This document shows positions 1 through 64,000 of a stretch of 64,000 nucleotides of DNA, in pieces. The position numbers and the translations under genes were made by a program. Positions within the stretch are counted from its first letter, which is position 1. Each line of letters begins with the position of its first letter. Location: sequence record PP712906.1; one strand, 5' to 3'. The notes beneath the pieces are model-generated. The model was not told the DNA's origin, ran no database searches, and was given only the letters and a program-made list of their open reading frames with translations.

Positions 1-2
1 GA

Positions 3-701
3 CTGATCAGCGACTTGCGCAAATACACTGAGCTTTCAGACGAAGATTTCTGCATTTGGCAGCAAAATCTCGACGAGCTAAACGAGCGTGCAAAGAAAGC
101 AGGTATTGTTCGAAATGAAGACGATCTCGGTTATGTTTACGGTAAAGTATGGCGTAAGCGTCTATCTGTGACTGCTGACAAAGAAGTGACTGAGTTCGAT
201 CAGATTCATCAATTGCTGTGCGATATTGCAGCGGTTAAAGAAGACCCGACGCAAAGTGCGCAGCGTCGCATGATAGTTGAAGCATGGGACCCGTACTTCC
301 ACACTGAAAGCAACTCGGTTGACGTAGCTCTACCGCCGTGTCACTATGGCTTTCAAGTGTTCGTGCGTAATGGTAAGATCAGTCTGAAGTGGAATCAGCG
401 TTCAGTTGACACATTCTTGGGTCTGCCGTTCAATATCGCATCGTATGCACTATTGGTTCACATTCTAGCACAGCTAACTGGCTTGAAAGTAGGTGAACTG
501 ATTTTCTCTGGTGGTGATGTTCACATTTATGAAGATCACATTGTGCAGGTACTGAAACAATTGCGACGTACTCCGCGTGAGTTACCGCAAATTCAACTAC
601 CTGAATTTGATACGTTGTCACAATTGTTGACTAAACGTGCAAGCGACTTTGTTGTGTACGACTATGATCCGTACCCAGCACTAAAAGGTAAAATGTCATG
701 A
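3..701 (+). CDS. td: thymidylate synthase (5'-truncated by the window edge)
   Basis: LPPCH catalytic motif, WNQRSVDTFLGLPFNIASY, GDVHIY; the frame is open to the window start. Confidence 0.97.
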   Translation: MISDLRKYTELSDEDFCIWQQNLDELNERAKKAGIVRNEDDLGYVYGKVWRKRLSVTADKEVTEFDQIHQLLCDIAAVKEDPTQSAQRRMIVEAWDPYFHTESNSVDVALPPCHYGFQVFVRNGKISLKWNQRSVDTFLGLPFNIASYALLVHILAQLTGLKVGELIFSGGDVHIYEDHIVQVLKQLRRTPRELPQIQLPEFDTLSQLLTKRASDFVVYDYDPYPALKGKMS

Positions 702-892
702 TCAGCAAAACCGATTATTTTGAACTGAAAACAGGTACGCCAATCATCGTGATTGAGCGTATTGACACAATCGACGGTGAGCTTCTAAAGCTCCCGTTCA
801 GTAAAGTTGTTGCCGCAGATGATCCGAATATCAGCGAATCGTTAGCTGACGGTAAAATTCACTATCTTTTTGACTTCGAAATAGGTGAGTAA
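698..892 (+). CDS. hypothetical protein
   Basis: Start overlaps the td stop (ATGA coupling). Confidence 0.6.
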   Translation: MISKTDYFELKTGTPIIVIERIDTIDGELLKLPFSKVVAADDPNISESLADGKIHYLFDFEIGE

Positions 893-894
893 TC

Positions 895-1101
895 ATGAAC
901 GTTGGTGAGTTCGTAGAAGGGTTGTTGACATTAATGATATATGGTATCATTGCAGTTTGTCTTATTCTCGTACTGTCAGTTGGCGGGCTTATCTTCGGAA
1001 CGTGGCTCATCATTTCGGGTCATACAATCGCTGGGTGGGTTGTTTCTGTTGTCTCAGCGATTATTTTTGCTTTCATATGCGCATTAATGAGGAATTTGTA
1101 A
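895..1101 (+). CDS. small two-TM membrane protein
   Basis: Two hydrophobic stretches; in-operon spacing. Confidence 0.6.
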   Translation: MNVGEFVEGLLTLMIYGIIAVCLILVLSVGGLIFGTWLIISGHTIAGWVVSVVSAIIFAFICALMRNL

Positions 1102-1391
1102 TGTCTTTACACATTTACGTAGAAGTTGACACCAACGACGGTGATTATGTCGGCGGTCTAACCGCAGCATCAAGTGAAGAAATCGAAAGATTTGAAACAC
1201 TTGTTCATCTTTCGGGTGATAGTCTAGCGAGTTGGACAGAAGGCGAATGCCAAGACCGCCCGAATTCAGAAGTATACCCGCAGTTTAGCGAAAATGACAT
1301 CGAGTTCATTTCCGATAAAATGCCCCACTGTGAATACGGCTTTCACACCGTTGAACAAATTAAAATTGTTGATGTGTTGAATACGCTATGA
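1101..1391 (+). CDS. hypothetical acidic protein
   Basis: ATG overlaps the upstream stop (TAATG); GAGG SD. Confidence 0.6.
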   Translation: MSLHIYVEVDTNDGDYVGGLTAASSEEIERFETLVHLSGDSLASWTEGECQDRPNSEVYPQFSENDIEFISDKMPHCEYGFHTVEQIKIVDVLNTL

Positions 1392-1708
1392 TCAATGAAA
1401 TTCTAGCTTCAAGCAAGCGAATCGACAACGGTCGAACTGTTAAAGACGTTCATATGAGCGTTGTTGAAGAAGTAGGCGAACTAGCAACTGAAGTTCGCGT
1501 CAAGTACGGCACGTCGTACAAAAACGCTGACGTTGACGGCATTCTGGGTGAAGCAGTAGACGGGATTTTGTGTCTCGTTGATCTGATTTACGTTGATAAC
1601 CCGAACATCACTGAAGCTGAAATCATGAACGTTGTTCGTAACAAGCTCGCCAAATGGGAGCGCAAAGAAAACGAACACAAAACAAAATCTGAACAAATGG
1701 TGAAATAA
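1388..1708 (+). CDS. MazG-like nucleotide pyrophosphohydrolase
   Basis: EEVGELA...GEAVD acidic all-alpha NTP-PPase motif; about 100 aa. Confidence 0.8.
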   Translation: MINEILASSKRIDNGRTVKDVHMSVVEEVGELATEVRVKYGTSYKNADVDGILGEAVDGILCLVDLIYVDNPNITEAEIMNVVRNKLAKWERKENEHKTKSEQMVK

Positions 1709-2005
1709 ATGACAAATCGTTATACATTCGAAGAAATTCTTGGTGAAGACTACGAAAACAAAGACTATCTTGACTTTCTGCTATATGGCGATGGTGACTT
1801 CTCGGGCGTAAACTTCATTGAACAAGATGGTGGTGGCGAAGGTGGTTCTGAATACTGCTACACGATTCTTGAAAAAGACGGTCGTTACTTCAAGACTGAA
1901 TACAGTTACTACAGTTACCACGGTTACGACAACTACGGTGATTCGTTCGTTGAAGTTTACCCAAAGCAAGTTACGGTCACCCAATACGTGAGCACTCCTC
2001 AGTAA
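1709..2005 (+). CDS. hypothetical acidic protein
   Basis: Abuts both neighbours; the EQDGGGEGG motif recurs in phage small ORFs. Confidence 0.65.
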   Translation: MTNRYTFEEILGEDYENKDYLDFLLYGDGDFSGVNFIEQDGGGEGGSEYCYTILEKDGRYFKTEYSYYSYHGYDNYGDSFVEVYPKQVTVTQYVSTPQ

Positions 2006-2766
2006 TGCGTATTGTTGTCGGGTCAACTGCGTTGCATCATAATGGTATTCGACTGCGTAAGACCATTAAAGATCTAGATGTATTCGTAGACTCGCCCGAC
2101 TCGGCTAACGACGGGGATGATTTTATTGTCATGCCCGTCGAGATATTGCAGATGTTCGATGGTGATATAGCAACTGCTGACGAAATATACACGATTAAGT
2201 GCAGTCATCTTGGTTGGGATGAGCATAAAGTCGGATATAGTCAGTTTGGTGGTTCGACATTGTGGGACAAGCATAAGCGTGATGTTATGGCGCTGTCGCG
2301 ATTCTGCAAAATCAAGCCTGAGCTATACGCAGCGTTGACGAATCATTGGCGAAGAACGCTTGGCAATAAAGAGTATCTGTGCTTGAACAAAGACGCAGAC
2401 GACTTCTTTAATGACAAAGTGAGATACGTATATGACCATGATGAGCTCCATCGAATGGTTGCAGCACCAAATCGCCCGTTGTATGAGAAAATTCTCAAAG
2501 ACGACTGTGATGTTTTAGTCAGTAAAGAGAAGTTCGAACAATTGTCATTCGAAGACAAGATCAATTTGTTCCACGAGGAAATTTCGGTGATTGCTATTGA
2601 ACGATATATTGTTCACGGTATGATGCCGCTGAATGCGTGGAATCATGCGTTGAAGAAGACAATTACACGGCTGACCAAGAATTGGGCATGTGATTTCATT
2701 TGTGCAAACATGAGTCATTACATGAAGCCGAAATATAATTTGAATATTCTTGAAGAAAAGGGTTGA
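2005..2766 (+). CDS. putative nucleotidyltransferase-fold protein
   Basis: N-terminal VVGSTAL...KDLDVF matches the pol-beta hG[GS]...DxD motif; helical C-terminus with YDHDELH. Confidence 0.6.
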   Translation: MRIVVGSTALHHNGIRLRKTIKDLDVFVDSPDSANDGDDFIVMPVEILQMFDGDIATADEIYTIKCSHLGWDEHKVGYSQFGGSTLWDKHKRDVMALSRFCKIKPELYAALTNHWRRTLGNKEYLCLNKDADDFFNDKVRYVYDHDELHRMVAAPNRPLYEKILKDDCDVLVSKEKFEQLSFEDKINLFHEEISVIAIERYIVHGMMPLNAWNHALKKTITRLTKNWACDFICANMSHYMKPKYNLNILEEKG

Positions 2767-2838
2767 CTGCGGTCAGCCCTTTCGCGTATTATAGCTTCAT
2801 CAACACGACGTTGACCAAAACAAAGAGAGAACATTATG
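2757..2838 (+). promoter_or_regulatory. early (sigma70-type) promoter cassette with the -35 inside a terminator-like hairpin
   Basis: TTGACT 2763-2768, TATTAT 2787-2792, CATCAACACGA 2798-2808, AAGAGAG SD. Confidence 0.8.
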
Positions 2839-3165
2839 ACTGACCTAACTAAATTCGACATCAAATTTGCTGAAATCAAAGTCGTTTATTCTATGCGTGC
2901 AGAACACCAAAAAGTAGCAATGCGCCTTGAAGACGGTACAATCATGCTGCATGAAGTGCTTTTCATGGATGCGAAAGGTTCATATTGTGAAAGTCGCAAA
3001 CTGTGGAGCACTACAGTTGAAAAGGCATGTGCATGGCCAGGTTATGAGTCAGCGCAGCTTATTGACAAAATCAAAGCAGCGGGTAAAGTGTCACTTAAAC
3101 ACTGGCGCGCAGCATCAAACGGCGACTACGAAATCTTTCGCCTTATCGAATCATTTGAGGGTTAA
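2836..3165 (+). CDS. hypothetical early protein
   Basis: Directly behind the promoter cassette; strong SD. Confidence 0.75.
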   Translation: MTDLTKFDIKFAEIKVVYSMRAEHQKVAMRLEDGTIMLHEVLFMDAKGSYCESRKLWSTTVEKACAWPGYESAQLIDKIKAAGKVSLKHWRAASNGDYEIFRLIESFEG

Positions 3166-3167
3166 TC

Positions 3168-3569
3168 ATGACAGAAGTTTACCAAATGTGGGAAAAGAAC
3201 ATCCAACGCCTTGACGAAATGCACAAGAAAATCTACGACATGGGTCAACTTGCTGCTGGTGATGAAGGCAAGTATATTTTCAAGACTGAAATGAAGCGTG
3301 AACATCTATCACGCGAGATTTCACATGAAATTGACCATAAAGGTCTAGATCTACACCATCTTATGTACAAAGGTTTGCATGAGACAGCACGTGAATATCA
3401 AAGTGCAATCATGATTTTCTGCAAAGAAATGCCTCTTGAACAGCGTCGAGAACTGTTTGACAAGATTCGCGCTGTGTTCAATATTGATGCTTACACCGAC
3501 GAAGCATGGGACGGCGTTCTTAAACGTTTTAAAGATTCACTGTTAAGCCAAGGTATGATTGAGGAGTAA
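3168..3569 (+). CDS. hypothetical protein
   Basis: Operon spacing; GAGG SD. Confidence 0.7.
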   Translation: MTEVYQMWEKNIQRLDEMHKKIYDMGQLAAGDEGKYIFKTEMKREHLSREISHEIDHKGLDLHHLMYKGLHETAREYQSAIMIFCKEMPLEQRRELFDKIRAVFNIDAYTDEAWDGVLKRFKDSLLSQGMIEE

Positions 3570-3572
3570 ATT

Positions 3573-4280
3573 ATGAGCAGCTACAATGTCAAGAAAGCAG
3601 AGTGTGAAAAGCGCGGCATTGCATTCAACTTCACAGAAGAACAATGGAAAACATTACAAAATATGAAGAACGGTGGTCGTTGTGCGTACACCAACCACCC
3701 GTTTAATCCAAGCAGCAAGAAAATGCGTGCTACAGTCGAGCGAATTGATGAGTCGATGCCGTATGAACCAAAGAATTGTGTTCTTGTGACTCAGCTTGCT
3801 AACAACGTAAAGTGTAACTACATCGAGCAGAATCAGCCCGTGAGTAAAGCAAATGCTGAAGAAGTTCATACATTGAAGCAGATTCAACGTGTTCTTGCTG
3901 ATGATAAGAAAGTCAAAAGCATCATTCAGACATATATTGAACGCTACAAAGGTGAAGTTATTGAAACTCCGATGACTGATCTTGAGATCACCAAGCTATA
4001 CGTGAAGTACGCAACTGAAGCACAGCGCAAAGGTAAGCACTTTGAAATCACGATAGGCGACTTCAAACGAACTGTATCGCGTAAACGCTGTCAGGTTAGT
4101 AAAGTATTACTGCCGAACATGAAACAGCGCGTAGTGCGCGTCATAGACGATTCTAAGCCTATTACGTGCGACAACATTCAAGTAACTTCGCGTCAAATCG
4201 ACGAAATCATGACTGCCATTGAAGAAATGGACATGACACTCGCGCAAAAACGAGCAATGATGAAATCAATTGGAGCATAA
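3573..4280 (+). CDS. srd: Srd-like protein with two tandem HNH-derived modules
   Basis: KRGIAFNFT..CAYT..PF..TVERID..Y..KNCVLV resembles the T4 Srd N-terminal module; a degenerate second copy follows. Confidence 0.55.
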   Translation: MSSYNVKKAECEKRGIAFNFTEEQWKTLQNMKNGGRCAYTNHPFNPSSKKMRATVERIDESMPYEPKNCVLVTQLANNVKCNYIEQNQPVSKANAEEVHTLKQIQRVLADDKKVKSIIQTYIERYKGEVIETPMTDLEITKLYVKYATEAQRKGKHFEITIGDFKRTVSRKRCQVSKVLLPNMKQRVVRVIDDSKPITCDNIQVTSRQIDEIMTAIEEMDMTLAQKRAMMKSIGA

Positions 4281-4281
4281 C

Positions 4282-4542
4282 ATGAGCTATTTGTTATCAA
4301 TGAACAAAGGTTGTTCAACTGTAGTAATGGTTAGTGGTGTACCGTTAGTTGTTGTTCACGAGATCGAGTACGTGACGGTTGATAAAAATGGTTATGTAAC
4401 GGGGTGGACTGACCGCCCTTATTTCGACGAAGACGATAAAACGTGGTCGTGTTACGAGCTATATGGTGAACAATGGCATCTTGCAACGATTGCAAATCCA
4501 ACACTAGAAGCAATTGAAACATTAATTGAGGTATATCCATGA
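4282..4542 (+). CDS. hypothetical protein
   Basis: Operon spacing; GGAG SD. Confidence 0.6.
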   Translation: MSYLLSMNKGCSTVVMVSGVPLVVVHEIEYVTVDKNGYVTGWTDRPYFDEDDKTWSCYELYGEQWHLATIANPTLEAIETLIEVYP

Positions 4543-4907
4543 AAAACGTAATGCAACAACTTGCAGATGAGTATCGTAACTCAGACAAAAATGATCCAGA
4601 GTTACACTGTGACATTTTTCTTTTACCCGTTAATGAAGGCGATGGGATTGATTCAGAGTACATCAAAGAAACACTTTCTGCGGTATATGCTGAAATTCGT
4701 CGATTTACGGGAATGACTCTCACTGAAGCAAGAGAATGGTTCTCGACACAACAATGTGAAACGTGGTTTGGTGAATCAAAAATCGTAAACGAAAAAGTTT
4801 ATAAGTCGTTCTACGTGCGATACGATATTCCTGAAGACTTATTGAAACCCGTATTCACGTCAGATTGGACACAGGGTCCGTCTGCAACAGTTGAGGAAGC
4901 AATTTGA
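4539..4907 (+). CDS. hypothetical protein
   Basis: ATGA coupling; GAGG SD. Confidence 0.65.
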   Translation: MKNVMQQLADEYRNSDKNDPELHCDIFLLPVNEGDGIDSEYIKETLSAVYAEIRRFTGMTLTEAREWFSTQQCETWFGESKIVNEKVYKSFYVRYDIPEDLLKPVFTSDWTQGPSATVEEAI

Positions 4908-5644
4908 GAATTTTTATTTTTAGTGGTGCTGGACTTGACGCCGAATCAGGTATCAGCACGTTTCGAGACGCAAATGGTTTGTGGGAAAATCATGATATTA
5001 TGCAAGTTTGCAATATCAATACATTCCTCAACAACTACGAGTTGACTCACAAGTTTTACAACCAACGTCGCGTGCAATTGGCAGATGTTCACCCGAACGC
5101 AGCACATTACAAAATTGCTGAACTATGCGAAAAATACGACGTTGACAATTACACTGCGAACGTTTCTGATCTATTAGAGCGTGCGGGGTGTAAAGATGTG
5201 AAGCACATTCACGGTGAATTGACCAAGATTGTGCAAGATTACACATCAAAAGACAGTACGGTCATTGACATTGGTTACAATGAATATGAACTACGCACTG
5301 GTCGACGCGATAAACCGGGTGTTGTATTCTTCAATGAAGGCGCGCCGATGTACACGCAGCTCTGGGGTGATATTGACACTCTATTGCCAAGCGACATTGC
5401 TATCGTTGTTGGTTCAACTCTCGAAATCAACCCAATCCATTGGGATTTGGCAAAAACGGGTTGTAAATTCATTTTAATTAATCCGACTGGCATTGATACA
5501 GAGAAACACACTGAATTGAATGAAGCTATCCGAATGTGTGATATTTTCATCAACAAGCCAGCCACTGAGGCATTTGATGAAATTGACAAGCATATTGAAG
5601 AACATGTTTCTATTCACTTTCCACATGGCATCCCTTCTGTTTGA
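4904..5644 (+). CDS. Sir2/CobB-family NAD-dependent deacylase
   Basis: FSGAGLDAESGISTFRD, NVSDLLERAG, HIHGEL, KPGVVFFNE, VVGSTL; TTG start. Confidence 0.92.
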   Translation: MRIFIFSGAGLDAESGISTFRDANGLWENHDIMQVCNINTFLNNYELTHKFYNQRRVQLADVHPNAAHYKIAELCEKYDVDNYTANVSDLLERAGCKDVKHIHGELTKIVQDYTSKDSTVIDIGYNEYELRTGRRDKPGVVFFNEGAPMYTQLWGDIDTLLPSDIAIVVGSTLEINPIHWDLAKTGCKFILINPTGIDTEKHTELNEAIRMCDIFINKPATEAFDEIDKHIEEHVSIHFPHGIPSV

Positions 5645-5796
5645 AGCAATCGGGATTATCATTAGTGCGAGTGGTGCTGCTGTTTCTTTCATATCAGCGT
5701 TTTTACTCATTCTAGATAAGTTGTATATTTTAGCAGTATGTGCGTCTATACTAGGCGCACTGTTAACGTACTGCTATGTGAAATTGAGTGAGGAAC

Positions 5797-7593
5797 ATGA
5801 TGTCTAAGCAAGACAATTTTCAAATTTTATCAGACAAACAACACGTGCTTAAACGCCCGGGCATGTACATCGGGTCAGTTGATAGAGAAGCACATGAACG
5901 TTTTGTTCTAGGCGAATACAAGCAAATCGAATATGTACCGGGTCTTGTGAAAATCATCAACGAAGTGATTGACAACTCTCTTGACGAGGCGATTCGTACG
6001 AAATTCAAATTTGCAAATGTCATCGAAGTCAAGGTCGAAGGCAATCGAATTACTATTGCAGATAACGGTCGCGGTATTCCGCAAGACAAGGTTATCGACC
6101 CGCATGGTAATGAACTTCTTCGACCAGAAGCTGCGTGGACTCGCACAAAGGCAGGTAGCAACTTTGAAGACGACCGAACAACGGTTGGTATGAACGGGGT
6201 TGGTGCTGCATTAACAAACTACTTCAGTCATCAATTCATCGGTAAGACGTGTGATGGTAAGAACACAGTTACCGTAAGCTGTTCGAACAACGCAGAGCGT
6301 ATTTTCGTTAGAACTTCGAAAGGTGGCACACAAGGTACGTCGGTTGAATTCATCCCTGATTTCAATCGTTTTGGTGTCTTCGGTATTTCACCACAAGACG
6401 AAGAAATCATCAAAGATCGATTGGCTGCGTTATCAGTGGCATTCCCTGAAATCACGTTCAAGTACAACGGTAAGAAGCACGCACCTACGCTGAAGCAATA
6501 CGCGAAGATGTTCGGGACTGATGTTTCATTTGAGTTTGATAACGTCGCGTTGTTTATTGCAGCGTCTGATGAATTTAGACATAATAGTTTCATCAATGGT
6601 GTGCATACTATTAATGGCGGTACGCATGTTGATTATTTCTCGAATAAATTAGCCGATGAGCTAATCCCGATGATTAAGCGCAAGCACAAAATCAACGTGC
6701 CGAAGCCACAATTGAAGAACGGATTGACAATTGGTCTGTTTATCAGAAACTTTGTTGACCCGAAATTCGATAGTCAGACAAAAGAGCGTCTAACGAGTTC
6801 TCAAGGTGATGTGTCGCCATACTTGAAAGACATTTCTTACGACAAAATTGCCAAGAAGATTTTAGCTGATGATGACATCATCATGCCAATCATCGAAGCA
6901 TTGCTTGCAAAGCAACATGCAGCGGAAGCACGCGAGTTGGCACGCAAGCAGAAAAAAGCACAGAACGCAAAAGTCGCAGATCACATCAAAGCAACTATGC
7001 CTGGTGGTACGTTGTTCTTGACTGAGGGTAAGTCAGCGATTGGTTATTTGATCAAAGTTCGTGACAGTAAGAAACACGGTGGTATTCCGCTGCGTGGTAA
7101 AGTACTGAGCACATGGGGTAAACGCCCTGCTAAGATCATGGAAAACAAAGAACTGTGCGATATTATGTCAGTTCTGAACATTCAGCTTGGCAACGACGAC
7201 ATTCGAGACATGTATTACCACGACATCGGAATCTTAGTGGACGCTGACGTTGATGGTAAAGGTTCGATCTTCCCGTTATTGCTTGCGTTTTTCTATAACT
7301 GGCCAGAGTTATACAAACAGAAGCGAATCAAATTCGTTCGTACGCCAGTAGTGATTGCGACTAACAAGAAAGAAACTAAATGGTTCTATTCTATTGATGA
7401 GTATCGCAAGGCTAAGCTGTCTAAAACGTGGAAGATTCGTTACATCAAGGGTTTGGGTTCATTGACTGAAAAAGAATACAAGAAAGTTATTAACGAGCCA
7501 GTTTTTGACGAGATTGTAATTGATGACCCATCTTGTTTTGAACTACTATTCGGTGACGACACTGATAAACGTAAGGATTGGATGACCCAATGA
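5797..7593 (+). CDS. 39: DNA topoisomerase II large subunit (gp39+gp60 fused)
   Basis: GHKL ATPase motifs EVIDNSLDE, DNGRGIP, GMNGVG; TOPRIM motifs LTEGKSA, PLRGK, DADVDG, YIKGLGSL. Confidence 0.97.
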   Translation: MMSKQDNFQILSDKQHVLKRPGMYIGSVDREAHERFVLGEYKQIEYVPGLVKIINEVIDNSLDEAIRTKFKFANVIEVKVEGNRITIADNGRGIPQDKVIDPHGNELLRPEAAWTRTKAGSNFEDDRTTVGMNGVGAALTNYFSHQFIGKTCDGKNTVTVSCSNNAERIFVRTSKGGTQGTSVEFIPDFNRFGVFGISPQDEEIIKDRLAALSVAFPEITFKYNGKKHAPTLKQYAKMFGTDVSFEFDNVALFIAASDEFRHNSFINGVHTINGGTHVDYFSNKLADELIPMIKRKHKINVPKPQLKNGLTIGLFIRNFVDPKFDSQTKERLTSSQGDVSPYLKDISYDKIAKKILADDDIIMPIIEALLAKQHAAEARELARKQKKAQNAKVADHIKATMPGGTLFLTEGKSAIGYLIKVRDSKKHGGIPLRGKVLSTWGKRPAKIMENKELCDIMSVLNIQLGNDDIRDMYYHDIGILVDADVDGKGSIFPLLLAFFYNWPELYKQKRIKFVRTPVVIATNKKETKWFYSIDEYRKAKLSKTWKIRYIKGLGSLTEKEYKKVINEPVFDEIVIDDPSCFELLFGDDTDKRKDWMTQ

Positions 7594-7820
7594 TTACAGC
7601 AAAAGAAGCACGAGCACGCAGGAAGAAACTCCCTGCTGCTGTTGAAAAATCGCTTGAGGAACTGGATTTTGCGGTGCAATGCGCCGCTCAGTCGAAGAAC
7701 CGTGTCGATTTTCGCACTGACAAACTGACCGAAAGTGAACGCGATCAACTACGAGCTATATTGATTAGCCTCGGTTATGAAGCGTTTATTGCCGGTGAAA
7801 AACTTGAGGTAATGTGGTAA
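7590..7820 (+). CDS. hypothetical protein (local paralog 1)
   Basis: AKEARAR...LGY...LEVMW pattern. Confidence 0.65.
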   Translation: MITAKEARARRKKLPAAVEKSLEELDFAVQCAAQSKNRVDFRTDKLTESERDQLRAILISLGYEAFIAGEKLEVMW

Positions 7821-8035
7821 TGAGCAATTTTCTTCGAATTCTAGAAGACATGTGTCGCGACTTTCGCGGCGAACTGAACGAAGCAGCGACTGCCGAGGTT
7901 GATTACTACCTCATTCAGATATATGTCGCGTTGCTTTCACTAGGCTTCGGCGTGCAGATTGCGATTTTCGTTGCATTTTATGCAATTTTTTACATCCCAA
8001 TGAGTATGATCGGTCGAGTGGTAGGTATTAAATAA
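7814..8035 (+). CDS. small membrane protein
   Basis: Hydrophobic C-terminal half. Confidence 0.55.
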   Translation: MVMSNFLRILEDMCRDFRGELNEAATAEVDYYLIQIYVALLSLGFGVQIAIFVAFYAIFYIPMSMIGRVVGIK

Positions 8036-8052
8036 GAGACGGAGGTGGCACT

Positions 8053-8319
8053 ATGCTAAAGTCTTTTATTGAAATATCACTGAACGAAATGACATACCAA
8101 GAGTTGCGTGATCTCACGATCAATGAGATTCACGCGCTCGTTAAGAAGCTGAAGAAACAGCTTCCGAAGAAGTACAAAGACATTATCGACGAACTAGAAC
8201 CAGACATGTATGAAGATCTGATTGCAGAAATCGCATATGATGGTGGGTTAAAAGGTAAGAAATTTGTCAACTTAAAAATCCCGAAGCGAATCTTAGATAG
8301 GTACGCTGACTACTTCTGA
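8053..8319 (+). CDS. small protein with capsid-targeting-like leader (candidate internal head protein)
   Basis: MLKSFIEISLNE leader; TATTAAATA late-like motif at 8026-8034. Confidence 0.6.
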   Translation: MLKSFIEISLNEMTYQELRDLTINEIHALVKKLKKQLPKKYKDIIDELEPDMYEDLIAEIAYDGGLKGKKFVNLKIPKRILDRYADYF

Positions 8320-8329
8320 GAGAAATATT

Positions 8330-8722
8330 ATGTTTGATGCTGCTAGTATGCGGGCCCGTTATAAGCCGAAACAACCGTCCGACCTTCAGATGCAGAAAAT
8401 CGAAGAATTTCAAGATTTTTTGTATAACACTCTGCAATCAATTGATAAAATAGCTGATACGGAACTTGAGATAAAAGTCGGCGTGAAAGCTGAATTTTAT
8501 GAATCAGCGGTTGTGCAATTTGAGAAATTAGGTTACAATATCAGAGCAGTGAAGAAGACATTCGATATTGAAAATCGAATCAATCCTCACGAGCCGCCAG
8601 AAATCGGTTACTTAAAGTACGAAACTCACAGTTTAGCACTTGCTTATGTGAATCGTATGTTGAGAGAACGCGGTTCTGAACACATGATATTGACGATAAT
8701 TGATTGGAGACGTAAGGCATGA
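8330..8722 (+). CDS. hypothetical protein (local paralog 2)
   Basis: AASMRAR...LGYNI...IIDW pattern. Confidence 0.65.
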   Translation: MFDAASMRARYKPKQPSDLQMQKIEEFQDFLYNTLQSIDKIADTELEIKVGVKAEFYESAVVQFEKLGYNIRAVKKTFDIENRINPHEPPEIGYLKYETHSLALAYVNRMLRERGSEHMILTIIDWRRKA

Positions 8723-8982
8723 TTATGAAAGCCGAAGAAGCACGAGCACGCAGCATCAAAGTAATGGAAGAGAAATTCCCAGTTGACGATCTGGAACATC
8801 TAGATGAGCGCATTGCACAAGCAACCGACGAAATGCGTTTTGGTATCAATATTCGAATTCGCGACGAAATGCCAGGTATCAATAGCCACAGTCTGAAACG
8901 ACTATTGATTGAATATCTGCGTTTGCACAATTACAACGCATTTTATGTTGATGACATCTTGGAGATTCGATGGCAAATTTAA
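8719..8982 (+). CDS. hypothetical protein (local paralog 3)
   Basis: AEEARAR...HNY...LEIRW pattern. Confidence 0.65.
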   Translation: MIMKAEEARARSIKVMEEKFPVDDLEHLDERIAQATDEMRFGINIRIRDEMPGINSHSLKRLLIEYLRLHNYNAFYVDDILEIRWQI

Positions 8983-9698
8983 AGGTTTATTACTGTAGTG
9001 ACATTCATAATGATTATCACGACGAAAACGCGCTAGAACGCATCACGGGCGACAAAGACGCTGTATTGGTAGTAGCAGGTGACATTAACAGCAAAGGGCG
9101 AACAGTGCGCGATTTAGAAGCTGTCGCCGACCGCTGGCGTGCTGTTATCGCAGTGCCGGGAAATCACGATTGGTGGGGTCTTGCGATTCACGAGCGACAC
9201 AAATTTGAAACTTCGGTTGACAATGTTCACGTATTGCTTGAAGATACAGTTCAGATTGACGACGTGACATTCTGCGAGACTACGCTGTGGCACGAAGTCA
9301 ATGACTGGTTTGAAGGTCAACGCTGGAAAGAAAACATGAACGACCGCCGTAAGATTCGCGGTCCTCAATGGCGACCTTTGTATGGTGAAGATGTTCACGC
9401 GCTTCATTGCCAATCAGTAAAATTTATCGAGAAATGTCGCGAGATTGAAGGTAAGAAAGTGTTAATAACACATCACGCCCCGTCTCTGAAGAGCATTTCA
9501 TCTTACTATGCGTACTCAAGTACGAATAGTTTTTATTGCACTGACCTTGAGCATTTGCTTGAAGGGTTCAACTTTGCAATTCACGGTCATGTTCATCAAG
9601 AATTTGACTATCACGTAAACGGCTGTAATGTACTGTGTAACCCACGTGCATACGGCTCAGAAAACCCAGATTATGGGCTTAGGATTTTCGACATATGA
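8970..9698 (+). CDS. calcineurin-like metallophosphoesterase
   Basis: SDIH, AGDI, PGNHD, ITHHAP, IHGHVH motifs. Confidence 0.93.
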   Translation: MANLKVYYCSDIHNDYHDENALERITGDKDAVLVVAGDINSKGRTVRDLEAVADRWRAVIAVPGNHDWWGLAIHERHKFETSVDNVHVLLEDTVQIDDVTFCETTLWHEVNDWFEGQRWKENMNDRRKIRGPQWRPLYGEDVHALHCQSVKFIEKCREIEGKKVLITHHAPSLKSISSYYAYSSTNSFYCTDLEHLLEGFNFAIHGHVHQEFDYHVNGCNVLCNPRAYGSENPDYGLRIFDI

Positions 9699-9883
9699 CT
9701 TTTTTTCTTGGTTACTTACTAATCGGTGCTTTGCTTACTATCGCTATCAACCCTCAATTGAGTAAGCACTTTAAGCAAATGGGTGGCGAAAGCATCATTC
9801 TTATGAATGTAGCATCGGTAGTACTGTCGCCGTTATTCGTAGTTATCCTGCTGATTAAAAAACTGTTTGGTAAACTAAAATAA
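9695..9883 (+). CDS. small membrane protein
   Basis: Two hydrophobic segments; ATGA coupling. Confidence 0.55.
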   Translation: MTFFLGYLLIGALLTIAINPQLSKHFKQMGGESIILMNVASVVLSPLFVVILLIKKLFGKLK

Positions 9884-9928
9884 CGTATTAAATACGTGCG
9901 TCTAATAATAACTTAAAAGGTAATACAA

Positions 9929-10174
9929 ATGACGCACGATTTGAATATGCTTCTTGAGCAGTACAACCTCGCGAATTACGATTGCGACGGTGATTTTGAA
10001 GACTATTACTGGTCGGTGGCAGAATGGATTGGTCAGACTGTCTTTAGTCACGGTACAATTCGTAAACACGATATTCTTGAACTGCTTTGCGATTTACTTG
10101 AAATATCTGAAGACCAAATCAACGTAGATGACGTTGACGATTTTCTAACCGAAGTTTATGAGGTGATTGAATAA
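9929..10174 (+). CDS. hypothetical acidic protein
   Basis: AAGG SD; acidic composition. Confidence 0.65.
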   Translation: MTHDLNMLLEQYNLANYDCDGDFEDYYWSVAEWIGQTVFSHGTIRKHDILELLCDLLEISEDQINVDDVDDFLTEVYEVIE

Positions 10175-10234
10175 TGAAGAAAATTCATCGTAAGGAGCTG
10201 TTTCACTGAGTAATTTAACTCGGAGAAACAGCAA

Positions 10235-10747
10235 ATGACTGAAGTCAAAAAATACAAAGGCGTAAAAGAAAACGAACTACCAATCTACAACTCTCGTGAA
10301 ATGCGCTACAGGTACATTTACAAGGTAGATGAAGGTTCATGGGTACCAGAGTGGGCTAGAACATATGTTCGTTACGAACGTTTCTGGACGATGCGTCTAG
10401 AAGTCGGGTTTTACATTGCCGACGAAGCAAGTCGCAAGCTAGATCTGATTCGCAAAGCCGAACGTCTGGCATCATACAAAGGTAACTACGTTTTCCGTTA
10501 CACGCCAGTGCCACATACAGGTGGCTACAAGAACTGGGTATCAACCATTCGAGGGAAGGGGTTGATGTCTGAGATCCATCACAATAAGATTTGCAAAGAC
10601 GAAATTGAGCCAGAATACGGTAATGTCGTACGCAAAAAGCGTGATAAACTAGTGCGCTGTCTTAGAGATTGGGATGGTCTAGAGTCGTATCATTCACAAC
10701 AACGCGGTTGGAAACGTTCTAAGAAGCGTAAGCAGTGGATGAAATAA
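10235..10747 (+). CDS. hypothetical basic protein
   Basis: GGAG SD lies in a hairpin; basic C-terminus RGWKRSKKRKQW. Confidence 0.75.
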   Translation: MTEVKKYKGVKENELPIYNSREMRYRYIYKVDEGSWVPEWARTYVRYERFWTMRLEVGFYIADEASRKLDLIRKAERLASYKGNYVFRYTPVPHTGGYKNWVSTIRGKGLMSEIHHNKICKDEIEPEYGNVVRKKRDKLVRCLRDWDGLESYHSQQRGWKRSKKRKQWMK

Positions 10748-10751
10748 TGAA

Positions 10752-10819
10752 GAAAAGGGTTGCAATTCGCAGCCCTTTTTAGTATCATACAGTAGATTCA
10801 CCTTGAGAGATATATTATG
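10752..10819 (+). promoter_or_regulatory. early promoter overlapping a terminator hairpin
   Basis: TTGCAA 10760-10765, 17 bp spacer, TATCAT 10783-10788. Confidence 0.7.
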
Positions 10820-11413
10820 ACTGATAAGAAACAAAAACCAACTCTAATTTTTGACGTAGATGGTGTTCTAATTGATTGGGCAAGCCAGCTACCGTTATTC
10901 TGCAAACGCTGCGGAATCGACCCTGTTCGTGCGCTGAAGCATTTCACAGCGAAAGAACACGTTGACGTACGCGACCTATTCGGCGTTGAACAACGCTCAA
11001 TTGCATTCGATTTGCTTGAGAAATACAATCTCGAACATGGCAAATACATGACTGCTTTCCCAGATGCTGTCGAGCACGTACACAAAATCGCCAAAGAGTA
11101 CAATCTAGTCGCATTGACTAAATTCGGTGACACTACAGATCACTGGCTAGTTCGCAAGTTCAATCTTGAGACGTTCTTCCCTGGGTGTTTCAGTGAGTTG
11201 ATCACAATTCGCGGTGATGAGAGCAAAGTCGGGTATGTTGCTGCATTACAAGCAGATCATAATGTAGTTGGTTTTATCGACGACCAGCTTGAGAATATTC
11301 AAGCAATCGGTCGAGCAACGAATCTGAAAACGATTCATCTAAACCGCTACGATGAACGCGCTGATGTTCATCACATGTCGAAGCTATTAGACTTTCTTCA
11401 CGAAAAAGTTTAA
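10817..11413 (+). CDS. 30.2: HAD-family phosphatase, T4 gp30.2-like
   Basis: IFDVDGVL motif I and FIDD motif IV; upstream of the ligase as in T4. Confidence 0.75.
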   Translation: MTDKKQKPTLIFDVDGVLIDWASQLPLFCKRCGIDPVRALKHFTAKEHVDVRDLFGVEQRSIAFDLLEKYNLEHGKYMTAFPDAVEHVHKIAKEYNLVALTKFGDTTDHWLVRKFNLETFFPGCFSELITIRGDESKVGYVAALQADHNVVGFIDDQLENIQAIGRATNLKTIHLNRYDERADVHHMSKLLDFLHEKV

Positions 11414-11470
11414 TACAGCAATAACTCATCGTATAATAAAGCTCCGTTTGGGGCTTTTTTGGATTCGAAG

Positions 11471-11770
11471 ATGATTAAACGAGCTTATATTATTCACGCA
11501 GATAGCGCACTTGCAAAACGCGCAGTCGCGCTTGACAAACGAGAAGCAAAAGGTAAACCGTTCTTCACTAGTAAAGAAGAGTGGGAAGCTGAACTGCAAA
11601 CGGATTGGCAAGAATGGAACAAGGAAGCATGTGATTACATCGTTCACATATACGGCGATCATATCGCTGGGAAAACATTCTTAGTTACAATTCAAGACGG
11701 CAACGTATATTTTGAGGAAAATGATGTTTGCTATACTAATGAAAAGCAACCAAGAAGTGGCGATTATTGA
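11471..11770 (+). CDS. hypothetical protein
   Basis: ATG after a GTTTAA-N18-TATAAT promoter. Confidence 0.6.
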   Translation: MIKRAYIIHADSALAKRAVALDKREAKGKPFFTSKEEWEAELQTDWQEWNKEACDYIVHIYGDHIAGKTFLVTIQDGNVYFEENDVCYTNEKQPRSGDY

Positions 11771-11901
11771 TCTCGGTGATGTTACAATGCCTGCATTGTA
11801 CATGAAAGAAGATGACGCGCTTCGAGTGTTGTACAAAAATGATTTACACGACCGTTGCTTTGTTGCACGTGTTCGTCCTGAAATTTATATAGAGGGTCCA
11901 G

Positions 11902-13245
11902 ATGATTCTACCGATTCTAAACAAACTAGCAGCAACGACTAAGCGTACTGAAAAAGAGAAGATCTTGAAGTCTGAAGCAAGCAACGAATTGCTGAAGCGA
12001 GTCTTCCAACTTGCGTACACGCCAACATATCAGTACAACATGAAAAAACTGCCTGAAGTTTGTCATGAAACTGCTGCTCTACACGTCGATTGCTATCTTC
12101 CGCTTGAAGAAGCACTTGAGCATGTGTTTGATGCGCTAGTGACTAAACAAACTCGCGGTCAAGCTGCTCAGACTGTTGTCTCTAACATCTTGAAGCAAGT
12201 AACTGCTGATGATGCTGAGGTGATTCGTCGTGTGATTCTACGAGATTTGCGCACTGGTTGTACTGGCAGCACTGCTAACAAAGTGTGGAAGAAACTGATT
12301 CCTGAGCAGCCACAAATGCTTGCAAGTGCGCATAACGAAAAGCTAATCGACGCGATTCTGACTAAAATCGCATATGCTGAACTAAAAGCAGACGGCGCAC
12401 GCTGTTTTGCTCACGTTGACCTTGACGGTAATATTACGCTGACATCGAGAAACGGCAAACCGTATCTTGGCTTACAGAAAGTAGAGAAAGCATTGACTGC
12501 AATGGGCGTGAATGGCTTTGTAATTGACGGTGAGCTTGTCTATGCACCGAATGGTCTGCACGCAGTTGAAGACCGTTCAACTGGTAACGGCATCGTTAAC
12601 AAAGCAAGCAAAGGCACGATTTCTCTAAAAGAGCAAGCTGACATCATCTTCCAAGTATGGGACATCATCCCAGAAGATGTGTACTTCGGCAAGTCAAACG
12701 AACTCAACATGGCGTACAGCAAGCGTAAGCGTGTTTTAGCAGATGTTGCGCTTAAAGCAAAGGGTGTCATTGAGCCGATTCCGTGGCAAACAGTTTCGAC
12801 TAAAGAACAAGCGTCTGAAATCTACAATCAGTACGTTGCTCAGGGTCTAGAAGGCATCATCTTGAAAGATCCAGATGCGCTTTGGGAAAACAAGCGAAGC
12901 AAATCACTTGTGAAGTACAAAGAAGTGCATGACGGTGATCTTGAGATCATTGAAGTCATCGAAGGCGACAAGAAGAACAAAGGCAAGATGGGTGCTCTTC
13001 TATTGCGTTCAGCTTGCGGTAAGTTGATTACTAAAGTTGGTAGCGGATTCACTGACAAAGATCGCGAAGAAATCTGGGAACGTCGTGATGAAGTTATCGG
13101 CATGATTGTCGAAATCAACTACAACGCGATTACTCGCGCACGAAACAAAGACACATGGTCGTGTTTCTTGCCAATTTTCGTGCAATTCCGCGACGACAAA
13201 GACGTTGCGAACATGCTTGAAGAAATGAGCGGGTTCAAGGGTTAA
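11902..13245 (+). CDS. 30: ATP-dependent DNA ligase
   Basis: ELKADGAR adenylation motif, DGEL, EGIILK, KVGSGF. Confidence 0.97.
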   Translation: MILPILNKLAATTKRTEKEKILKSEASNELLKRVFQLAYTPTYQYNMKKLPEVCHETAALHVDCYLPLEEALEHVFDALVTKQTRGQAAQTVVSNILKQVTADDAEVIRRVILRDLRTGCTGSTANKVWKKLIPEQPQMLASAHNEKLIDAILTKIAYAELKADGARCFAHVDLDGNITLTSRNGKPYLGLQKVEKALTAMGVNGFVIDGELVYAPNGLHAVEDRSTGNGIVNKASKGTISLKEQADIIFQVWDIIPEDVYFGKSNELNMAYSKRKRVLADVALKAKGVIEPIPWQTVSTKEQASEIYNQYVAQGLEGIILKDPDALWENKRSKSLVKYKEVHDGDLEIIEVIEGDKKNKGKMGALLLRSACGKLITKVGSGFTDKDREEIWERRDEVIGMIVEINYNAITRARNKDTWSCFLPIFVQFRDDKDVANMLEEMSGFKG

Positions 13246-13246
13246 T

Positions 13247-13269
13247 AAAAGGGGCTTTCGCCCCTTTTT
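13247..13269 (+). terminator. rho-independent terminator
   Basis: AAAAGGGGC-TTTC-GCCCCTTTTT. Confidence 0.8.
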
Positions 13270-13271
13270 CG

Positions 13272-13279
13272 TATAAATA
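13272..13279 (+). promoter_or_regulatory. T4-type late promoter
   Basis: Exact TATAAATA about 20 bp before the ATG at 13301. Confidence 0.85.
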
Positions 13280-13300
13280 CTTTCATTTAGAGAGAAAGCT

Positions 13301-14182
13301 ATGATTATATTCGAAGACATTAATCCGCTTTGTGAAGCATTTGACCGCCCAGCACCTTATAAATGGGATTCTATGTACAACGAAGCTCGATTTACGGTTG
13401 GGAACGTGCAGTATGTCGCGTTTATCAAAGATAATGACACAGCAAGAGGTTTAAGTCTGTATGTGGCATTTCAGCGTCGTGATAACGCAACTGGTCAATG
13501 GACTCACTCACTTGCTAAAGGCTCGCCGAAAGACGCAATGACGGTATTGAGCACAATACTGGCAGCAACATTTGACAAGGCATCAAAAGTTGAACCGAAT
13601 GAAATTACATTCAGTGCATTTCGTGACGCAGAGGACGAAGACGCAAATAAGCGTTTTAGACTGTACAAGCGTATGGCTGAGCGATACGCAAAGCAAATGA
13701 ATTACACAGTTCATATCACTGGTAATAGCTTCACACTAACAAACAACAATGCACCTAAGGTTAGACGACTTCACAATGACGGCATTCACAAAGATGATGA
13801 ACTTACATACGTAAATTTCCCTGCTTGTAATGCATTCACATGGGCGAAGCTTTTCTGGCTCGACAATGACGGCGATTACATCAAACTTACATTACCTCAC
13901 GGTCGTATTCACATTGTGAAAAAATCAAGTGACGTGATTGAAATCGAAGCAATCACACCGAAAGGTCGTTTTGACAATCTAGATTCAGATGAGATTTGGA
14001 TGTCGATGTTATCTGATATTAAAGTGAAAGCTAGAGGCGGAAGCACATTTACTATATCAGAGAAAGGCGCGATTTTAGATGCGGGTGATATGATTTTGTG
14101 TGAGCAAGGTACGTTTTATTACCTAAGTTCTGAAGATGATTTCAAAGAAATATGGGGATATGAAATCGTCTCGATTGAATAA
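13301..14182 (+). CDS. candidate internal head protein, paralog family member A
   Basis: Late promoter; LCE|AFDRP leader; core SLAKG..KDAMTV..ITFSAF..D..KRFRLYKRMAER shared with the ORF at 49762. Confidence 0.75.
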   Translation: MIIFEDINPLCEAFDRPAPYKWDSMYNEARFTVGNVQYVAFIKDNDTARGLSLYVAFQRRDNATGQWTHSLAKGSPKDAMTVLSTILAATFDKASKVEPNEITFSAFRDAEDEDANKRFRLYKRMAERYAKQMNYTVHITGNSFTLTNNNAPKVRRLHNDGIHKDDELTYVNFPACNAFTWAKLFWLDNDGDYIKLTLPHGRIHIVKKSSDVIEIEAITPKGRFDNLDSDEIWMSMLSDIKVKARGGSTFTISEKGAILDAGDMILCEQGTFYYLSSEDDFKEIWGYEIVSIE

Positions 14183-14212
14183 AAAAAAAGGGAGCAAATT
14201 GCTCCCTTTTTT
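14181..14212. terminator. bidirectional terminator
   Basis: A-tract GGGAGC-AAATT-GCTCCC T-tract between convergent genes. Confidence 0.85.
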
Positions 14213-14214
14213 GA

Positions 14215-15879
14215 TCATGGTGTTAGAGGACTACGCTCTTTAACCTTGCGTTCATCGTCGATGTCAATATCAACAACTCGCATGAAGTTAGCGACTTCGG
14301 TTAGCTCATGTAAACGGTCTTGCTTTTTGTAAGCAGACAGAACACCGATTTTCGCTGAATTGTCTTTGACTTTCAATCGAATCACCGCATCGAACTCAGA
14401 CAATTGAACCACGTCGGCTTCGAACATCGTATTACGGTTGATGATGAAATCACAATCGCCTTTCTTCCCGTATTTGCCTGGTGCTAGAACAGGTAACCCG
14501 TCAGACTCAATAACAAACACAACGTTCAGTTTTCTGTCAGATTCGAGCATATCACGCATAATTGATTTGCTATTCTTGCTCGTCGCGTTGACGATTGTTT
14601 TCGCGCTAGATTCAACAAAGTCACATGCAACAAATGGATCAGTTGATGATGTAATGAACGCAGTTGAAACGAACGCACCAGATTCAAGAATCGAGGCGAC
14701 ACGTTTGCTAGACATTTCACAACCACGATATAACGTAACGCCATTCGACACCTTACCAGCTTCATAGAAAGCTCGGTCTAAGCGAGAAATTGCATCCCTA
14801 ACCTTTTCATCACCAGTGCCGTGAACTAACTCTTCATTGACCTTCCACGAATAACGAGACGCAGAATAGCGAGAAATTGCAGCTTGGGTAAGAGAAGATA
14901 GACCAGCATATGAATCTTCTTGCATCATTTGCAACGATAATTGGTCATATTGCTTCTCAAACGCACGTGAGCGGGCTTTTAACAGTGCGGAGCATACTTC
15001 ACTAATCAAATTAGATTTAACGCCCTCTGAACGTGCTGAAGCGATATATGGGTTCATTCGTTCTGCTACATCAACAAGGTCGATGTTCATATCAACAATT
15101 GCTTGAGCAGCGTTAGCCAATTTCGTTAGACCGTCAGTTGCTGCCGCTTCGGTTAATTGCTGCTTGATAGATGCACTGACACGCGCTTCCATTTGTGGCA
15201 TTTGCAGAATTTGATTCGGGACGCGAACGGCAGGGTTTTCTTCTACCCATTGACCTAGAACATCATCTTCATAATCATCATAGCCAACATCGGCAGTCAC
15301 GATGATTGTTTTCTTGCTTGAAATGTCAGTCTCTTTCGCCATTTTAGCAGCAAGAATATTGATTGTTTCTTCGGTTGCTTCGACGAGTTTATCAGCGTCA
15401 TAGCCAGGTTTCGTGATCACGAAGAAGCTGAAATCTTCAGCCATTTCATTATCACCGACGTTCATGATTTTAGTCGTTTCGCAGCCGTATCGAAGTTTCT
15501 TGAACAGCGTTTTAACACGCATGTCGAACATTTTACCGCTACCGATCTTTTGAATACGCATAGACACAGCGTTGGCACGTGTTTTCAACATGAAACTTTG
15601 GATCAATTTAACCAATGTTTCTTGAAACTTTTCTTGGTCTCCCATGTCACGAATGGTTAATCCGCCTTTTTTGCCTCGCATTGCTGAGACAGTACAGAAC
15701 CACGAACGTTTTCCGCGATTTCCGATGTTTGATTTTGTTTTAGTTGTGAACGAAACTACAACGTCACGAGCTTCGCCTTTCATATCGATCACAAAGAATT
15801 TGTTTTCTTTGGTCGAGCGAGCCGGATAGTAGTCGTACGTTGCGCTCATGTTTTCAGTTAATTGTTGAAATCCAATCAT
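14215..15879 (-). CDS. alt: Alt-like ADP-ribosyltransferase
   Basis: C-terminal ART fold: TLYRG, TSST and a catalytic loop reading GDCDFII; MIGFQQLTE leader; late motif CATAAATA at 15912-15919 on the minus strand. Confidence 0.78.
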   Translation of the reverse strand: MIGFQQLTENMSATYDYYPARSTKENKFFVIDMKGEARDVVVSFTTKTKSNIGNRGKRSWFCTVSAMRGKKGGLTIRDMGDQEKFQETLVKLIQSFMLKTRANAVSMRIQKIGSGKMFDMRVKTLFKKLRYGCETTKIMNVGDNEMAEDFSFFVITKPGYDADKLVEATEETINILAAKMAKETDISSKKTIIVTADVGYDDYEDDVLGQWVEENPAVRVPNQILQMPQMEARVSASIKQQLTEAAATDGLTKLANAAQAIVDMNIDLVDVAERMNPYIASARSEGVKSNLISEVCSALLKARSRAFEKQYDQLSLQMMQEDSYAGLSSLTQAAISRYSASRYSWKVNEELVHGTGDEKVRDAISRLDRAFYEAGKVSNGVTLYRGCEMSSKRVASILESGAFVSTAFITSSTDPFVACDFVESSAKTIVNATSKNSKSIMRDMLESDRKLNVVFVIESDGLPVLAPGKYGKKGDCDFIINRNTMFEADVVQLSEFDAVIRLKVKDNSAKIGVLSAYKKQDRLHELTEVANFMRVVDIDIDDERKVKERSPLTP

Positions 15880-15960
15880 TTTATAGACTCACCCTTTAGA
15901 AAATATATGAGTATTTATGATGCACATAACACCCGTTGAAAATATTTTAAACTTTTTCGC

Positions 15961-16040
15961 AAAAAAGGTTGCACAACGATAATGTTATCTCCTATGATTA
16001 CTTCATCAAAACGAATTAACAAAAAGAGAGAACAATTATG
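15961..16040 (+). promoter_or_regulatory. early promoter cassette
   Basis: TTGCAC 15969-15974, TATGAT 15993-15998, CATCAAAACGA box, AAGAGAG SD. Confidence 0.75.
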
Positions 16041-16541
16041 AATGCACAATCAATGACTAACGCTCAAATCGCTGAACTATTCGACATGACAGTTGACGCA
16101 AACGGTTTTCAAGCAGTTGATGCGAAAGGTCGTCGTCATTACCTGACCGACTTACGTCAAAAAGCAATGAAAGCTGCTAAGACGAAGAAAGCACGTAAAG
16201 TACGCGCTGAAGCACAACCTAAAGCAACTGCCGAAGAACTACTTGCAGAACTACAAAGCGAGTCGTCAGATTTCTGGGAAATTCGCGAATCTCAGCCAGG
16301 GATGGACTCTGAAGAACACGGTCTGAACGTGTACGTGACTGCTGGTCTGCCTGATCGTCACCGCGTAATGATTCGCTCAAGTGTTTTGACAAACAAAGAG
16401 CTTGAACGCGAACTCGGCTACTTGAAGCCTACAAATCAGAAAGAAGAACAGCGTCGCAACAAATCGACAATTATCTTCTCTAATCGTTCAGCGAAAGAAA
16501 TCGTTGAAATCATTGAAAAAGTGAAGTCAATTAGTGAATAA
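16038..16541 (+). CDS. hypothetical early protein
   Basis: Behind the promoter cassette; codon usage looks like highly expressed genes. Confidence 0.8.
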   Translation: MNAQSMTNAQIAELFDMTVDANGFQAVDAKGRRHYLTDLRQKAMKAAKTKKARKVRAEAQPKATAEELLAELQSESSDFWEIRESQPGMDSEEHGLNVYVTAGLPDRHRVMIRSSVLTNKELERELGYLKPTNQKEEQRRNKSTIIFSNRSAKEIVEIIEKVKSISE

Positions 16542-16652
16542 TGTGAAATAAATCACGAAAAAGTAGTTTTCGGGTATTGACAATAACACATCAATACCCG
16601 ATAATAAACACATCAAGACGAGATACGAACTACTTAAAGAGAGAACATTATG
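16542..16652 (+). promoter_or_regulatory. early promoter with an upstream CRP-like site
   Basis: TGTGA-N6-TCACG 16542-16557; TTGACA 16577-16582; GATAAT 16600-16605; CATCAAGACGA 16611-16621. Confidence 0.7.
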
Positions 16653-17474
16653 ACAATCACTAAAGCAGAAATGAAAGCAATCGCACTTGATCTAATGAGC
16701 GGTAACAATCTAATGCAACGCGATTTGATTGCTGAAGGTTGGTCTTTCGAATTCTCAACTCGCAAAGCTGCACTTGGTGACTGTAACTACCGTACTAAAG
16801 TACTACGTCTTTCTGAAGTGTACTTGAATGCTCGTACTAAAGAAGAGCAAATCAACACAATCACTCACGAAATGGCTCACGCAATCGCGTACACTGATTT
16901 CAACGAACGTGGTCATGGTGCTATCTGGAAGCGTGTGCATCGTCAACTAGGCGGTACTGCTGAACGTTGTTCAACTGTTTCAAACCCTGAAGCCGTAGAC
17001 AGCAAGTACGTTGTTTTCTTCGAAAACGCTCAGGGTGAACTAGAAGTAGTTCAAAAAATGGATCGCATGACTAAGCGTTTTCAACCAGTACACATCAAGT
17101 CTCTATACTTGAAAGGTCGCAAAGCTGAAACTGAAGGTCAACTTCGTTGTGTTTCTTCAGCGACGTTCAAAGCTATCAAAGCTGATTTAGAAGCTAAAAA
17201 AGCTGATAACGCTGAAGCAGCAAAACCAGTTGAACCAGTTGCACCTAAAGCTAAGAAAACTGAAACACCTAAGCCTGCTAAGAAAGTTTCAGCACGCGGT
17301 CAAGCTGCTCGTGACGCAATCGCAGAAATCGTGATGACTACTACTCACAAAGGTTGCAAGTCAGTGTCTTTCGAACAGCGTGGTAAATACAAAGACTGGT
17401 ACATCATGATTGAACTAGAAGCTCACACAATCGAACAGCGTCTAGATACTTTCAAAAAGAAACACAGTTTGTAA
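16650..17474 (+). CDS. SprT-like zinc metalloprotease
   Basis: LGDCNY..LRLS..TITHEMAHA..GHGAIWK; Pro/Lys-rich linker and a small C-terminal domain. Confidence 0.88.
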   Translation: MTITKAEMKAIALDLMSGNNLMQRDLIAEGWSFEFSTRKAALGDCNYRTKVLRLSEVYLNARTKEEQINTITHEMAHAIAYTDFNERGHGAIWKRVHRQLGGTAERCSTVSNPEAVDSKYVVFFENAQGELEVVQKMDRMTKRFQPVHIKSLYLKGRKAETEGQLRCVSSATFKAIKADLEAKKADNAEAAKPVEPVAPKAKKTETPKPAKKVSARGQAARDAIAEIVMTTTHKGCKSVSFEQRGKYKDWYIMIELEAHTIEQRLDTFKKKHSL

Positions 17475-17484
17475 TCTCTCAATT

Positions 17485-17505
17485 AGCCCCGAAAGGGGCT
17501 TTTTT
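17485..17505 (+). terminator. rho-independent terminator
   Basis: AGCCCC-GAAA-GGGGCT TTTTT. Confidence 0.88.
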
Positions 17506-17510
17506 AGGTT

Positions 17511-17580
17511 TGAGGCGGAAAAATTCCGTCTCATCTTAGTAGAATTAGTGCTTTTAGTGATATTAGAAGTATTAGTAAGA
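17511..17580. repeat. hairpin plus 9-bp-period TTAG array (copy 1)
   Basis: TTAG at 17536, 17545, 17554, 17563, 17572 after TGAGGCGGAAAAATTCCGTCTCA. Confidence 0.85.
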
Positions 17581-17631
17581 TTTGTTTAACAAACACCTTG
17601 ACAGCCGTATAATACACGTCGAGGTGATGAA

Positions 17632-17871
17632 ATGATAACGATATACACAATTCCTAACTGTGACGGTTGTCGTCACGCTATCGCCCTCTGTAAGTTCAAA
17701 CACGTTCCGTATACTGTAATCGAGTTACAGTCGCAGACTGACATCGACCAATTACATCAAAAGCTTGGTGATAATCGCAACATTCGCGTTCCTCTTGCTA
17801 TGCATGGTGACACATACATCGGTCACCTGCCTGAATTGAAGAAATGGGTTGATGAACAGACGTATAAATAA
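17632..17871 (+). CDS. glutaredoxin-like protein
   Basis: ITIYTIPNCDGC CxxC motif, VP motif, YIG. Confidence 0.9.
   Translation: MITIYTIPNCDGCRHAIALCKFKHVPYTVIELQSQTDIDQLHQKLGDNRNIRVPLAMHGDTYIGHLPELKKWVDEQTYK
17863..17870 (+). promoter_or_regulatory. T4-type late promoter
   Basis: Exact TATAAATA upstream of the capsid-like gene. Confidence 0.85.
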
Positions 17872-17929
17872 AAGAAATTACGTACATTCTCTCCGCTGAA
17901 ATGCGGCAATAAATTAAAGGAATCAAACA

Positions 17930-18826
17930 ATGACTGTATCTAATAGTAACGGTTTACCAGACATTGTTACTGTTCAAAAACGACTATATCCGCTGATCTT
18001 CACGGAAATCGTTTCTGAACAGCCAACAAAGCAACCCGTTGCAACTGCTTACGGATTTAAAGCTGTACCTGAAGCTGATGACGGCAGCGGCTGGACACAA
18101 TTTGGGTTTAGACTTGATCGTTGGTATGCTCAAGTTGAATCTTCAAAAATGAAGACTGAAATCTCTCTTGAAACGCTGCAAGATATGCAAGCACTTGGGG
18201 TTAGCAATTCAGTGATCGTAGACTCACTAGCTGACCAAATTGCTGATGAAATCAATACGTCGATTATCGGTGCGTTAAATAGCATTTCAACTGTTGGTAC
18301 TGCACTAACCCTGACGGGTAATAATGATTTTGAAAAAGGTCAAGATCTTTATACGAAAGTACACCTAGCAGCGGCTGAAATTGAAAAAACAACTGGTTGT
18401 AAAGGCACATATGTCGTTGCGGGCGGTAAATGTTTCGGTTATTTGACTGGTTGTGGTGTTGTACAGCGAGTTGGCGAATCGGACGTTTACAAAGCATGGT
18501 CTGGTTTATACATCGTACACGACAAATACGCAACAAGCGATTACGTGACTGTAGGTGTTAAGAAAGACATGGGTGATTATGAAATCTCAAGTCTAGTATT
18601 CAGCCCGTATCAATTCGACCAAGCGAATGACGGTGCGATTGCTTATCAATACAAGGGCACTGACCCGAAATCATTCCACCCTGTGTATGGTGTTATTGCT
18701 CGTTACGCACTAACTGTTCCGCCACTAGAAGACAATCAGACTGGTGCAGTTGAGATTGATTGGTCGAACTTAGGCGCGCTTGCTAATAGCTCAAAGCTTT
18801 CATACACATACGCAGTAACAGTATAA
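17930..18826 (+). CDS. 24: gp23/gp24-family capsid (vertex-like) protein, short form
   Basis: IVSEQPTKQPVATAYG, TEISLETLQDM, LADQIADEINTSII and VIARYAL motifs typical of gp23/24. Confidence 0.75.
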   Translation: MTVSNSNGLPDIVTVQKRLYPLIFTEIVSEQPTKQPVATAYGFKAVPEADDGSGWTQFGFRLDRWYAQVESSKMKTEISLETLQDMQALGVSNSVIVDSLADQIADEINTSIIGALNSISTVGTALTLTGNNDFEKGQDLYTKVHLAAAEIEKTTGCKGTYVVAGGKCFGYLTGCGVVQRVGESDVYKAWSGLYIVHDKYATSDYVTVGVKKDMGDYEISSLVFSPYQFDQANDGAIAYQYKGTDPKSFHPVYGVIARYALTVPPLEDNQTGAVEIDWSNLGALANSSKLSYTYAVTV

Positions 18827-18834
18827 GGTGTGAC

Positions 18835-19347
18835 ATGAAAAATCATTATGTAGATAATAAAGCTCTATACGCATCACTATGCGAATGGAAAGACGAAATG
18901 AATAAGAATCCTGATGCGACAATCCCAGTACCTGATGTGGTCGCGATTAGCATCATGAAGATTAGCGAGAACCTGTCTCGCCGTTACAACTTTAGTGGTT
19001 ACACTGCTACGTGGAAAGAAGAAATGATTGGTGACGCAATCGAACATTGCTTGCGTTACATCAAAAATTTCGATACTGATAAGTACAATAATCCACACGC
19101 TTACATCACTCGTATCTGTTTCAATGCGTTCGTGCAACGCATTAAGAAAGAAAGAAAAGATACAGCGATTAAATATAAAGTATTCTTATGTGATTCGTCT
19201 AACTACACAGTTGAAGGCGAAGAGACTGATTTCGAGTTTCTTCAGCAAATGTTAGAGCGTGTCAATTCTTACGAGTCTGGCAAAACGGCTAAAGCTCAAC
19301 CAGATGAACAGAAAGAACCACTTAACTTACAGAAATTTTACGATTAA
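18835..19347 (+). CDS. 55: late sigma factor
   Basis: NHYVDNK, YNFSGYT..WKEEMIGDAIE, NPHAYITRICFNAFVQRIKKE. Confidence 0.96.
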   Translation: MKNHYVDNKALYASLCEWKDEMNKNPDATIPVPDVVAISIMKISENLSRRYNFSGYTATWKEEMIGDAIEHCLRYIKNFDTDKYNNPHAYITRICFNAFVQRIKKERKDTAIKYKVFLCDSSNYTVEGEETDFEFLQQMLERVNSYESGKTAKAQPDEQKEPLNLQKFYD

Positions 19348-19356
19348 GGAATTAAC

Positions 19357-20802
19357 ATGTTAGGTAACTTTGACTCATTTCTGAGTGAAAATCGCCGTCA
19401 AACTCAGGGTGGAAAAATCTACCCTAAGTTTGGTCAAGTTATTGTTGAGCTAGGCACTGCATCTACTGAGTTCAGCAAAGCCAAAGGCGTTGAAACAACT
19501 ATCGGCATGATGGAGAAGGCAAATGAGCTTAAATCTATCATGAACACTAAACTGGCTGAAGATAAAAACGTCGATGAGAAACATTTCGACATCAATCTGA
19601 GCGAGAACGTAAGCACGGTTAACCTGCTTATGGAAAACGAATTCTTGGCGCTGCCAGCTCATGAGCTACAGCAAGTCAAATCAATGATCATGTGTACTGA
19701 AGCACGTCTTCCTAGCATCGTGATTAAAGGTGGTTCATTGGATCAAGTTGTTGCTGAAGCAACGAAACTAGGCTACAAGAAAAGTGACATTCACGTTGTT
19801 TTCCCGATGCGTGAAATGAAAATCAATCTTGCTGACTCTGACAAGCTTGTTATTGAATCTCTATCAATTGACGACAATTCAGCGTCTGAGATTCTTTCAA
19901 TGGCTGAAAACATCGAGCTTGGTGACGTTTATGTGACTGTAGAATCGGTTGATTCTAAGGCTGAACTGTCTGAAATCACTGAACTGAAGATTAAATCTGG
20001 TAAAAATGCGCTGACACTAGCTGCACTTAACCGCAAGATCATGGATCAGTTTATCGTGAAAGAAGCGAAAGAAGTTTCATATGCACGTGAGCGCAAAGAA
20101 GACACTGGTCTCCCAATGCTTGAAGGGTTCAAGGCATACGATCTGAAACAGAACATCACCATGATTGAACATGCTCAGAACGCATTCACAAAAGAGATTA
20201 CAGTAGCTCCGCTATCTTCGACTGCGTGGCAAAATCTTGTTGATGTTAAAGAAGCTTACTTCGATAACGGTTGGAAACTGAAGCACAACAATACAAGCAT
20301 CGTTCTAACAAACGCTGAACACGCAATGCGTGCTGGTCGTGTTTGTGAAGAATATCGAGTCGAGCTATCTGAAGCAGGTTATCCTCTTCTTGATATGATC
20401 GCAATGATGGAAAGCAAAGGCATGACTCGCTTTGATTGTAAATCATTTGCTGAAGCAATGATGAAATTCGACGGCTGTGTTACGCCAGAGCGCCAGACTG
20501 TGACTGCATTTGTTACTGAATCTGCTAGTAATCGCGTATTTCACCCGAATATTATGTCAAGCCTACGTCCTGTGACCGAAATGGTTGATGATGTTGACAG
20601 TCTAATTCGTGCGCTTGCTAATGATCAGTTCAGCACGTTCAAAATCGGACAATCATTCTCTGAATCAATGCTTGACCAAGAAACGCTATACTCTATGATG
20701 GAAAGCATTGTTTCTGATGGTGTTGATGTATCAGTGGACGGGACTTTGATTGAATTCAAAGTGAATGCAACCAATTACCTAATCAATATCGACATAAAAT
20801 AA
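19357..20802 (+). CDS. hypothetical protein with capsid-targeting-like leader
   Basis: 481-aa ORF; MLGNFDSFLSE leader; AGGA SD. Confidence 0.8.
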   Translation: MLGNFDSFLSENRRQTQGGKIYPKFGQVIVELGTASTEFSKAKGVETTIGMMEKANELKSIMNTKLAEDKNVDEKHFDINLSENVSTVNLLMENEFLALPAHELQQVKSMIMCTEARLPSIVIKGGSLDQVVAEATKLGYKKSDIHVVFPMREMKINLADSDKLVIESLSIDDNSASEILSMAENIELGDVYVTVESVDSKAELSEITELKIKSGKNALTLAALNRKIMDQFIVKEAKEVSYARERKEDTGLPMLEGFKAYDLKQNITMIEHAQNAFTKEITVAPLSSTAWQNLVDVKEAYFDNGWKLKHNNTSIVLTNAEHAMRAGRVCEEYRVELSEAGYPLLDMIAMMESKGMTRFDCKSFAEAMMKFDGCVTPERQTVTAFVTESASNRVFHPNIMSSLRPVTEMVDDVDSLIRALANDQFSTFKIGQSFSESMLDQETLYSMMESIVSDGVDVSVDGTLIEFKVNATNYLINIDIK

Positions 20803-20810
20803 GGTGAAAC

Positions 20811-21458
20811 ATGAAACAATTTTGTAATTTTTTAGCTGAAGTTCAGAAATACAGTTCAGCGGCTACGTCGATTCGCGGTAAAGAAGTTGCTGCATTGGTT
20901 AAATTGTTCAAGTCAGGCATGTTCGTGCCTGGCGGAACAGCACTTGACTACGGCGCGGGCAAATACGGTCGTAATGCTGAATTTCTTCGCAGTGAAGGCA
21001 TTCGCACTTACGCATACGACAAATTCAATGGGACATCGGCTGATGGTTGGAACGCAGTTAGCTTAACTATCCCGAATGGTGAGACATTCGATACTGGCTT
21101 CACGTCATACGTATTGAACGTTGTTCCTGAAGAAGTCGAAGCAGAAATCATACGTGATGTTGAGTCTCGTACACGCGGTAAAGTGTTCCATATTACACGC
21201 GGTACTGACATCACTCAGACTGTATTCAACGTAATCAGCGGTAAGAGCAAGAATGACGTAATGATGCAATTCATTGCTCAAGAATATCCAGAGATTTACG
21301 GTCAGATTGTCGCGAACGGTGGGACTAAAGAATTGGCTAAAGAGATTGCAACTCGTGGAGTTGTAACAGCTAAAGACAGTTTCCAACGTATTCCAGACCT
21401 ATCGAAATACGGTTACAAGAAATCTGGTTCAGGCGCTTCAGTCGTTTGGACAAAATAA
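20811..21458 (+). CDS. class I SAM-dependent methyltransferase with capsid-targeting-like leader
   Basis: LDYGAGK motif I, AYD motif II, YVLNVV motif IV; MKQFCNFLAE leader. Confidence 0.85.
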   Translation: MKQFCNFLAEVQKYSSAATSIRGKEVAALVKLFKSGMFVPGGTALDYGAGKYGRNAEFLRSEGIRTYAYDKFNGTSADGWNAVSLTIPNGETFDTGFTSYVLNVVPEEVEAEIIRDVESRTRGKVFHITRGTDITQTVFNVISGKSKNDVMMQFIAQEYPEIYGQIVANGGTKELAKEIATRGVVTAKDSFQRIPDLSKYGYKKSGSGASVVWTK

Positions 21459-21475
21459 TTTGAAATTATTTGAAT

Positions 21476-21555
21476 AAAAGGGTTGCTTCGGCAACCCTTT
21501 TTGCGTATTATAGCTACATCGAAACGAGATACGAACACAAAGAGAGAACGTTATG
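21476..21555 (+). promoter_or_regulatory. early promoter cassette within a terminator hairpin
   Basis: TTGCTT 21483-21488, 17 bp spacer, TATTAT 21506-21511, CATCGAAACGA box. Confidence 0.8.
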
Positions 21556-21813
21556 ATGATTACTGAATACCTACGCAATAATACAGTTCGCGAAATGCTA
21601 GATTGCCCTGCTACTTCGCTTGCATTCTGGTCACAAGAATTCATGATCATCCCTGATGAAGACCTAACTTTTGTTGAAAACGATGAAAACGTTCTAATCA
21701 AGATGAACGAAATCGAAGTTGTTGTGCCGTACAATATGACGCTTGAAGTTCTTGAGCAAATGTTCGGTGACGCACTAAGTGAACATGTTAGAAAGATTAA
21801 AGAACGTGTTTAA
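21553..21813 (+). CDS. hypothetical early protein
   Basis: Behind the promoter cassette. Confidence 0.7.
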   Translation: MMITEYLRNNTVREMLDCPATSLAFWSQEFMIIPDEDLTFVENDENVLIKMNEIEVVVPYNMTLEVLEQMFGDALSEHVRKIKERV

Positions 21814-21860
21814 CATCGGTTTATCTCATCCTATAATACTCAAACATTGAAGGAAATATT

Positions 21861-22319
21861 ATGATCTACATTGAAACAAGCAACATCCTTTCTGATGACA
21901 CTCTCGGCTTTGCAATGGCTGGCGCGCCTCAAGTCGATAAACTTGAGAAAAAAGAGCGTGACAATGTGCTTAACAAAGCTGTTGAAGTCAAGCTCTACGA
22001 ACGTCTTCCATCGACTGCTGTACTTGATTTTCTCTTGAATCAAAAAATTCCCTTCATCGCCGTACTGAGCAAAGTAGAAGTTATTGCTGAACAGCAACGT
22101 GCGTGGTTTGATGCAATTGGCAAGCACTTGAATATTGATGTGATGTACACAGATTTTCAAGAAGTCGAGCACAATCTCGATACGCTGTTGATTGCTGAAG
22201 ATCGACATGAACTGAAACGTCACGCTCAAAATAACGGTAGAATTCTACCATTCACAACTGAAACACAATTTCAATTCATTATCGACCATCTATCTTCGGT
22301 CGACAATAAGGAGCAGTAA
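21861..22319 (+). CDS. hypothetical protein
   Basis: GAAGGA SD; after a GTTTAA-N18-TATAAT promoter. Confidence 0.75.
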   Translation: MIYIETSNILSDDTLGFAMAGAPQVDKLEKKERDNVLNKAVEVKLYERLPSTAVLDFLLNQKIPFIAVLSKVEVIAEQQRAWFDAIGKHLNIDVMYTDFQEVEHNLDTLLIAEDRHELKRHAQNNGRILPFTTETQFQFIIDHLSSVDNKEQ

Positions 22320-22669
22320 TGCAAGAGAAGCCAGATTTACTCAAAGACGACGAAATTGTTGATGTAGTTGAAGATCAAGAAGTTCTTGACTATCTTGATG
22401 AACTACAAGCTCAACGTCGTGCGCTTGTCGAGAAAGAAGCACATCGTCGTATCAAGAAAAACTCGCGTGAGATTAAACGTCTGCATAAACACGCTGAAAA
22501 GTGTCTAATCGAAGGTAACAAAGCGGGTTACGTCTACGCAATCGGCAAACTTCGTTCTATTACTGGTCAGACAGTTGGTGACGATGTACTTGAAACGTTA
22601 TGGAAAACTAGTCGTGAGCAAGTACTAACAATCGCACGTTCATTTGCAGAAGCGAAAGCAGGTCAATAA
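22319..22669 (+). CDS. conserved T4-like protein (a-gt.4-like)
   Basis: IKKNSREIKRLHKHAE...YAIGKLR resembles a-gt.4 as recalled; location upstream of gene 47. Confidence 0.6.
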   Translation: MQEKPDLLKDDEIVDVVEDQEVLDYLDELQAQRRALVEKEAHRRIKKNSREIKRLHKHAEKCLIEGNKAGYVYAIGKLRSITGQTVGDDVLETLWKTSREQVLTIARSFAEAKAGQ

Positions 22670-23133
22670 TGGACATTAAATCAGGCGCTGGTTATCCAGC
22701 CAGTGCGCTGTCAAACTTTGCGCCTCACGCATTCGTTGTGCGTGGTGTTGAGTGTGCTTCTATGGAAGGGTTTCTTCAGTCGTTGAAGTTCAAAAACCCA
22801 GAAATGCAACGTGAAGACTGCAAACTCGTGGGTAAAGTTGCTAAAGCACGCGGTGCGAAGAAAAACTGGCAACGCACTCAGACACTTTATTGGCAAGGTG
22901 AGCCGATTCAGCGTGCTTCGGTTGGGTATCAAACGTTGCTCGATGATGCATACGCTGCATTAGCTCAGAACGTGAAATTTCAAAAGGCACTGCTTGCTAC
23001 CGGTAAAGCTACCCTTACACATTCAATCGGGCGTAAGAAGCAGGCAGAGACGGTTTTAACTGTACAAGAATTCTGTAGCCGATTGACAGTGATTCGGGAA
23101 CATTTGCAGAATGAAGCTGATGAATGTAGTTAA
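22669..23133 (+). CDS. 30.3: NADAR-family ADP-ribosylhydrolase, T4 gp30.3-like
   Basis: SALSNFAPH.F..GV.CASMEGFLQSLKF; ALLATGKATLTHSIG. Confidence 0.8.
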   Translation: MDIKSGAGYPASALSNFAPHAFVVRGVECASMEGFLQSLKFKNPEMQREDCKLVGKVAKARGAKKNWQRTQTLYWQGEPIQRASVGYQTLLDDAYAALAQNVKFQKALLATGKATLTHSIGRKKQAETVLTVQEFCSRLTVIREHLQNEADECS

Positions 23134-23137
23134 ATTA

Positions 23138-23623
23138 ATGATTCGTGCGATTGCTCGTGCGAAGAAAACAGACAAGCCTATCGTATACATTGACATGGAC
23201 AACGTGCTGGTTGACTTTCAGAGTGGAATAGATGCTCTTTCTATCTGGGAAAAGAATCAGTATGAGGGTCGATATGACGAATGTCCGGGTATTTTCGCTC
23301 ATATGAAGCCGATGAAAGGTGCGATTGCTGCATTTGAAGTGTTGAACAAACACTTTGATTGCTATATACTGTCTACCGCCCCGTGGGATAATCCCGGGTC
23401 ATGGCAAGATAAGCGTCTGTGGGTTGAACGTTACTTGGGCAAAGGTGCTTACAAGCGACTGATCTTGTCACATCACAAGCAGTTAAACTTCGGTCATTAT
23501 CTCATCGACGACCGCACGAAAAACGGTGCAGGTGAGTTCATGGGCGAACACATTCACTTTGGCACAGACGAATTCCCTGATTGGTTTTCGGTTGTGACTT
23601 ATCTTACGAGTGAGAACAAATGA
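23138..23623 (+). CDS. 5'(3')-deoxyribonucleotidase (HAD)
   Basis: IYIDMDNVLVDF-type motif, ILSTAPW, LIDDR. Confidence 0.9.
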   Translation: MIRAIARAKKTDKPIVYIDMDNVLVDFQSGIDALSIWEKNQYEGRYDECPGIFAHMKPMKGAIAAFEVLNKHFDCYILSTAPWDNPGSWQDKRLWVERYLGKGAYKRLILSHHKQLNFGHYLIDDRTKNGAGEFMGEHIHFGTDEFPDWFSVVTYLTSENK

Positions 23624-24660
23624 AAGTAGCATTGCTAGGTGACTTGCATATCGGCATCAAAGATGACGACATGTGGGTACAAAATTACCAGCGCAAGTTC
23701 TTCGACTTTATGTTCGCAGAACTAGAAGAGCGCGGTGTAAAAGAAATAATTCAACTCGGTGACTGGTTTGACGTACGTCGAGGCGCAACGCAAGAAACAC
23801 TGATGTTTCAACGAACGTATCTGAATGGCATGTTGAAAGGTCACAATACACACGTTCTAGTGGGTAACCATGACATGCACTTGCGTGAATGCATTGTACC
23901 GAATACTCCGTATGAAGTATTGAGCGTTGTACCAGACGTTACAATCTACGAGCACCCGACGACTGTTGAGTTTGATGGTGTTAAAATTGACATCATCCCG
24001 TGGATTTGTAAAGAAAATGCAGTCGAAATCGACGAATTCATTAAAAATTCAACGTCTGAATACTGTGTCGGTCACTTTGAGTTGAACGGGTTTGAATTTC
24101 ATAAAGGTCAAAAAGCAACTGGCTGTCTTGATGCTGGTTTCTTGAAGAAATACAAACAAGTTTGGTCTGGACACTTTCATACTCAGTCTGAAGCGGGCAA
24201 TATCAAGTATCTCGGTACGCCGTATACATTGACTCTTGCAGACGCTGACGATAAGCGTGGTTTTTGGTTGTTCGATACTGAAACACACGAAATGGAGTTC
24301 ATTGAGAACCCCGATTGTTGGCACACCAAGCTGTATTTTGACGCTGAAACGTTTGACGCGAAAACAATCCCGTCATATGAAAATCGCAACGTCAAGATCA
24401 TCGTTGAACGACGTTCAAGTGACAAGCGTGAAATCTCTTTTGATGTAGTCGAAGATCGCATTGCGCAAATTGCACATGCGTGTCAGACTCTCGATGAGCT
24501 AGACATCAAAAAAGACGTAGCAGATGACATCAAATCTATCAAAGATATTGATGATTATGTTGCTGAATATGCAGATACGCTAGACGAATCGACTGAAGTC
24601 AAGTCAAAAGTCAAAGCAATCTTCTCGGCGCTTCGTGCTGAAGCTCAGGAGAATGCGTAA
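23620..24660 (+). CDS. 47: recombination endonuclease subunit (Mre11-like)
   Basis: LGDLHIG, LGDWFDVR, GNHD, GHFEL, SGHFH, YLGTPY. Confidence 0.96.
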   Translation: MKVALLGDLHIGIKDDDMWVQNYQRKFFDFMFAELEERGVKEIIQLGDWFDVRRGATQETLMFQRTYLNGMLKGHNTHVLVGNHDMHLRECIVPNTPYEVLSVVPDVTIYEHPTTVEFDGVKIDIIPWICKENAVEIDEFIKNSTSEYCVGHFELNGFEFHKGQKATGCLDAGFLKKYKQVWSGHFHTQSEAGNIKYLGTPYTLTLADADDKRGFWLFDTETHEMEFIENPDCWHTKLYFDAETFDAKTIPSYENRNVKIIVERRSSDKREISFDVVEDRIAQIAHACQTLDELDIKKDVADDIKSIKDIDDYVAEYADTLDESTEVKSKVKAIFSALRAEAQENA

Positions 24661-24884
24661 TGGAACGTGATTTAGTTAGTCCTTGTAAAATATGCGGTAA
24701 GCTCCCATTCATTCATAAGTCGCCAGTAATGGCGAATGGTTGTTCATTCACAGCTTGGATTGTTGAGTGTGACAATGACGACGATGATCAGCGCACTCCG
24801 CCTTTCGTTGAACATAGTCTAGTAGTCTATGGTTCGACAAAAGAAGAAGCAATTGACCGATGGGATGAAATAGCGAATGATTAA
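24660..24884 (+). CDS. Lar-like zinc-binding small protein
   Basis: SPCKICG...VEC...TKEEAIDRWD resembles the Lar restriction-alleviation family. Confidence 0.5.
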   Translation: MERDLVSPCKICGKLPFIHKSPVMANGCSFTAWIVECDNDDDDQRTPPFVEHSLVVYGSTKEEAIDRWDEIAND

Positions 24885-27114
24885 GTTCAAAGAAGTGACG
24901 TATAGCAATATCATGTCAGTTGGTAATACGCCGATTACGATTAAGCTAGACGAATTTAACAAAACGTTGATTACTGGCACGAATGGTGCTGGTAAATCAA
25001 CGTACATCGAAGCAATCTGTTTCGCACTGTACGGCAAACCATTCCGTAACATCAAGAAAACACAGATTGTCAATGCTGTGAACAAGAAAAAGCTATTGGT
25101 TGAAATTACGTTTCAAGACAATAAGCACGTGTACAAGATTGTTCGCGGTATCAAACCAAACAAGTTCGAGATTTACAAAGACGATGAACTGATTCCGCAA
25201 GAAGCCGCGGTTGCTGATTACCAAGACATGCTTGAAAAGAACATCTTGAAGATGAATCTGAGCACGTTTAAGCAAATCGCTGTTCTAGGTACTGCGGGTT
25301 ACACGCCGTTTATGTTGCTTCCGGCTGCGAAACGTCGTGAAATCGTCGAAGATTTGCTTGATATTGGTATTTTCAGTGACATGGCAGCGTTGAACAAAGT
25401 CGCACTGAAGCAACTCAATGAGCAGATCAAAGACACCGAAGCGGATATCGAACGTCGAATGGGCGAATTGAAGTTGCACATTCAGTTCCAAAAAGAACAG
25501 CAAGATAATCGCGACGGCGATTTGGCACAGCTTGAAGCACGTAAATCAGAAGCTGAAGCTGAACTCGCACCACTTTCATTCGAAATTTCTCAACTTGAAT
25601 CGCAGATCAGCGAAGATAGCAAGAAATTGCGTGACTTGAAAGAAAAATTGGCATTCGAGTTGTCTGCGGCTGAAGAAGAGCAAGCAACTGAACTGATTGC
25701 ACTTGATGCTGAACATCAAGCAAACATTGAAAAGATTGAAGCTGAACAAAAAGCTGAAATCGACGCGCTAAAAGCCAAGCAAACGAGTGAGCAGAACGTC
25801 ATTGATGAACTCAATGAACAGGCTGTGTTAGATCTCGATAAAGATCATTCACAGGCTCTAATTGATTTTGACGCTGAGACTAAACTGAACACGCCGGAAG
25901 CACCGGATGCTGATGAAATTGCTGCTGACACCTCTACGGTTTTGAGCAACAAGAAAGAAATCACGAAACTCAAAGAGAATAAAGAATTCTTTGAGAAGAA
26001 CGGTGACTGCGAGTGTTCGACGTGTAAGCAAACAATCTCGTCTGATTTTGCGCAAAGTGTCATTGATATGGCAGACGCACAGATCGCAACTCTGACTGAA
26101 GAAACGAAAGTTCTGGCTGAGAAGATACGTGCAGCGCAAGCGCAATCTAAAGCACGTAGTGAGTATCTTAGCACTCGCGCTAGTGAACGTTCAGCTTTAG
26201 ACGAAAAACAGCGTGCAGAGCGTTCTACGCTCATTAAAACGCAATCAACTGAACGTATGCGAGTCGTAGATGCGCAGCGTGAAGCAATGTCGAGCTTAAC
26301 AAGCACATTCAATGAGGCTCTTTCTCTATTGCGCAATACGCAATCGAAAGCTCGTTCTGAAATTGTATCGCAACATGCGACGATTAATGCTGAGTTGACG
26401 AAGAAAGGTGCGAGTGAGCGTGAAACGCTGACTGAAAACATTGGCAAATATCAAGCTGATCTAGCGAAGATTTTGGCTGATGAAAAGAACCTGACGTCCA
26501 AGATCGCGACGATTGAATCAGATATTGCTGATGTTAAAGCAAAAGCGGCAACTGAAGACCGTACGGACTTAATCAAGAAATTGACGGCTGACGTGCGTGA
26601 TGTTAAGAAAGGCTTACAAACTGACATGCAAACTAAGCACTGTCGTACCATTGTTGGCACGTTGTTGAAAGATGACGGTGTGAAATCAATGATTGTTCGC
26701 CAATACATTCCGATGATCAACAAGTACATCAATGATTACTTGAAGACCATGAATGCGAACTACAACTTCGTGCTTGATGAAGAATTCAACGAGACTATCA
26801 AATCTCGTGGTCGTGATGACTTTAGTTACACGTCATTCTCTCAAGGTGAGCGTTGTCGTATCGACTTGGCATTGTTGTTTGCTTTCCGTGATTTGGTTAG
26901 CGCACGTACTGGCTCAATGACTAACTTGTTGGTTCTTGATGAGGTATTCGATTCAGCGGCTGACTCTGACGGTGTTGATTCTATCAACCAGATTCTAAGC
27001 AGCATCAAAGACAACGTGTTTATTATCTCACATAGTGAGAAGCACGAACAAAGCATGTTTGATAAGCATATCAAATTTGCGAAAAAAGGCAACTTCACAA
27101 GAGAGGTCAAATGA
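24877..27114 (+). CDS. 46: recombination endonuclease ATPase subunit (Rad50-like)
   Basis: Walker A GTNGAGKST, CxxC hook, signature FSQGE, Walker B LVLDEVFD. Confidence 0.96.
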   Translation: MIKFKEVTYSNIMSVGNTPITIKLDEFNKTLITGTNGAGKSTYIEAICFALYGKPFRNIKKTQIVNAVNKKKLLVEITFQDNKHVYKIVRGIKPNKFEIYKDDELIPQEAAVADYQDMLEKNILKMNLSTFKQIAVLGTAGYTPFMLLPAAKRREIVEDLLDIGIFSDMAALNKVALKQLNEQIKDTEADIERRMGELKLHIQFQKEQQDNRDGDLAQLEARKSEAEAELAPLSFEISQLESQISEDSKKLRDLKEKLAFELSAAEEEQATELIALDAEHQANIEKIEAEQKAEIDALKAKQTSEQNVIDELNEQAVLDLDKDHSQALIDFDAETKLNTPEAPDADEIAADTSTVLSNKKEITKLKENKEFFEKNGDCECSTCKQTISSDFAQSVIDMADAQIATLTEETKVLAEKIRAAQAQSKARSEYLSTRASERSALDEKQRAERSTLIKTQSTERMRVVDAQREAMSSLTSTFNEALSLLRNTQSKARSEIVSQHATINAELTKKGASERETLTENIGKYQADLAKILADEKNLTSKIATIESDIADVKAKAATEDRTDLIKKLTADVRDVKKGLQTDMQTKHCRTIVGTLLKDDGVKSMIVRQYIPMINKYINDYLKTMNANYNFVLDEEFNETIKSRGRDDFSYTSFSQGERCRIDLALLFAFRDLVSARTGSMTNLLVLDEVFDSAADSDGVDSINQILSSIKDNVFIISHSEKHEQSMFDKHIKFAKKGNFTREVK

Positions 27115-27575
27115 AACTCGTACCGATGACGGTCGATTACAGTGAGGATATTTACACGATGTGTAAGTATCTTCTACTTAACGACACACACACAGACTGT
27201 CCAGAAACTAAGATCGGGCGATTTATGCTCGGTCGTGCGACTGGTCACACAACTTCGATGGTAAAGGCGGCTGAACGTCTACGTCGTGAAGGCTTCAACG
27301 TTCTTGAAGTCTATTACAACGAAGCGAATCGAACGATGAATCGTCGTGATTGGAATCATGACATGGCAACGACTTATGACAAGATCGTGCGTGACGGATT
27401 CTATCACAACGCATTCGTAGGTCGTGGCAACGCAAACATGCCAGACATCATCTTGTTTGACACATATTCGTTTGCTGAACAACGCATTCGCGGTGTATCT
27501 ACGAAAGTAGATGAATTGATGCATATTTTGCATCGTGAGTTTAACAAGAAAACTGCGTTTTTCTTCATTCAATAG
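27111..27575 (+). CDS. hypothetical protein with a degenerate P-loop
   Basis: GRATGHTTS and IILFD; ATGA coupling. Confidence 0.65.
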   Translation: MKLVPMTVDYSEDIYTMCKYLLLNDTHTDCPETKIGRFMLGRATGHTTSMVKAAERLRREGFNVLEVYYNEANRTMNRRDWNHDMATTYDKIVRDGFYHNAFVGRGNANMPDIILFDTYSFAEQRIRGVSTKVDELMHILHREFNKKTAFFFIQ

Positions 27576-27631
27576 TGTTTAGACCGGTAAATAGCTGTGC
27601 TAATATGAGCGCAGCTATTGAGGAAATACAC

Positions 27632-27841
27632 ATGAACTTAGACAATCACTTATCAATGCCAGAGATAAAGCACTGGGTCATCATTGACAGCTTCACTGGC
27701 CAAGAAAAAATTCTCCCTGAGGCGCAACTGCTTGAAGCGTTTGGTCAAGAACGTTGGCAGAAAATCACTTCTGGGATTGACGACTACTTTACAGCTTACG
27801 AGTATAACTTTGAATATACTGAACGTGGCTTTAAACTGTAA
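27632..27841 (+). CDS. 45.2: gp45.2-like protein
   Basis: Synteny between 46 and 45; GAGGA SD before ATG 27632. Confidence 0.6.
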   Translation: MNLDNHLSMPEIKHWVIIDSFTGQEKILPEAQLLEAFGQERWQKITSGIDDYFTAYEYNFEYTERGFKL

Positions 27842-27875
27842 TTGAATACTATATCATAATTTTGAAGGTAAAAGA

Positions 27876-28541
27876 ATGAAACTTAACAAATCTACAATCG
27901 AAGTACTGAAGAACTTTGCAGGCATCAACAACGGTATGGTTATTCATGCTGGTTCACGTATTCGAACTCAAGACAACTTGAACAAGCAAATCGCTTATGC
28001 TGACATCGAAGATTCGTTCCCTGTAGAATTCGCAGTGTACGATCTGGGTGAGTTTCTAAGCGCATTGAATCTACTTGACAACGCTGAACTTGATTTCCAA
28101 GAAAAATTCGTTGTTGTTACTGGCGACGGTGGCACTAAGCTGACTTTCCAATACGCAAACGCTGAGTTCGTGACTGAAGCTCCTGAAAAAGTGAACTTCC
28201 CGACTGAACTAGACGGTGGTGCTGAATTCGACCTTAAAGGTGAAGATCTACAGCGCGTTAAGAAAGCGTCTGCGACTCTTGGTCTGTCTGACATTTGTGT
28301 ACGCACTGAAGCGGGTAGCACTGCAATCACGCTGTCAGCTACTGACGCACAAGGTTCAAGCAAGCACACGTTCGAAATCAACGTTGGTGAAGCTGATGTT
28401 GACACTGAATTCAAATTCTTCTTCAAATCAGAGCGTTTGAACATCGTCGACCAAGACTACAAAGTTTCGATTCACCCGGCGGGTATTTCTCGATTCCTTG
28501 GTCTTTCACTTGAGTACTTCATTGCAACTGAAGCACTGTAA
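27876..28541 (+). CDS. 45: sliding clamp
   Basis: MKLNKSTIEVLKNFAGINNG, FAVYDLGEFL, YFIATEA. Confidence 0.95.
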   Translation: MKLNKSTIEVLKNFAGINNGMVIHAGSRIRTQDNLNKQIAYADIEDSFPVEFAVYDLGEFLSALNLLDNAELDFQEKFVVVTGDGGTKLTFQYANAEFVTEAPEKVNFPTELDGGAEFDLKGEDLQRVKKASATLGLSDICVRTEAGSTAITLSATDAQGSSKHTFEINVGEADVDTEFKFFFKSERLNIVDQDYKVSIHPAGISRFLGLSLEYFIATEAL

Positions 28542-28563
28542 GAGCTAGATTTTTGTAAGTTAC

Positions 28564-28585
28564 GGGGCGTAACAGCCCCTTTTTT
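28564..28585 (+). terminator. rho-independent terminator
   Basis: GGGGC-GTAACA-GCCCC TTTTTT. Confidence 0.75.
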
Positions 28586-28611
28586 GATTATTTTATTATG
28601 GGAAACGAACA

Positions 28612-29568
28612 ATGTCATTTAATTTCGATCCAAAAGAGCTTCTATGGGAACAACGCTACCGCCCGCAATCAATCAAAGATTGTGTACTGCCTGAACGTGT
28701 TCGTAAACTGTTTCAGAAAATGGTAGACGACAACGAAATCCCAAACATGTTGCTATGTAGCTCTTCACCGGGTACTGGTAAAACGACTGTTGCTCGTGCA
28801 GTACTTGCAGATATGGGTTATGAAGTTCTATTTGTTAACGCATCATCAAGCCGTGGTATTGGTCTTGTTCAAAACGACTTACCGGCATTCTGCTCAACTG
28901 TTTCATTCTCTGGTAATCCAAAAGCGGTTATTCTCGATGAGGCAGACAACTTAACTCCAGACGCTCAAAAAGCTCTACGTGGTTTGATTGAACAGTACAG
29001 CAAAAACGTTCGCTTCGTTCTGACGTGTAACTACGCTCAGAAAATCTTGACACCGATTCGCTCACGTCTGCAAGAATTTGAATTCGTGTACAACAAAGAA
29101 GAACAGCTATCTTGCGTTAAGCAAATGATTGTTCGCTCTATGCAAATCTGTAAACAAGAAGGTGTATCGGTTACTAACGCTGCTGTTCTCAAAGAGCTTG
29201 TGAAGCGTAATTACCCAGACAATCGCAAAACCATCGTTTCACTGCAAAACTACGCACGAAACGGCGTGATTGACGAGGGTATTCTGTCTGAAATCACTGC
29301 TAACGACGATATTTCTGAAATGCTAGACGCATTGAAATCGAAAGACTTCAAAACTGTGCGTAGTTTGATTCCGAAATACTCTGGTGACATTGCATCGTTT
29401 CTGCATAATCTTTACAAAGCAGCATACACGCATTTGGACGGTAATAGCATCCCTGTCTTCATTCAAATTGTCGGTGAAGCGAACAACAACGCGACCACAT
29501 GTGTCGATACTGAAATTCTACTAGCGTACACATTGGTTCAGATTATGCTTGAATGTACTTTCGCATAA
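28612..29568 (+). CDS. 44: clamp loader large subunit
   Basis: LWEQRYRPQSI, SPGTGKTT, ILDEAD, PIRSR (SRC motif). Confidence 0.96.
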   Translation: MSFNFDPKELLWEQRYRPQSIKDCVLPERVRKLFQKMVDDNEIPNMLLCSSSPGTGKTTVARAVLADMGYEVLFVNASSSRGIGLVQNDLPAFCSTVSFSGNPKAVILDEADNLTPDAQKALRGLIEQYSKNVRFVLTCNYAQKILTPIRSRLQEFEFVYNKEEQLSCVKQMIVRSMQICKQEGVSVTNAAVLKELVKRNYPDNRKTIVSLQNYARNGVIDEGILSEITANDDISEMLDALKSKDFKTVRSLIPKYSGDIASFLHNLYKAAYTHLDGNSIPVFIQIVGEANNNATTCVDTEILLAYTLVQIMLECTFA

Positions 29569-29574
29569 GGGGGT

Positions 29575-30066
29575 TTGATGGACATTTTTGAACTACTCGC
29601 GAAAGGTGAAGAAGCTGAGAAAGCAGCGCAGAACGAACAGGCTGAGTTCGAAGCTGAAATGAAGGCGGCGAAAGTCAAAAAACTCTCGCCATTTGACTTT
29701 CTCAATAGCTTGTACATGAAAGACTACATCATGAACGATGATGTGAAGAGTCAATATCAAGCATTCATGGTGAATCGCGGTATGTCGAATGGCATTGACA
29801 CAGTGGTTCATGCGTACATCATGGATCAAGTCGGTAGTAAACTGCCACCTGATATGCAATATGATTACTATTATCATGCAGTTCGAAAAGGTAAGCGATA
29901 CAACTCGTGGGCGAAAGAAACGAAATACGAAGCAGTTGATATGATCATGGAAATCTATCAAATCAACAAGCAAAAAGCTATTGATGTGCTTCATCGTCTG
30001 ACCGATGATGAGCTTGAGCAGTTGACTACATGGTTTGAATCCCGAACAGGGGGCTTAACACGCTAA
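29575..30066 (+). CDS. 62: clamp loader small subunit
   Basis: FMVNRGMS, QYDYYYHAVRKGKRYNSWAK; synteny 44-62-regA. Confidence 0.9.
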   Translation: MMDIFELLAKGEEAEKAAQNEQAEFEAEMKAAKVKKLSPFDFLNSLYMKDYIMNDDVKSQYQAFMVNRGMSNGIDTVVHAYIMDQVGSKLPPDMQYDYYYHAVRKGKRYNSWAKETKYEAVDMIMEIYQINKQKAIDVLHRLTDDELEQLTTWFESRTGGLTR

Positions 30067-30100
30067 TAAATATGTTTTTATTATGCTGTTGAGATTAATC

Positions 30101-30481
30101 ATGGACATTATTAACAAACTTGAAATTCAATTACCAGATGACGATGCCTTTCTAAAGATTCGCGAGACTCTAACGCGAATTGGCATCGCCAATAACAAAA
30201 CAAACACTCTGTACCAGTCATGTCATATTCTTCAGAAGCGTGGCGTTTACTTTCTGGTACACTTCAAAGAGCTTTTAGCACTTGACGGTCGTTGTGTGGA
30301 AATCACTGCTGAAGACATTGAACGACGCAACAACATCGCCAAGTTACTCGAAGATTGGAACTTGTGTAAGATTGCTCATCCTGAGTCACATGAATTCACT
30401 GGTGACAATAAATTCCGCGTGATTTCGTTCCGCGATTCTAAAAACTGGAATCTAAGGTACAAATATCGCATAGGATCTTAA
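30101..30481 (+). CDS. regA: translational repressor RegA
   Basis: DAFLKIRETLTRIGIAN, LYQSCHILQKRG.Y.LVHFKEL. Confidence 0.96.
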   Translation: MDIINKLEIQLPDDDAFLKIRETLTRIGIANNKTNTLYQSCHILQKRGVYFLVHFKELLALDGRCVEITAEDIERRNNIAKLLEDWNLCKIAHPESHEFTGDNKFRVISFRDSKNWNLRYKYRIGS

Positions 30482-30483
30482 AA

Positions 30484-31110
30484 TCACTTAGACTTGCAAT
30501 TGTCAAAGTGGTGACGAGTCATTGCACCGCCCTTTTTGCCTTGCTTTCCGCAATGCGGGCACGTGACAACGGGGAGATTCAAAAGAGCCTCGCGTATTTT
30601 CTGCGAGTGTTCTTTTGATTTCGAGACACCTTTTCGTGATTTTGACATTTTTTCTTTTGTTGTATCACTAGTGGGTTCTCTATTCTCCCATGCCTTTTTA
30701 AGGTTTTCACGATGTTCTTCGCTGAATGGGGCACGTTTGATACCTGTCAGTGTTTGAGAAATGGCTTTTGCATGAGCTTCACGTGCATAACGATAGCTGT
30801 GCGAATTGTGTCGATTATCGTTGGCTAGTCGATGCCACGCATGTGCCATTTTGTTATTGTTATAAATTTTAAACAGGAGCCAGTGGACTAAGAAGTGTTC
30901 TCTTGCAGTGAGTACTACAAGATTACTCTTTTCTTCTGAATCCATGTCAAATACGTATTCATCACGTTCTATACTCTTGGTATATCTACACATAGACTTA
31001 GGTAATATGTGATGGAGTTCTACGTAGACTGGTGCAGTTGACTTCGTCCACGCTCTTTCGACTGCTCGATTTATAATTTCGTCGTGTATTCTTTTGTAAT
31101 TCATATGCAT
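30484..31110 (-). mobile_element. free-standing HNH homing endonuclease (Mob-like)
   Basis: ELHHILPKS..NLVVLTAREHFLVH; NUMOD3-like repeats; C-terminal CPHC; TATAAATA on the minus strand at about 31129-31136. Confidence 0.88.
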
Positions 31111-31178
31111 TCCTAAAAGGTTTCTTTGTATTTATAACGGAATAGTCGAAAATTCGGGTTTTATTTGAGGAATACACT

Positions 31179-31697
31179 ATGAACAACGAACGTTTTCAAG
31201 AACTACTACAATTCGGCGGTGAATTCGAAGCTGCTGTTGAGCCTAAGATAGCAAGAGTGTTCTGTCACGCTGACCCAGACGCAATGCTAATCAATACGGC
31301 AACATCCAAAACAGATCAGAAACATAAGCGCGGTCAACGCCTCATGTACTGTCAAGACACATCCGCAAGCTTTATGCTACCTGACGTGTTTGTTTTCACA
31401 AAAGGCAAACAATTCTGCGTAGAAATCAAATGCAAGAAACGCTTTTACCGACACACTGATGGTAAATTATATGGCGTAATCGACACCTACAAAGTTCAAG
31501 AGTATCGCGACGCAGTTCGCCACATGGGATTTGATGGTATTTTCTATGTGTTCGGTGATGAAGAAACACGCTCGGTTTATTTTGCAAAAGACGACCCGAT
31601 TGACATCAAAATCCCTGCGTTTCGCGAATACAAAAACAAAAAAGGCGAGTTTAAAGCCTGGCTAATCGACGATTTGCACTTTTTAGGGAAATGGTAG
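31179..31697 (+). CDS. PD-(D/E)xK nuclease-fold protein
   Basis: LPDVFVF...VEIKCK catalytic motif. Confidence 0.7.
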   Translation: MNNERFQELLQFGGEFEAAVEPKIARVFCHADPDAMLINTATSKTDQKHKRGQRLMYCQDTSASFMLPDVFVFTKGKQFCVEIKCKKRFYRHTDGKLYGVIDTYKVQEYRDAVRHMGFDGIFYVFGDEETRSVYFAKDDPIDIKIPAFREYKNKKGEFKAWLIDDLHFLGKW

Positions 31698-31757
31698 TTT
31701 AGAACTGCATTTTTCTCTGATAGCATAACAGCACGTAACAACTTGTGAAGGAATAAC

Positions 31758-34310
31758 ATGACAATCTATACATCAATTGAACGAATCGGCTCTAATCTTT
31801 GCGAACGCTACATCGACGACGACGGTTTTGAGCATATGCGCAAAGTGAAATACGAACCGACGTTGTTCATTCACTGCAATGAAGAAACTGGATACAAAGA
31901 CATTTACGGTCGCAACTGTCGCCCTAAGATGTTTGACACAATGGGCGAAGCGAGTAAGTACATCAAAGACGCGAAGCAGTTCAACGAAGTGCTTGGTATG
32001 GATGATTTCATCGTTACGTATATCTCAGATGTGTATAAGCAGCGTGAATTCGATATGTCTCGCATTCGCATTGCTAACATAGATATTGAAACTCCGTCTG
32101 TGGAGTTCCCTGAAGCAGCACATGCGCCAGTGCCGATCACGTCAATTGGTCACTATGACAACATCGACGATAAATTCTACGTTTACGGTATCCCGTCAAA
32201 CACTGAGTGGAAACGCGAAAGCAGCATCGTTAAGCCAGAGCTTCTAGAAAAGACTGTTTACATTCGCTGTGCTACAGAAAAAGAGCTACTTGTCAAGTAT
32301 CTTCAATTCTGGCGCGAGAAAACACCAGCAATCGTAACGGGTTGGAACATTGAATCGTTCGATATGCCGTACATCGTCAACCGATACAAGAATCTGTTTG
32401 GCGAGAAAGTGATGAACAGCTTATCACCGTGGGGTAAAGTTCAAGTATCAACTACCGTCAACGACTACGGTCAAGAAATCTGTAAAGTGAATATTCTCGG
32501 CGTATCTGAACTCGATTATCTTCAACTTTACAAGAAATTCACGTATGTGACACGACCATCATATCGTCTAGATTACATCGGTGAAGTTGAGCTTGATGAG
32601 AAAAAGGTCGAGTTCGAGCAAGCTAACTACCTTGAGTTCTATGAGCAAGATTATCAGAACTTCATTGACTACCAGATTCAAGACGTTAACTTGGTTAAGC
32701 GCCTAGATGAGAAGCTTCAGCTAATGCTTTTGACTATCTCTCTAGCGTACTATGCTGGTATCAACTATCAAACGGTATTAGGCACAATCAAGCCGTGGGA
32801 TGCAATCATCTTTAACAGCTTGAAAGCTGAGAAGAAGGTTGTTCCGATGATGCGTTCTCACGAAGGTGGACGATTCATGGGTGCGTTTGTTAAAGCGCCT
32901 CAAGTGGGTTACCATCGTGGCATTGGCTCTTTCGACTTGACATCACTATACCCGTCGATTATTCGCGAATGTAACATTTCACCAGAAACAATCGTTGGTC
33001 AGCTTGACTACGAAGGGTCTCTTGAAGATCGTATCGACAAGATTGTTGAAGGGTTGATCACGTTCCCTGCTGATGAGTTATCAAACAGCGCGAACGGTAT
33101 GCAGTATCGCAAAGACGTACGCGGCGTGATTCCAGTTGAAATTGAGAAAGTTTTCTTCCAGCGTAAAGCGAATAAGAAGAAAGCATTCGAATACGAGCAA
33201 CAAGCAATCGACATCCAGAAACAGATGGATGAACAAGGTGAAACGCCTGAACTGCGTGCAGCGTATGAAGAAGCGAAACATCAAGCGAAGATCTACGACG
33301 TACAGCAAATGGCTCGTAAGATTCTTATCAACTCACTCTATGGTGCGTTAGGTAACGAATACTTCCGATTCTATGACTTGCGTAACGCTGAAGCAGTAAC
33401 AGCTTACGGTCAGCTTGCAATCAAGTGGGTAGCGCGTGACGTGAACATTTGGTTGAACAAAGTTTGTAAGACAACTGACAAAGACTACGTGATTTACGGT
33501 GATACCGACTCAATCTACGTTAACTTCGATCCGTTGCTTGAACTGACAGGCATCAACAAGCTTGAGGGTGACGACTACACAGACAAATTCGCTAAAGTAT
33601 GTGAGACTGTTGAAACGAAAGTTATCAACCCGTCATACGAAGCACTTCACAAGTACATGAACACGTACGAGCGTCAAATGTTCATGGATCGTGAGGTACT
33701 AGCACGTACTGGCTTCTTTATCGCGAAAAAGCGTTATGCACTTGACGTACAAGATAACGAAGGCATTCGTAAACCGAAGCTGAAAATCATGGGTATTGAG
33801 ACTCAACGTAGTTCAACACCACCACTTTGCCAAAAAGGTCTTAAAGAAGCAATTCGTTTGATTCTGCAAGAAGGCGAAGCGAAGCTTCAAGAATTTGTAA
33901 AGGGGTATGAGAAAGAGTTCAAGGCAGCTCCGTATCAAGAAGTGTCATTTGTATCTAGTGCAAACAACATGAACAAATACTCTGATGATAAAGGTAATCC
34001 TGGTAAGGGATGTCCGGGTCACGTGAAAGGCGCGCTGTACTACAACAAGCTTGCTGAAGAGCACGGGTTCGACAAGATCAACGAGGGTGACAAAATCGCT
34101 GTTGTGTTCTTGACTCGAAACAAGCACGGTATTGACCGTATTGCTTACCCGTCTGGCGGCAAACTGCCTGAAGCAATCTCATACTTGATTGAACACGTTG
34201 ATTACAATCGTCTGTATGAAGATAAGTTCATCAAACCGTTGAGCGCGATTTCTGAAGCAATTCAGTTCGACTACAAGAAAACAATCACATTGGAGAGTTT
34301 CTTTGGCTAA
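31758..34310 (+). CDS. 43: family B DNA polymerase
   Basis: Exonuclease DIET; polymerase [27 protein letters not shown]. Confidence 0.98.
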
Positions 34311-34341
34311 TGTAGATAAATTTGCAATCGGGGGCGCAGAA

Positions 34342-34611
34342 ATGCGCCCTGAGATTGGCGACGTGTGTCGTGACCACTTTCCGACTTCGAGAAATTGGCA
34401 TGAGGATTGGAACACGACTGCGATTAATTACGTGAAATACGAGCGTGATATTCACCTCGACATTTCATCTTGGTACGTAGATGCAGAGAACAATGTTCTA
34501 TCAATCACGTTGAAAAATGAAGAGCCGTCGATTCACGGGATGATTGTTCCACCTCGTGTTTGCCTTGACCTGACTAAGGTCAGAGAAATAATCACAGAAA
34601 TCTTGAAATAA
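34342..34611 (+). CDS. hypothetical protein
   Basis: ORF after gene 43; start uncertain. Confidence 0.55.
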   Translation: MRPEIGDVCRDHFPTSRNWHEDWNTTAINYVKYERDIHLDISSWYVDAENNVLSITLKNEEPSIHGMIVPPRVCLDLTKVREIITEILK

Positions 34612-34674
34612 GACGTTGACAGTGTGCATGAACTCGTGTACACTGTTAAAAGACTATTTTGAGAGGAAAAGACA

Positions 34675-35820
34675 ATGACTACACAAGAACTATACAATCA
34701 TTTGATGACACTGACCGACGACGCTGAAGGCAAGTTCTTCTTTGCTGATCACATTTCACCGCTCGGTGAGAAACTTCGTGTGTTTAGCTATCACATTGCG
34801 TCGTACTCTGACTGGCTGCTGCCGGGTGCTCTTGAAGCGCGTGGTATCATGTTCCAGCTTGACGAACAAGATAAGATGGTTCGTATCGTGTCTCGCCCGA
34901 TGGAGAAATTCTTCAATCTGAACGAGAATCCCTTTACGATGGATCTTGACTTGACGACTACTGTTCAGCTAATGGACAAAGCTGATGGTTCTTTAATCAG
35001 TACGTATCTGACTGGTGAGAACTTCGCGCTGAAGTCAAAAACAAGCATCTTCTCTGAGCAAGCCGTTGCAGCGAATCGCTACATCAAATTGCCAGAGAAT
35101 CGCGACTTGTGGGAATTCTGTGACGACTTAACTCAAGCTGGTTGTACAGTCAACATGGAATGGTGCGCGCCAAATAACCGTATTGTTCTTGAGTATCCAG
35201 AAGCGAAGCTGGTCATCTTGAATATTCGTGACAACGAAACAGGTGATTACGTGAGCTTTGACGACATCCCGCTACCTGCGTTGATGCGTGTCAAGAAGTG
35301 GTTAGTTGATGAGTATGACCCTGAAACTGCACACGCAGACGATTTCGTTGAGAAATTGCGTGCGACTAAAGGCATCGAAGGCATGATCTTGCGCCTAGCA
35401 AACGGTCAATCGGTGAAAATCAAGACTCAGTGGTATGTCGATCTGCACTCGCAAAAAGACTCTGTGAACGTTCCGAAGAAGTTGGTGACAACTATCTTGA
35501 ACAACAATCACGATGATCTGTATGCGCTGTTTGCCGACGACAAGCCGACAATCGACCGCATTCGTGAGTTCGATTCTCACGTATCGAAGACTGTATCTGC
35601 ATCGTTCCACGCTGTAAGTCAGTTTTACGTGAAAAATCGACATCTGTCGCGCAAAGATTATGCAATCGCAGGTCAGAAAACACTTAAACCGTGGGAATTT
35701 GGCGTAGCAATGATCGCGTATCAGAATCAAACCGTCGAAGGCGTGTACGAAGCTTTAGTCGGTGCGTATCTGAAGCGACCAGAACTACTCATTCCTGAGA
35801 AGTATCTGAATGAGGCATAA
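34675..35820 (+). CDS. rnlA: RNA ligase 1
   Basis: SRPMEKFFNLNE, KADGSL adenylation motif, EGMIL, VKIKTQWY; TTGACA-N17-TACACT promoter upstream. Confidence 0.95.
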   Translation: MTTQELYNHLMTLTDDAEGKFFFADHISPLGEKLRVFSYHIASYSDWLLPGALEARGIMFQLDEQDKMVRIVSRPMEKFFNLNENPFTMDLDLTTTVQLMDKADGSLISTYLTGENFALKSKTSIFSEQAVAANRYIKLPENRDLWEFCDDLTQAGCTVNMEWCAPNNRIVLEYPEAKLVILNIRDNETGDYVSFDDIPLPALMRVKKWLVDEYDPETAHADDFVEKLRATKGIEGMILRLANGQSVKIKTQWYVDLHSQKDSVNVPKKLVTTILNNNHDDLYALFADDKPTIDRIREFDSHVSKTVSASFHAVSQFYVKNRHLSRKDYAIAGQKTLKPWEFGVAMIAYQNQTVEGVYEALVGAYLKRPELLIPEKYLNEA

Positions 35821-36093
35821 ATGCACCACTTTGTATTTCAAAACGGGGAGCCGATGCGAGTCGGCAACCCACAAGAGTTCATAGAAAAATTCAACAAATA
35901 TTTCCTACCAGAGCTGCAAAAACGATTAGATGACGACCCGAAAACTCGCGGTGGTCGAATCGTGTATGCGGGCCCTTCTAAAACAGACACTATTCAAGGC
36001 ATTGATGTTCAAATCATGGACAAAGATGGTATCGTGTCTACGTTTTACGTGAATGTCTTCACACAGACGTTCAGTCCTGTCTTCTACCAGTGA
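35821..36093 (+). CDS. hypothetical protein
   Basis: Abuts rnlA; GAGG SD. Confidence 0.6.
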   Translation: MHHFVFQNGEPMRVGNPQEFIEKFNKYFLPELQKRLDDDPKTRGGRIVYAGPSKTDTIQGIDVQIMDKDGIVSTFYVNVFTQTFSPVFYQ

Positions 36094-36129
36094 TAAATAC
36101 TCCCGTATGAATAATATGGGAGTAATATC

Positions 36130-36513
36130 ATGTTCGCACAATACAAAATCTATGTGCTATTGGCTATTGCTGCTGTGTTCATTGGGTCTATTGGTTATCT
36201 GAAGTATGAGAATGTTAGTCTTGAGAAAGAACTAGTCACTCAAATTGCTGAAGTCGAACGACTGACTGGTGATAATGAACGCTTGCACGCGACTGTTGAA
36301 AGCAAAGACCGCACAATCGAGAACTGGCGTTCAGTTTACAACGAGCAAGAGCAGTATCGAAGCAAACTTCAGAAAGATCTAGACGAACTAACCGCAACTA
36401 TAGACACGTATAAGTCACGTCAAGACATCGTGTTTAAAAAGCCAGGTCTAGTTCAGATTAAAGAGCAGAAAGCTCTTGATAAGTTCTTTGATGAGGTGCG
36501 CAATGGTCAATAA
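36130..36513 (+). CDS. inner-membrane spanin (pseT.3-like)
   Basis: N-terminal TM then coiled coil; GATAAATA late-like motif upstream; T4 synteny. Confidence 0.8.
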   Translation: MFAQYKIYVLLAIAAVFIGSIGYLKYENVSLEKELVTQIAEVERLTGDNERLHATVESKDRTIENWRSVYNEQEQYRSKLQKDLDELTATIDTYKSRQDIVFKKPGLVQIKEQKALDKFFDEVRNGQ

Positions 36514-36832
36514 AATCATAGCTATTGCTCTATGTTTGATGCTGGCTGGGTGTATAGGCACACCAAAAGAGCCAGTACCCGAGCCGCCAAAGAATGAAAT
36601 CGTTCATCCGAATATGCCAACACCGCCACCAAATCCCGGTGTCAAAATATTGGTCATTACGACTGACACTATCAAAGCTAATACAGCTTACGTGGGGTTT
36701 GAGTACGACGAATGGCTAGACTTCGCGAAATGGATGCACTCGTACAAGTCATATAACCAAGATTTGCTTGAAGTTATTCGACTGTATAAAGAGCAAGATC
36801 CGAACATTCAGAAAAAAGTTGAAAATAATTAA
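36503..36832 (+). CDS. outer-membrane lipoprotein spanin (pseT.2-like)
   Basis: Lipobox LAGC and a Pro-rich segment; overlaps the i-spanin end. Confidence 0.82.
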   Translation: MVNKIIAIALCLMLAGCIGTPKEPVPEPPKNEIVHPNMPTPPPNPGVKILVITTDTIKANTAYVGFEYDEWLDFAKWMHSYKSYNQDLLEVIRLYKEQDPNIQKKVENN

Positions 36833-36834
36833 AG

Positions 36835-36914
36835 AAAAGGGTTGCTTCGGCAGCCCTTTTTGCGTATTATAGCTTTATCGAAACGACATCGACTAACAAA
36901 GAGAGCATATTATG
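36835..36914 (+). promoter_or_regulatory. early promoter cassette within a terminator hairpin
   Basis: TTGCTT 36842-36847, 17 bp spacer, TATTAT 36865-36870, TATCGAAACGA box. Confidence 0.8.
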
Positions 36915-37211
36915 ATTCAATTCAAACGCAGAAATCTTGTACCTGACAATCAATCTCCACTATGGGCATATGATTCAGTTGACGCGCTTAAAAGCGACGA
37001 TTTGAATGAGCGTAACTTTTACAACAACGTAACAGGTGAAACTCATAACAAACTGCGTATCACACGCGGTCGATTTGACAAGAAATGGGTTCTTCGTGCT
37101 ACGTCTAAAGACAACGACTTCAAATTGTTAGTTGTCGCTGATGACTTCAAAACGAAGAAAGAAGCAATTGAATACGTAAATGACGTTTACTTAAACACAA
37201 AAGGGCTGTAA
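36912..37211 (+). CDS. hypothetical early protein
   Basis: Behind the promoter cassette. Confidence 0.7.
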   Translation: MIQFKRRNLVPDNQSPLWAYDSVDALKSDDLNERNFYNNVTGETHNKLRITRGRFDKKWVLRATSKDNDFKLLVVADDFKTKKEAIEYVNDVYLNTKGL

Positions 37212-37212
37212 G

Positions 37213-38370
37213 ATGAACGAACTTATTGATGCAACAAACGAAGCGCGTACGCAATACGAGCAGTATGGTGCATGTAGTGCTTTTCAAATCGAAGGTCTAC
37301 TTACTGAACTCGAAAAGCACGCTTCTGACAACGCTGTTGTGAAGTCTGCACGAACTGAGTTCGACGATTACGAGAATTTGACTGGTACACGTATTGATCA
37401 ACTACTGACAGTCGCTGAAGTCACCATCTTTAAAACAAGTGAGAAAAACTTAATGAAACTGATTGTAACAGTCGGTGTGCCTGCGTCCGGCAAAACTACG
37501 TGGGCTGAGAAATTCTGTGCAAACGGAAAAGCAGTAAATGTCAATCGCGACGATACTCGTCAAGAACTGTTCGGTCCCTTCAAGTGGGGCGAATACAGCT
37601 TCAAGAAGCAGAACGAAGAACTTGTGACGAAAGTCAACAAAGACAAAGCTATGCTTGCCCTACGTTCTGGTAAAGACGTTGTAATCTCTGATACTAACCT
37701 TGTGCCAGAGCGTCGTGAAGAGTGGCGTAATATCGCTAAACAGCTTGGTGCTGAATACGAAGAGAAGTTGTTTCATATCTCTTTCGATGAAGCATTTGCA
37801 CGCGATAAAGCTCGTGAAATGTCAGTTGGTGGTAAAGTTCTAACAACTATGTTCCAGAACTACCACCGAAACAACCGTGATTTGATTATCGCGCACTTCA
37901 AATCACTGCTTGAGCCTCTTTGGGAAGCTGGTACTGAGTTGTGTGTATTGTCTGACATCGACGGCACAGTTGCTGAAATGCACAAAGGTGTTAAAGGTCG
38001 TCGTAGCCCATTTGAATGGCTACGTGTTGAAGAAGACTCACCGCGTGACACTGTAATCGAAATGCTAGATCTTCTGAGCGCCCACTATCCAATCATTTTC
38101 ATGAGCGGTCGTGATGGTGTTTGTGAAGAGCATACACGCCGTTGGCTATTGAAGCATATGCCATTCGCGTATTCAAGTGGGTTTGACTTGGTCATGCGTG
38201 GTAAAGGCGATTCACGCCCAGACTGGGTAATCAAACTAGAATTGCTACTAGAATTAGCAAAACGTGGTTATCGTCGTCCTATCGTGATGTTCGATGACCG
38301 TGATCAAGTAGTCAATACTCTACGTGAAGTAGGTGTTGAAGTGTTCCAAGTACAACCGGGTAACTTTTAA
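37213..38370 (+). CDS. pseT: polynucleotide 5'-kinase/3'-phosphatase with an N-terminal extension
   Basis: GVPASGKTT, NRDD, ISDTNL; HAD motif DIDGT, MSGR, MFDDR. Confidence 0.95.
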   Translation: MNELIDATNEARTQYEQYGACSAFQIEGLLTELEKHASDNAVVKSARTEFDDYENLTGTRIDQLLTVAEVTIFKTSEKNLMKLIVTVGVPASGKTTWAEKFCANGKAVNVNRDDTRQELFGPFKWGEYSFKKQNEELVTKVNKDKAMLALRSGKDVVISDTNLVPERREEWRNIAKQLGAEYEEKLFHISFDEAFARDKAREMSVGGKVLTTMFQNYHRNNRDLIIAHFKSLLEPLWEAGTELCVLSDIDGTVAEMHKGVKGRRSPFEWLRVEEDSPRDTVIEMLDLLSAHYPIIFMSGRDGVCEEHTRRWLLKHMPFAYSSGFDLVMRGKGDSRPDWVIKLELLLELAKRGYRRPIVMFDDRDQVVNTLREVGVEVFQVQPGNF

Positions 38371-38379
38371 GGCAAAATT

Positions 38380-38934
38380 ATGACTGAAGTATTAATCACA
38401 ATCGCTGCAATCGCATTTGTAGCACTCGTAGTAACACTGATCGTACGTGCTCGTATCAAGCAAAAAGAAGAAGCTGCGAATGCATTGTCAATGCGTGAAG
38501 CTGCGGCTAATCGCACACGTGAACAACTCGAATCAATCAGCGCAATGAGTAACGGTGCTTCTCGTATGAAGCCTAAAGCTCCATCACGACCTGCGAGTTC
38601 TTCTCGACATAGCGCACCATCACGTTCTCACGTGTCTCGTACGCGACGTGACGACGATGACATCATCACTAACCCGTTGCACCCGTTAAATCCGATTACT
38701 GACCCGGTCGGTCTGTATGAACGCGACGAACCGGTACGTGAAACACGCTCAGAACCAAGCTACTCTGCACCTGAGCCGAGTTACAGTGAGCCAGAACGTA
38801 GTTCTAGCGTATCAAGCCCAGGCAGCTACTCATTCGGTGGTAGTTCGGATAGCGGCTCAAGCTACTCAAGCTCAAGTGACAGTGATTCAAGTTACTCAAG
38901 TAGCGGTAGTAGTTCAGGCGGGAGCTTCGACTAA
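38380..38934 (+). CDS. membrane-anchored protein with a Ser-rich disordered tail
   Basis: N-terminal TM; C-terminal SSYSSS low-complexity region. Confidence 0.75.
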   Translation: MTEVLITIAAIAFVALVVTLIVRARIKQKEEAANALSMREAAANRTREQLESISAMSNGASRMKPKAPSRPASSSRHSAPSRSHVSRTRRDDDDIITNPLHPLNPITDPVGLYERDEPVRETRSEPSYSAPEPSYSEPERSSSVSSPGSYSFGGSSDSGSSYSSSSDSDSSYSSSGSSSGGSFD

Positions 38935-39446
38935 TGATTGTATCTGAAATTCGTGGCGACTTGGTCGCCACCCTTGCTCAAGCAATTGAAAATCCGAATC
39001 ATCAACGTACGTTTATCATGGGGCAAGGTTGTAACTGCTTTATCAGACAAGGTTCTGGCATTGCAGGTCAGCTACGCCGTTTCCCTGAAGTATATCAAGC
39101 TGATATTGACTACGGTCGTGAAGGCGATCCGTTGAAACTTGGTGAATTCTCTGTTGCATTGTTCGACAAACACGGAACTGTTCCACAAGCTGCTGTGTTC
39201 AACCTGTACACGCAGTTCAGTATGGGGACTCGTGAGCGTCATGCTGAATATTCAGCAATCAAAGAAGGCGTTCGCGCTATGGTTCGCTACCTTGAAGACA
39301 ATGACGACAAGATCTACTTGCCATTAATCGGTGCTGGCTTAGCTGGCGGCGATTGGGAAATCATTCGCCATATCATCGACAAAGCAAGTGGAAATAAAGA
39401 AATTGTCATTGTACATTTCGAAGAAGGCACACTAATCGACTGGTGA
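38934..39446 (+). CDS. macrodomain ADP-ribose hydrolase
   Basis: RGDL, GCNCF..QGSGIA, NLYTQ, PLIGAGLAGGDW. Confidence 0.9.
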   Translation: MIVSEIRGDLVATLAQAIENPNHQRTFIMGQGCNCFIRQGSGIAGQLRRFPEVYQADIDYGREGDPLKLGEFSVALFDKHGTVPQAAVFNLYTQFSMGTRERHAEYSAIKEGVRAMVRYLEDNDDKIYLPLIGAGLAGGDWEIIRHIIDKASGNKEIVIVHFEEGTLIDW

Positions 39447-39616
39447 TTTATGTTTACCTCAGCATTTGTGTATAACGCACTGATTTTTCTCGCTATTCTA
39501 TCTGTTGGTGCTATTTTTGCATATTTTATTGCGAAAATGCTTGACAAGAGTGAGGAGAAACGTGTTAAACTACGTCACAAGCTCATAAGACAACGAGCGA
39601 GAAAGAGACTACCGAA

Positions 39617-39847
39617 ATGAGTTTTGAAACAAACAAAAAGCTTGCCGAAGCATTTGACTCATGGCGTGTAGTGCCTAGAATTTTAGTTGCACTGTACTGT
39701 TACTTACTGTATACTACAGCAATATGGTTCATGGCACTGCCTGATCCGTCAGCAACTCAATCAGCATTCGTATCGACAATTGTCGGTGCGGGTGCTGCAA
39801 TCTTCGGCTTATACACTAATTCTGGAAAAGGAAAGACTAATGGCTAA
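39617..39847 (+). CDS. small two-TM membrane protein
   Basis: DSWRVVPR followed by two TM helices. Confidence 0.7.
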   Translation: MSFETNKKLAEAFDSWRVVPRILVALYCYLLYTTAIWFMALPDPSATQSAFVSTIVGAGAAIFGLYTNSGKGKTNG

Positions 39848-40031
39848 ACGACTATACCCACATGAAGTTGATCACGAACTACAGCGTCGCGACGTTTGGT
39901 TGAAAGCGTGGTGTCATACTGCTAACGCTAATGACTGTAAAGAAACATCAACTGCAACAAACTATGCTGATGCGTGTCTGGCTGCATTTGACCGTCGTTT
40001 TGAAGCTATCGAGGTAATTAAACATGACTGA
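39840..40031 (+). CDS. hypothetical protein
   Basis: Overlapping start; AAAGGA SD. Confidence 0.6.
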   Translation: MAKRLYPHEVDHELQRRDVWLKAWCHTANANDCKETSTATNYADACLAAFDRRFEAIEVIKHD

Positions 40032-40422
40032 TTTTGATATTGCACTACTTAATCCGACTATCATCAAGTCAACTGAAATCGCAGGTCATAACTTCGGTAA
40101 CAAAGTTATCGAGATTGTGAGTGATCACATTGACGGCGATGACATGGATAACTTCATTGAATTCATCGTTGAAGCTGAAGCACGAGAGCGTGAGCACCCG
40201 TATGTAGGTCATTTCTACGGTGATTTGTTAGTCATGAGCTTGTCTGAAGACCGTCATCACTTCGAAGCACGTATGTCTGACGAAGACATTGCGAATCTGA
40301 CAATCACGATTGATGATGCATTCATTCAATACACAAATGAGTTTATTGAATGGTACAAGCAGAAAGCGCGAGAGTTCTTCGATGATGATGAATTGGAATT
40401 CATCATTGAAAACGAAATCTAA
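40024..40422 (+). CDS. hypothetical acidic protein
   Basis: GAGG SD; followed by a terminator. Confidence 0.7.
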   Translation: MTDFDIALLNPTIIKSTEIAGHNFGNKVIEIVSDHIDGDDMDNFIEFIVEAEAREREHPYVGHFYGDLLVMSLSEDRHHFEARMSDEDIANLTITIDDAFIQYTNEFIEWYKQKAREFFDDDELEFIIENEI

Positions 40423-40424
40423 CA

Positions 40425-40451
40425 AAATCCCGTCTTAATGGCGGGATTTTT
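40425..40451 (+). terminator. rho-independent terminator
   Basis: AAAATCCCG-TCTTAATGG-CGGGATTTTT. Confidence 0.75.
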
Positions 40452-40494
40452 AGTTTTCATCTAAATAGAAGAAACAACACAAAAAGGTATCATA

Positions 40495-41949
40495 ATGAAA
40501 CTGTTTACTGAATTTTATCAAGAAGTTCGACTTGACGAAATCTCAGATCGTGCGAATATCGACATTGATTGGGATTGGGGTCATGAGAACGGTACGGGAG
40601 AAACTTCGGCGAGATTTGACGCAGCCGGTGAGAAATTCCAAGTTAGCGTTGACGAGAGCAACCCGGGTTATTTCACAATCACATTCCAGAACTCTAGTGG
40701 TTATTCTCAGACTGGTAGAGCGGGACACTCTGCGGCTGCTGTATTCTCTGGCGTATTGACGACTTTACGTGAATTCACCGAAACGTACGAAGAAGAAATG
40801 GGCATGAAACCATATGAATATGACTTCAGCGCAGCGTACGAACTACCGAGAAATCACGACTATTACTCGTTGGTTCACAATCGTCGCGAGGCAACTCGTT
40901 TAGATGAAGAAAGCAAGAAAAAGCTATTGAAAGACTTGATTTCTCGCCCTATGCTTTACTACGCACTATCGTTGACGTTTGGTAAAGAATACGGCTATTC
41001 AACTGAAATTAGCGACCGTTGGCTTGCTCGTCTTGCAGGGGGCGCGAATGATTTCCGTTCCGTTCGTAAGAACGTGACTCGAAGCATTCTGTCGATGAAT
41101 GACAACGACGTTAACCAAGCGTTGATGAACATGAGCGGTTCTGTTTCGTTCACTCTTACCAACGAAAACGAACGTCCTAGCAGCTACGACACAGCATTCG
41201 GTGGCGGTCCGTCTCTTGAAGACTACGTTGATGAAGCAGACCAGTACCAAATCGAAGCGTGGATCAATGATGGTCGTGAAGATGAAATCATCGAACATGC
41301 TGATTGGCAAACTCTAGTTCGCATTGCGGAATGGGGTCTGATGCACGATGAACTGATTTTCCATGATGATGAAGACGTTCGAAACGCGGTAATCCGCACA
41401 GACTACGAAATGGGCGAGAAACTAGCCGAATCGCCTGAGTGGGAACATCGTAAACAAGCTGCTGAAAATGGTTTTGGCATTTGGGATCTTGTTCTTGACT
41501 CTGACGAAGACGTGCGCGAAGCTGCATGGGACTGGTCGTTTGAAAATGACGATGCTGATACTCGAATCACATACGCGAAACGCTACGAAGGCAACTTCGG
41601 TCGCGCAATGGCTGAAGACGTGTGGGATCGCATGATCGACGATTCAGATGACTATGAAGAGCGTCAATACGTAGCTGAACAAGGTTATCGTCTTGAAGAA
41701 CTTCTAGCAGACCATGACGAAGACGTGCGTTCTTCTGCAATCAATGCTGTATTCACGGTAATGGGTCTGGATGGTCGAGAAGCGGCTGAGTTCTTGATGG
41801 AAAACTCTGAACCTTACCAAGAAGAAGTGTTTGAATACGCGATTAACGGTAACTTCGGTCCATCTTTCGATGAAGCACTAATCGAAATTGCTGAAGAAAA
41901 CGGCGTTGATGTTTCTGAGTACAAAGAAGACGAAGACGAAGACGAATAA
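40495..41949 (+). CDS. very acidic HEAT/LRV-repeat protein with capsid-targeting-like leader (paralog family member B)
   Basis: MKLFTEFYQEVRLDE leader; CTAAATA at 40461-40467; three units ending DEDVR. Confidence 0.82.
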   Translation: MKLFTEFYQEVRLDEISDRANIDIDWDWGHENGTGETSARFDAAGEKFQVSVDESNPGYFTITFQNSSGYSQTGRAGHSAAAVFSGVLTTLREFTETYEEEMGMKPYEYDFSAAYELPRNHDYYSLVHNRREATRLDEESKKKLLKDLISRPMLYYALSLTFGKEYGYSTEISDRWLARLAGGANDFRSVRKNVTRSILSMNDNDVNQALMNMSGSVSFTLTNENERPSSYDTAFGGGPSLEDYVDEADQYQIEAWINDGREDEIIEHADWQTLVRIAEWGLMHDELIFHDDEDVRNAVIRTDYEMGEKLAESPEWEHRKQAAENGFGIWDLVLDSDEDVREAAWDWSFENDDADTRITYAKRYEGNFGRAMAEDVWDRMIDDSDDYEERQYVAEQGYRLEELLADHDEDVRSSAINAVFTVMGLDGREAAEFLMENSEPYQEEVFEYAINGNFGPSFDEALIEIAEENGVDVSEYKEDEDEDE

Positions 41950-41952
41950 TGA

Positions 41953-42020
41953 AAAAAGGGTTGACAGATGTCAGCCCTTTCGTGTATTCTACGTATAAGA
42001 AATCAACGGAGAGTAATATG
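41953..42020 (+). promoter_or_regulatory. early promoter within a terminator hairpin
   Basis: AAGGG-TTGACA-GA-TGTCAG-CCCTT hairpin; TATTCT at 41985-41990. Confidence 0.7.
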
Positions 42021-42281
42021 AACATCCAAGACTTAACTGAAATCTTTATCAATTTTCATGACGAAAATTATGAAGTTGATGCAACACTTGACCGAATTGA
42101 AGACGTAATCGACCGAGAAGACGTGCATGGCGTAATGCTGCCATTTTCTCAAGGCGTGAGCATCTTTATTGAAAAGGTCGACAATACCGATCTTACCATT
42201 GCTGAATATGAAGCATTCGTTGTTGAAAAACTTGAAGAAGAGTTCAACGACGAAATTGGCGAAATCGAATTCATTTACTAA
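42018..42281 (+). CDS. hypothetical acidic protein
   Basis: GGAGAG SD before ATG 42018. Confidence 0.7.
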   Translation: MNIQDLTEIFINFHDENYEVDATLDRIEDVIDREDVHGVMLPFSQGVSIFIEKVDNTDLTIAEYEAFVVEKLEEEFNDEIGEIEFIY

Positions 42282-42291
42282 GAGAGAAAAC

Positions 42292-42915
42292 ATGCTTCTA
42301 GCTGACTACATCAAACACGCAATGCAAGAATATCACACGATTTTCCCGACACGATTTTCTGTGCTTGAACACCTTTTCGCTACGAATGGGAATGGAATCA
42401 CGCTCAAAAACGGTTATATTTATGATCGCGAGACTCGTGACGTAAAGCAAAAGCCCTTGCTATCGCGTGAAGACATCATTCTAGAAGTGAAAGACGCTTC
42501 TGAGCATTCTCTAGGCATGTGGGCTCGGTTTGTCAAAGAACTCGGTGATGAACACCCAGAGCTAGTCGAAAAATTCAAGAAGAAGATCGACGCACAGCTT
42601 GAAGAAGATGAACGCACGGTCGAAAGACTATGTAACATCGACGAAGCATACAAAATTCATCCAGATTTAACCAATCTGCATGTATATGCATGGGGCGGGG
42701 ATCGTCGCTACATTCCAATGTATGACTTCGAAAACTCGAAGTACGATGACACAATCGAGCAACTTGAGTACTTCAGAGATTGCATTGCCAACGCAACTGT
42801 ACGTGAAGTCACAGAAGACGACTCACAAACCGATCAGTTCTACGCTCGTGGACTCGTATCGTGGAAAGAAAACATCGGTGAAATCGACAAAATCATCGAG
42901 AAGCTTCGTAAGTAA
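42292..42915 (+). CDS. hypothetical protein
   Basis: AAGAGAG SD before ATG 42292. Confidence 0.75.
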   Translation: MLLADYIKHAMQEYHTIFPTRFSVLEHLFATNGNGITLKNGYIYDRETRDVKQKPLLSREDIILEVKDASEHSLGMWARFVKELGDEHPELVEKFKKKIDAQLEEDERTVERLCNIDEAYKIHPDLTNLHVYAWGGDRRYIPMYDFENSKYDDTIEQLEYFRDCIANATVREVTEDDSQTDQFYARGLVSWKENIGEIDKIIEKLRK

Positions 42916-42972
42916 TGTTTAATCTCTCTTGTTTATTGACTATAATTTAAGCATAACAAGAGAGGTGAACAA

Positions 42973-43188
42973 ATGGGACATTACGATTGCAAAGAATGCG
43001 GCACTTTTGGTTGTTTCGGTGAGTGTCAAGAGCCAGCAAACGTCGAGCGAGAAAAGCAACGTGTAGAGCGTCAAGCACGTGCTGACAAATACGCTGCGAT
43101 TCTTGAAGCTGAAGAGAGACGAGTACGCGACTTAGAAAAAGCACGCGCATTCTTCTTGGTGCATTATAAGAAAGGGAATCCGATTTAA
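42973..43188 (+). CDS. small Cys-rich protein
   Basis: YDCKECGTFGCFGEC; GAGGTG SD. Confidence 0.7.
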   Translation: MGHYDCKECGTFGCFGECQEPANVEREKQRVERQARADKYAAILEAEERRVRDLEKARAFFLVHYKKGNPI

Positions 43189-43565
43189 TGCTGCACAAGT
43201 ATTCGACAAATCGTTTCATGAACATGGTTAATTACATGAGTTCTCAGTTCGTACAAGGTACGATTTTCTTGGGATTCATGCCGATTACAGCGCCTGACGA
43301 TTCTTGGGGAATGAACGTACCTGAGAGTGACCATCGTTGGTGCGCTGTCCATTTATTCGATTCTGAGCAACAAGCTACACGCTCAGATGAAGAAGAACGC
43401 GAACAGAAGCGAATCAATAAAGGTTATGAGTGGTTGGTCGTGCTTTATGGAACTGACAACACATCGTACATGAAACGCTTTAAACGTCGCGAAGACGCAA
43501 TCGCGTGGTTCTTCAATGAAGAATCGGTAAAAACACTAGATGGGCTATTTTTCTACAATAGTTGA
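43188..43565 (+). CDS. hypothetical protein
   Basis: TAATG coupling. Confidence 0.65.
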   Translation: MLHKYSTNRFMNMVNYMSSQFVQGTIFLGFMPITAPDDSWGMNVPESDHRWCAVHLFDSEQQATRSDEEEREQKRINKGYEWLVVLYGTDNTSYMKRFKRREDAIAWFFNEESVKTLDGLFFYNS

Positions 43566-43567
43566 AT

Positions 43568-43636
43568 AAAAAGGGTTGCACAGTGCAGCCCTTTTCTATA
43601 TCATGAGCACATCAAAACGAAAGAGAGACGAATATG
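43568..43636 (+). promoter_or_regulatory. early promoter cassette within a terminator hairpin
   Basis: TTGCAC 43576-43581, 17 bp spacer, TATCAT 43599-43604, CATCAAAACGA 43610-43620. Confidence 0.8.
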
Positions 43637-44254
43637 AACGTTGAACAAACACTACGTGAATTGAATATCACCAACAACCAAGTTTACACTCGCATCGTAA
43701 ATGAAGCAATGAAACCGAACATTCTTTCAATTTATGAACACATGAGATTGAAAATCGGATATAATCAAGAAATTTGGTATGGTGACGCTGATGTGTATGT
43801 ATCAATCGAGCCTGCATTCGAGAAATACAGAGAACAGCATGACGTTTTGATCATCAACAACGTTGTATCGTGCTTTGATCGAGCAATTGTCATTGCAATT
43901 ATCAACAAAGAGACTGGCGACATACCATTGTGTAAATGTGTCGAGGGTCAAGGTGTGAAACACGAGGGTTGGAATTTCGGTGATCATCGTGATTGGAAGA
44001 TTGAAGGTCTCGATACGCTTCGCGAACACAAGTGGAAATTTGGTTACGAGGATTTGCGCGACGACTCGCTTGTATTTCAGCTAGATTCGATTTGGGCTGA
44101 TATTCGACCAGATAAGCCGTATAACGGTTGGCATCGTTCGTCTTATGGTTGTGGGTTTCATGTTGAGAATCTACTGTACGCAGAACGCGAAATCAGATGG
44201 GCATTCAGTTCTGTTGTTGAAGAAGAAGCATATACAATTTGCGAAAAAGAATAA
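43634..44254 (+). CDS. hypothetical early protein
   Basis: Behind the promoter cassette. Confidence 0.78.
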   Translation: MNVEQTLRELNITNNQVYTRIVNEAMKPNILSIYEHMRLKIGYNQEIWYGDADVYVSIEPAFEKYREQHDVLIINNVVSCFDRAIVIAIINKETGDIPLCKCVEGQGVKHEGWNFGDHRDWKIEGLDTLREHKWKFGYEDLRDDSLVFQLDSIWADIRPDKPYNGWHRSSYGCGFHVENLLYAEREIRWAFSSVVEEEAYTICEKE

Positions 44255-44278
44255 AAAGAGGGGCATTCGCCCCTTTTT
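44253..44278. terminator. bidirectional terminator
   Basis: AAAAAGAGGGGC-ATTC-GCCCCTTTTT between convergent genes. Confidence 0.8.
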
Positions 44279-45332
44279 ATGGTCTGTAGATCATGTGATT
44301 TGAACCCATTCGTTCCCATGTACCTAGATTCATGCGATTTTTCATTTCAGCGAAGAATGCTGGGTTTGCTCTAATGTCATCAAGTGGCAGTGCAACAACA
44401 CCTTCAGTTTTATGCGCCAATAGCTCTAGTTTATCAAGCAAATCAGACGTTGTACGACCGTCATATTTGAATTGACTGAACCAATAACCAATCTTACTGA
44501 ATTTCGTATCTCTTGTGTATTTCACATCAAAGCCTTTCAGAGCATACGCTAAGTTACTTTCTTTACCGTGAAACGGCTTGCGATATGCGCTATGTTCAGC
44601 ACCAGCACGAGCAAGCAATCTCTTCTTAGCTGCGTCTGGTAGATTGAACCACCCATCAAAGTTTTTCTTGAAGTTCAACATCCATGCTTCTGGCGTAGCC
44701 GGTGAGCCTTTGAAGTATGCTTTCGTATCAGCAATGGCTTGTGCATAGCGTGCGTTAATCTCATGAGAATAGTTCTGATATTCGTCGTGAGACGCTTCGT
44801 GACCGCTTTTAGCGTGACGGATGAACTCTTTATCAATGTATCCGCGTTTACGCCCTGAGTGTTGATACACGCCCTCTGCGTCGCTTGTCTCGAAGTCTTC
44901 AATGTCACCAGAACGATAGTTGTCGTAAGCGTGTTGCAGTTCATGTAATGCCGTGCTATACAACTGTGGCTTCTGCAATCTGAATTTCGCCATGATTTGA
45001 CTAACTGCTGTTACTCCAGTTATATCCACGACAAGCTTGAGATACCCTGCTTCTGTGATCGAGTCGTCATGTAATTTGCCATTCCAAACACCGAGTTCGG
45101 TTGGGTTATTATTGTCTAACTTCAGATATGCTAGAATACCTTCAGCTAGTAATGCATCGAACTCACTCTCACCAGTTCTGATATTCAGAGTTTTTGTGTT
45201 GACGGATAGTTTATTTGGATCCCATGGTGCTTTACTTAGAGCGCCTTCTAACTGGCGTTCCAATGTATCGACGATGGTTTTTGACGCTTGTTCTAATGCG
45301 CGTTGTGATTGTACGTTTTCAAAAATAATCAT
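44277..45332 (-). CDS. HExxH zinc metallopeptidase-like protein with a late promoter
   Basis: TALHELQHAYD; MIIFENVQSQRALE leader; CTAAATA on the minus strand at 45365-45371. Confidence 0.78.
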   Translation of the reverse strand: MIIFENVQSQRALEQASKTIVDTLERQLEGALSKAPWDPNKLSVNTKTLNIRTGESEFDALLAEGILAYLKLDNNNPTELGVWNGKLHDDSITEAGYLKLVVDITGVTAVSQIMAKFRLQKPQLYSTALHELQHAYDNYRSGDIEDFETSDAEGVYQHSGRKRGYIDKEFIRHAKSGHEASHDEYQNYSHEINARYAQAIADTKAYFKGSPATPEAWMLNFKKNFDGWFNLPDAAKKRLLARAGAEHSAYRKPFHGKESNLAYALKGFDVKYTRDTKFSKIGYWFSQFKYDGRTTSDLLDKLELLAHKTEGVVALPLDDIRANPAFFAEMKNRMNLGTWERMGSNHMIYRP

Positions 45333-45350
45333 CTTTTTTCTCGAATTCGG

Positions 45351-45412
45351 TTGACTGTATTACTTATTTAGGTTAATATCTCTCTCATCGAAACGAAAGA
45401 GAGAACATTATG
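45351..45412 (+). promoter_or_regulatory. early promoter cassette with a nested divergent late promoter
   Basis: TTGACT 45351-45356, 17 bp spacer, TAATAT 45374-45379, CATCGAAACGA 45386-45396. Confidence 0.8.
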
Positions 45413-46105
45413 ACTAATGCAGCACGCAAATATGTATACGACATCTTCCATGATGAGCTTCAAAAGCCGGTTGTGAATCTAGACGTATTTAAAATCAAGG
45501 GTTCAGATGGTAAGCCAGTGATTAACTATCTATCGAACCCGCACCTACGCAAACAACGCTTTATTATGTTCGTGAATAAACGACATAACATCAAGTATGG
45601 ACGTTCTTTTTGGTCGCATGATATTCGTGATGATTGTGACAAAATCGAAGGTACTTGGTCGAGCGTGGCTAAGGAAATCATCAAACGCAAAGCCGAATAC
45701 GCAAATTACGTGACTAAGACGTATCTTGATTACGACTATGGTGTTGAAGAGCCGACCCTTGCAATCATCGACAAGATGCTGAATAAGCCGAAGCGTTTTC
45801 ACGTTGCAAAGTACATCAATAATGAACTGTGTGTCACATCGACGAACAATTCAACTGTGCTAATTGATCGTGATACTGGTGTGAAATTCGTTGCGAAGAT
45901 GCAAGATTATCGCCATACTAGTGATATAATGCGACTTGCAACACCTGAAAAAGTGTTTACACCTAACGAAGAAAAAGCACTTTGCAGTGCAATTACACAT
46001 CTTGTAAATTCTCGCATCAACGATATTCGTGCTAAGAAACGTGCGAAAGAAGAGAAACGCCGCCAAGCAAAACGTCAACAACTAATCGAAGCATACGGGG
46101 CATAA
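45410..46105 (+). CDS. hypothetical early protein
   Basis: Behind the promoter cassette. Confidence 0.8.
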   Translation: MTNAARKYVYDIFHDELQKPVVNLDVFKIKGSDGKPVINYLSNPHLRKQRFIMFVNKRHNIKYGRSFWSHDIRDDCDKIEGTWSSVAKEIIKRKAEYANYVTKTYLDYDYGVEEPTLAIIDKMLNKPKRFHVAKYINNELCVTSTNNSTVLIDRDTGVKFVAKMQDYRHTSDIMRLATPEKVFTPNEEKALCSAITHLVNSRINDIRAKKRAKEEKRRQAKRQQLIEAYGA

Positions 46106-46107
46106 TC

Positions 46108-46500
46108 ATGGCATACGAAGTAATCAACGGCAAATTGCGTAAAGTAAAGAAAAACAAGCCACGCGACTATGATAAAGAATGGTCAAAGATGCACGAATCT
46201 GCCAAGAAGCAAGTCGAAATCATGGATCGTATTCATGAACGTGAGCGCATTGACCGTCTAGGTACTCGTGAGCGTCACGAAGCAATGATTGACCTTGCTA
46301 AACGCAATGAGCGTAAAGGTAAGAAAGGCGGTGACTGTAACGTAACTCAGTGTCAAAAGCCAGGCGCAAGCTCTTACAACACTGCAATGAGAGCGTATTA
46401 CTGCGAGTCTTGTGCTCACGATATTTGGCAAGCAGGTCAACGCGACGGTCGTGACTTCATTCGACCAACACCAGATTACACATACAAGTACGAGGGTTAA
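46108..46500 (+). CDS. zinc-finger-like hypothetical protein
   Basis: CNVTQC...YYCESC. Confidence 0.7.
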   Translation: MAYEVINGKLRKVKKNKPRDYDKEWSKMHESAKKQVEIMDRIHERERIDRLGTRERHEAMIDLAKRNERKGKKGGDCNVTQCQKPGASSYNTAMRAYYCESCAHDIWQAGQRDGRDFIRPTPDYTYKYEG

Positions 46501-46504
46501 TCTC

Positions 46505-46744
46505 ATGGGCGATTTTCTATTGGCAATGTTTATCTTCTCGTTCGTAATGGCAAACATCGGTTCGATTTTCATTTGCTTGTATGCGGCATTCAATCGCCAA
46601 TACAACGTACCGATGATCTTAGTTGCACTGTACGGGTTCATGGGTACATTTGTTGTCGGCATCGTGTTCTTTCTGCTGTTCATCTTTGCCAAAATCGAAG
46701 AAACGAAATTCTGGCAAAAACTGTCTAAAATGAGGGAATTCTAA
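46505..46744 (+). CDS. small membrane protein
   Basis: Two TM segments; GAGGG SD. Confidence 0.65.
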   Translation: MGDFLLAMFIFSFVMANIGSIFICLYAAFNRQYNVPMILVALYGFMGTFVVGIVFFLLFIFAKIEETKFWQKLSKMREF

Positions 46745-47076
46745 TGCAACAAACTGTATTATTCATCGACTTCCGCAACCCACACACTGCGATTGTCGCC
46801 AACACGACATTACGAGACAAAAACTTCGATTTGTCGGGTATGGGATTGCGTCGAGCTTGTCAGTCGAACTATATTGCACTTGAGAAGCAAGGCAAATGGC
46901 GTTTAGTGAAATGTCGTTACATGTTTGGGTTCGAATCTATGGAATTCAACACGCTCGATGGTGTTGTTGCATTCATCAACGCGATTAACATCGACAACAA
47001 TCAACCATTGATTCGTGAAGTTGTTGTTGAAGAAGTCGCACCCGTGTACACTAACATTAAAGTACGAGGTTTATAA
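46744..47076 (+). CDS. hypothetical protein
   Basis: TAATG coupling. Confidence 0.65.
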   Translation: MQQTVLFIDFRNPHTAIVANTTLRDKNFDLSGMGLRRACQSNYIALEKQGKWRLVKCRYMFGFESMEFNTLDGVVAFINAINIDNNQPLIREVVVEEVAPVYTNIKVRGL

Positions 47077-47357
47077 TGGGATTTGAAACAAAAATTATCT
47101 GCTATGCAGCGCACGTAACTGAATTTGAGCCAGGATGGGGAACTCGACCAGATGGTTACATCATTGCCAAGACTGAAGCTGATGTTCTGGCAAAAGGCGA
47201 GCACATGCGAGAGATCGCTAAACAATCCAAACACGGCTATGAGTATATCGGTGAAGTCTTTAAGTTCGAACCGACTCAGAAAGCTATTGATGAATTAACC
47301 GACCGTGACTATATCTGGACTGGTCGAAACTTTGATGAATGGGGTACTGTACTATGA
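47076..47357 (+). CDS. hypothetical protein
   Basis: TAATG coupling; EFEPGWGTRPDG motif. Confidence 0.7.
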   Translation: MGFETKIICYAAHVTEFEPGWGTRPDGYIIAKTEADVLAKGEHMREIAKQSKHGYEYIGEVFKFEPTQKAIDELTDRDYIWTGRNFDEWGTVL

Positions 47358-47587
47358 CAATCTTTCTGCTTGTATCATTCTTTCTAGGCGCTTATTTCAT
47401 GAGCGAACTGCCACCAGAATTGCGATACAAAACAACATCGCCTAAGAAACTATGGGCTTCTGCATCACGACTGCAACAAATTGCACTTGTTGTCGGGTTT
47501 GTCGGCGTGCTGTTCTTCTACTTGATTCTAGCTATCCTAATTGGATGGACTAAAGTTAAAGAATCTGACTGGAATCGCAAGGCATGA
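47354..47587 (+). CDS. small membrane protein
   Basis: Hydrophobic segments; ATGA coupling. Confidence 0.6.
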   Translation: MTIFLLVSFFLGAYFMSELPPELRYKTTSPKKLWASASRLQQIALVVGFVGVLFFYLILAILIGWTKVKESDWNRKA

Positions 47588-47750
47588 TAGTTCTTCAGCA
47601 CGAGACTGACGGGTATATCGTCCAAATTGGATGTGACATTTGTTGCACCCCTGACATTGACAAAGCATCCATATTCGAAACTGTTGGTGTCGCACAAGAA
47701 TTCAAAGATCAATGGGACTTATGGGACTGGGAAGTTAGAGAGGTCGGCTT

Positions 47751-47939
47751 ATGATGCGTAGGCATGAAATTCAAGAACTAGTTGAGCGTCGCGGGTTTGA
47801 ATTTCGCGAAGCAATCAATGAATACAGCGAATCACGTTGGCAAGTCATCGACAATGGTACAGTGGTCTACGAATCATACAATGAATACTGCATTGAAGCA
47901 TTCTTGCTTGGCGTAGATTACATCACAGACGCAATTTAA
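47751..47939 (+). CDS. hypothetical protein
   Basis: GAGG SD; followed by a terminator at 47939-47959. Confidence 0.6.
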   Translation: MMRRHEIQELVERRGFEFREAINEYSESRWQVIDNGTVVYESYNEYCIEAFLLGVDYITDAI

Positions 47940-47968
47940 GCCGCATTTCGCGGCTTTTTGAGGTTCAT

Positions 47969-48271
47969 ATGAAGAAACAAATATTAAACATTCAGCGCGA
48001 CGATGCGAAATTCGAGCTATATCGTCAAGGTCAAGCTGCACGTCATGCACGTGCTGAAATCATCCGACACGTTGCGAAGAATCATAACCCATTTCTAGTT
48101 GGTCAATACACGCTTTACAAAGAGCACGACGTGAAAATCGTTCGTCAGTTGCTGCGTTATGCTGAGATAGATGCTGATGTGCGAGTTGTCCCTACGATTG
48201 GTCGTTTGCCAGACTGTTTGAACGAAATTCACGGAATCGGATTCGAGGTAACGCTAAATAATGATAGTTAA
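47969..48271 (+). CDS. hypothetical protein
   Basis: GAGG SD. Confidence 0.65.
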   Translation: MKKQILNIQRDDAKFELYRQGQAARHARAEIIRHVAKNHNPFLVGQYTLYKEHDVKIVRQLLRYAEIDADVRVVPTIGRLPDCLNEIHGIGFEVTLNNDS

Positions 48272-48545
48272 CATTGCTCATCATTCTTTTGATGTGTACA
48301 TTGGTCGCGGCACACCGTTCGGAAATCCATTCAAAGCAGGGATCGACGGCACTCGGAGCGAAGTTATTGAGCTTTATCGAGAGTGGTTGCGCATTCAATT
48401 ACAAGACGACGAATTTAAAAAGCAGTTTATGCAACTAAAAGGAAAGATTCTCGGCTGTCATTGTAAGCCAAAAGCGTGCCATGGCGATGTAATTCTCGAA
48501 GAACTTGATAGATTGAGCAGCCCACTAAACAATTTTATAGGTTAA
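48261..48545 (+). CDS. DUF4326-family protein
   Basis: DVYIGRGTPFGNPF..LKGKILGCHCKPKACHGDVI. Confidence 0.88.
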   Translation: MIVNIAHHSFDVYIGRGTPFGNPFKAGIDGTRSEVIELYREWLRIQLQDDEFKKQFMQLKGKILGCHCKPKACHGDVILEELDRLSSPLNNFIG

Positions 48546-48548
48546 TCT

Positions 48549-48842
48549 ATGAGAGAAGCAATTGCATTATTAAGCAACACGAGAATGGGATATACTGACA
48601 TTAGCGCATTTGGCGATCCAGTATTATATGTTCATGCGGGACATGAGACGGTATTAAAAGTGCAATACACTGAAGATTGCTACTCATTTTACGACTACAG
48701 AAGCAAGTATCTTTATACAGAGCAGTCCATCGACGACTTAGAGATACATTTGAAATCAATAGATGTCGGGCTAGACGATGATCTACCGTTAAATGGTAAC
48801 ATCGACAAAGACACAATACCAGACGGGGAATTTTTAGAATGA
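48549..48842 (+). CDS. hypothetical protein
   Basis: ORF leading into the paralog pair. Confidence 0.6.
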   Translation: MREAIALLSNTRMGYTDISAFGDPVLYVHAGHETVLKVQYTEDCYSFYDYRSKYLYTEQSIDDLEIHLKSIDVGLDDDLPLNGNIDKDTIPDGEFLE

Positions 48843-49759
48843 AGTTTAGTGAATATCAAAGAATAAACGAATCTCTAGATCGCCCTGGCAATTATAAACT
48901 GGTTAGAGAACTCCCGAACTTAAACGTGTATGCGTTTCAAGTTGATGGTGTTTATTATGAAATAGACATTCAGAAATCAAACATACGAGAGCCTAATGGG
49001 ATGCAGTCAATGAAAGCTGAAGTCTCATTCAAAGCACTCGACGGTAGTGGTTATCAACTAACCAAAAAAGACGATAAAACGGCACGAATTGTACTATCAA
49101 CCGTAGTTGATGCTATCTTCAGCTTCGTACGCGAATACAATCCCGCTCAAATATTATATTCCGCATTCAACGATGCTGATCCGTCAGATGCTGCTAAACG
49201 ACTTCGTTTATATCAGATCATGACTAAAGCAAAACTGCGTGAATTCCCCGAATATGATTTCCGAAACGTTGGGCGAGATTTCATCGTCTACGATGTCAAT
49301 TACCAACAACGAGTCGAGGAATTTTCAAGAAGAGCACGTCGACCAGTGGGGTATGAAGAAAGATCAGACCACGTTGAAGTGAATTTATCACACGCCAACG
49401 CTTTTGCGTTTATACGGGCGTTTGGGGTAAATGATGGCGACTCAAAGAGCGGCGTACTAGGTAAAGGTCGAGCTTTCGTAGGCGCAACAAACGAAATTAA
49501 AGCACGTCTAAGAGTAGATCGTGTGGTGTATGAAATGTCTGATAGAGAAGGATGGCTTGCGGCTCTTCAGCACCCTATTTTTGACTATGGCGAGGGTCCT
49601 GAAGTTGATCGAACATATCTAGTCGGGGCATTTAAAAACTTCTATATCGTGTTGACTAGTCAAACAAGTCTAAAAATATACACCGATGATGCTGCGTTTA
49701 CAAAATATGTGAATGCTTTCGACGCGCCATGGTTAAACCCAGAAATAATGGAATCTTAA
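48839..49759 (+). CDS. candidate internal head protein, paralog family member C
   Basis: MKFSEYQRINE|SLDRP leader; ILYSAFNDADPSDAAKRLRLY core. Confidence 0.78.
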   Translation: MKFSEYQRINESLDRPGNYKLVRELPNLNVYAFQVDGVYYEIDIQKSNIREPNGMQSMKAEVSFKALDGSGYQLTKKDDKTARIVLSTVVDAIFSFVREYNPAQILYSAFNDADPSDAAKRLRLYQIMTKAKLREFPEYDFRNVGRDFIVYDVNYQQRVEEFSRRARRPVGYEERSDHVEVNLSHANAFAFIRAFGVNDGDSKSGVLGKGRAFVGATNEIKARLRVDRVVYEMSDREGWLAALQHPIFDYGEGPEVDRTYLVGAFKNFYIVLTSQTSLKIYTDDAAFTKYVNAFDAPWLNPEIMES

Positions 49760-49761
49760 AA

Positions 49762-50613
49762 ATGAAATTTAGCGAATATCAAAACGAGCTAACGGAAGCA
49801 TTTGATCGACCTGCACAGATCACAGCACGTCGTGGCAATCAGAGTTTTTTCATGATTGGTGACACTGAGTACATGGTCGGGTTGTATTACGACGACTCGA
49901 AAAAATCACTCGGAGTTGACTTCATGCATAAACCGGGCGATTCAGCAACGTACTACTACAGCTTAGCCAAAGGCAACTCAAAAGACGCAATGACTGTTTT
50001 TGCCACAGTGATTGCAGAAATCAAGCGGCTTATGAAAGACAACCCGGTAAATAAAATCAGCTTTAGCGCGTTTCAAGACTCTGATAGCTCAGATGCTAAA
50101 AAGCGTTTCCGTTTGTACAAGCGTATGGCAGAACGTTTCAGCAAAGAGCTTGGGTTCAGAATGACCACGTATGGCGATTCTTTCACCATGACACGTATAA
50201 ATCCTGTTGCAGTCAATGTAGAAGAGCCAACTGGTTATGATACAGCGTGGGGTACTGAAATGCTCGATCTGTATGAAGTCAACGACGCTGCAATTGCCAA
50301 AGTCACAGAAGGTGATGGTGAATGGCGTTTGAATAACTGGAACAAGCTGATTGTTCGCAACGGTAAAGTAACACTAACATCGGGTCCAATTCGAATGTCA
50401 GACGCTTGGTACGATGCGTTTTACGACTTAGAATGGTATCACGATGAAGAAGGCGAACAATGGTTCGATGATGAACAGAAGATCGCGATCATCAATGGTA
50501 AAGTTTGGGTCATCCACGACATGGAAATTACTATTTGGCCAAGTATTGAGAAATTAGAATTGCAAAGTGACTCGGAATTATCAAGCGGGACACGTCAATT
50601 GCTCGGATATTAA
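49762..50613 (+). CDS. candidate internal head protein, paralog family member D
   Basis: MKFSEYQNELTE|AFDRP leader; core closely matches the ORF at 13301. Confidence 0.78.
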   Translation: MKFSEYQNELTEAFDRPAQITARRGNQSFFMIGDTEYMVGLYYDDSKKSLGVDFMHKPGDSATYYYSLAKGNSKDAMTVFATVIAEIKRLMKDNPVNKISFSAFQDSDSSDAKKRFRLYKRMAERFSKELGFRMTTYGDSFTMTRINPVAVNVEEPTGYDTAWGTEMLDLYEVNDAAIAKVTEGDGEWRLNNWNKLIVRNGKVTLTSGPIRMSDAWYDAFYDLEWYHDEEGEQWFDDEQKIAIINGKVWVIHDMEITIWPSIEKLELQSDSELSSGTRQLLGY

Positions 50614-50617
50614 TCAG

Positions 50618-50642
50618 AAAGGTAGCTTCGGCTACCTTTTTT
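50618..50642 (+). terminator. rho-independent terminator
   Basis: AAAGGTAGC-TTCG-GCTACCTTTTTT (UUCG tetraloop). Confidence 0.9.
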
Positions 50643-50654
50643 CGTTTTCAGAGC

Positions 50655-50725
50655 AAAAAACGGTTGCACGAAATGCTTGAAACGCCTATTATAGCTTCAT
50701 CGAAACGAAAGAGGAAAACGAAATG
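50655..50725 (+). promoter_or_regulatory. early promoter cassette
   Basis: TTGCAC 50664-50669, 17 bp spacer, TATTAT 50687-50692, CATCGAAACGA 50698-50708. Confidence 0.8.
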
Positions 50726-51022
50726 GATGTAACATCAAAACTTGAATTGTCGATGAAAGAGTTCGTTGACGTTCCATACAACGAGTTCAAAACTCATTCT
50801 ATTGTTGGTCAAGCAAGTGAGCACATCAACTCGTATTACAACAATCCGGGTGAAATCGTGACTTCAAACGTCATGTACGTTGAAATCAACGGTGGTATTG
50901 TGTATGCTGTAACGCACTCTAAGAGTCGCTACCAGCTAACCAATGTGTCTCATGATGAGATTGCGCAAATGGTTAAAGCCGCAAGCGAACGCGGGATTAA
51001 TATTCCGCTTTACAAAAACTAG
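50723..51022 (+). CDS. hypothetical early protein
   Basis: Behind the promoter cassette. Confidence 0.7.
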   Translation: MDVTSKLELSMKEFVDVPYNEFKTHSIVGQASEHINSYYNNPGEIVTSNVMYVEINGGIVYAVTHSKSRYQLTNVSHDEIAQMVKAASERGINIPLYKN

Positions 51023-51082
51023 AAAAATTGCTTTAATACAAACTGATTCACTACTTTTGATTACTTTTAAGAGAAATATATT

Positions 51083-51397
51083 ATGACTACTATCGTAAAC
51101 TTCACTGCTGCAATCGAACTAACTACCAAAGCTCTTGTTGAAACTAACCGTATCGAGGGTCGTTTCTACAACTCACGTATCGGTCACGAGCAAGGTGAGC
51201 AAGCGAAAACTGACGCAGTTCGAGCGTTCAAAGTAATCGACAACAAAGTATATGCTGAAACTCGCAACTGCGTGTTCCATCTTCGCAATCTGTCTGCTCT
51301 TGCACTAGCTGACTTCAACACTATCAACGCACCAGTGTACATGAAGAAAGCTGATGCTGAGTTCGACGAAATGGTTAAAGCAGCCCTGTTCTCGTAA
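51083..51397 (+). CDS. hypothetical protein
   Basis: AAGAGA SD; codon usage looks like highly expressed genes. Confidence 0.75.
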   Translation: MTTIVNFTAAIELTTKALVETNRIEGRFYNSRIGHEQGEQAKTDAVRAFKVIDNKVYAETRNCVFHLRNLSALALADFNTINAPVYMKKADAEFDEMVKAALFS

Positions 51398-51849
51398 TGT
51401 ACCCGAAGAATAAAAGCTATTATGACTTGATGTATCTTGACATCGCCAAGTCATTTGCTAAAAAAAGCACCTGCAAGCAGAAGCAAGTAGGTGCTGTCAT
51501 CGTCAAGAATGATCGCATTATCTCACACGGTTACAATGGTACGCCGTCAGGTATGCTTCACTGTAAAGATACCGCTGACTTCGGTGATCTAACCCACCGT
51601 CAATGGTCAGAAATTCACGAGATTCATGCTGAACAAAACGCGATTTGCTACGCTGCACGTGCTGGCATATCTACTGAAGGCGCGACTATGTACGTCACAG
51701 CGTCGCCGTGTCATAACTGTGCCAAGCTGATAGTCGCGGCTGGCATCAAAATTCTCATTGTAGGTTCGATTTACAGCGGTTCGCAACCCGATTGGTGGCA
51801 CTGGCTACGTGATCGCGGTGTGAAAGTTATTATGTTCGAAGACGAATAA
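51397..51849 (+). CDS. cd: dCMP deaminase
   Basis: QVGAVIVK, GYNGTP, HAEQNAI, SPCHNC. Confidence 0.95.
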   Translation: MYPKNKSYYDLMYLDIAKSFAKKSTCKQKQVGAVIVKNDRIISHGYNGTPSGMLHCKDTADFGDLTHRQWSEIHEIHAEQNAICYAARAGISTEGATMYVTASPCHNCAKLIVAAGIKILIVGSIYSGSQPDWWHWLRDRGVKVIMFEDE

Positions 51850-51903
51850 TGTTTAATATAAGTAATTCGGACTTATAATAGAGCTTTAACAAGAGAGAAA
51901 CAT

Positions 51904-52830
51904 ATGAAAAGTACAATGTTTTTGAACAACATCACATGCATCGACCATGCATGGGTTGATGATATGGGTGAAATGAATGGTAATAGCTACAATCTATGTG
52001 TAGAAATTACCGGTGAAGTTGACGAAACTGAACAAGTCGTTATTGATTTCAGTGGTTGTAAGAAAGCAATCAAACATCTTGTGGATGATTCGGAATTCGC
52101 CATTGATCATCGTCTAGTCGTCGTTGACGGGTTTAGTGATGCAGTTCTTTCTCAAGTCGAAGATCGACTACGCATTCAAATCGACACGCCGGTCTTCCAT
52201 GCAGTGTCTACGGTTGACGACTGGTATCAAGTCATCAAGCCGAGCGAATTGATCGAAGCCGACTTTAAAATCCCTAGCGATTCTCTGTACATGTCGTATG
52301 TTACTGAGTATCTTGAAAATATGCTACTCGAACAGCTACGTAAACAAGGCTATCCTGTTACACACGTCGCTGTAGAGCTTTCAGAGTCGTTTGACTTACC
52401 ATCATGGGCAAACAGTCACGTTGAATTCAATTACGCTCACGGACTGCGTTCAAGCACATCATACGGATGTCAGAACATTGCACACGGTCACCGTTCATTC
52501 ATTGCAGTAGATAAGCACTTGAATAGTAACGGTCGCAAGGTACTGAAGCGCATTGCTAAAGAAATGAGCGGTTATATTGCTTGGTCAGAAAACATTCGCA
52601 AAGAAGATGAAGTGTCTTACACTTCAAATCGCGGCAACTTCTACTTGAGACACAGCAATATCAAAGTAATCCCGACTGAAACTACAGTCGAAAATCTAGC
52701 TAATTACATTGCAACTACATACGAAGAAGAGTTCCAACGAATGGGCGTTCAGCGTGTGTGGGTATCTGAGGGTCTATCAAAAGGCTCGGTTGTAGACATC
52801 AAAATCAACAAAGAATTGCTCTATAAGTAA
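51904..52830 (+). CDS. queD: double-domain QueD-like 6-carboxytetrahydropterin synthase
   Basis: Two T-fold halves: IDFSGCK/IDHRL and AHG..CQNIAHGHRSF..TTVENLA..WVSEG. Confidence 0.82.
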   Translation: MKSTMFLNNITCIDHAWVDDMGEMNGNSYNLCVEITGEVDETEQVVIDFSGCKKAIKHLVDDSEFAIDHRLVVVDGFSDAVLSQVEDRLRIQIDTPVFHAVSTVDDWYQVIKPSELIEADFKIPSDSLYMSYVTEYLENMLLEQLRKQGYPVTHVAVELSESFDLPSWANSHVEFNYAHGLRSSTSYGCQNIAHGHRSFIAVDKHLNSNGRKVLKRIAKEMSGYIAWSENIRKEDEVSYTSNRGNFYLRHSNIKVIPTETTVENLANYIATTYEEEFQRMGVQRVWVSEGLSKGSVVDIKINKELLYK

Positions 52831-52898
52831 TCAACAAATTAATGTTTAGTAGCACGTCTCGGCGTGCTATTATTGTTTTCTATCAATGAGGAAATAGA

Positions 52899-53573
52899 AT
52901 GTTAGACAAAAATAAAGTAGATCCAGTACTTGGACAAAAAGTTGAAGCGCATCTTCGTAAAATCGGGATGCACACGCCGACTGTTGAAAACGGTCTAACT
53001 GATGATGAAAAGAAAGCTATTCTTGAAGATCGTTTCACTGACATCATGCAAGCTCTTGGTCTTGACTTATCAGACGATTCATTAGTTGATACTCCGAAGC
53101 GTTGGGCTAAGATGATGGTTAACGAGCTTATGAGCGGTCTGTCGCCAGATATGTTCCCGAAATGTACGGCTGTAGACAACAAAATGAACTACGATCAGAT
53201 GGTTTGTGAAAAAGGTATTACTGTTCTTTCACAATGTGAACATCACATCGTAACAATCGACGGCTTTGCCACAGTTGCATACATCCCGAAGAAAAAAGTT
53301 CTTGGTCTGTCAAAAATGAATCGCATCGTTGAGTACTTCGCTCGACGCCCGCAGATTCAAGAGCGTCTGACTGTTCAAATCGCTGAAGCACTGAAATTCA
53401 TTCTTGAAACTGACGACGTAGCGGTGATGTTAGACTGCAAACACTATTGCGTCAAAGCACGCGGTGTTGAAGATAACAATTCAAGTACTGTTACAAGTCA
53501 TCTTTCAGGTGCATTTAGAAATGAACCAGAAGCACGAGCGGAATTTATGTCTCTTGCTCGTTCACAGGCGTAA
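52899..53573 (+). CDS. folE: GTP cyclohydrolase I
   Basis: DTPKRWAKM, SQCEHH, GLSKMNRIV..FARRPQIQERLT, HYCVKARGV. Confidence 0.97.
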   Translation: MLDKNKVDPVLGQKVEAHLRKIGMHTPTVENGLTDDEKKAILEDRFTDIMQALGLDLSDDSLVDTPKRWAKMMVNELMSGLSPDMFPKCTAVDNKMNYDQMVCEKGITVLSQCEHHIVTIDGFATVAYIPKKKVLGLSKMNRIVEYFARRPQIQERLTVQIAEALKFILETDDVAVMLDCKHYCVKARGVEDNNSSTVTSHLSGAFRNEPEARAEFMSLARSQA

Positions 53574-54246
53574 CGTACCAATCTTTGAACTTAGCCGATG
53601 TGTATTTTACGCATCGGTTATACACAGTCACATTAGTGGTATCATTAGCTTCGGCTGCTAATCGAGACGACTCAAACACCCCGTTTGGTGTGTGGAATAG
53701 ATACTTCGATTGTGGGTTTTGACTCCCGACTTTAGACTTAGCGAGCTTTCGCTTATGTTCTTCAGTTTTTGTCGTGCCCTTCAGAACACCTTTACTCTTC
53801 GCAACATATTCACCGCGAAGGTATCGTTCGTCGTCAACTCGAATGTATTCAGTTTCACCAGTAGCAATGCATATCGCAGCAAACTTACCTATATGATGCT
53901 TTGCAGCATCTTTTCTGGCATCTTTTGTCATCGACTCAAACAACCTAGAGTTCATCTTGAACTCGCGTTGCTGTGAGTTGTTCGACATATTAAATGCTGT
54001 TAGTGCAAACTTCAGCCGATGTTTCAAGTTACCATTGAACATCTTAGCCAATAGCAAATGAGCTATATAATGCTCACGTGCTGTCAATCGCACTAGGTTA
54101 TTTGATTCATCACTACCACCCGCACATTTAGGTAAAATGTGATGTTTTTCGCTATAACCGTCTGGTGTGTTTTGAATTCGATTCTCGATTAGAGAAATGT
54201 ACCATTTTGTGTATTTGTTTAGTATAAGATTGTCGTGTGTTAACAT
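53545..54246 (-). mobile_element. free-standing HNH homing endonuclease (Mob-like)
   Basis: EKHHILPKCAGGSDESNNLVRLTAREHYIAH; NUMOD3-like segment; TATAAATA on the minus strand at 54280-54287. Confidence 0.9.
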
Positions 54247-54307
54247 TGTACTCTCTTTAAATAAGCATTACTGTGTTAATATTTATAATTTTAAGACGAG
54301 GTTCACA

Positions 54308-55684
54308 TTGATCATTGAATACGTTATGTCTGCGACGGGTCATGCCCGTCTCGGTGCAGCACATAAGCTAATGGACGTAGTTGACACGTCCTATTTGCGC
54401 GATATTCTAAATGCAGCGCAAGATCTCGACGGTGTTCACAAAATCAGTATGCTGTACAACGCATATACTGAAAAGAAAGTCGGTCATCAAATCAATGACT
54501 TGTTTGGCGATTCTGTCTACAAGGTACACGTCGATTCGGGTGGTCTACAGATAGTCAACTTGGGTTTAGAGAATACGCCAGAACTTCGTAAAGCAGTTTA
54601 CGAGAATCAAGCAGAATCTGGCGATATTGGCATGTGTTTTGACGAAATCCCGTTGCACAACGAAGCAAAGGGTGGTGGCGCTGCTCGTATCAACACGAAA
54701 GACAAGGTCTTCATGTATGATCTAGCGTACAAGTACGGCGTCAAAACAGGTAAGAACATTCGCGCACAAATCGAAACTTATATCGAGAAGGGTAGCAAAT
54801 GCAAACCGTATATCATCTTACAAGGCAACTCAGACGACGACTTTAAAGCATTCAGTGACGGGATTATGTCTCAACTCGAAGGCGTTGAAGATCACATTGC
54901 TGGTTGTGCTGCTGCCGATACATGCATTGGTAATGGCGTGCGTGAGTCTATCGACATGATGAGCGTCATTCCGAAACTCAACATCCCAGAGAAAGCAAAG
55001 AAATCAGTGCATATGCTGGGAGTTGGCTCAGTTAAACGTCTATTGCCTGCTGTAGCACTTATCAGAAGTGGTTATTTTGGCGATGACTTTCATATCAGCT
55101 ATGACTCATCAACGCATACTGGATGTCTGACTAACCGAGAATACACTGATAAGCTTGGTCGTCGTCGTAAGATCTCGGGTCACGGCATCATGAAAGATGG
55201 TAAGAAATTGCCTTCTCGTGAGCTTGATGAAATGCTAGATGAAGTGTGGGGTCGATTCGGTCATGCTCTACCGCGTAGCAAAGAAGAGTTCAAGGAATTC
55301 GCGACACGTCTGTGGTTGAAAGAACTCGACAAAGAAACAATGACTGACGAAGATATTGTGTTTGAAGTTGCTTGCAACTTGTGTATAATCTTATCACAAG
55401 TCAACAACTTTCAAGCGATTATCTCTGAAACGTTTGACTTGAATACGCCAAAAGCTGCTGATTTGTCAGCGTTCTTCGGTGGTTCTATTGAGAAAAAAGA
55501 GCCGCAAGAGGGATTCAAGAAGTGGTCAGCGATTCGTCGTCTTGATGTTCTTGATAAACTACTTGACGTTAAAACTATCGAAGCATATGATCGCTGGCAC
55601 AGTAGCTATGTTGATAGACTACCGTCAATGCGCATTCGTCGCGGCACAACTGCTGAATTCCCAGCTTTCAAAGAACAAGAATAG
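54308..55684 (+). CDS. dpdA: DpdA/TGT-like 7-deazaguanine DNA transglycosylase
   Basis: HVDSGGLQ, MCFDEIP, ILQGN, HMLGVG, SYDSST; TTG start after GAGG; deazaguanine-cluster context. Confidence 0.82.
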   Translation: MIIEYVMSATGHARLGAAHKLMDVVDTSYLRDILNAAQDLDGVHKISMLYNAYTEKKVGHQINDLFGDSVYKVHVDSGGLQIVNLGLENTPELRKAVYENQAESGDIGMCFDEIPLHNEAKGGGAARINTKDKVFMYDLAYKYGVKTGKNIRAQIETYIEKGSKCKPYIILQGNSDDDFKAFSDGIMSQLEGVEDHIAGCAAADTCIGNGVRESIDMMSVIPKLNIPEKAKKSVHMLGVGSVKRLLPAVALIRSGYFGDDFHISYDSSTHTGCLTNREYTDKLGRRRKISGHGIMKDGKKLPSRELDEMLDEVWGRFGHALPRSKEEFKEFATRLWLKELDKETMTDEDIVFEVACNLCIILSQVNNFQAIISETFDLNTPKAADLSAFFGGSIEKKEPQEGFKKWSAIRRLDVLDKLLDVKTIEAYDRWHSSYVDRLPSMRIRRGTTAEFPAFKEQE

Positions 55685-55702
55685 CGCCTTCGGGCGCTCT
55701 TT
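55683..55702 (+). terminator. hairpin / weak terminator
   Basis: AGCGCC-TTCG-GGCGCT CTTT. Confidence 0.6.
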
Positions 55703-55713
55703 ATGAGGTAAAC

Positions 55714-56622
55714 ATGAGCAATTATGATCAAGTTTCAGCTATTGCTGCTGAACATTTAGGTAAAAAAGCTGGCGATTACAGCGATTTCGTTGACATCGTA
55801 GAAGTTCGCCCTGATTTACTCGTGCCAATCCCGCGTGAACTGAATCGAACTGACTACGGTATCACAAATGAAGACTTTGCAGGGTTTGATACGTGGCATG
55901 GCTTCGAAGTTTCTGCACTGACTGAACAAGGTCTGCCTGTATCAGGCATGGCTAAAGTAGTGTATCCGAGTGATTCACCGAACATCGTTGAAAGTAAATC
56001 AATGAAACTGTACTGGAACAGCTTCAACATGGCTAAAGTCGCTGCGACCCGTGCTGAAGTGAAAGGTGCAATTGAAGCAATCGCGTCGCGTGATCTATCT
56101 GAAGTCATCGGTGCGCCTGTTCAAGTGAGTTTCTTCACTGAAAAGCTAACCCAACCTCATGGTATGACTGGCTTTGCTGAACTCGACAAATATGTTTCTG
56201 AATCGACCGTGTTTGACTCTGAGAGTGGTGCTGACACCGAGCTATTGCAAGAGTCGCACATCAAGAAACTGAAAGTGTTCACGCCTAATCTGCGTTCAAA
56301 CTGTCGCGTTACACATCAACCCGACTTCGGTGATTTGTACGTATACATGAGCGGCGAAAAGACTCCGACTGTTGATAGTCTGATGCAATACATCGTTTCT
56401 TTCCGCAAAGAGAATCATTTCCATGAAGAATGCGTTGAAATGATTTACAAAGCGTTGCTTGACAAGTTCGACCCGACTGAACTGATGGTCACAGCGTTAT
56501 ACACACGTCGCGGTGGATGGAATATCTGTCCAGCACGAGCGACACACGAAGAGCTATTGCCAGAAGCACTTGGTAGTAAATCTGTCTCGCACACTAACGG
56601 AAGTTGTTTATTCCGTCAGTAA
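55714..56622 (+). CDS. queF: NADPH-dependent preQ0 reductase (bimodular QueF)
   Basis: QueF motif ESKSMKLY, catalytic SNCRVT..QPDFG, FHEECVE, YTRRGG. Confidence 0.94.
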   Translation: MSNYDQVSAIAAEHLGKKAGDYSDFVDIVEVRPDLLVPIPRELNRTDYGITNEDFAGFDTWHGFEVSALTEQGLPVSGMAKVVYPSDSPNIVESKSMKLYWNSFNMAKVAATRAEVKGAIEAIASRDLSEVIGAPVQVSFFTEKLTQPHGMTGFAELDKYVSESTVFDSESGADTELLQESHIKKLKVFTPNLRSNCRVTHQPDFGDLYVYMSGEKTPTVDSLMQYIVSFRKENHFHEECVEMIYKALLDKFDPTELMVTALYTRRGGWNICPARATHEELLPEALGSKSVSHTNGSCLFRQ

Positions 56623-56677
56623 TAAGAGCTATGATGAGTGTTCAATTGTGAGCACTCATATACTTGAGAGGTTAAAA

Positions 56678-57394
56678 ATGAAAGTAGTATCTGTTCTAAG
56701 CGGTGGCTTGGACTCAACAATCCTTACGTACAAACTAGTTGACGAATTCGGCAAAGACAATGTGTTTGCATTATCGTTCTACTACGGTCAAAAACAGTCG
56801 ATTGAGCTAGAAAAAGCTAAATTGACTTGTCAAAAGCTCGGCATCGAGCATCGTCTAATTGACATTTCATTCTTAGGTGAAGTCGTCGCGCCAGTCTGTG
56901 CGAATATCGCTGGTTCAGATGTTGCTATGCCAACTATTCAAGATGTTCTCGGTGACCCTCAGCCACCAACTGAAGTTCCATATCGTAACATGCTATTGAA
57001 CACAATCGCGTTCTCATTCGCGCAAGCAAATGATTGTTCAGCGGTGTTTACTGGCATTCAAGTGCATGACGCATATGGTTATTGGGACTGCACGCAAGAT
57101 TTTCTTGACGGCATGAACAAAATTTCAGCACTGAATCGTCAGCACGAAATTTTGTTACTTGCGCCATTCGCTCAAATGTCAAAAGCAGATGAAATAGAAA
57201 TCGGCGTTCAGCTTGGTGTGCCGTTCGAGGATAGTCTGACTTGTTACGACCCGAACGAAGCTGGCGAAAGCTGTGGTAAATGTCCGTCTTGTGCTGAACG
57301 CATCATGAACTTCGGCAAAGCTGGTATCGTCGATCCTGCGCCTTACTCAATTGACATCCCGTGGGAGCAAGTATTTGCTAAGGCAGGTCATTAA
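56678..57394 (+). CDS. queC: 7-cyano-7-deazaguanine synthase
   Basis: SGGLDS, YGQK, VPYRN, YWDC, C..CGKCPSC zinc site. Confidence 0.96.
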   Translation: MKVVSVLSGGLDSTILTYKLVDEFGKDNVFALSFYYGQKQSIELEKAKLTCQKLGIEHRLIDISFLGEVVAPVCANIAGSDVAMPTIQDVLGDPQPPTEVPYRNMLLNTIAFSFAQANDCSAVFTGIQVHDAYGYWDCTQDFLDGMNKISALNRQHEILLLAPFAQMSKADEIEIGVQLGVPFEDSLTCYDPNEAGESCGKCPSCAERIMNFGKAGIVDPAPYSIDIPWEQVFAKAGH

Positions 57395-58002
57395 TGTGTG
57401 GATTATTTGCTGCTAGAAGCAAGCAAGAGCTTATTGAATTGTCAAAAAGCAACATTCATCGTGGTTCGCGTACTCACTCTGTGAGTACGTTTAAGAACGG
57501 TCACGTGACGATTCATAAGTTTACAGGCGCGTTTGACGCGACGAATGTTCCCGATAGTGCAGATTTTTATATCTGTCACGTACAAGCACCAACGGGAACA
57601 AGTGCTCAAGCACATCCCGCTATTGTGACAATCGAAGAGAATGGTCAGTTACACGATTCACACGTGTGGCACAATGGCATTCTTAAAGATCATTACATGA
57701 AAAAGCAGTCTCAAGATTGGGATACTGCACACATTGCCGAAGCAATTTGCTACGGAAAACTAAACGAACTTGACGGTACATTTGCTTGTTTTCACTTCAT
57801 AAACGGTCATTTGCGTGTATTTCGCAATGAAATCAGCCCGCTGTTCATGAGTGAAGACGGGACATCGTTTAGCAGCACGCGAACGATTCTCACGCCAGAG
57901 CATGTTGAGCCGAATAAAGTGTTTAACATCGACTTGAAGACGTTTAAAATGTCAATCGTAAACGAGTTCAAGACTCTAGAAAACCCCTATTTCTTTATGT
58001 GA
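57394..58002 (+). CDS. class II (Ntn) glutamine amidotransferase, stand-alone
   Basis: N-terminal MCG, HRG, HP, WHNG, WDT, DGTFA; TAATG coupled to queC. Confidence 0.88.
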   Translation: MCGLFAARSKQELIELSKSNIHRGSRTHSVSTFKNGHVTIHKFTGAFDATNVPDSADFYICHVQAPTGTSAQAHPAIVTIEENGQLHDSHVWHNGILKDHYMKKQSQDWDTAHIAEAICYGKLNELDGTFACFHFINGHLRVFRNEISPLFMSEDGTSFSSTRTILTPEHVEPNKVFNIDLKTFKMSIVNEFKTLENPYFFM

Positions 58003-58010
58003 GGTAAAAC

Positions 58011-58286
58011 ATGATTGAAGTGAATATCGACGACTTGCTTAAAAACGGCAAAGTCACATTTGAATTTGAGAAAGCAGACGGTACTATCAAGACAGTGACT
58101 GGTACGCGCAATCTCGATTTCATCCCTGCTGAGTTTCACCCGAAAGAAAAGCCTTTAGCTGAAGGCGAGACGAAGCCAGAGAAAACAGAAAAGCAAAAAG
58201 CAACATGCGGTTATTTCGATCTTGAAGCTAACGGCTGGCGCTCATTCAAACGTGCAAATCTTCGCGAAGTAAAATCGTTTGTATAA
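58011..58286 (+). CDS. WYL_2/SH3-like small protein
   Basis: FEKADGTIKTVTGTRN...YFDLEANGWRSF. Confidence 0.75.
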   Translation: MIEVNIDDLLKNGKVTFEFEKADGTIKTVTGTRNLDFIPAEFHPKEKPLAEGETKPEKTEKQKATCGYFDLEANGWRSFKRANLREVKSFV

Positions 58287-58479
58287 CGACCCGTTTGCTG
58301 AACAATTGCGCGTCGGACAGTGGATTCTTCACAAGAAGACGGGTAATGTGTATATAGTAACGAGTAAAGGCAAACTCAAGTTCGACGGTAAATGGTATAA
58401 TTCTGTCACTTACACGAGCGAACTAGGCGACGTATATACAAGAACATACGACGACTTCCGCGGGTTTGAACTAGCATAA
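58279..58479 (+). CDS. hypothetical protein
   Basis: HKKTGNVYIV...YTRTYDDF pattern common to small phage proteins. Confidence 0.6.
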   Translation: MYNDPFAEQLRVGQWILHKKTGNVYIVTSKGKLKFDGKWYNSVTYTSELGDVYTRTYDDFRGFELA

Positions 58480-58584
58480 GTCCGCACTGAGAGACGGTCG
58501 CAGTGCGCTGATAAAACAGCGATCAACAAATAGGAGTGATGGGACCTAACTCATCAATTCATCAACTTTCGTGAGATCTATATA

Positions 58585-58791
58585 ATGGCTACAGATAAAG
58601 AATTACTCAATGACGTAAACAACTTCTGGATTGGTTGGGATCAACGCGGTCCCGAGAGTCGAGATTACGATGTTGAGCACGGTAATATGCGCAAGAAATG
58701 TCGTGAGTTTGAAGAGCGTAAGAAAGCTACAGACGAACGCATTGCAGCATTTGAAGAAACACGAAACAAATACAAAAGACGAGAGAAATAA
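58585..58791 (+). CDS. hypothetical protein
   Basis: TAATG coupled to gene 31. Confidence 0.65.
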   Translation: MATDKELLNDVNNFWIGWDQRGPESRDYDVEHGNMRKKCREFEERKKATDERIAAFEETRNKYKRREK

Positions 58792-59129
58792 TGACACTTA
58801 AAGCATACGCAATGGGCGAACAAATCATCATCGACACAAAAGCTGTTAAAGAAGGTGAAGAAATCAAATCCGAAGGCGGCATCGTTCTAGGACGTGCAAC
58901 ACAAGGTGAAGTTCCGCTACACGGTATCGTAATTTCTGTCGGTGAAGACGTTGACCAAAACGTCATCAAAGTCGGTGATAAAGTTCTATTACCACAAGGC
59001 AATATGAAAAACGTTCCAGATCCACGCATTATCGCAGGTATCATGAAGCCAGATGATCAAGACCGCGCACTCTGGGTACACACTCACTACAAAAATATCG
59101 CGGCTGTGTATCGCGACGACGAGGAATAA
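58791..59129 (+). CDS. 31: GroES-like co-chaperonin
   Basis: SEGGIVLG mobile loop, GIVISVG, VGDKVLLP, HYKNI. Confidence 0.92.
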   Translation: MTLKAYAMGEQIIIDTKAVKEGEEIKSEGGIVLGRATQGEVPLHGIVISVGEDVDQNVIKVGDKVLLPQGNMKNVPDPRIIAGIMKPDDQDRALWVHTHYKNIAAVYRDDEE

Positions 59130-59130
59130 G

Positions 59131-59520
59131 ATGAACGACAACTTACGAATGATTGAAGTTTCAGCAACTGGTTACTACAGCAACGCTACAGCGGCACATA
59201 CTTGTTGGGTGACTGCTGAATTCGTTGAGAAGTACGAAGACGAAATCAGAAAGTTCGATTTCTACTTCAGCGACCTTGATGGTAAGCATTCTGAAACTCA
59301 TGCTGACATTGAAATCTACTCCGACCAACGTGATATGGCATTGGCGTGGAGCGAATCTCAAGGTGAAGATTGGTCAATTACTGAAATCATGTTCGACCAA
59401 GATGTGTTTGAAGATGCTGATATTGAAGAAATGATCAGCCTGAACGAAGACATGAACAACACAATTGAAGTCAAGACACAAACAGTCATCACAATCGGTA
59501 CTGAAACTATCGTTGTATAA
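59131..59520 (+). CDS. hypothetical acidic protein
   Basis: GAGGA SD before ATG 59131. Confidence 0.7.
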   Translation: MNDNLRMIEVSATGYYSNATAAHTCWVTAEFVEKYEDEIRKFDFYFSDLDGKHSETHADIEIYSDQRDMALAWSESQGEDWSITEIMFDQDVFEDADIEEMISLNEDMNNTIEVKTQTVITIGTETIVV

Positions 59521-59549
59521 TTCAGCGAAAAGTGAAAGTATAGTTACAC

Positions 59550-59575
59550 AAAAGGGAGCTAATTGCTCCCTTTTT
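59550..59575. terminator. bidirectional terminator
   Basis: AAAAGGGAGC-TAATT-GCTCCCTTTTT. Confidence 0.82.
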
Positions 59576-59576
59576 G

Positions 59577-60086
59577 CTATTCATCATCTTCTGCGTAACC
59601 ATACTTGTTGTTGTCAAAGTCACAACGCGGATTATGCAAGAAACTCTTTCTATAAATCTTCTCTAAATCACTCTTCTTAGCGTTGTCTGGGTACTTAATA
59701 CCTAGACTGTCCAAATGTTCCTTTTGCTCTTGCAGCTTCAATCGACTGAAGATCTTAGTTTGGTCTTTCGGATGCTGTGGGTGATAATCATTATCTGAGT
59801 AATCGGCTTCTAGGTAATCAACGAGATTACGCAACCACTGAACGTAATTTATTCCACGCCCTTTCAAACCAGAGCGAGTGAACTTGTGAATAACAACACC
59901 CTCGTAAGTGTTGCACGCACGGCAAAGAACGCCACGAATATGACCAGTATTATGGTCATGATCAGTATGCGGTGTGCTCTTCTCTTCACTCAGTTTCGTC
60001 CCACATAACACACAACGGTCAAGTTGGCTCATGATGAGTTCGTTGCGGCATTCGGTCAGTTCTGATTGTTTTAATTGCTTGCTCAT
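59577..60086 (-). CDS. 49: recombination endonuclease VII-like (Holliday junction resolvase)
   Basis: CVLC..DHDH..GHIRGVLCRACN, WLRNLVDYLE, YHPQH and a C-terminal dimerisation helix. Confidence 0.88.
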   Translation of the reverse strand: MSKQLKQSELTECRNELIMSQLDRCVLCGTKLSEEKSTPHTDHDHNTGHIRGVLCRACNTYEGVVIHKFTRSGLKGRGINYVQWLRNLVDYLEADYSDNDYHPQHPKDQTKIFSRLKLQEQKEHLDSLGIKYPDNAKKSDLEKIYRKSFLHNPRCDFDNNKYGYAEDDE

Positions 60087-60165
60087 GTATTTTTCTCAAA
60101 AAGTTATTGACTATACTCTTGTTTATATGTACAATGAGAAGGCAAATTCGTATAAGGAATATAAC

Positions 60166-60420
60166 ATGGCAGCAAGACTATTAAGACAACGACTTGAAAC
60201 ACTCGCGTTGTGTGAGTTTAGTCAAGTTGAAGTGCGATACTTCGAAAACGGTAGCGAACGCTACAAAACACCCGAACTGACATTTGATGTCGATGCAAAT
60301 TCAGCAATCATTGTAATGTCAGACTCAGCCGGTCGAGTTGAATACTCAGACACGGAGATCGAAAAACAAATCGCGAGTCTTGAAGAACTCGCACATCGTG
60401 AACGCTTTTTAGGAATTTAA
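60166..60420 (+). CDS. hypothetical protein
   Basis: TTGACT-N17-TACAAT at 60107-60135; AAGGA SD. Confidence 0.7.
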   Translation: MAARLLRQRLETLALCEFSQVEVRYFENGSERYKTPELTFDVDANSAIIVMSDSAGRVEYSDTEIEKQIASLEELAHRERFLGI

Positions 60421-60429
60421 GGTAAATTT

Positions 60430-61437
60430 ATGAGCTTTGTGAAATACACATCATTAGAAAACAGCTACCGTCAAGCATTCGTAGACAAATGCGACATGCT
60501 TGGCGTTCGCGAGTGGGTAGCACTTGAGAAGATTCACGGTGCTAACTTCAGCTTCATCGTCGAGTTCAAGCCGAATGAAGCACAAGACGGCGCAGAATTC
60601 ACTGTAACGCCCGCTAAACGCACTTCTACTATCGGTGCTAACGTTATGGGCGATTACGACTTCTACGGCTGTACGAGCGTTGTAGAAGCTCACACAGCGA
60701 AGATGGAAGCAATCTCGAACTGGCTGTGGGCGCGTGGGATCATCAATGTAGGTGAAACAATCATCGTCTACGGTGAACTTGCAGGCAAAGGCGTTCAGAA
60801 AGAAGTGAACTACGGTGATAAAGACTTCTGGGCTTACGACATCTTGCTGCCTGAAACAGGCAAGTTTCTAGATTGGGATGTCGTGCTCGAAGCGTGTGAG
60901 TTTGCAAAAGTCAAGACGACTCACGAAATTGCTCGTGGCACACTCGATGAACTACTTCGAATTGACCCCCTCTTCAGAAGCTTTCACACGCCCGCTGACG
61001 TTGACGGTGATAATGTAGCAGAAGGGTTCGTTGTTAAGCAATTACGCAATGAGAAACGCTTACACAACGGTTCTCGTGCAATTCTGAAGGTCAAGAACGA
61101 TAAGTTCAAAGAGAAAAAGAACAAAGCAGGTAAAACTCCGCGTGCTGCTGTTGTTCTTACTGAAGAGCAAGAGAAACTACACGCTGCGTTTAGCTGCTAC
61201 TTAACGGAAAACCGTTTACGCAACGTGCTAAGTAAGCTTGAGACTGTGACACAAAAGCAGTTCGGGATGATCAGCGGTTTATTCATCAAAGACGCCAAAG
61301 ATGAGTTTGAGCGTGACGAACTCAACGAAACGGCAATTGCTCGTGATGATTGGGACGTGATCAAGCGTTCACTGACGAATATCGCCAATGAAATTTTACG
61401 CAAGAACTGGCTGGATATTCTAGACGGGAATTTCTAA
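60430..61437 (+). CDS. rnl2: RNA ligase 2
   Basis: FVKYTSLEN, EKIHGANFS, VYGELAG, AEGFVVK, ILKVKNDKFKE. Confidence 0.96.
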   Translation: MSFVKYTSLENSYRQAFVDKCDMLGVREWVALEKIHGANFSFIVEFKPNEAQDGAEFTVTPAKRTSTIGANVMGDYDFYGCTSVVEAHTAKMEAISNWLWARGIINVGETIIVYGELAGKGVQKEVNYGDKDFWAYDILLPETGKFLDWDVVLEACEFAKVKTTHEIARGTLDELLRIDPLFRSFHTPADVDGDNVAEGFVVKQLRNEKRLHNGSRAILKVKNDKFKEKKNKAGKTPRAAVVLTEEQEKLHAAFSCYLTENRLRNVLSKLETVTQKQFGMISGLFIKDAKDEFERDELNETAIARDDWDVIKRSLTNIANEILRKNWLDILDGNF

Positions 61438-61439
61438 AC

Positions 61440-61634
61440 TTGAAAAAGCGTGCGTGGTTCTTTGTATTTTGCGGAATCGGTGCTATAAGCTACTTCGGTG
61501 GCTTATTCTTAGCGTCGCTGCTTATCTCGAAGTCAATCGAAGCATCTATAATGTTCATCGGAATCGTGTTTCTAGCCCTCTTAAATACAATCAGAGCGGG
61601 CATCGAAGAAGATGAAAACAACAAAGCCCCTTAA
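61440..61634 (+). CDS. small membrane protein
   Basis: Two TM segments; TTG start. Confidence 0.55.
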   Translation: MKKRAWFFVFCGIGAISYFGGLFLASLLISKSIEASIMFIGIVFLALLNTIRAGIEEDENNKAP

Positions 61635-61647
61635 TTGGGGCTTTTTT
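61623..61647 (+). terminator. rho-independent terminator
   Basis: AAAGCCCC-TTAATT-GGGGCTTTTTT. Confidence 0.82.
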
Positions 61648-61661
61648 ATGGGTGAAAGAAA

Positions 61662-62210
61662 ATGGCATTTATGAAAAAAGAGAAAGACGCAAAAGACATT
61701 ACCGAAGCAGATATGCAGTACGCAATTGCAGTACAAAGCGTATGGATTCACAAACGCTACACAGCGATTATTCCAAACTGTTACACCAAATGGGATAATG
61801 AAGCTGATCTGTTTGCTATTCGTCCAAGTGGTCTTTGTGATGAGATTGAAATCAAAGTATCCAAAGCTGATTTTCGAATTGATGAACAAAAATCCGTTAA
61901 GGTCATCGACGAAAGTACGCCAAATTTACGTTGGCATCGTTATGAAGACGTTCCAAAACGCACAGCATTGCAAGATGGTAAAATGTCGAACTACTTCTGG
62001 TATGCATTCCCTAAAGGGCTTGTAGACCACTCTGAAGTCCCAGAATGGGCTGGTATAATCGAAGTGGATGGATTTCTGAACGCCAGAGAAGTAAGAATGC
62101 CTAAACGTCTGCATGGCGGTAAGATGACAATCGAAGAACAGCTAAAGCAAATCAAGAAACTTGGATATCGCTTCTGGAATCTGGTTAAAAAGAACAAAAA
62201 GGAACAGTGA
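61662..62210 (+). CDS. MmcB-like PD-(D/E)xK nuclease-fold protein
   Basis: EADLFAI..DEIEIKVSKADFRID; NYFWYAFP; AGII. Confidence 0.8.
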   Translation: MAFMKKEKDAKDITEADMQYAIAVQSVWIHKRYTAIIPNCYTKWDNEADLFAIRPSGLCDEIEIKVSKADFRIDEQKSVKVIDESTPNLRWHRYEDVPKRTALQDGKMSNYFWYAFPKGLVDHSEVPEWAGIIEVDGFLNAREVRMPKRLHGGKMTIEEQLKQIKKLGYRFWNLVKKNKKEQ

Positions 62211-62283
62211 GGCGGAAAAATTCCGCATCATCTTAGTAGAATTAGTAGTTTTAGTGAAGTTAGAGATATTAGTAGTATTAGGA
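62208..62283. repeat. hairpin plus 9-bp-period TTAG array (copy 2)
   Basis: TTAG at 62233, 62242, 62251, 62260, 62269, 62278 after TGAGGCGGAAAAATTCCGCATCA. Confidence 0.85.
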
Positions 62284-62321
62284 GATTGAAAATGACTTGA
62301 AAAAGTTGTTGACAGTCTCCT

Positions 62322-62350
62322 TTTTTGATCGTACTATACAGTCCTTGAAA
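62322..62350 (+). promoter_or_regulatory. sigma70-type early promoter
   Basis: TTGACA-N17-TACTAT upstream of the ArdA-like gene. Confidence 0.75.
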
Positions 62351-62371
62351 CAAATTATGTGAGTGAAGACT

Positions 62372-62899
62372 ATGAGCTTGAGTGAACGTGAAGAAGAGCT
62401 AAAAGCATTAGCTATCGACCATGTGTGTGACGATGAAGTTGCTGTCACCGTTTCATGCGCTGGTATGAGTAATTACTACACTGTTTGCCCGTCAGAGTTC
62501 AAAGACTTTTTGGACAACCATGAGGGAACATCTTATGTAGCATTTGAATGGCACAACATCCCAGACGATTTACAAGATGAAGAACTAGACTTCGATGGTC
62601 TACTTGCTTGGTTCAATCTAGATGAACATGAGCGTGAAATCTGCGAAGCATTGTATGATAATAACGTTTGTATGTCATACGAAGATGCAGCCGAGAAAGT
62701 CAGTGACTGTTGGGTTTTTGAAGGCACGAGCGAAGACTATGCAAGACATGTAACGTCTGAATTAATGGGCATTCGCTTAGAAGATATGCCTGTCATTGTA
62801 AGCAGCAACATCAACTGGGGTGATGTATTCATCGACCTTGACGCAGAAGGTAGTATCTACGAAATTGGTCGCGACAAATACTTAACAGTACACGGTTAA
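62372..62899 (+). CDS. ArdA-like antirestriction (DNA-mimic) protein
   Basis: Strongly acidic; FEWHNIP, EDYARHV, DMP..VSSNINWGDVFIDL resemble ArdA motifs. Confidence 0.62.
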   Translation: MSLSEREEELKALAIDHVCDDEVAVTVSCAGMSNYYTVCPSEFKDFLDNHEGTSYVAFEWHNIPDDLQDEELDFDGLLAWFNLDEHEREICEALYDNNVCMSYEDAAEKVSDCWVFEGTSEDYARHVTSELMGIRLEDMPVIVSSNINWGDVFIDLDAEGSIYEIGRDKYLTVHG

Positions 62900-62901
62900 A
62901 A

Positions 62902-63480
62902 ATGAGTAGCACAAAAGGTAACGTTAACAAAGACGATTACTACGCTACGCCAGACTGGATTGTTGAAGAGTTTCTTGAAAATTTCGAGAGACGGATACAC
63001 ACAACTCATCATTTGAGTATGCCTGCTATGCATGTTCTTGACCCATCATGTGGTGGTTGTTCTGAACACAAAGCAGCATATCCAGTAGCTTACAAGAAAT
63101 TGTATCATGTCGATATTGACACAATGGATATTCGTGAAGACAGTCACGCGCAAATTATCGCGAACTATCTCGAAACTGATGTTCAGAAGAATCATTACGA
63201 CATGATCATGACGAACCCGCCGTTCAGCTTATCAGTTGATTTTGCTGAGAAAGCACTGAGCGAAATCAAGAACGGTGGTTATGTCGTCATGCTACAGCGT
63301 CTGAACTGGCTAGGTAGTATCAAAAGAAAGCCTTTCTGGGACACAATGCCCCTGAGAGCAGTGATGGTTCACCATCGTCGACCATCATTCCATGGTACAA
63401 AAGGCACAGACTCGATTGAGTACGCGCACTTTGTATTTCAAAAAGGTTACGCAGGTAAAGCAGAGATTATAGTAATATGA
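62902..63480 (+). CDS. DNA N6-adenine (amino) methyltransferase
   Basis: DDYYATP, VLDPSCG, TNPPFS. Confidence 0.9.
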   Translation: MSSTKGNVNKDDYYATPDWIVEEFLENFERRIHTTHHLSMPAMHVLDPSCGGCSEHKAAYPVAYKKLYHVDIDTMDIREDSHAQIIANYLETDVQKNHYDMIMTNPPFSLSVDFAEKALSEIKNGGYVVMLQRLNWLGSIKRKPFWDTMPLRAVMVHHRRPSFHGTKGTDSIEYAHFVFQKGYAGKAEIIVI

Positions 63481-63686
63481 TTACTTCAGTTGAAACTTAT
63501 GAAGGTCTACTAGACACATTCGAAAAACCACAACCAATGAAAATTGTGACTGGTGAGATTCACTATTCATTATTTGGCATTCCGTTGCTTCGTCGCAAAT
63601 GCGAACTATTGCTAGAGACTTACTTGGTTTCAACTGACTCTATGCTCGGTGATGTTTACATGTGGGACGTGGCAAAACGTTTATGA
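63477..63686 (+). CDS. hypothetical protein
   Basis: ATGA coupling. Confidence 0.55.
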   Translation: MITSVETYEGLLDTFEKPQPMKIVTGEIHYSLFGIPLLRRKCELLLETYLVSTDSMLGDVYMWDVAKRL

Positions 63687-63706
63687 GAAAATTATTAAGG
63701 GGACTT

Positions 63707-64000
63707 ATGTCCAATTTCAAAGCAAATCTAAAAAGTCGCAGTACAATTAAGATCAATGGTACTGAGTATCACGGTACAAGTGTGACGATCAAAAACGGCA
63801 AAGTCGTCGTTGACGGTCGTTTGCAAGGTGACATTGATGATCGCGTGGTGAACGTGTATATTGATGGTGACTGTACGCTTGTTCAGAACGAGAACGGCAA
63901 TATTGCATGTCGTAACGTACAAGGTGACGTGTCAACGACTAATGGCGACATTGAATGTGACGATGTTAACGGTTCAGTGTCATCAACGAACGGCGACATT
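63707..64000 (+). CDS. beta-helix repeat protein (3'-truncated)
   Basis: AAGGGG SD; repeats V.GDVST.NGDI; runs off the window end. Confidence 0.7.
   Translation, partial: MSNFKANLKSRSTIKINGTEYHGTSVTIKNGKVVVDGRLQGDIDDRVVNVYIDGDCTLVQNENGNIACRNVQGDVSTTNGDIECDDVNGSVSSTNGDI

Follow-up and report, generated by a model that had tools for sequence, protein, structure and literature searches.

The final 64 kb of the genome of Vibrio phage TCU-VP03-AIR1 contains nine dispersed genes whose products were proposed to begin with a short leader of the kind removed by the prohead protease gp21, raising the question of whether these proteins are carried in the phage head in the manner of the T4 internal proteins (IPs). 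The window, that is, the whole 64,000-nt stretch of DNA analyzed here, is identical to PP712906.1 181586-245585. TCU-VP03-AIR1 is a KVP40-like relative of T4 (98.5% identity to KVP40). It encodes the gp21/gp22/gp67/gp68/gp23 set, and in a comparison of N-termini with those of T4 the LNE|A site of its gp23 aligns with the T4 gp23 cut. All nine reading frames were found at the coordinates given, with the N-termini quoted for them, and each is an annotated CDS. That most of the nine genes encode T4-type head-packaging cargo is the main reading, held at a probability of about 0.55; packaging and injection are processes that we infer, since no virion proteome or N-terminal sequence was found in the literature for any KVP40-like phage. 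The genes, referred to by start coordinate where needed, are given with their predicted leaders and mature starts:

8053-8319, plus strand: 88-aa protein (phrog_14461); leader MLKSFIEISLNE before the conserved mature start MTYQELRDL
13301-14182, plus strand: phrog_6387 paralogue 1, Alt-N-terminal-domain protein, 293 aa; leader MIIFEDINPLCE, mature start AFDRPAPYKW
14215-15879, minus strand: Alt-like ADP-ribosyltransferase (ART), 554 aa, with the DNA ligase gene close by, as it is in T4; leader MIGFQQLTE
19357-20802, plus strand: unknown-function protein, 481 aa (phrog_14490); leader MLGNFDSFLSE; weakest candidate
20811-21458, plus strand: class I SAM-dependent methyltransferase-fold protein, 215 aa; leader MKQFCNFLAE, mature start VQKYSSAATS
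40495-41949, plus strand: HEAT-repeat-match protein, 484 aa, acidic (pI 4.2); leader MKLFTEFYQEVRLDE, mature start ISDRANIDIDW
44277-45332, minus strand: HExxH protein, 351 aa, with an invariant HELQH (zincin-like motif); leader MIIFE, mature start NVQSQRALE
48839-49759, plus strand: phrog_6387 paralogue 2, 306 aa; leader MKFSEYQRINE
49762-50613, plus strand: phrog_6387 paralogue 3, 283 aa; leader MKFSEYQNELTE; followed by a terminator at 50616-50641

Taken by itself, (L/I)xE is too common to serve as a selection criterion. The motif [LI].E with Glu at position 7-16 is present in 62 of 384 ORFs genome-wide (16%) and in 19 of 104 in the window, versus 11.9% (roughly 12%) of internal windows. 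The original prediction gave all nine leaders an (L/I)xE ending, which is correct for eight; the leader quoted for the minus-strand gene at 45332 ends in A-L-E. A richer pattern (aromatic residue at 3-5, hydrophobic residue three residues later, then [LI].E) matches 20 of the 384 genes (5.2%), including those for DNA polymerase, the clamp loader gp62 and thymidylate synthase. In a T4 control of 100 kb and 144 genes, its 11 matches were the 3 IPs, head-associated gp2 and 7 other proteins without known evidence for head location; with the T4 false-positive rate (7 genes, 4.9%, or ~5%) equal to the match rate in TCU-VP03-AIR1, the richer pattern is not specific. Nor do the nine genes form a complete set; further candidates lie within and beyond the window. 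The signal that exceeds chance is not the bare motif but its association with an upstream late core (17 of the 62 motif-bearing genes versus 24 of 322; Fisher p = 3e-5) together with conservation of the junction at the family level. Three families (Alt-N, HExxH and methyltransferase) place (L/I)xE exactly where a variable leader gives way to a conserved start of the mature protein.

T4 Alt is packaged in the head, retained and ejected (PMC9026906; PMC5694885), and is cut at ITE-6 and LTE-619 (PMC5694885). The gene product at 14215-15879(-) belongs to PHROG 802 (E = 2.6e-88) and is aligned by hhalign with the T4 Alt family from residue 4 (probability 99.9, E = 1.9e-34), which bears out its ART label. 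In this alignment, LTE-9 of the Alt-like protein is matched to ITE-6 of T4. The L-x-E of its leader is kept in four phages, the motif with Glu at 5-11 is found in 17 of 18 representatives of the Alt family, and the alignment column of the cut-site Glu is invariant, as are those of the catalytic residues. For the C-terminal LTE-619 of T4, no conserved equivalent was established in the Alt-like protein.

The N-terminal domain of Alt recurs in the three phrog_6387 paralogues. Comparison of 13301 with the Alt family by hhalign (E = 1.8e-5) aligns the cut site, and an HMM of the N-terminal 160 residues of the T4 Alt family, run against the TCU-VP03-AIR1 proteome, matches 49762 at E = 3.4e-5. An alternative start for the latter gene at 49729 was rejected, as orthologues support 49762. 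Across 14 phrog_6387 sequences the junction Glu is invariant and Leu or Ile stands two residues earlier in all 14, while the middle of the leader is variable or deleted. In the AF2 model of 13301, pLDDT is below 50 at residues 1-13 and 83 for the remainder; fold matches in BFVD include Alt-type ARTs and large multidomain phage proteins. The C-terminal domain of the paralogues has no PDB match. A fourth copy of the Alt N-terminal domain lies outside the window. An Alt-N-like domain occupies C-terminal residues 164-304 of the protein encoded at 149795-150757(-), so the domain as such is no positional signal.

Two further families keep the junction. Among 18 HExxH family members, leaders of 5-24 aa each end in [LI]xE, and the residues that come next form a conserved (N/S/T)(V/Y/F)xSQ(R/K)xLE; this comparison places the junction of the window's member at IFE-5 (I-F-E, residues 3-5), and the originally proposed junction at ...ALE-14 was rejected. 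HE(L/M)QH is present in 18 of 18 members. For the metallopeptidase label given to this protein, the invariant HExxH motif is the only support; no significant Pfam or PDB match was obtained. The methyltransferase label of 20811 was confirmed as a class I SAM fold, with SAM methyltransferases as fold matches. Its family (232 homologues) has leaders of varying length, many of them similar to the T4 IP leader as taken from the T4 record, and [LI].E with Glu at 6-13 occurs in 58 of 99 distant members against a background of 13%. This is a 4.4-fold enrichment, for which p ~5e-26 is an upper bound on the evidence because family members were taken as independent. The AF2 model of 20811 has a pLDDT of 90 overall, falling below 50 at residues 1-8 and 16-19 (means of 43 over residues 1-10 and 50 over 11-20). 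In both structure models (20811 and 13301), the confidently folded part does not include the leader.

When all 384 N-termini were scored against the T4 IP leader, 20811 (score 21) and 40495 (score 20) ranked first and second; two such matches were seen where 0.39 were expected by chance, a result of modest significance (P of two or more ~0.04). In four phages the 40495 leaders are 15-19 aa long with the junctions LDE, LDE, LDE and IFE, and the repeat-protein label is upheld by a single HEAT match (24.9 bits against the Pfam cut-off of 23.5). The predicted mature form of 8053 (9 kDa, pI 7.9) makes it the most IP-like candidate by size. Its leaders span 9-14 aa across four phages, which have L, L, F and M two positions ahead of the junction Glu; (L/I)xE is therefore only partly preserved. 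The N-terminus of 19357 is conserved throughout, its junction Glu is replaced by Ala in phage 1.081.O, and the protein has no family or PDB match and no late promoter of its own.

The transcriptional arrangement was analyzed through the following elements:

8027-8034, plus strand: late-promoter-like core ATTAAATA, 26 nt upstream of 8053; kept in the nt-1, 6E35.1a and 1.081.O orthologues
13272-13279, plus strand: canonical late promoter TATAAATA, 29 nt upstream of 13301 and just past a terminator hairpin; kept in four phages
14184-14212: bidirectional terminator hairpin common to the convergent genes 13301 (plus strand) and Alt-like (minus strand)
15912-15919, minus strand: late-promoter-like core CATAAATA, 40 nt upstream of the Alt-like gene; identical in four phages
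17863-17870, plus strand: late promoter TATAAATA upstream of gp24; heads the run gp24-gp55-19357-20811
40424-40467, plus strand: terminator hairpin (40424-40450) and late core TCTAAATA (40460-40467)
44259-44274, minus strand: terminator directly 3ʹ of the HExxH gene stop
45365-45372, minus strand: late-promoter-like core CCTAAATA, 40 nt upstream of the HExxH gene; NCTAAATA core kept in four phages

Five of the genes had been placed behind a late-promoter motif. A NNTAAATA core does stand 26-40 nt upstream of five (8053, 13301, Alt-like, 40495 and HExxH) and is kept in their orthologues, but a single one is an exact TATAAATA, and the form (C/T)TAAATA does not accommodate the CATAAATA of the Alt-like gene. 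Of 384 genes, 43 have this relaxed core ~10-60 nt upstream, among them most of the head, tail and baseplate genes; this is ~10 times the ~1% predicted from its genome-wide frequency, and the core is a credible promoter signal in this phage. Within the window it also precedes spanin and homing-endonuclease genes. Four of the candidate genes are insulated units, each with its late-promoter core between terminators; a terminator at 41955-41980 follows 40495. The late promoter at 17863 was confirmed, and 19357 and 20811 do lie downstream of it. However, they are co-transcribed with gp55, which is needed prior to late transcription, so that this operon must also be read earlier; the same run has a sigma-70-like promoter (17586-17613) upstream of nrdH. 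A late core was searched for near 48839 and 49762 and none is present; 48839 lies near the end of a long plus-strand gene run beginning at 45410.

Under the main reading, each protein would be made with an N-terminal propeptide of 5-15 residues that begins with hydrophobic or aromatic residues and ends in (L/I)xE. The propeptide would dock the protein on the scaffolding core (gp22/gp67/gp68) during prohead formation, gp21 would cleave past the Glu, and the mature protein would be kept in the head beside the DNA and expelled into the cell upon infection. Targeting, cleavage, virion retention and ejection are thus all predicted steps. The proposed action of the proteins ahead of all phage transcription, in takeover or counter-defence, is likewise a hypothesis and is unsupported in the form put forward. 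Judged from sequence, packaging is very likely for the Alt-like protein and its three Alt-N paralogues and likely for three others (HExxH protein, methyltransferase and 40495). The proposal of a gp21-type propeptide and head packaging is well supported for the first four by homology and for the HExxH protein and the methyltransferase by comparative sequence evidence. It is fairly well supported for 40495, moderately for 8053, whose packaging is possible, and weakly for 19357, where the junction Ala in phage 1.081.O and the lack of a late promoter of its own make it doubtful.

The leaders might instead be ordinary N-termini that fit a loose pattern, with all of the proteins except Alt intracellular and never in the head. 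The frequency of the bare motif, the ~5% of false positives given by the composite pattern in T4 together with its matches to replication and nucleotide enzymes here, and the frequency of N-terminal indels (length varies in ~21 of 44 orthologue sets of the gene region) all agree with this, and it may well hold for 19357, 8053 and possibly others. As an account of the whole set it is improbable: the junction Glu and the L/I two before it are kept while their flanks diverge or vanish, the motif is enriched in the methyltransferase family, the processed N-terminus of T4 Alt has homologues in four of the proteins, and the late cores are conserved. Similarly unlikely is that the proteins are late cytoplasmic enzymes or factors, which modify progeny DNA or proteins or act in late host shutdown, with an N-terminal segment serving folding, regulation or turnover. 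Late promoters suit any late function, as the cores before the spanin and homing-endonuclease genes illustrate; a methyltransferase acting on progeny DNA or virion proteins would equally be late, and the Alt-N-like domain can sit at a C-terminus. However, this does not account for the fixed Glu, with L/I before it, exactly where leader meets mature protein in unrelated families, nor for the likeness of the leaders to that of the T4 IPs, and both leaders modelled with AF2 lie outside the fold.

Slightly less probable again is that gp21 does cut the proteins inside the prohead, where they would serve as accessory core or assembly parts rather than as injected effectors and be fragmented or expelled before DNA packaging, like gp22/gp67/gp68. 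Most T4 core proteins are cut and then exit the head (PMC9026906), the gp68-like protein of TCU-VP03-AIR1 begins with MKFISE, similar to the MKFSEY leaders, several candidates are acidic, as scaffold proteins are, and further internal [LI].E sites occur in the candidates (eight in the Alt-like protein, for example). Enzyme folds (methyltransferase, ART, HExxH) are nevertheless unexpected in scaffold parts, the genes are scattered at a distance from the head-gene block, and T4 Alt, a homologue of one candidate and a partial homologue of three, is retained and ejected.

Packaging as head cargo, the preferred reading, would probably make these proteins new members of the known T4 system of targeting sequence and gp21, with new cargo in the form of enzymes and copies of part of Alt. 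Like the T4 IPs, they start with a short leader that (L/I)xE closes, and their phage encodes the protease and scaffold set that T4 has. Positions shared with the T4 IP leader by 20811 and 40495 are Met1, Lys2, the aromatic residue 4, Phe7 and Glu10, and the L-A-E of 20811 resembles the I-A-E of IPII and IPIII. T4 Ip1-3 are likewise non-homologous cargo with the leader alone in common (PMC12373910). Unlike the small, basic T4 IPs (8-20 kDa, pI 9-9.7), the mature candidates are 9-61 kDa with pI 4.2-9.1, mostly neutral or acidic, and include enzyme folds; they have no sequence homology to IPI-III, and their packaging is predicted from sequence. Whereas T4 ip genes lie in hotspots, those of TCU-VP03-AIR1 are dispersed, several as insulated late units.

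Likeness to T4 Alt extends from full-length homology of the Alt-like protein, with its aligned N-terminal cut site, to gene context: a nearby DNA ligase gene, a late core upstream and a terminator past the stop. In T4 alt, a terminator hairpin is followed by TATAAATA, and the promoter of 13301 is arranged alike. The Alt N-terminal domain and mature start are common to 13301, 48839 and 49762, comparable to T4 alt.-1 and alt.-2, which duplicate the first part of alt. Unlike T4 Alt (682 aa), the Alt-like protein has 554 aa and an ART domain ~23% identical, with Asp at the second Glu column of the E-x-E motif, as in KVP40, and the three paralogues have a different C-terminal domain in place of the ART domain.

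In the giant phages phiKZ and SPN3US, a gp21-related protease cuts many inner-head proteins, ejection proteins among them, behind a short x-x-E motif, and paralogue families have identical N-terminal propeptides (PMC5694885). Post-Glu processing at a short motif by a homologous protease is likewise predicted in TCU-VP03-AIR1; however, the phiKZ/SPN3US propeptides are much longer, the motif is AxE or SxE, the genome organisation is unrelated, and their virion proteomes have been measured, whereas the present set is known from genes alone. Polyvalent or Dar-type effectors (Iyer et al. 2017; phage P1 DarA/DarB/DdrB) bring methyltransferase, metallopeptidase and ART domains into the cell as head-carried proteins delivered with the DNA (PMC5512222). 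The same kinds of enzymatic domains would be head-carried in TCU-VP03-AIR1. While Dar-type effectors form one giant polypeptide or a MuF/portal fusion, those of TCU-VP03-AIR1 are separate single-function proteins with their own short leaders, and their predicted route is the T4 targeting sequence and gp21.

In sequence, the window matches PP712906.1 exactly from 181586 to 245585, the final 64,000 bases in the genome of Vibrio phage TCU-VP03-AIR1, a Schizotequatrovirus with 98.5% identity to KVP40. Its annotation is mostly early and middle (topoisomerase, ligase, gp47/46/45/44/62, regA, gp43, rnlA and pseT), with gp24 and gp55 embedded in this region. Nine dispersed genes were originally predicted to encode proteins that are packaged in the head and injected, each bearing a short N-terminal leader that ends in (L/I)xE and is cut after the Glu by the prohead protease gp21. 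They are named here by start position (8053, 13301, 19357, 20811, 40495, 48839 and 49762), together with an Alt-like gene at 14215-15879(-) and an HExxH gene at 44277-45332(-). T4-like phages target diverse proteins to the head via a short N-terminal sequence cut by gp21, the genes for the internal head proteins (IPs) have been recognised by that sequence since 1994, and Ip1-3 inhibit different GmrSD enzymes (PMC9026906, PMC12373910, PMC3012670). Packaged enzymatic effectors have been described for other phages as well (PMC5512222). Because this route has already been described for T4, the proposed mechanism is a known one. As to the cargo, we give a probability of roughly one in three to a broader reading, in which separate enzymes, not small basic inhibitors, are packaged into the heads of KVP40-like phages and of many of their uncultured marine relatives. 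The set would include one family of SAM methyltransferases, one HExxH family and several Alt-N-domain proteins, each with a short, fast-evolving (L/I)xE propeptide. On this reading, the Alt N-terminal domain would be a reusable module that, after duplication, was fused to new effector domains on its C-terminal side.

The head genes of the phage are annotated as follows.

139-144.5 kb of PP712906, head block: portal, gp67-like, gp68-like, gp21, gp22 and gp23
PP712906 140751-144543, gp21/gp22/gp67/gp68 annotation of the head block

Alongside comparison sequences taken from the T4 record NC_000866 (accession given in PMC2993671), the N-terminus of the phage gp21 is alignable with that of T4 gp21, and the gp23 site LNE-62, followed by A, aligns with LTE-65, followed by A, in T4, whose gp23 propeptide has 65 residues (PMC9026906). 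At this level of comparison the phage has a T4-type prohead protease and scaffolding core (gp22, gp67, gp68), and the cleavage specificity is predicted to be the same.

All nine N-termini quoted in the original prediction are present as given, and eight carry (L/I)xE at the proposed site. The exception is the HExxH protein, whose proposed leader ends A-L-E, though I-F-E lies at residues 3-5; with its junction (the boundary between leader and mature protein) moved to IFE-5, all nine begin with a propeptide of ~5-20 residues ending in (L/I)xE. In a whole-genome call of 384 ORFs, 104 of them in the window, [LI].E with its Glu at positions 7-16 occurs in 62 ORFs genome-wide (16%) and in 19 of those in the window, against 11.9% of ten-residue windows inside proteins. 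The bare motif is so common that nine such ORFs per 64 kb is about the chance number, and as a selection criterion (L/I)xE alone shows no excess over chance. A stricter leader pattern was built on T4 IPIII, where residues 4 and 7 are important in targeting and residues 8 and 10 in processing (PMC9026906), by specifying aromatic or hydrophobic residues at 4 and 7 and then residues 8 and 10. It was observed in 20/384 ORFs (5.5 expected from internal windows) and in 11 of 144 genes in a T4 control of 100 kb, these 11 being three IPs, the head-associated gp2 and seven others, including lysozyme, RNA ligase and thymidylate synthase. This false-positive rate of ~5% equals the hit rate in the phage, so an N-terminal pattern proves nothing on its own, and the composite pattern was dropped as evidence. 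Variability of N-terminal length was likewise rejected as a criterion, being seen in about half of the region's orthologue sets.

When all 384 N-termini were ranked blind by their match to residues 1-10 of T4 IPI and IPII, 20811 came first (score 21) and 40495 second (20); 0.39 N-termini would be expected to score at least 20, and the probability of two or more is ~0.04, a modest significance. Likeness to the IP targeting sequence is clear for these two and partial for 19357 and 8053, with a one-residue shift; the MIIFE, MIGFQQLTE and MKFSEY leaders are of a different type. Among the motif-bearing ORFs of the region, compared side by side in small numbers, non-candidates with diverged flanks (7820, 16038, 21553, 43634) mostly lose the motif and the candidates retain it. 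Annotators gain nothing from (L/I)xE when it is used by itself as a predictor; what is informative is its fixation, across a family, at the point where a variable leader gives way to a conserved mature N-terminus. Conservation backs the position of the junction in the Alt, phrog_6387, HExxH and methyltransferase families and in 40495, and does so weakly in 19357 and 8053.

The Alt family serves as the positive control for how a processed N-terminus looks in sequence comparison. T4 Alt is packaged in ~40 copies, cut at ITE-6 and LTE-619, and ejected (PMC5694885). PHROG profiles identify 14215-15879(-) as an Alt-like ADP-ribosyltransferase (ART; PHROG 802, E = 2.6e-88), and hhalign of this protein and three orthologues against T4 Alt and ten diverse relatives covers 493 columns (probability 99.9, E = 1.9e-34), in agreement with the ART label it had been given. 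This alignment begins at residue 4, so that LTE-9 falls on ITE-6 of T4, and the homology to T4 Alt is full-length, taking in both the N-terminal and ART domains. Across the family, 17 of 18 representatives have the motif with its Glu at positions 5-11, in leaders of differing length; the invariant columns of the alignment number 14 and include the cut-site Glu as well as the catalytic residues. Within the R-S-E signature (Arg, Ser-Thr-Ser, E-x-E), LYRG and the S-x-S region align; the second Glu of E-x-E (E576 in T4) is Asp in TCU-VP03-AIR1 and KVP40 (D-C-D, residues 475-477) and Glu in nt-1, 6E35.1a, 1.081.O and four other relatives. This Asp makes ART activity uncertain, and the enzyme of the KVP40 species may be altered or reduced in activity. 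Searches of the PDB and Pfam by sequence, singly or as four-sequence profiles, gave no significant match for the Alt-like protein, 19357, 20811 or 44277-45332(-). Adjoining the Alt-like gene are an Alc-like 'inhibitor of host transcription' (16038-16541(+)) and a SprT-like metallopeptidase gene (16650-17474(+)), the latter with a good sigma-70-like promoter at 16577-16605. Together, 16038-17474(+) and the Alt-like gene form a small host-takeover neighbourhood, in which the Alc-like and SprT-like genes have neither leader nor late-promoter core.

PHROG profiles place 13301, 48839 and 49762 in a single family with no assigned function, phrog_6387. Three paralogue groups, 14 sequences in all at 23-72% identity, were compared: every leader ends in the Glu, and L or I stands two residues earlier in 14/14. 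Between an invariant MIIFE or MKFSEY head and the junction, residues are wholly different or deleted; where they are deleted, the I-F-E of MIIFE directly abuts the conserved mature start AF(D/S/T)RP. To judge by the aligned sequences, these N-termini look the same as the processed N-terminus of the Alt family. In the AF2 model of 13301 (pLDDT 83), residues 1-13 fall below 50 and the ordered part starts just past the junction. A PDB fold search with this model gave no significant match, and its best likeness there, to the RNase E DNase-I-like subdomain, was weak (E = 0.04) and was set aside. A viral structure library returned Alt-type ARTs of several T-even-like phages (E ~2e-4 to 2e-3), as well as large multidomain phage proteins. 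Profile comparison joined phrog_6387 to the Alt family with the cut sites aligned (E = 1.8e-5, 96 columns), and an HMM of the Alt family's first 160 residues matched 49762 in the phage proteome (E = 3.4e-5). The broader Alt family was needed to reveal this link: when the 13301 family profile was compared directly with the phage's own Alt-like protein, the result was not significant and only the leaders aligned. The fold, profile and HMM matches to the Alt family indicate that 13301, 48839 and 49762 are built on the Alt N-terminal domain without an ART domain, and such Alt-N proteins recall the alt.-1/alt.-2 duplication noted in the T4 record. The 49762 ORF can also be read from an ATG at 49729, overlapping the end of 48839-49759; paralogues and orthologues begin at ATG 49762 (MKFSEYQ...), as in the annotation and as originally assumed.

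An HMM of the phrog_6387 N-terminal domain found a fourth copy outside the window (E = 2.5e-12), in one of two adjacent genes just past the head block.

PP712906.1 149795-150757, minus strand, 320-aa basic protein beginning MSIIFE..., with the Alt-N-like domain at residues 164-304
PP712906.1 150760-151353, minus strand, 197-aa basic protein beginning MIEFLTE..., behind a terminator hairpin and TCTAAATA

Both are further candidates for head cargo, and they resemble classical internal proteins more closely than the nine originally chosen do.

The HExxH protein 44277-45332(-) has an invariant HELQH, and HE(L/M)QH is invariant in 18 family members. Leaders among these relatives are 5, 5, 8, 11, 11-15, 15 and 24 residues long, and each closes with [LI]xE, immediately followed by the conserved (N/S/T)(V/Y/F)xSQ(R/K)xLE. 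Since every family leader ends in this way, the leader originally drawn for this protein was misplaced, and the family junction lies after MIIFE, a pentapeptide that is also the head of the 13301 group. The protein is a putative metallopeptidase by its invariant HExxH motif; no significant family or PDB match was found for it.

For 20811, the methyltransferase label holds. AF2 models it (pLDDT 90) with the fold of class I SAM methyltransferases; a PDB fold search gave 297 matches at E <= 0.001, of which the best 50 are SAM methyltransferases with TM-scores of ~0.35-0.57, and D46 and the G-x-G-x-x-G residues of the SAM motif are invariant among 69 homologues. The model thus predicts a Rossmann-like fold of the methyltransferase type, and the SAM-binding motif is glycine-rich. 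Confidence is low over the first 20 modelled residues (1-8 and 16-19 below 50; means of 43 for 1-10 and 50 for 11-20). The 232 homologues are mostly metagenomic (marine contigs), many with PF13489 recorded on them, and the only isolated phages with a member of this family are Vibrio T4-like phages. Most family members have a short leader of the form M-K/R-hydrophobic-x-acidic-hydrophobic-hydrophobic-x-E, then a variable-length linker and then the conserved core, and many of these leaders closely resemble the IP leader read from the T4 record. Among distant homologues (<=48% identity), 58/99 have [LI].E with its Glu at 6-13, compared with 13% of phage N-termini (p ~5e-26 if homologues are taken as independent, which they are not). 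The contexts of distant homologues are not decisive: one contig has a rIIA-like gene nearby, and on another the upstream neighbour of the methyltransferase gene matches PP712906.1 149795-150757(-) over a short stretch.

Among the remaining candidates, 40495 encodes an acidic 484-aa protein. Its description as a repeat protein stands on a HEAT match that barely exceeds the Pfam cut-off; the orthologue in 1.081.O carries an armadillo-like annotation. In 40495 and its orthologues, a leader of 15-19 aa runs up to a conserved ISDRAN, and its last three residues are LDE in three cases and IFE in the fourth; a search of IMG/VR for relatives found only KVP40 and VH7D. In the 88-aa product of 8053, the head M(L/H)KSFIE and the mature start MTYQELRDL are both conserved; the stretch between them varies and closes with the junction L/L/F/M-x-E. 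A strong Shine-Dalgarno sequence precedes the first ATG of 8053. On sequence it is a moderate candidate, and the closest to the IPs in size. The N-terminus of 19357 is conserved without indels and its junction Glu is Ala in 1.081.O, making it a weak candidate as a leader-bearing protein.

Transcription signals offer a further comparison. The exact late-promoter motif TATAAATA has 16 copies in the genome, about the chance number, and 12 of these lie 10-60 nt upstream of genes. Its TAAATA core, taken as NNTAAATA, is found upstream of 43 genes at a distance of ~10-60 nt, most head, tail and baseplate genes among them; this is about ten times the ~1% given by its genome-wide frequency. As originally proposed, a late-promoter-like motif directly precedes five of the nine genes, with the core 26-40 nt upstream (at 8027, 13272, 15919(-), 40460 and 45372(-) for 8053, 13301, the Alt-like gene, 40495 and the HExxH gene) and conserved in the nt-1, 6E35.1a and 1.081.O orthologues. 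A late core is found upstream of 17/62 motif-bearing ORFs versus 24/322 others (p = 3e-5). Four of the five (13301, the Alt-like gene, 40495 and the HExxH gene) are insulated units, in which a late core precedes the gene and a terminator follows its stop. In 13301 and 40495 a terminator hairpin also stands ahead of the core, comparable to T4 alt, where a terminator hairpin is followed directly by TATAAATA. The terminator shared by two of these units is as follows.

14184-14212, bidirectional terminator at the convergence point of 13301 and the Alt-like gene

The other four candidates lie within longer runs. Gaps of 8-10 nt place 19357 and 20811 after gp24 and gp55; the late promoter claimed for them at 17863 is indeed TATAAATA, and a good sigma-70-like promoter at 17586 also lies upstream. 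gp55 is needed before late transcription can occur, so the gp24-gp55-19357-20811 run is not purely late. The genes 48839 and 49762 stand at the end of a long gene run with no late core nearby. This is not disqualifying, since the T4 ip genes likewise have no TATAAATA within 70 nt (NC_000866).

Several other short or leader-like genes were observed. Two in the window that the original prediction did not list are 9929-10174(+) (81 aa), whose late core is conserved in four phages and whose LLE-10 is conserved too, and 47751-47939(+) (62 aa), with I/L-x-E at 9 in three orthologues despite diverged flanks. Elsewhere in PP712906.1, 8057-8308(+) has the late core TATAAATA at -33 and a leader-like MQGFNDYF..., and 74015-75133(+) has the late core CATAAATA at -29 and a leader-like MKNLKSFMEELQSLNE.... 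An exact TATAAATA (31136) also directly precedes a homing endonuclease gene, 30484-31104(-), located between regA and the gene preceding DNA polymerase; KVP40 has no gene there. pseT (37213-38370(+)) is a single 385-aa ORF, where KVP40 annotates two, a short 'beta-lactamase domain protein' and pseT. Window positions 54197-58002(+) hold a set of genes for 7-deazaguanine (queuosine-precursor) synthesis.

54197/54308-55684, plus strand, transglycosylase-like gene
55714-56622, plus strand, QueF
56678-57394, plus strand, QueC
57394-58002, plus strand, further ORF of the set

Such gene sets have been linked to deazaguanine modification of phage DNA, and this one is background for which restriction systems injected proteins might face.

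Injected head proteins act ahead of any phage gene being read. In T4 they decide survival of restriction systems (Ip1-3 versus GmrSD variants), and Alt reprogrammes RNA polymerase. To our knowledge, the injected repertoire outside the T-even phages is almost unknown. By analogy with T4, the candidates would be ejected into the host with the DNA, and they may likewise have a counter-defence or takeover role. If confirmed in particles, they would show the T4 leader and protease route carrying enzymes (a methyltransferase and a zincin-like protein) and diversified Alt-domain proteins, new cargo in marine T4-like vibriophages that form a distant branch of ecological importance, and would supply a concrete short list for studies of the first minute of host takeover. 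The methyltransferase family (>200 members, mostly leader-bearing) would be the first widespread enzyme family predicted for delivery by the T4 targeting sequence.

A literature search for virion proteomes of KVP40, nt-1, phi-pp2, ValKK3, PVA8 or relatives found none. Extension of the targeting-sequence route to the KVP40 group was not found described in the literature searched, from which the 2003 KVP40 genome paper (PMC180978) was absent; nor were the methyltransferase family, the HExxH family, the HEAT-repeat protein and the four-member Alt N-domain family as cargo types, or the breadth of the leader-bearing methyltransferase family. The predicted cargo differs from that of T4: T4 IPs are small and basic, whereas the predicted mature forms here are of 9-61 kDa with pI 4.2-9.1.

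Follow-up and report, generated by a model that had tools for sequence, protein, structure and literature searches.

A DUF6934-like domain in six proteins of a KVP40-like Vibrio phage and in T4 Alt, with a possible role in head packaging

Proteins carried in the T4 head and related multidomain effectors

The T4 internal proteins are diverse and non-essential, and they are believed to be delivered along with the DNA (PMC3012670; PMC9958956). [quoted passage not shown] T4 Alt (gpAlt) is an ADP-ribosyltransferase of RNA polymerase that is packaged in the head and injected. The prohead core contains gpAlt, at ~40 copies, from which gp21 takes off small N-terminal peptides (PMC9958956), and the T4 alt entry in GenBank (X15811) reads "6 amino acids cleaved off", i.e., after MELITE. 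IPI, IPII and IPIII, with their CTS of ~10 residues, resemble the KVP40-type proteins described below (MKFSEYQ...LTE) in having a short N-terminal leader that ends in [LI]-x-E. However, they show no sequence homology to these proteins, and the part shared by the KVP40-type proteins is a folded domain of ~135 residues, not only a 10-residue peptide.

Two further groups of proteins invite comparison. Polyvalent proteins unite many (2–15) conflict-related domains in one polypeptide of a phage or plasmid (Iyer et al., 2017, PMC5512222). The metagenomic relatives of our domain resemble them, being giant proteins that combine Zeta-toxin, NTase, HD, GNAT and other domains; their genes adjoin portal and terminase genes or those of other giants. 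Head-packaged effectors with a MuF fusion (PMC9503650) follow the same logic, in that a head-associated domain is joined to ARTs and other effectors. In contrast to both groups, the proteins studied here are small, have two domains each and lack a MuF domain. A term search of Iyer et al. (2017) did not find DUF6934, and KVP40 is not mentioned; in the literature at large, we found no mention of DUF6934 beyond an unrelated genome report.

The shared domain in the phage genome

The window, that is, the whole stretch of DNA analysed, is the last 64 kb of the KVP40-like Vibrio phage TCU-VP03-AIR1. A domain of ~135 residues is common to five of its genes and to a sixth gene elsewhere in the genome. 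Three of the products are of similar size and layout: P0001 (13301..14182, + strand; 293 aa) has the domain at residues 1–146 (13301–13738), followed by a conserved C-domain (13739–14179); P0002 (48839..49759, +; 306 aa) has it at residues 1–150, again followed by a C-domain; and P0003 (49762..50613, +; 283 aa) has it at residues 1–143, with the C-domain at 151–283 (50212–50610). For P0003, the ATG at 49762 matches the N-terminus of the family, while that at 49729 does not. P0002 and P0003 form a tandem gene pair, of which P0002 is the first, its start overlapping the stop of the upstream gene; only one gene is found at this locus in phages nt-1 and 6E35.1a. P0004 (40495..41949, +; 484 aa) is acidic, and here the domain (about residues 12–178; 40528–41028) precedes HEAT-like repeats that carry DEDVR motifs (Pfam HEAT; 24.9 bits, cut-off 23.5). 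The fifth gene (14215..15879, −; 554 aa) encodes an Alt-like ADP-ribosyltransferase, with a diverged copy of the domain at residues about 5–139 (about 15463–15867, −) and the ART domain at residues 280–553. The sixth member, a 320-aa protein from outside the window, carries the domain C-terminally.

An earlier note on this DNA had proposed that P0001 to P0004 share an N-terminal domain, and this is borne out. In pairwise BLASTP comparisons, P0001 matches P0003 with E = 5e-32 (42% identity over 148 aa) and P0002 with E = 4e-16, and P0002 matches P0003 with E = 6e-14; against the family profile, P0001 scores E = 3e-38. The near-identical stretches of P0001 and P0003 that had been singled out (SLAKG..KDAMTV, FSAF.D and KRFRLYKRMAER) are present in the BLASTP alignment. 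P0004 has no significant BLASTP match to the other three and is at noise level with a three-sequence HMM (E = 3.9), yet it joins the family once the profile is built from 347 instances of the domain across its wider family (E = 7e-10, residues 12–116). In the MAFFT alignment, its SRPMLY helix is indeed the counterpart of the KRxRLY helix, to which it aligns past an insertion of ~30 aa that precedes the last helix. A family size of four proved too small, as the Alt-like protein and the 320-aa protein also carry the domain. The Alt-like protein aligns across the full domain (MAFFT), with E = 7e-4 for the family profile among the 299 ORFs of the window (2.5e-6 as a single comparison) and E = 0.02 (12.2 bits, profile positions 2–119) for Pfam PF22028 at its N-terminus. 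On these values (7e-4 and 0.02), we regard its sequence match to the shared domain as weak.

The C-terminal halves had been described as unrelated to one another. This holds for P0004, with its HEAT-like repeats, but not for P0001, P0002 and P0003. PHROG 6387 (phrog_6387) spans these three proteins end to end, profile–profile comparison of the C-terminal halves with hhalign gave E = 4.4e-7 (g1–g2) and 4.7e-5 (g2–g3) against E > 0.3 for the control comparison with the N-domain profile, and a joint alignment places an invariant G, N, G and W colinearly in all three. Judged by these comparisons, P0001, P0002 and P0003 (~290 aa each) are paralogs that have diverged over their whole length, not cassette swaps. 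Their shared C-domain is a conserved alpha/beta domain of ~135 aa; AlphaFold models of P0003 have a pLDDT of 86 for the whole protein and, in a separate model, 95 for the C-domain alone. In a limited sample, the data are consistent with given C-domains always being linked to the same N-domain lineages.

Relation to DUF6934, the GNAT fold and T4 Alt

The shared domain belongs, as a divergent member, to Pfam DUF6934 (PF22028) and probably has a GNAT-like alpha/beta fold. P0001, P0002 and P0003 match PF22028 with 17.2, 21.9 and 20.4 bits, below the gathering threshold of 27 bits (E = 2e-4 to 5.5e-3, profile positions ~44–123), and P0004 has no match to the Pfam model. Membership is indicated by transitive profile search, though not by the gathering threshold: a profile built from the window and KVP40-type copies retrieves 3,635 representative proteins (E ≤ 1e-3), the majority viral, and 40 of the 45 large relatives pass the PF22028 cut-off (best E = 7.8e-48). 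The proteins retrieved are up to 2,215 aa long and contain 1–6 tandem copies each; among the 163 proteins analysed locally, 1–5 copies per protein were above threshold. The domain can occupy any position in a protein, tandem arrays included. Other domains in the large relatives are GNAT, PolyA_pol, HD, GGACT, Zeta_toxin and Amidoligase_2. One relative of 2,215 aa is encoded directly after terminase, portal and two GNAT genes, and the neighbours of other relatives are giant proteins in which SAM-lyase, NUDIX, Zeta and ParB-methylase domains occur. Across the family, a Y (98%), an R (94%), a T (85%) and a G (80%) are conserved.

Like the GNAT fold, the modelled domain consists of four strands, a helix, a strand, a helix and two strands, and GNATs are its top structural matches. 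VIA-align aligned residues 15–150 with many GNATs at Z = 6.2–7.7, values at which, by the tool's own warning (Z < 8), only a common arrangement may be reflected, and Foldseek gave E values of at least 6.8e-3. Helices alpha1–alpha2 of the GNAT fold are, however, absent from the model. The acyl-CoA pyrophosphate-binding loop (Q/R-x-x-G-x-G/A) was not found in the window copies, which lack the glycine loop and read AKGSPKD, TKKDDKT, AKGNSKD and TGRAGHS at this place; the consensus of the wider family here is T-G-x-G-D.

In T4-type Alt proteins, the N-terminal domain (~140 residues) is a further homolog of the shared domain. When 11 Alt N-termini were made into a profile and compared with the DUF6934 profile in hhalign, the match had a probability of 88% and E = 3.2e-6 (E = 0.076 for the reversed control), and in the extended alignment the LnEvFD of Alt falls on the L-x-E-x-F-D of the domain. 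The P0003 model in turn matches the BFVD models of Alt from phiAS5, HY03, Henu6, Melville, CF1 and SP18 (E = 1.8e-4 to 2.8e-3). The link rests on profile–profile and structure comparison, since neither Pfam PF22028 nor a 17-sequence profile found anything in T4; the sequence similarity between the T4 Alt N-terminus and the KVP40-type domain is visible only profile to profile, and the N-terminus of the KVP Alt-like protein, set directly against the profile of T4-type Alt N-termini, gave no significant match (E = 0.37). The Alt-like protein matches phrog_802 at residues 280–553 (E = 2.6e-88) and T4 alt itself weakly (6.5e-5), and it resembles T4 Alt in having an Alt-type ART domain. The two phages differ in that the other five KVP40-type proteins have no Alt/VIP2-type ADP-ribosyltransferase domain, whereas T4 shows no further copy of the shared domain.

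Packaging, cleavage and alternative functions

The domain also starts T4 Alt, which is injected, and the six proteins are therefore probably loaded into the head, trimmed and delivered into the host. The position at which six residues are cleaved from Alt coincides with the near-invariant Glu of an [LIV]-x-E motif at the start of the domain. This Glu is present in 294 of 295 aligned instances, L, I or V occupies P3 in 268 of 282 (190 internal repeats included), and all six proteins of this phage have [LI]-x-E. The P0003 model shows the leader, as far as E12, as a helix of low confidence that lies outside the fold. The phage encodes an S77 (gp21-type) prohead protease (E = 1.7e-105), the gene of which is ~8 kb away from that of the sixth paralog. 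Only four exact T4-type late promoter boxes occur in the 64-kb window, and one of them (TATAAATA, 13272–13279, +), which follows a terminator hairpin (together 13248..13279), lies 21 nt before the ATG of P0001. Boxes with one mismatch precede the Alt-like gene (CATAAATA, 15912–15919) and P0004 (TCTAAATA, 40460–40467, together with a terminator). The tandem pair has no late-promoter box of its own; it closes a long run of small genes, and an intrinsic-terminator-like hairpin (50616..50641, +) marks the end of its transcription unit. In Pseudomonas phage PA5oct, a homolog that consists of the domain alone carries the annotation of a structural protein, based on ESI-MS/MS, although the list behind it may include contaminants, since it holds 87 "structural" proteins identified by mass spectrometry. 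For KVP40-type phages, no virion proteome or N-terminal sequencing was found in the literature, and packaging and cleavage of the six proteins are therefore inferred.

We put the probability that the domain proteins are head-packaged, protease-trimmed and injected cargo at roughly 55%. They would be made late in infection, as with Alt, and incorporated in the prohead core, where the gp21-type (S77) protease would cut after the near-invariant Glu; the trimmed proteins would then remain in the head once it is filled with DNA, and would pass into the host along with that DNA. The working parts would be the regions joined to the domain, i.e., an ADP-ribosyltransferase, a HEAT-repeat binder and the ~135-aa alpha/beta domain. 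If so, the unrecognised internal proteins of KVP40 would be defined, annotators could flag injected cargo in large phages, and foreign proteins could be loaded into phage heads by way of a natural handle. A wider proposal, which we make only tentatively, is that the DUF6934/Alt N-terminal domain is a general module for prohead-core loading and protease presentation in T4-like and other large myoviruses, with tandem arrays as polyproteins cut at each [LIV]-x-E into single head-carried units of ~140 residues. This would explain the route of gpAlt into the T4 head, and the domain, being common to T4 Alt, to the six proteins of this KVP40-like phage and to thousands of viral proteins, is a candidate second, widespread loading and processing signal.

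A rather less probable reading than packaged cargo, though one to be taken seriously, is that the DUF6934 domain itself works in the infected cell as a GNAT-like enzyme or a binder of ligand or protein, e.g., an acyltransferase or an inhibitor of host defence. The active or binding site would then be made up of the T-G-x-G loop and the conserved E, T, R and Y, while the leader and L-x-E would be parts of the fold and no signals for targeting or cleavage. Indeed, the GNAT acetyltransferases that dominate the structural matches include the anti-CRISPR acetyltransferase AcrVA5, and the conserved Y, R, T and G, with a T-G-x-G-D loop preceding a long helix, are reminiscent of GNAT motifs A and B. 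The free placement of the domain, alone or in tandem, also fits. Since residues before as well as after the Glu of L-x-E-x-F-D-x-P are conserved, and this in every internal repeat, the motif may serve the structure or function of the fold and not protease recognition only. The low Z scores, the missing alpha1–alpha2 and the missing G-x-G loop in the window copies speak against this role, arrays of 3–6 tandem copies are unusual for an enzyme, and the coincidence with the known Alt cleavage site would be left unexplained. Were the domain such an effector, it would stand for a very large group of uncharacterised phage proteins that act on the host. An enzymatic or binding role is compatible with head packaging.

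We think it unlikely that these are cytoplasmic, non-packaged proteins with unrelated roles, which have a stable domain in common by inheritance alone and resemble the T4 leader and cleavage site by coincidence. No direct virion evidence was found for KVP40-type phages, and the tandem pair lies in a cluster of small genes adjoining nucleotide-metabolism genes, but such a reading fits poorly with the homology to the Alt N-terminus, the late promoter of P0001, the giant relative that adjoins a portal gene and the PA5oct virion annotation. Equally improbable to us is the polymorphic effector system of the earlier note, in which recombination at three loci would place unrelated, exchangeable C-terminal payloads, toxic or directed against host defence, behind one N-terminal trafficking module. 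The idea of a packaging or delivery module with varied partners does survive for the family as a whole, given the homology to T4 Alt and partners that differ both in this phage (Alt-type ADP-ribosyltransferase, HEAT-repeat region and, as a third type, the C-domain) and in the metagenomic relatives (Zeta-toxin, nucleotidyltransferase, HD, GGACT and amidoligase); the varying gene number at the tandem locus would also suit interchangeable payloads. Four members with swapped payloads, however, are not what we find: the C-terminal halves are homologous in three of the four proteins concerned, the C-domain has no toxin, defence-family or PADLOC match, and the sixth member carries the domain at its other end. 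Moreover, each paralog has orthologs conserved at the same locus across the KVP40-type phages, where cassette turnover is not seen.

A domain shared by six phage proteins

In sequence, the window matches the final 64 kb of Vibrio phage TCU-VP03-AIR1 at 100% identity (PP712906.1; record coordinate = window coordinate + 181,585). Its identity to KVP40, a jumbo myovirus related to T4 (genus Schizotequatrovirus), is 96.6%. The four ORFs of interest, 13301 (protein P0001, 293 aa), 48839 (P0002, 306 aa), 49762 (P0003, 283 aa) and 40495 (P0004, 484 aa), are present as the earlier note gave them. The family N-terminus MKFSEYQ is read from the ATG at 49762, the start used in the PP712906 annotation; the KVP40 annotation uses a longer frame, from 49729.

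By BLASTP, P0001 matches P0003 at E 5e-32 (42% identity across 148 residues) and P0002 at E 4e-16, and P0002 matches P0003 at E 6e-14, and these three ~290-aa proteins are clear paralogs. P0004 gave nothing significant against the other three in BLASTP, and stayed at noise level (E 3.9) with an HMM built from them. We then used A2, an alignment of eight domain sequences, against 1.84 billion representative proteins and obtained 3,635 proteins at E ≤ 1e-3, of which 792 reach E ≤ 1e-10; a word-based protein search yielded no more than 8 orthologs, and IMG/VR pattern scans returned nothing beyond KVP40 and VH7D. Among the 299 window ORFs, a profile of 347 domain copies taken from the best A2 matches finds P0004 (residues 12-116, E 7e-10) and also an Alt-like gene at 14215-15879(-) (residues 5-109, E 7e-4). 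The common N-terminal domain proposed earlier for the four ORFs thus holds, with BLASTP joining three of them and the profile the fourth. Both P0004 and the Alt-like protein can be aligned across the entire domain with MAFFT, and the SRPMLY helix of P0004 falls where it had been placed, preceded by an insertion of ~30 residues. The independent Pfam model of DUF6934, PF22028, matches the Alt-like N-terminus at E 0.02 (profile positions 2-119). Across the whole phage record, one more copy turned up beyond the window (minus strand, record 149,798-150,271). There the domain, as the C-terminal half of a 320-aa protein, opens with NLTESLDKPA; because the domain is C-terminal in this sixth member, it is not obligatorily N-terminal.

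Against Pfam DUF6934, P0001, P0002 and P0003 score 17-22 bits, under the 27-bit threshold, which 40 of 45 large relatives pass. Relatives from the wide search carry 1-6 tandem copies and reach 2,215 aa; the 163 proteins analysed locally have 1-5 above-threshold copies each, the first beginning at the N-terminus in 93. Pfam families co-occurring in relatives include GNAT, PolyA_pol, HD, GGACT, Zeta_toxin, Amidoligase_2 and DUF192. The ESM-Atlas neighbours are viral clusters, and the genomic contexts of the relatives are phage-like: one 2,215-aa relative is located after terminase, portal and two GNAT genes, and others adjoin giant proteins with AAA/SAM-lyase, Zeta, NUDIX and ParB-methylase domains. 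Such contexts are hallmarks of 'polyvalent proteins' (PMC5512222, PMC9503650).

In the 320-aa sixth paralog, the first ~170 residues match two metagenomic viral contigs from IMG/VR at 33-36% identity, confined to query residues 10-180 and 2-161; since only the N-terminal part is covered, the protein may be a fusion of two separable modules. Just upstream of it, outside the window, lies a 197-aa ORF (L009:2415-3008(-)) with a leader-plus-LxE-like start, MIEFLTEM. Within the window, a 351-aa ORF at 44277-45332(-) starts MIIFEN and has its first five residues (MIIFE) in common with the 13301 protein; it matched neither the DUF6934 profile nor any Pfam family.

C-terminal halves and attached domains

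PHROG 6387 spans P0001, P0002 and P0003 end to end. When the C-terminal halves of 21 family members were grouped by BLASTP, they fell into three ortholog groups, g1, g2 and g3. Profile comparison with hhalign joins g1 to g2 (Prob 92.6%, E 4.4e-7) and g2 to g3 (Prob 68%, E 4.7e-5), while g1 and g3 do not match significantly when compared directly. The joint alignment has invariant G, N, G and W residues in colinear positions. The full PHROG coverage, the profile matches and the colinear residues show that the three proteins are whole-length paralogs. The earlier claim that the C-terminal halves are unrelated therefore fails for 13301, 48839 and 49762 and stands for 40495. We also considered the C-terminal halves as a degenerate second DUF6934 copy; this was ruled out, as the control comparison with the N-domain profile gave hhalign E 0.36-0.73.

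Different partner regions are found only in P0004, which matches Pfam HEAT at 24.9 bits (cut-off 23.5 bits) and has repeated DEDVR motifs, in the Alt-like protein (phrog_802, E 2.6e-88) and in the 320-aa protein. Except in P0004, a basic N-domain (pI 8-10) is joined to an acidic partner region. Phages nt-1 (L042) and 6E35.1a (L041) have one gene, not two, at the tandem locus, so 48839/49762 is a lineage-specific duplication.

Modelled by itself, the C-domain reaches pLDDT 95. No convincing solved relative of the model was found, the best being CorC_HlyC domains (Z 5.0, 76 residues), and in BFVD its matches are limited to its ortholog and a 179-aa protein of Vibrio phage phi-pp2 (I6W6Y6; Foldseek E 1.8e-5, TM 0.62 against the P0003 C-domain model). 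From this last match, the C-domain may also exist apart from the DUF6934 domain in KVP40-type phages. The C-domain HMM found no further copy in the window, and PADLOC gave no match for any family member.

Homology to the T4 Alt N-terminus and possible head packaging

The P0003 model has 41 BFVD matches at E ≤ 1e-3 by Foldseek. Among them are Alt of Aeromonas phage phiAS5, an ADP-ribosyltransferase, and the Alt-type ADP-ribosyltransferases of HY03, Henu6 and Melville (E 1.8e-4 to 7.7e-4); just beyond the cut-off are those of CF1 (2.0e-3) and SP18 (2.8e-3). The Foldseek matches also include an Atu_ph07 Zeta-toxin protein, ParB proteins and a Tenacibaculum phage 'structural protein'. A profile of the Alt N-terminus was made from the first ~210 residues of T4 Alt and of ten diverse T4-like phages, chosen since a search for T4 Alt relatives gave near-identical sequences only. 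Compared by hhalign with the 347-instance DUF6934 profile, it matches across the core (Prob 87.9%, E 3.2e-6; reversed control, E 0.076), and at a permissive alignment threshold the match covers the whole domain and puts Alt LnEvFD on the family's L-x-E-x-F-D. Other comparisons were negative: T4 matched neither PF22028 nor a 17-sequence profile, a direct HMM search of T4 Alt was not significant, and the KVP Alt-like N-terminus gave E 0.37 against the T4-type Alt profile. The profile comparison shows that the DUF6934-type domain is homologous to the T4 Alt N-terminal domain. In GenBank record X15811, T4 alt carries the annotation '6 amino acids cleaved off in a step of posttranslational processing', which puts the cut after MELITE.

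In the family, the motif glutamate is present in 294 of 295 alignment instances, P3 is L, I or V in 268 of 282, and the motif is retained in 190 internal repeats. The phage encodes an S77 prohead protease (E 1.7e-105), ~8 kb from the sixth paralog. gpAlt (~40 copies) is among the prohead-core proteins; the localisation of proteins to the core has been called 'mysterious', the capsid-targeting sequence (CTS) being conserved only in IPII and IPIII (PMC9958956). An exact T4-type late box, TATAAATA, one of four in the window, lies 21 nt upstream of 13301, right after a terminator hairpin, and boxes with one mismatch lie upstream of the Alt-like gene and 40495. The tandem pair lacks a late box; it stands last in a long operon-like run, with a terminator after it. 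Pseudomonas phage PA5oct has a solo-domain homolog, EST35_0349 (141 aa), with the annotation 'structural protein, ESI-MS/MS'; the PA5oct mass-spectrometry study lists 87 proteins of this kind. The homolog scores 2.2e-20 with the A2 profile, a stronger match of 2.1e-38 having come from a profile that already included it. A literature search brought up no virion proteome for KVP40-type phages.

The reading we favour, at a probability of roughly 0.55, is that the six proteins are head-packaged, trimmed by gp21 and injected. The signal for loading and processing would then be the DUF6934-type domain or a part of it, and the attached domains would be active inside the host. The likeness to a polymorphic effector system with interchangeable payloads, drawn in the earlier note, is a weak explanation, since three members have homologous payloads and each ortholog stays stable from phage to phage.

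The main rival, which we regard as rather unlikely, is that the domain itself acts as an effector or binder of GNAT-like type, with the conserved motif forming part of its fold. Packaging and a GNAT-like effector function are compatible and not exclusive.

The AlphaFold2 model of P0003 (mean pLDDT 86) has a low-confidence leader helix (3-13), four strands, a helix (73-91), a strand, a helix (109-130) and two strands. Among 48,161 PDB representatives, VIA-align matched residues 15-150 near-exclusively to GNAT acetyltransferases at Z 6.2-7.7, below its secure level of Z 8, and Foldseek agreed weakly; in a sequence search of the PDB, the domain profile had no match (best E 0.49). All six family members of TCU-VP03-AIR1 share this DUF6934-type, GNAT-like domain. 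Conservation in the wider family (Y 98%, R 94%, T 85%, a G 80%) includes a T-G-x-G-D loop that recalls GNAT motifs, but the copies in the window are without the glycine loop.

Neighbouring genes and the remaining late boxes

A second exact box (17863-17870) precedes a 298-aa ORF at 17930-18826(+) that matches Pfam Gp23, the major capsid protein, at E 4.5e-47 (profile positions 127-366). Its appearance is that of a gp23-like gene, either truncated or paralogous, at a distance from the head gene cluster. The 215-aa ORF at 20811-21458(+) had no Pfam match at E ≤ 0.01; its start, MKQFCNFLAE, is very similar to the T4 CTS and its [LI]-x-E end. The other two exact boxes are on the minus strand, at 31129-31136, just upstream of ORF 30484-31110(-), and at 54280-54287, just upstream of ORF 53545-54246(-). 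Both ORFs contain an HHILPKS motif, and they look like homing-endonuclease genes under late promoters.

Follow-up and report, generated by a model that had tools for sequence, protein, structure and literature searches.

Among T4-type phages, origins of replication have been defined experimentally for T4 alone, in which at least five of them, one at uvsY, are dispersed over the genome and share no common motif (PMC3016281). Infected cells also replicate plasmids with a T4 origin, or with nothing more than homology to T4 DNA, and the middle promoters of T4 are laid out as an activator site in the -30 region followed by a sigma-70-type -10 element (PMC3016281). KVP40-like phages possess AsiA and have no recognisable MotA (PMC1524935). 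With a module that is shared and can be recognised, the use of origins, or else a regulatory step that is missing, would become open to direct tests in the broad-host-range Vibrio phages, a large group of ecological importance.

We analysed such a module in a window, that is, the whole stretch of 64 kb examined here, which matches at 100% identity the Vibrio phage TCU-VP03-AIR1 (PP712906.1; Schizotequatrovirus, KVP40-like, T4-type) and constitutes the final 64 kb of that record (record position minus 181585 gives window position). The module, a hairpin followed by TTAG words at an exact pitch of 9 bp, resembles the R-loop origins oriF and oriG of T4 in its overall design: it spans ~100 bp, with a conserved site that would lie about 30 bp 5' of a putative start, a putative -10-like hexamer and then an A+T-rich, easily melted stretch, it occurs as several dispersed copies whose orientation follows local transcription, and one copy lies directly 5' of uvsY, just 3' of the 34/35 tail-fibre genes. 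It differs from them in that the putative -30 site is a palindrome and not a MotA box, and in its exact 9-bp TTAG period, which is unreported for the unwinding elements of T4. Furthermore, T4 origins are motif-less among themselves, whereas the six copies in TCU-VP03-AIR1 are near-identical, which counts against reading them as origins.

The preliminary description of this locus had invoked T4 oriE, a comparison that holds for the presence of repeats, yet the likeness is loose and the layout is nearer to oriF/oriG. As in T4 oriE and in plasmid iterons, the repeats are short, direct and even, non-coding and syntenic in relatives, and their role in T4 is likewise unproven. However, the unit is here 9 bp with four fixed bases, as opposed to 12 nt in T4 and 17-22 bp in plasmids, the module occupies six loci instead of one, and a hairpin stands beside the array. 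A second likeness drawn at the time, to the sub-helical direct repeats in the sites of Xis, Cox and BldC, is borne out by the exact 9-bp pitch over 5-7 units. Sites of P2 Cox, lambda Xis and BldC share with the module five to seven direct repeats at no more than about one helical turn, next to promoters, while the exactness of the pitch, the adjoining hairpin and the six dispersed copies set it apart.

Finally, PeSL (Arbiol 2010; Comeau 2014) are, like the module, repeated intergenic elements of the same phage group, namely cassettes of a terminator stem-loop directly 5' of a strong sigma-70-like early promoter, which evolve in concert, are recombinogenic and go along with indels. The module is distinguished from them as an extra ~90 bp between terminator and promoter that keeps its identity where either is missing, and as an occupant of six fixed loci without hyperplastic clustering; a TTAG array is absent from the PeSL description (PMC4122927). 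No description of the module was found in the literature on PeSL, on five T4-like genomes, on Schizotequatrovirus (2025), on satellites and in reviews of T4 replication, a scope to which the KVP40 genome paper (PMC180978) did not belong.

We propose, with a probability of roughly 0.35, that the module may be a cis-acting site at which replication starts or its machinery is loaded, with T4 ori(uvsY)/ori(34) as the closest parallel in design. The module itself is real, non-random and conserved, and we infer its function from sequence; its six-fold genome-wide architecture and its capture by bacterial islands raise the finding above a lone hairpin-plus-repeat.

Anatomy of the module and of its six copies

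Upstream of copy 1 stands a SprT-like gene (16650-17474); the first gene on its 3' side is an nrdH-type glutaredoxin gene (17632-17871, + strand), after which genes 24 and 55 follow. Downstream of the predicted intrinsic terminator of the SprT-like gene (17485-17506, +), the hairpin or palindrome (17511-17533, +) forms ten pairs around the loop AAA and folds at exactly these bounds with both RNA and DNA parameters. It leads through the 5-base linker TCATC (17531-17535, +), invariant or nearly so among copies, into an array of five 9-bp units (17536-17580, +), each opened by TTAG (starts at 17536, 17545, 17554, 17563 and 17572). Hairpin, terminator and TTAG words all lie where the preliminary description had placed them. 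The sigma-70-type, promoter-like site that it had reported after the array is also present, but the register TTAACA-16-TATAAT (17586-17613, +; 11 of 12 matches; serving the glutaredoxin gene) fits better than the proposed GTTTAA-N18-TATAAT. Within unit 1, the hexamer TAGAAT (17540-17545, +) is, judging from column counts, a possible -10 element. The strand bias and AT-richness ascribed to the array are found as well: copy 1 is 78% A+T with a single C, and the six arrays of the genome together hold 2 C in 306 bases, compared with 20.5% C genome-wide. Runs of four TTAG at 9-bp pitch occur five times in the window, every one inside its two arrays, where shuffles (n = 100) expect 0.00, and the exact hairpin core occurs twice.

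We also considered the array as a mini-ORF and rejected this, as the open frame has no start codon and is not constant relative to the upstream ORFs, and most differences among copies would be non-synonymous. Two ORFs antisense to arrays, the annotated ORF237 (a 66-aa 'hypothetical protein', record 128425-128625, - strand) that crosses the wac copy and a 43-aa ORF (window 17572-17703, - strand) that overlaps copy 1, are probably not genes.

The earlier label 'copy 1' was apt: the window has a second copy (62207-62286), and the rest of the genome a further four. The hairpin of copy 2 (62207-62231, +) overlaps the stop codon of a 182-aa ORF upstream, and its array (62233-62286, +) comprises six 9-bp units. 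On its 3' side follow a sigma-70-type promoter, TTGACA-17-TACTAT (62309-62337, +), an acidic 178-aa ORF (62363-62899, +), a context also given by the orthologue in phage 1.081.O, and a DNA methyltransferase-like ORF of 192 aa (62902-63480). The very acidic protein and the methyltransferase-like protein (62363-63480) could form an anti-restriction/methylase pair.

A scan of the whole record places the first TTAG of the six copies at record positions 47339 (+), 102507 (-), 128519 (+), 156638 (-), 199121 (+; copy 1) and 243818 (+; copy 2). All coordinate scans were run on consecutive, unaltered stretches of PP712906.1 and MG592456.1 that were joined, with nothing repaired, averaged or designed. 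Every copy has the orientation of the genes on either side. An intrinsic terminator precedes four of the six and a stop codon directly precedes the other two; a sigma-70-like promoter follows in five, at a distance between the last unit and the -35 element that ranges from 13 to 31 bp. The exception is the copy at a lipoprotein-like gene, where the array merges into a Shine-Dalgarno sequence and ATG, with no promoter before the start codon. The genes on the 3' side (lipoprotein, gene 1 (dNMP kinase), wac (fibritin), uvsY, nrdH, and the acidic with the methyltransferase-like ORF) are mutually unrelated, and no initiator was recognised among the genes beside the six copies.

The conserved stretch runs from a GCGAAGC box or from the hairpin to the final TTAG unit and measures ~70-105 bp, which fits the ~100-bp size of a minimal T4-type origin. 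The box containing GCGAAGC stands 12-20 nt 5' of the hairpin in most copies (record 47295, 102553 and 128474). GAA-loop mini-hairpin words of this kind 5' of the main hairpin comprise GCGAAGC, which is known as a DNA mini-hairpin of unusual stability, and in the islands described below also CCGAAGG (L071:8815-8845). As a genome-wide signal the GCGAAGCG box was rejected, its remaining occurrences being dispersed within coding DNA.

Gaps between neighbouring copies measure 26-55 kb, and the copies are spaced more evenly than six random points on a circle (P = 0.0064 for the minimal gap and 0.0033 for the standard deviation of the gaps, with a test picked after the positions were known). The module might instead be a packaging recognition site, with its 9-bp words wrapped round the ring of the small terminase subunit and island copies carried for packaging, an explanation that we regard as very improbable. 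About 9 bp per subunit would be geometrically plausible on such a ring, and it is common for a satellite to have taken over its helper's pac or cos site. However, six copies are unexpected for a pac site, none of them adjoins the terminase genes (the closest lies ~5.7 kb upstream), and packaging of the T4 type is regarded as independent of sequence.

Five of the six arrays are 74-78% A+T. Computed with nearest-neighbour values, the stability of the 54-bp duplex is ~3.5 standard deviations below the genome mean, and five of the six copies fall among the least stable 0.05-0.11% of the genome's 54-bp windows (copy 1 within 0.11%); other A+T-rich intergenic stretches are equally unstable, so the arrays are not unique in this respect. 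A hand estimate with nearest-neighbour values gave the RNA:DNA hybrid no clear advantage over the duplex.

Conservation in KVP40-like phages

The preliminary description had proposed to search the whole genome and its relatives; beyond the six copies in TCU-VP03-AIR1, this found the same loci occupied in relatives. With 161 bp as query, a sensitive BLAST search recovers the module in Vibrio phages only, in 51 records; complete KVP40-like genomes carry it in six places each and incomplete records in fewer, and the four outlying records that we checked are all Schizotequatrovirus. In IMG/VR, KVP40 and VH7D were the only matches. Phage 1.081.O, the most divergent member, has seven copies in its whole genome on the identical six syntenic loci, five of them 5' of uvsY, gene 1, wac, nrdH and the methylase operon, the sixth directly against the start codon of the lipoprotein gene. 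At its gene 1 locus (L066:7103-7413), the whole module with the upstream box is tandemly duplicated, 164 bp apart. As to a host origin of the motif, two scans with one genome per bacterial species returned no true family member.

Among 28 distinct copies, the five-A/TT core of the hairpin, the TCATC linker and all TTAG words are invariant or nearly so. The TTAG of unit 5 is found in 28 of 28 copies at all four bases and that of unit 6 is likewise 100% conserved, neither being imposed by the search pattern, while the spacer columns carry only ~1.0-1.5 bits. No copy has an indel between the hairpin loop and unit 2, and the unit count varies from 5 to 7 solely by steps of 9 bp. The columns of the TAGAAT hexamer hold T in 28, A in 25, G in 26, A or T in 28, A in 27 and T in 28 of the 28 copies. 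Conservation of this kind suggests that TTAG is recognised at a fixed pitch of 9 bp; the module is a conserved cis element and more than an A+T-rich spacer.

The hairpin, too, shows signs of constraint. In an alignment of 26 sequences, 89.7% of cells are paired, as against 37-54% when the partners are slid by 1-3 columns, and in three copies two pairs are flipped from G-C to C-G. As one event, propagated by gene conversion, might account for this compensatory change, a folded structure is moderately supported over a protein-bound palindrome. An independent consensus fold recovers the first hairpin alone. As RNA, single arrays fold into long imperfect hairpins through UUAG:UUAG wobble pairs (z-scores down to -5.7; 17536-17580 and 62233-62286), and a conserved second RNA hairpin within the array, which we considered, is supported neither by the consensus fold nor by DNA parameters. 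Rfam gave no match in the window at the gathering score, and near the site permissive thresholds gave hits at chance level.

These data bear on whether the module acts as RNA within read-through or intercistronic transcripts, with the hairpin as a stabilising element and the array as an unstructured, C-free UUAG run that would be bound by a protein or cut by an RNase and so govern how the downstream message is translated or decays. The co-orientation of all copies with transcription, the compensatory changes in the hairpin and the fold-back of the array through its UUAG words are in favour of this reading, as are the two copies that directly follow a stop codon without a terminator and the lipoprotein locus, where the final units supply the Shine-Dalgarno sequence and start codon. 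However, four of the six copies are enclosed between a good terminator and a promoter of their own and hence lie outside the main transcripts, and a consensus fold limited to the first hairpin as well as the lack of an Rfam match speak against it; with the island copies described below also arguing to the contrary, we consider an RNA element improbable.

Copies within one genome are closer to one another than to their orthologues in another genome, and one hairpin variant occupies different loci in KVP40 and VH7D, which indicates that the family evolves in concert. At the same time, the six loci are stable across the divergence of the genus; no new insertion sites were seen, and the copies are not concentrated in hyperplastic regions. 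Such findings are relevant to the proposal that the module is a recombination cassette, a dispersed homologous patch akin to PeSL that is kept for modular shuffling. PeSL are indeed documented in nt-1 and KVP40 (PMC4122927), and the likeness within genomes, the locus-shifting hairpin variants and the tandem duplication in 1.081.O speak for such a cassette, as does the fact that mere T4 homology suffices for plasmid replication in infected cells. Yet loci that are stable genus-wide, evenly spaced and outside hyperplastic clusters are not what this proposal predicts, and selection acts specifically on TTAG and its phase, in islands as well, which homology alone would not yield. Altogether, a recombination cassette appears to us quite unlikely. 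The PeSL cassette proper we rejected, as the terminator is found in four and the promoter in five of the six copies, yet the conserved part lies between them, and three loci are in structural or core blocks.

A further explanation is that the array binds a phage transcription regulator, which would assemble head to tail on the TTAG words, in the manner of Cox, Xis or BldC-type proteins, and turn the adjacent promoters on or off at the early-to-middle transition. This would account for TTAG words that are fixed at a sub-helical pitch while spacers and unit number vary, and for the position of five of the six copies just 5' of sigma-70-type promoters; moreover, the AsiA of KVP40 has no known partner. 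Three of the genes downstream of copies, uvsY, gene 1 and nrdH-55, are presumably of the prereplicative kind, judging from T4, and there is a precedent in the helper P2, whose Cox protein, bound to direct repeats, switches on the satellite P4. On the other hand, the variable distance of 13 to 31 bp between array and -35 element is hard to reconcile with such a switch, and so is the lipoprotein copy, which has no promoter before the start codon in KVP40-like phages and in 1.081.O. The hairpin and the even spacing over the genome would be left unexplained, and no candidate protein came to light. We hold this main rival to be possible but on balance unlikely; it is compatible with a role of the module as an origin.

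The module as a candidate replication site

Returning to replication, the preliminary description had left open the choice between an origin, a protein-loading site and a non-coding RNA. Our analysis favours a cis-acting site at the level of DNA (origin and/or protein loading), because there are six even, syntenic and co-oriented copies, because TTAG is fixed and the spacers are not, because duplex stability is low, and because one copy stands 5' of uvsY, the place of oriF in T4, and islands that look phage-dependent have captured the module. The RNA option is weakened.

We suggest the following tentative mechanism. If the TAGAAT-type hexamer of unit 1 were a -10 element, the palindrome would, by our own count of the geometry, be centred in the -30 region relative to the start, and units 2-6 would form the initially transcribed, easily melted stretch. 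The C-poor, A+T-rich 45-63 bp directly 3' of the core would then melt readily and might take up an R-loop, and the TTAG words could serve as contacts for a hypothetical phage protein that polymerises along the array or wraps it. Such a -10 element would account for the absence of any other promoter at the lipoprotein gene, for the co-orientation of the copies with transcription and for the place of one of them 5' of uvsY by the 34/35 genes. As KVP40-like phages have no recognisable MotA, the activator in this scheme is hypothetical. Several observations count against an origin: no -35 element accompanies the putative -10 hexamer of unit 1, other units contain -10-like hexamers too, and easy melting by itself leaves the invariant TTAG at 9-bp pitch unaccounted for. 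A reading of TGCTT in the 5-unit copies as a MotA box was dropped, since it has no -10 element at the proper distance after it and is missing from the other copies.

Module copies in Vibrio chromosomal islands

A metagenome scan yielded six true members of the family, two of them on ordinary phage contigs (wac and nrdH loci). Most other matches were unrelated tandem repeats of the (TTAGTCATC)n type; many metagenome contigs (L022, L026, L032, L037, L060 and others) contain long arrays built from 9-bp units like TTAGTCATC, whose period fits the search pattern by chance. In the remaining four of the six members, the module of 70-90 bp, at 94-97% identity, is all that is common with phages, with no similarity at the protein level. 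Homologues of the ORF 3' of the module in the longest of them (L042) are encoded on chromosomes of V. alginolyticus, V. parahaemolyticus, V. cholerae, V. fluvialis and V. vulnificus, as well as of V. cyclitrophicus, V. splendidus, V. lentus and Photobacterium.

Their genomic context shows an island, an integrated element of ~14 kb that adjoins an M32 carboxypeptidase gene in many Vibrio chromosomes and has a duplicated gene fragment on the far side (example, L067:3313-17250 in Vibrio sp. CP150876.1; relatives, L068-L075, L042 and L035). It encodes a large serine recombinase, an XRE-type HTH protein and a small resolvase and has a slot of variable cargo. Ahead of a Rep-like ORF come 1.2-1.4 kb of non-coding DNA in which iteron-like words and also the module are found. 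Wherever the N-terminus of the Rep-like protein differs, the iteron words differ as well (L067:9630-9770; L071:9484-9554), which would be expected of an initiator matched to its origin. The module is present in the islands of V. sp./alginolyticus (L067-L071), V. cyclitrophicus (L072), V. cholerae (L074) and Photobacterium (L075), flanked by direct repeats of ~125 bp; the V. splendidus island (L073) has no module and one copy of this repeat, not two.

In the island arrays, TTAG opens 49 of 49 units and all 11 columns that vary among six islands are in spacers, while the 5' arm of the hairpin has decayed in several islands whose array is intact. The array is thus the part under selection in islands. 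No sigma-70-like promoter follows the array there, which is unfavourable to a transcription regulator, even though islands could on that reading reuse the array as a sensor of infection. Nor is there an ORF for ~600-900 bp after the module, which, together with decayed hairpins beside intact arrays, argues against an element acting as RNA. The ~125-bp flanking repeats and the island devoid of the module are in line with a recombination cassette, by which the module would permit recombination-dependent replication of the island or co-integration with the phage.

For a site of replication initiation or loading, the islands provide arguments in both directions. Since the T4 machinery replicates plasmids that carry an origin or mere homology, an island would have a motive to possess the module, and islands may have copied it to couple their own DNA to the machinery of the infecting phage. 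However, the iterons and Rep-like gene of their own, the module-less L073 and the decayed hairpins count against an origin.

Further signs of a T4-type partner are found in the islands. In all of those examined, the word TATAAATA, which is the core of T4 late promoters and also precedes wac in KVP40-like phages, lies in a constant position shortly 5' of the small HTH/Rep-like operon (near 9646 in L071 and 9846 in L067; L072:2346, L073:2152, L074:1095 and L075:2153). One variant encodes a homologue of the T4-type sliding clamp (L071:13560-14243, - strand; phrog_223, E = 1e-43; Pfam gp45-slide_C) with 43% identity to gp45 of 1.081.O, and another has instead an AAA+ ATPase with a clamp-loader-like domain (L067:11083-12333). 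Judged by their gene content and motifs, the islands look like candidate satellites or phage-inducible elements tied to T4-type phages.

The closest described element is the PLE of V. cholerae, and the comparison is one of architecture. Both are integrated elements of ~14-18 kb with a large serine recombinase and mostly unknown ORFs, both have non-coding iterons by a Rep-like gene that differs at its N-terminus when the iterons differ, and both carry defence cargo. The islands differ from PLE in their integration site, next to the M32 carboxypeptidase gene, and in that the late-promoter word, the gp45 homologue and the phage module point to a helper of the T4 type, not to ICP1. No description of the islands was found in the literature searched, satellite papers included, and to our knowledge no T4-type phage has a satellite on record. 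The islands point to a phage-parasite or defence relationship, as yet undescribed, in V. parahaemolyticus, V. alginolyticus, V. cholerae and relatives. More broadly, and with considerable reserve, we suggest that KVP40-like phages, unlike T4, may share a sequence-defined origin or loader module that is read by a dedicated factor through the TTAG pitch next to the hairpin, and that the widespread Vibrio islands may be satellites of T4-type phages that plug in via the module, via T4-type late promoters and, in some variants, via a clamp homologue. If this were true, they would be the first known satellites of T4-type phages, none being described in the satellite literature searched. The module also offers a simple sequence marker for phages and islands in genomes and viromes.

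The cargo of L042 (62-1768 and 7461-10041), a contig that also carries the bacterial M32 carboxypeptidase gene, comprises a Thoeris system made up of ThsA (SIR2 and STALD domains) and ThsB (TIR domain), and further a PstI-like restriction-modification pair of a PstI-like endonuclease and an Eco57I-like methylase.

Follow-up and report, generated by a model that had tools for sequence, protein, structure and literature searches.

A putative head-packaged methyltransferase with a T4-type capsid-targeting leader in KVP40-like vibriophages

In T4-family phages, a short signal at the N-terminus is known to direct proteins, in sets that vary, into the head; the cargoes characterised so far are the Alt ADP-ribosyltransferase and small proteins that counter restriction. 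An open reading frame of 215 codons in a vibriophage genome (20811-21458, plus strand), whose product begins MKQFCNFLAEVQKYSS, raises the question of whether an enzyme of another kind could travel by the same route. An original prediction, made from the letters alone, had read the first ten residues as a T4-like capsid-targeting sequence, the remainder as a class I methyltransferase, and the product as a possibly injected methylase acting on the incoming genome or on a host component. We examined the gene and its neighbourhood, the fold and family of its product, the leader, and the evidence for the protein in phage particles. We favour, and hold to be reasonably probable, the explanation that the product is a small SAM-dependent methyltransferase of class I, which takes its place among the internal proteins of the phage head and is delivered to the host.

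The gene and its transcription unit

The stretch analysed, which we call the window, comprises 64,000 nucleotides and, by megablast coordinates, forms the final 64 kb of record PP712906.1. Its positions 19300-22400 matched Vibrio phage TCU-VP03-AIR1 (PP712906.1) with 100% identity, phi-pp2 with 99.9% and KVP40 with 98.8%. TCU-VP03-AIR1 and its relatives are Schizotequatroviruses, jumbo myoviruses of the T4 family. The reading frame is the counterpart of KVP40.0066, which is annotated as hypothetical, and it matches phrog_14016 over its full length. A Shine-Dalgarno-like AAGGTG lies 4 nt 5' of its ATG, and it is a genuine gene. A comparison of 18 Schizotequatrovirus genomes found it to be core in all of them, with a dN/dS of 0.018 (PMC12028318).

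The gene is the last of four on the plus strand that are spaced 8-9 nt apart. The first encodes a gp24-like capsid vertex protein (17930..18826), whose ortholog was detected in virions of phage 6E35.1a with 90 and 145 spectral counts. It is followed by the gene for the late sigma factor gp55 (18835..19347; phrog_234, E 1.6e-58) and by a KVP40.0065-like gene of 481 codons (19357..20802; phrog_14490), which ends 8 nt before the methyltransferase start. An intrinsic terminator on the same strand (21476..21506), with an 11-bp stem, a UUCG loop and a subsequent U-run (-17.7 kcal/mol, z -4.0), closes the unit, and no terminator-like site was found on the plus strand between 17500 and 21458. A T4-type late promoter box, TATAAATA, occupies 17863..17870 on the plus strand, some 60 nt ahead of the gp24-like gene. 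Exact copies of this box occur four times in the 64 kb against 1.76 expected, a count that is not significant, and as late-promoter evidence for the unit the box is suggestive only; the copy at 17863 is apt because it is placed ahead of the capsid vertex gene. On this evidence, the methyltransferase gene would be transcribed late, together with the gp24-like, gp55 and KVP40.0065-like genes.

A second exact box lies at 13272-13279 (plus strand), 22 nt before the ortholog of KVP40.0058, itself a virion protein. Both plus-strand boxes are located just 5' of genes that have virion proteins as orthologs, within a genome region that is otherwise early or middle.

The surroundings of more distant family members were examined on IMG/VR contigs. 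There, the genes adjoined homologs of gp20-gp21-gp23 (contigs L018, L023 and L024), gp18 or gp4 (L020, L026 and L027), or gp43 and gp41 (L016, L017 and L019). These neighbourhoods indicate that the family belongs to T4-superfamily phages, often within the structural module.

Fold, family and relation to known methyltransferases

The DYGAG, AYD and YVLNVV motifs named in the original prediction are all present in the 215-aa protein, as LDYGAGKYG (residues 45-53), YAYD (67-70) and YVLNVVPE (100-107). As a single query, the window protein matched no Pfam or NCBIfam methyltransferase HMM, and a single-sequence search against PDB sequences returned nothing meaningful; a profile search against the PDB gave only marginal motif-I matches to TehB and NS5. 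The family as a whole was more informative. A word-indexed search recovered 232 homologs, and an exhaustive profile search recovered 133 clusters at E<=1e-30 and 1522 at E<=1e-3. In an alignment of 99 sequences, 14 positions were invariant (T19, D46, G48, G50, R54, D70, F93, N103, V104, H127, R130, G183, Q192 and R193), and these include the SAM-binding signature, namely the motif I residues D46, G48 and G50 and the acidic D70 at the end of strand beta-2. PF13489 (Methyltransf_23) was matched by 89 of the 99 aligned homologs, with a best E of 8.8e-9.

The structural evidence agreed with this assignment. An AlphaFold model built with the family alignment (pLDDT 90.6, pTM 0.85) displayed a seven-stranded alpha/beta fold, with low confidence confined to residues 1-20 (pLDDT 46-52). 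Foldseek searches of the PDB and Swiss-Prot, re-aligned with VIA, returned class I SAM methyltransferases exclusively as top matches, with Z of 12-14; among them were Rv0560c, TehB, ChlM, UbiG/UbiE and METTL6. We consider the class I methyltransferase fold and the SAM-binding motifs, as originally proposed, to be well supported, with SAM binding and catalysis themselves predicted from them.

With enzymes of the Methyltransf_23, Methyltransf_11 and TehB types, the protein shares the Rossmann-like fold, the motif I pattern DxGxGxxG and the acidic residue after strand beta-2, and its VLNVVP segment can be aligned by eye with the 'vlehvpd' segment of these families. It differs from them in its invariant T19, S20, I21, R54, H127, R130, Q192 and R193 and in a four-helix insert between beta-5 and beta-6. 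These relatives give no guide to the substrate of the window enzyme. Some family members are fused to other domains: an N-terminal DUF5661, a GNAT acetyltransferase, or a 1110-aa DUF5710 protein of which the family domain forms the N-terminus (P0122, P0126, P0123 and P0143). When examined for the substrate, neither these fusions nor look-alikes from the Atlas (fusions with ParB_N or Exo_endo_phos, and Bmt2) offered a firm clue.

The original prediction had also likened the motif set to putative methyltransferases found near DNA phosphorothioation loci. This likeness holds, as a distant one. TIGR04096 (DNA phosphorothioation-associated putative methyltransferase) was the NCBIfam model that matched most members, 69 of 99 with a best E of 6.6e-8, at scores of 13-27 bits against a cut-off of 150 and over only positions 6-83 of the 478 in the profile. 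The match takes in the segment that precedes motif I and extends through strand beta-2. In addition, two AFDB clusters named TIGR04096 aligned with residues 19-215 at a TM of 0.53-0.55, among the best structural matches. The window family is accordingly a distant relative of TIGR04096 and not a member. TIGR04096 proteins are cellular and about 480-580 aa long, whereas the window protein is a phage protein of 215 aa, and its gene neighbours are gp24-like, gp55 and gp47 genes, not dnd/dpt phosphorothioation genes. PADLOC gave no matches for the window protein, its upstream neighbour or four homologs. A literature search for functional studies of TIGR04096 found none, one genome description left aside.

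An assignment to the Dam/Dcm-type DNA methyltransferases was rejected. The family alignment contains no D/N/S-P-P-Y/F/W motif IV and no conserved PC motif, and the motif IV region of the window protein reads LNVVPE, which we judged to be of the Methyltransf_11/23 type. With neither a D/N-P-P-Y/F nor a PC motif in the family, the enzyme probably works by a chemistry other than that of Dam or Dcm. The separate small DNA methyltransferase cited in the original prediction is indeed encoded in the window (62902-63480, plus strand; 192 aa) and carries TNPPF. Its gene lies about 800 bp beyond the otherwise constant offset to KVP40, which points to an insertion nearby relative to that genome.

The leader and the evidence for the protein in virions

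The putative capsid-targeting sequence, MKQFCNFLAE, occupies codons 1-10 (20811..20840, plus strand), within the stretch of low pLDDT. In T4, the capsid-targeting sequence consists of the ten N-terminal residues (PMC8442874), of which residues 4 and 7 mainly serve targeting and residues 8 and 10 processing (PMC9026906). Translation of the T4 record gave MKTYQEFIAE for both IPII and IPIII, and MKTFKEFTST for IPI. The window leader is identical to the first of these at five of ten positions, with Y/F and I/L substitutions besides, and it matches at all four functionally mapped positions (F4, F7, L8 and E10 against Y4, F7, I8 and E10). We expressed the published mapping as a rule: an aromatic residue at 4 and 7, I or L at 8, and E at 10. 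In the KVP40 genome, 2 of 2192 Met-starts satisfied it, KVP40.0066 and an internal Met of KVP40.0096, against a chance expectation of about 0.04 per proteome; KVP40.0066 is the sole annotated start among them. The proposed T4-type leader is supported both by its match at the four mapped positions and by its near-uniqueness in the KVP40 genome.

The internal Met of the KVP40.0096-like reading frame (40144-40422, plus strand) begins MDNFIEFIVE, an exact fit to the rule. With a start there, the product would have 92 aa, a length comparable to that of a T4 internal protein, and its gene would immediately precede the virion protein gene at 40495; the annotated start of this reading frame may be wrong.

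Conservation of the leader was examined across the family. Schizotequatrovirus orthologs keep positions 4, 7, 8 and 10 and vary at 3, 5, 6 and 9 (MKQFGEFLTE, MKLFKTFLNE, MKTLKTFLAE and MKSLTDYLEE), and nearly T4-like leaders recur in distant members (MKSFSEFITE, MKTFKNLLAE and MKQFSEFLSE). Overall, the leader is retained by most homologs: a hydrophobic-x-E with the E at positions 8-10 was present in 72 of 113 family proteins, compared with 19 of 285 KVP40 control ORFs. About one third of homologs have no clear L-x-E at 8-10, including some that adjoin gp21 (L023). The looser criterion of an L-x-E near the N-terminus does not discriminate, being found in 6.7% of control ORFs and also in thymidylate synthase. 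In some homologs (P0011, P0012 and P0014), a linker of 20-30 residues, variable in length, separates the leader from the conserved core, an arrangement more in keeping with a modular signal than with a structural element.

The machinery on which such a signal would act is present in this phage group. According to the KVP40 annotation, gp20, gp67, gp68, gp21, gp22 and gp23 are all encoded, by genes outside the 64-kb window, and KVP40 gp21 (MELQLLIE) and gp22 (MQIKEQLLE) start with LIE and LLE sites like T4's own. MKQFCNFLAE may thus act as the T4 IPIII signal does, with F4 and F7 docking to the scaffolding core and L8 and E10 forming the site of the gp21 prohead protease. Predicted cleavage after E10 would remove the leader and leave a basic 22-kDa enzyme in the DNA-filled head; the predicted mature domain, with the stop codon, spans 20841..21458 (plus strand; 205 aa, 22.4 kDa, pI 9.1).

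Evidence for packaging comes from a 2025 Schizotequatrovirus study that applied MS/MS to PEG-precipitated particles of phage 6E35.1a (PMC12028318). A 24-kDa protein, VP6E351A_0103, was recorded there with 31 and 79 spectral counts (Table S4) and is listed as phrog_14016 and QZI87378.1 (Table S8); the text of that study makes no comment on it. By PHROG number, GenBank identifier and tblastn match, with 81% identity, it is the ortholog of the window ORF. The expectation that the protein should be found in virions was thus confirmed for a close ortholog. By our own arithmetic, VP6E351A_0103 reached about 2.3 counts per kDa, on a par with proteins of the tail tube and baseplate and with the Alt-like protein, in a proteome that is from another phage, PEG-precipitated rather than CsCl-banded, and that also contains some clearly non-structural proteins at lower counts. 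A literature search found no further virion proteome for the Schizotequatrovirus group. The new N-terminal tryptic peptide expected after cleavage is VQK, too short for detection.

Other proteins of the same particles were compared by their leaders. We paired the virion-detected non-tail proteins of 6E35.1a that are labelled 'hypothetical' with KVP40 genes by PHROG number, and five others, the Alt-like ADP-ribosyltransferase included, have similar leaders. With a slash at the predicted cleavage, these are MIIFEDINPLCE/AFDRPA in KVP40 0058 (phrog_6387; 16 and 61 counts), MIGFQQLTE/N in the Alt-like KVP40 0059 (122 and 233), MKLFTEFYQE/V in KVP40 0097 (phrog_13195; 58 and 109), MIIFENVQSQRALE/Q in KVP40 0103 (phrog_15811; 18 and 25) and MKFSEYQ..E/ in KVP40 0115/0116 (phrog_6387; 37 and 51).

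In the window, six genes, paired by PHROG family, have such virion-detected counterparts in 6E35.1a: 13301-14182 (+), 14215-15879 (-), 40495-41949 (+), 44277-45332 (-), 48839-49759 (+) and 49762-50613 (+). Phrog_6387 is represented by three window paralogs against two detected proteins, and the three have a common E/AFDRPA junction. The leaders of the six follow the pattern M-[K/I]-x-F-x-[E/N]...hydrophobic-x-E, and together the six genes look like a KVP40-type set of internal or ejected proteins. On a 132-kb TARA contig that carries a family member (L009:13897-18694), nearby ORFs start MRDLINLINE, MRKLRDLIALIE (a NUDIX protein), MRALEFIIE and MGLNKLFKELE; this group may represent capsid-targeted proteins encoded side by side, as at the T4 internal-protein locus.

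A leader of this kind does not by itself establish packaging. The KVP40.0065-like protein starts MLGNFDSFLSE, of the F-L-x-E type, but its ortholog, flagged 'Defense?' in Table S8 of PMC12028318, is absent from the 6E35.1a virion proteome, so the leader alone is insufficient evidence of packaging. For this protein, either such a leader may not be enough to bring about packaging, or packaging may be followed by breakdown inside the head, as happens to scaffold proteins.

The explanation that competes best with packaging, which we nevertheless regard as unlikely, is that the protein is an ordinary cytoplasmic phage methyltransferase, its N-terminal amphipathic helix being part of the fold and its detection in particles reflecting carry-over of an abundant late protein. 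In favour of carry-over, the particles were only PEG-precipitated and also contained the non-structural proteins gp32, dUTPase, NadV and FolE. Yet dUTPase, helicase, NadV and FolE, as evident contaminants, reached only 0.3-0.5 counts per kDa, about fivefold below VP6E351A_0103 with its baseplate- and tail-like level (dUTPase had 7 and 10 counts and thymidylate synthase, another likely contaminant, 1 and 3), and the products of the two co-transcribed upstream genes, the gp55 and KVP40.0065 orthologs, were not detected in the particles at all (PMC12028318 Table S4). As to the helix, many class I methyltransferases have an N-terminal helix that caps the SAM site, and the family-wide conservation of hydrophobic-x-E is as expected of a structural element; against this stand the leader's pLDDT of about 50, the variable-length linkers described above, and the occurrence of the same leader type in other virion-detected proteins.

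Delivery, target and meaning

Given a close ortholog in virions, and by analogy with known head-carried proteins, the enzyme probably enters the host together with the DNA. In full, the packaging and delivery explanation holds that the enzyme, packaged in particles at a tail- or baseplate-like level as seen for the 81%-identical ortholog, would be ejected with the DNA as are the T4 internal proteins, T4 Alt and P1 DarB, and that in the host it would use host SAM to methylate its target within the first minutes of infection.

Each of these precedents resembles the window protein in part. With T4 IPII and IPIII, it shares a decapeptide that fits the four-position rule, an origin in a T4-family phage group that encodes gp21, gp22, gp67 and gp68, a basic mature protein and occurrence in virions (here of an ortholog). 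IPII and IPIII, however, are small proteins with no known enzymatic activity, whereas the window cargo is predicted to be a folded enzyme of 205 aa; the mature parts have no sequence similarity, and for the window protein cleavage and ejection are predictions. T4 Alt is a head-carried enzyme that has a short N-terminal propeptide and acts on host targets at the start of infection, features that are predicted for the window protein. The Alt propeptide has 7 residues (PMC9026906), and the Alt-like protein of these vibriophages is likewise in virions, with an L-T-E leader. Alt performs ADP-ribosylation, in contrast to the methyl transfer from SAM predicted here. P1 DarB contains a methyltransferase domain and so provides a known precedent for an injected methylase. 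It resides inside the head, has an N-terminal packaging signal, confers protection from type I restriction and is believed to pass into the cell (PMC9024508). In contrast to the window protein, DarB is a multidomain protein of 250 kDa from a different phage lineage, with a signal of more than 9 residues that is unrelated in sequence, and no homology between the two proteins was detected.

A quite improbable alternative is that the enzyme modifies the phage's own DNA during replication, at dPreQ1 or another base, and is found in heads merely through DNA binding. The window does contain the deazaguanine cluster cited in the original prediction, at about 52899-58002 (plus strand), with folE, a 460-aa gene at the expected DpdA position, a QueF-like gene, queC and a GATase-like gene, and DNA of 6E35.1a carries 15% dPreQ1 (PMC12028318). 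The protein is also basic, with a pI of 9.1 after cleavage against a family median of 8.3 and a median of 5.8 for KVP40 ORFs, and it has the distant kinship to the phosphorothioation-associated family. On the other hand, the preQ1 methyltransferase of sister phages VH7D, phi-Grn1 and phi-ST2, which produces mdPreQ1, is the unrelated DpdM, a DUF3109 metalloprotein validated in E. coli (PMC10516641). DpdM (VH7D, phiSM) belongs to the same phage group, and its methylation function is tied to DNA modification, but its DUF3109 fold, with two cysteine-rich metal sites, differs from that of the window protein. A crude scan, which is weak evidence, found no DpdM-like cysteine motif in KVP40, unlike in VH7D, phi-Grn1 and phi-ST2. 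Moreover, phage nt-1 retains the window gene at 92% identity even though its DpdA2 inserted no preQ1 in the assay of PMC10516641. The gene lies 31 kb from the cluster, its product lacks the D/N-P-P-Y/F and PC motifs, and modification of the phage's own DNA would leave the leader unexplained. Action on preQ1 in DNA, which had been raised as a second possibility, is accordingly disfavoured, and as a main reading a preQ1-DNA methylase was rejected on the DpdM and nt-1 evidence.

We give equally little credence to a protein that is packaged without being an injected enzyme, either a DNA-condensing or structural internal protein, as the basic, DNA-associated and mostly non-enzymatic T4 internal proteins might suggest, or a small-molecule enzyme like TehB, which is among the best structural neighbours together with other small-molecule methyltransferases: sequences with only 35-40% identity still agree without exception in the SAM-binding motifs and at about 14 other residues, and this, with the dN/dS of 0.018, argues for a conserved catalytic function.

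For the packaged and delivered methyltransferase, our best guess at the target, made by analogy, is a host macromolecule or the incoming DNA, with a role in takeover or anti-defence. A more specific version, and a long shot in our estimation, is that the ejected enzyme is a new anti-defence effector that draws on host SAM and whose target is not a DNA base. This target could be a defence-signalling nucleotide or, in DNA, a phosphorothioate or a position of the backbone; methylation at such a site in DNA would leave Dnd/Ssp-type systems blind. Dnd/Ssp-type systems are common in Vibrio. The hints for an anti-defence effector, and the only ones, are the distant kinship to Dnd-associated proteins, the invariant Arg/His/Gln cluster and the basic charge.

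As far as the proposal could be tested, the evidence supports the view that the known T4-type system of capsid targeting here carries a new kind of enzyme, drawn from an uncharacterised methyltransferase family. If this is true, a conserved SAM-dependent methyltransferase adds a new activity to what T4-family phages deliver at infection. The enzyme is core in all Schizotequatroviruses compared, is under strong purifying selection and belongs to a family with over 130 sequence clusters among uncultured T4-like phages, and packaging gives this uncharacterised family a testable role. The comparison also yields a working leader signature for KVP40-type internal proteins, common to six virion proteins, which could be put to use in predicting the ejected effectors of other marine phages or in bringing cargo into vibriophage capsids. 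Should the anti-defence role prove true, the whole family in marine T4-like phages would represent a conserved 'first-minute' methylation weapon.
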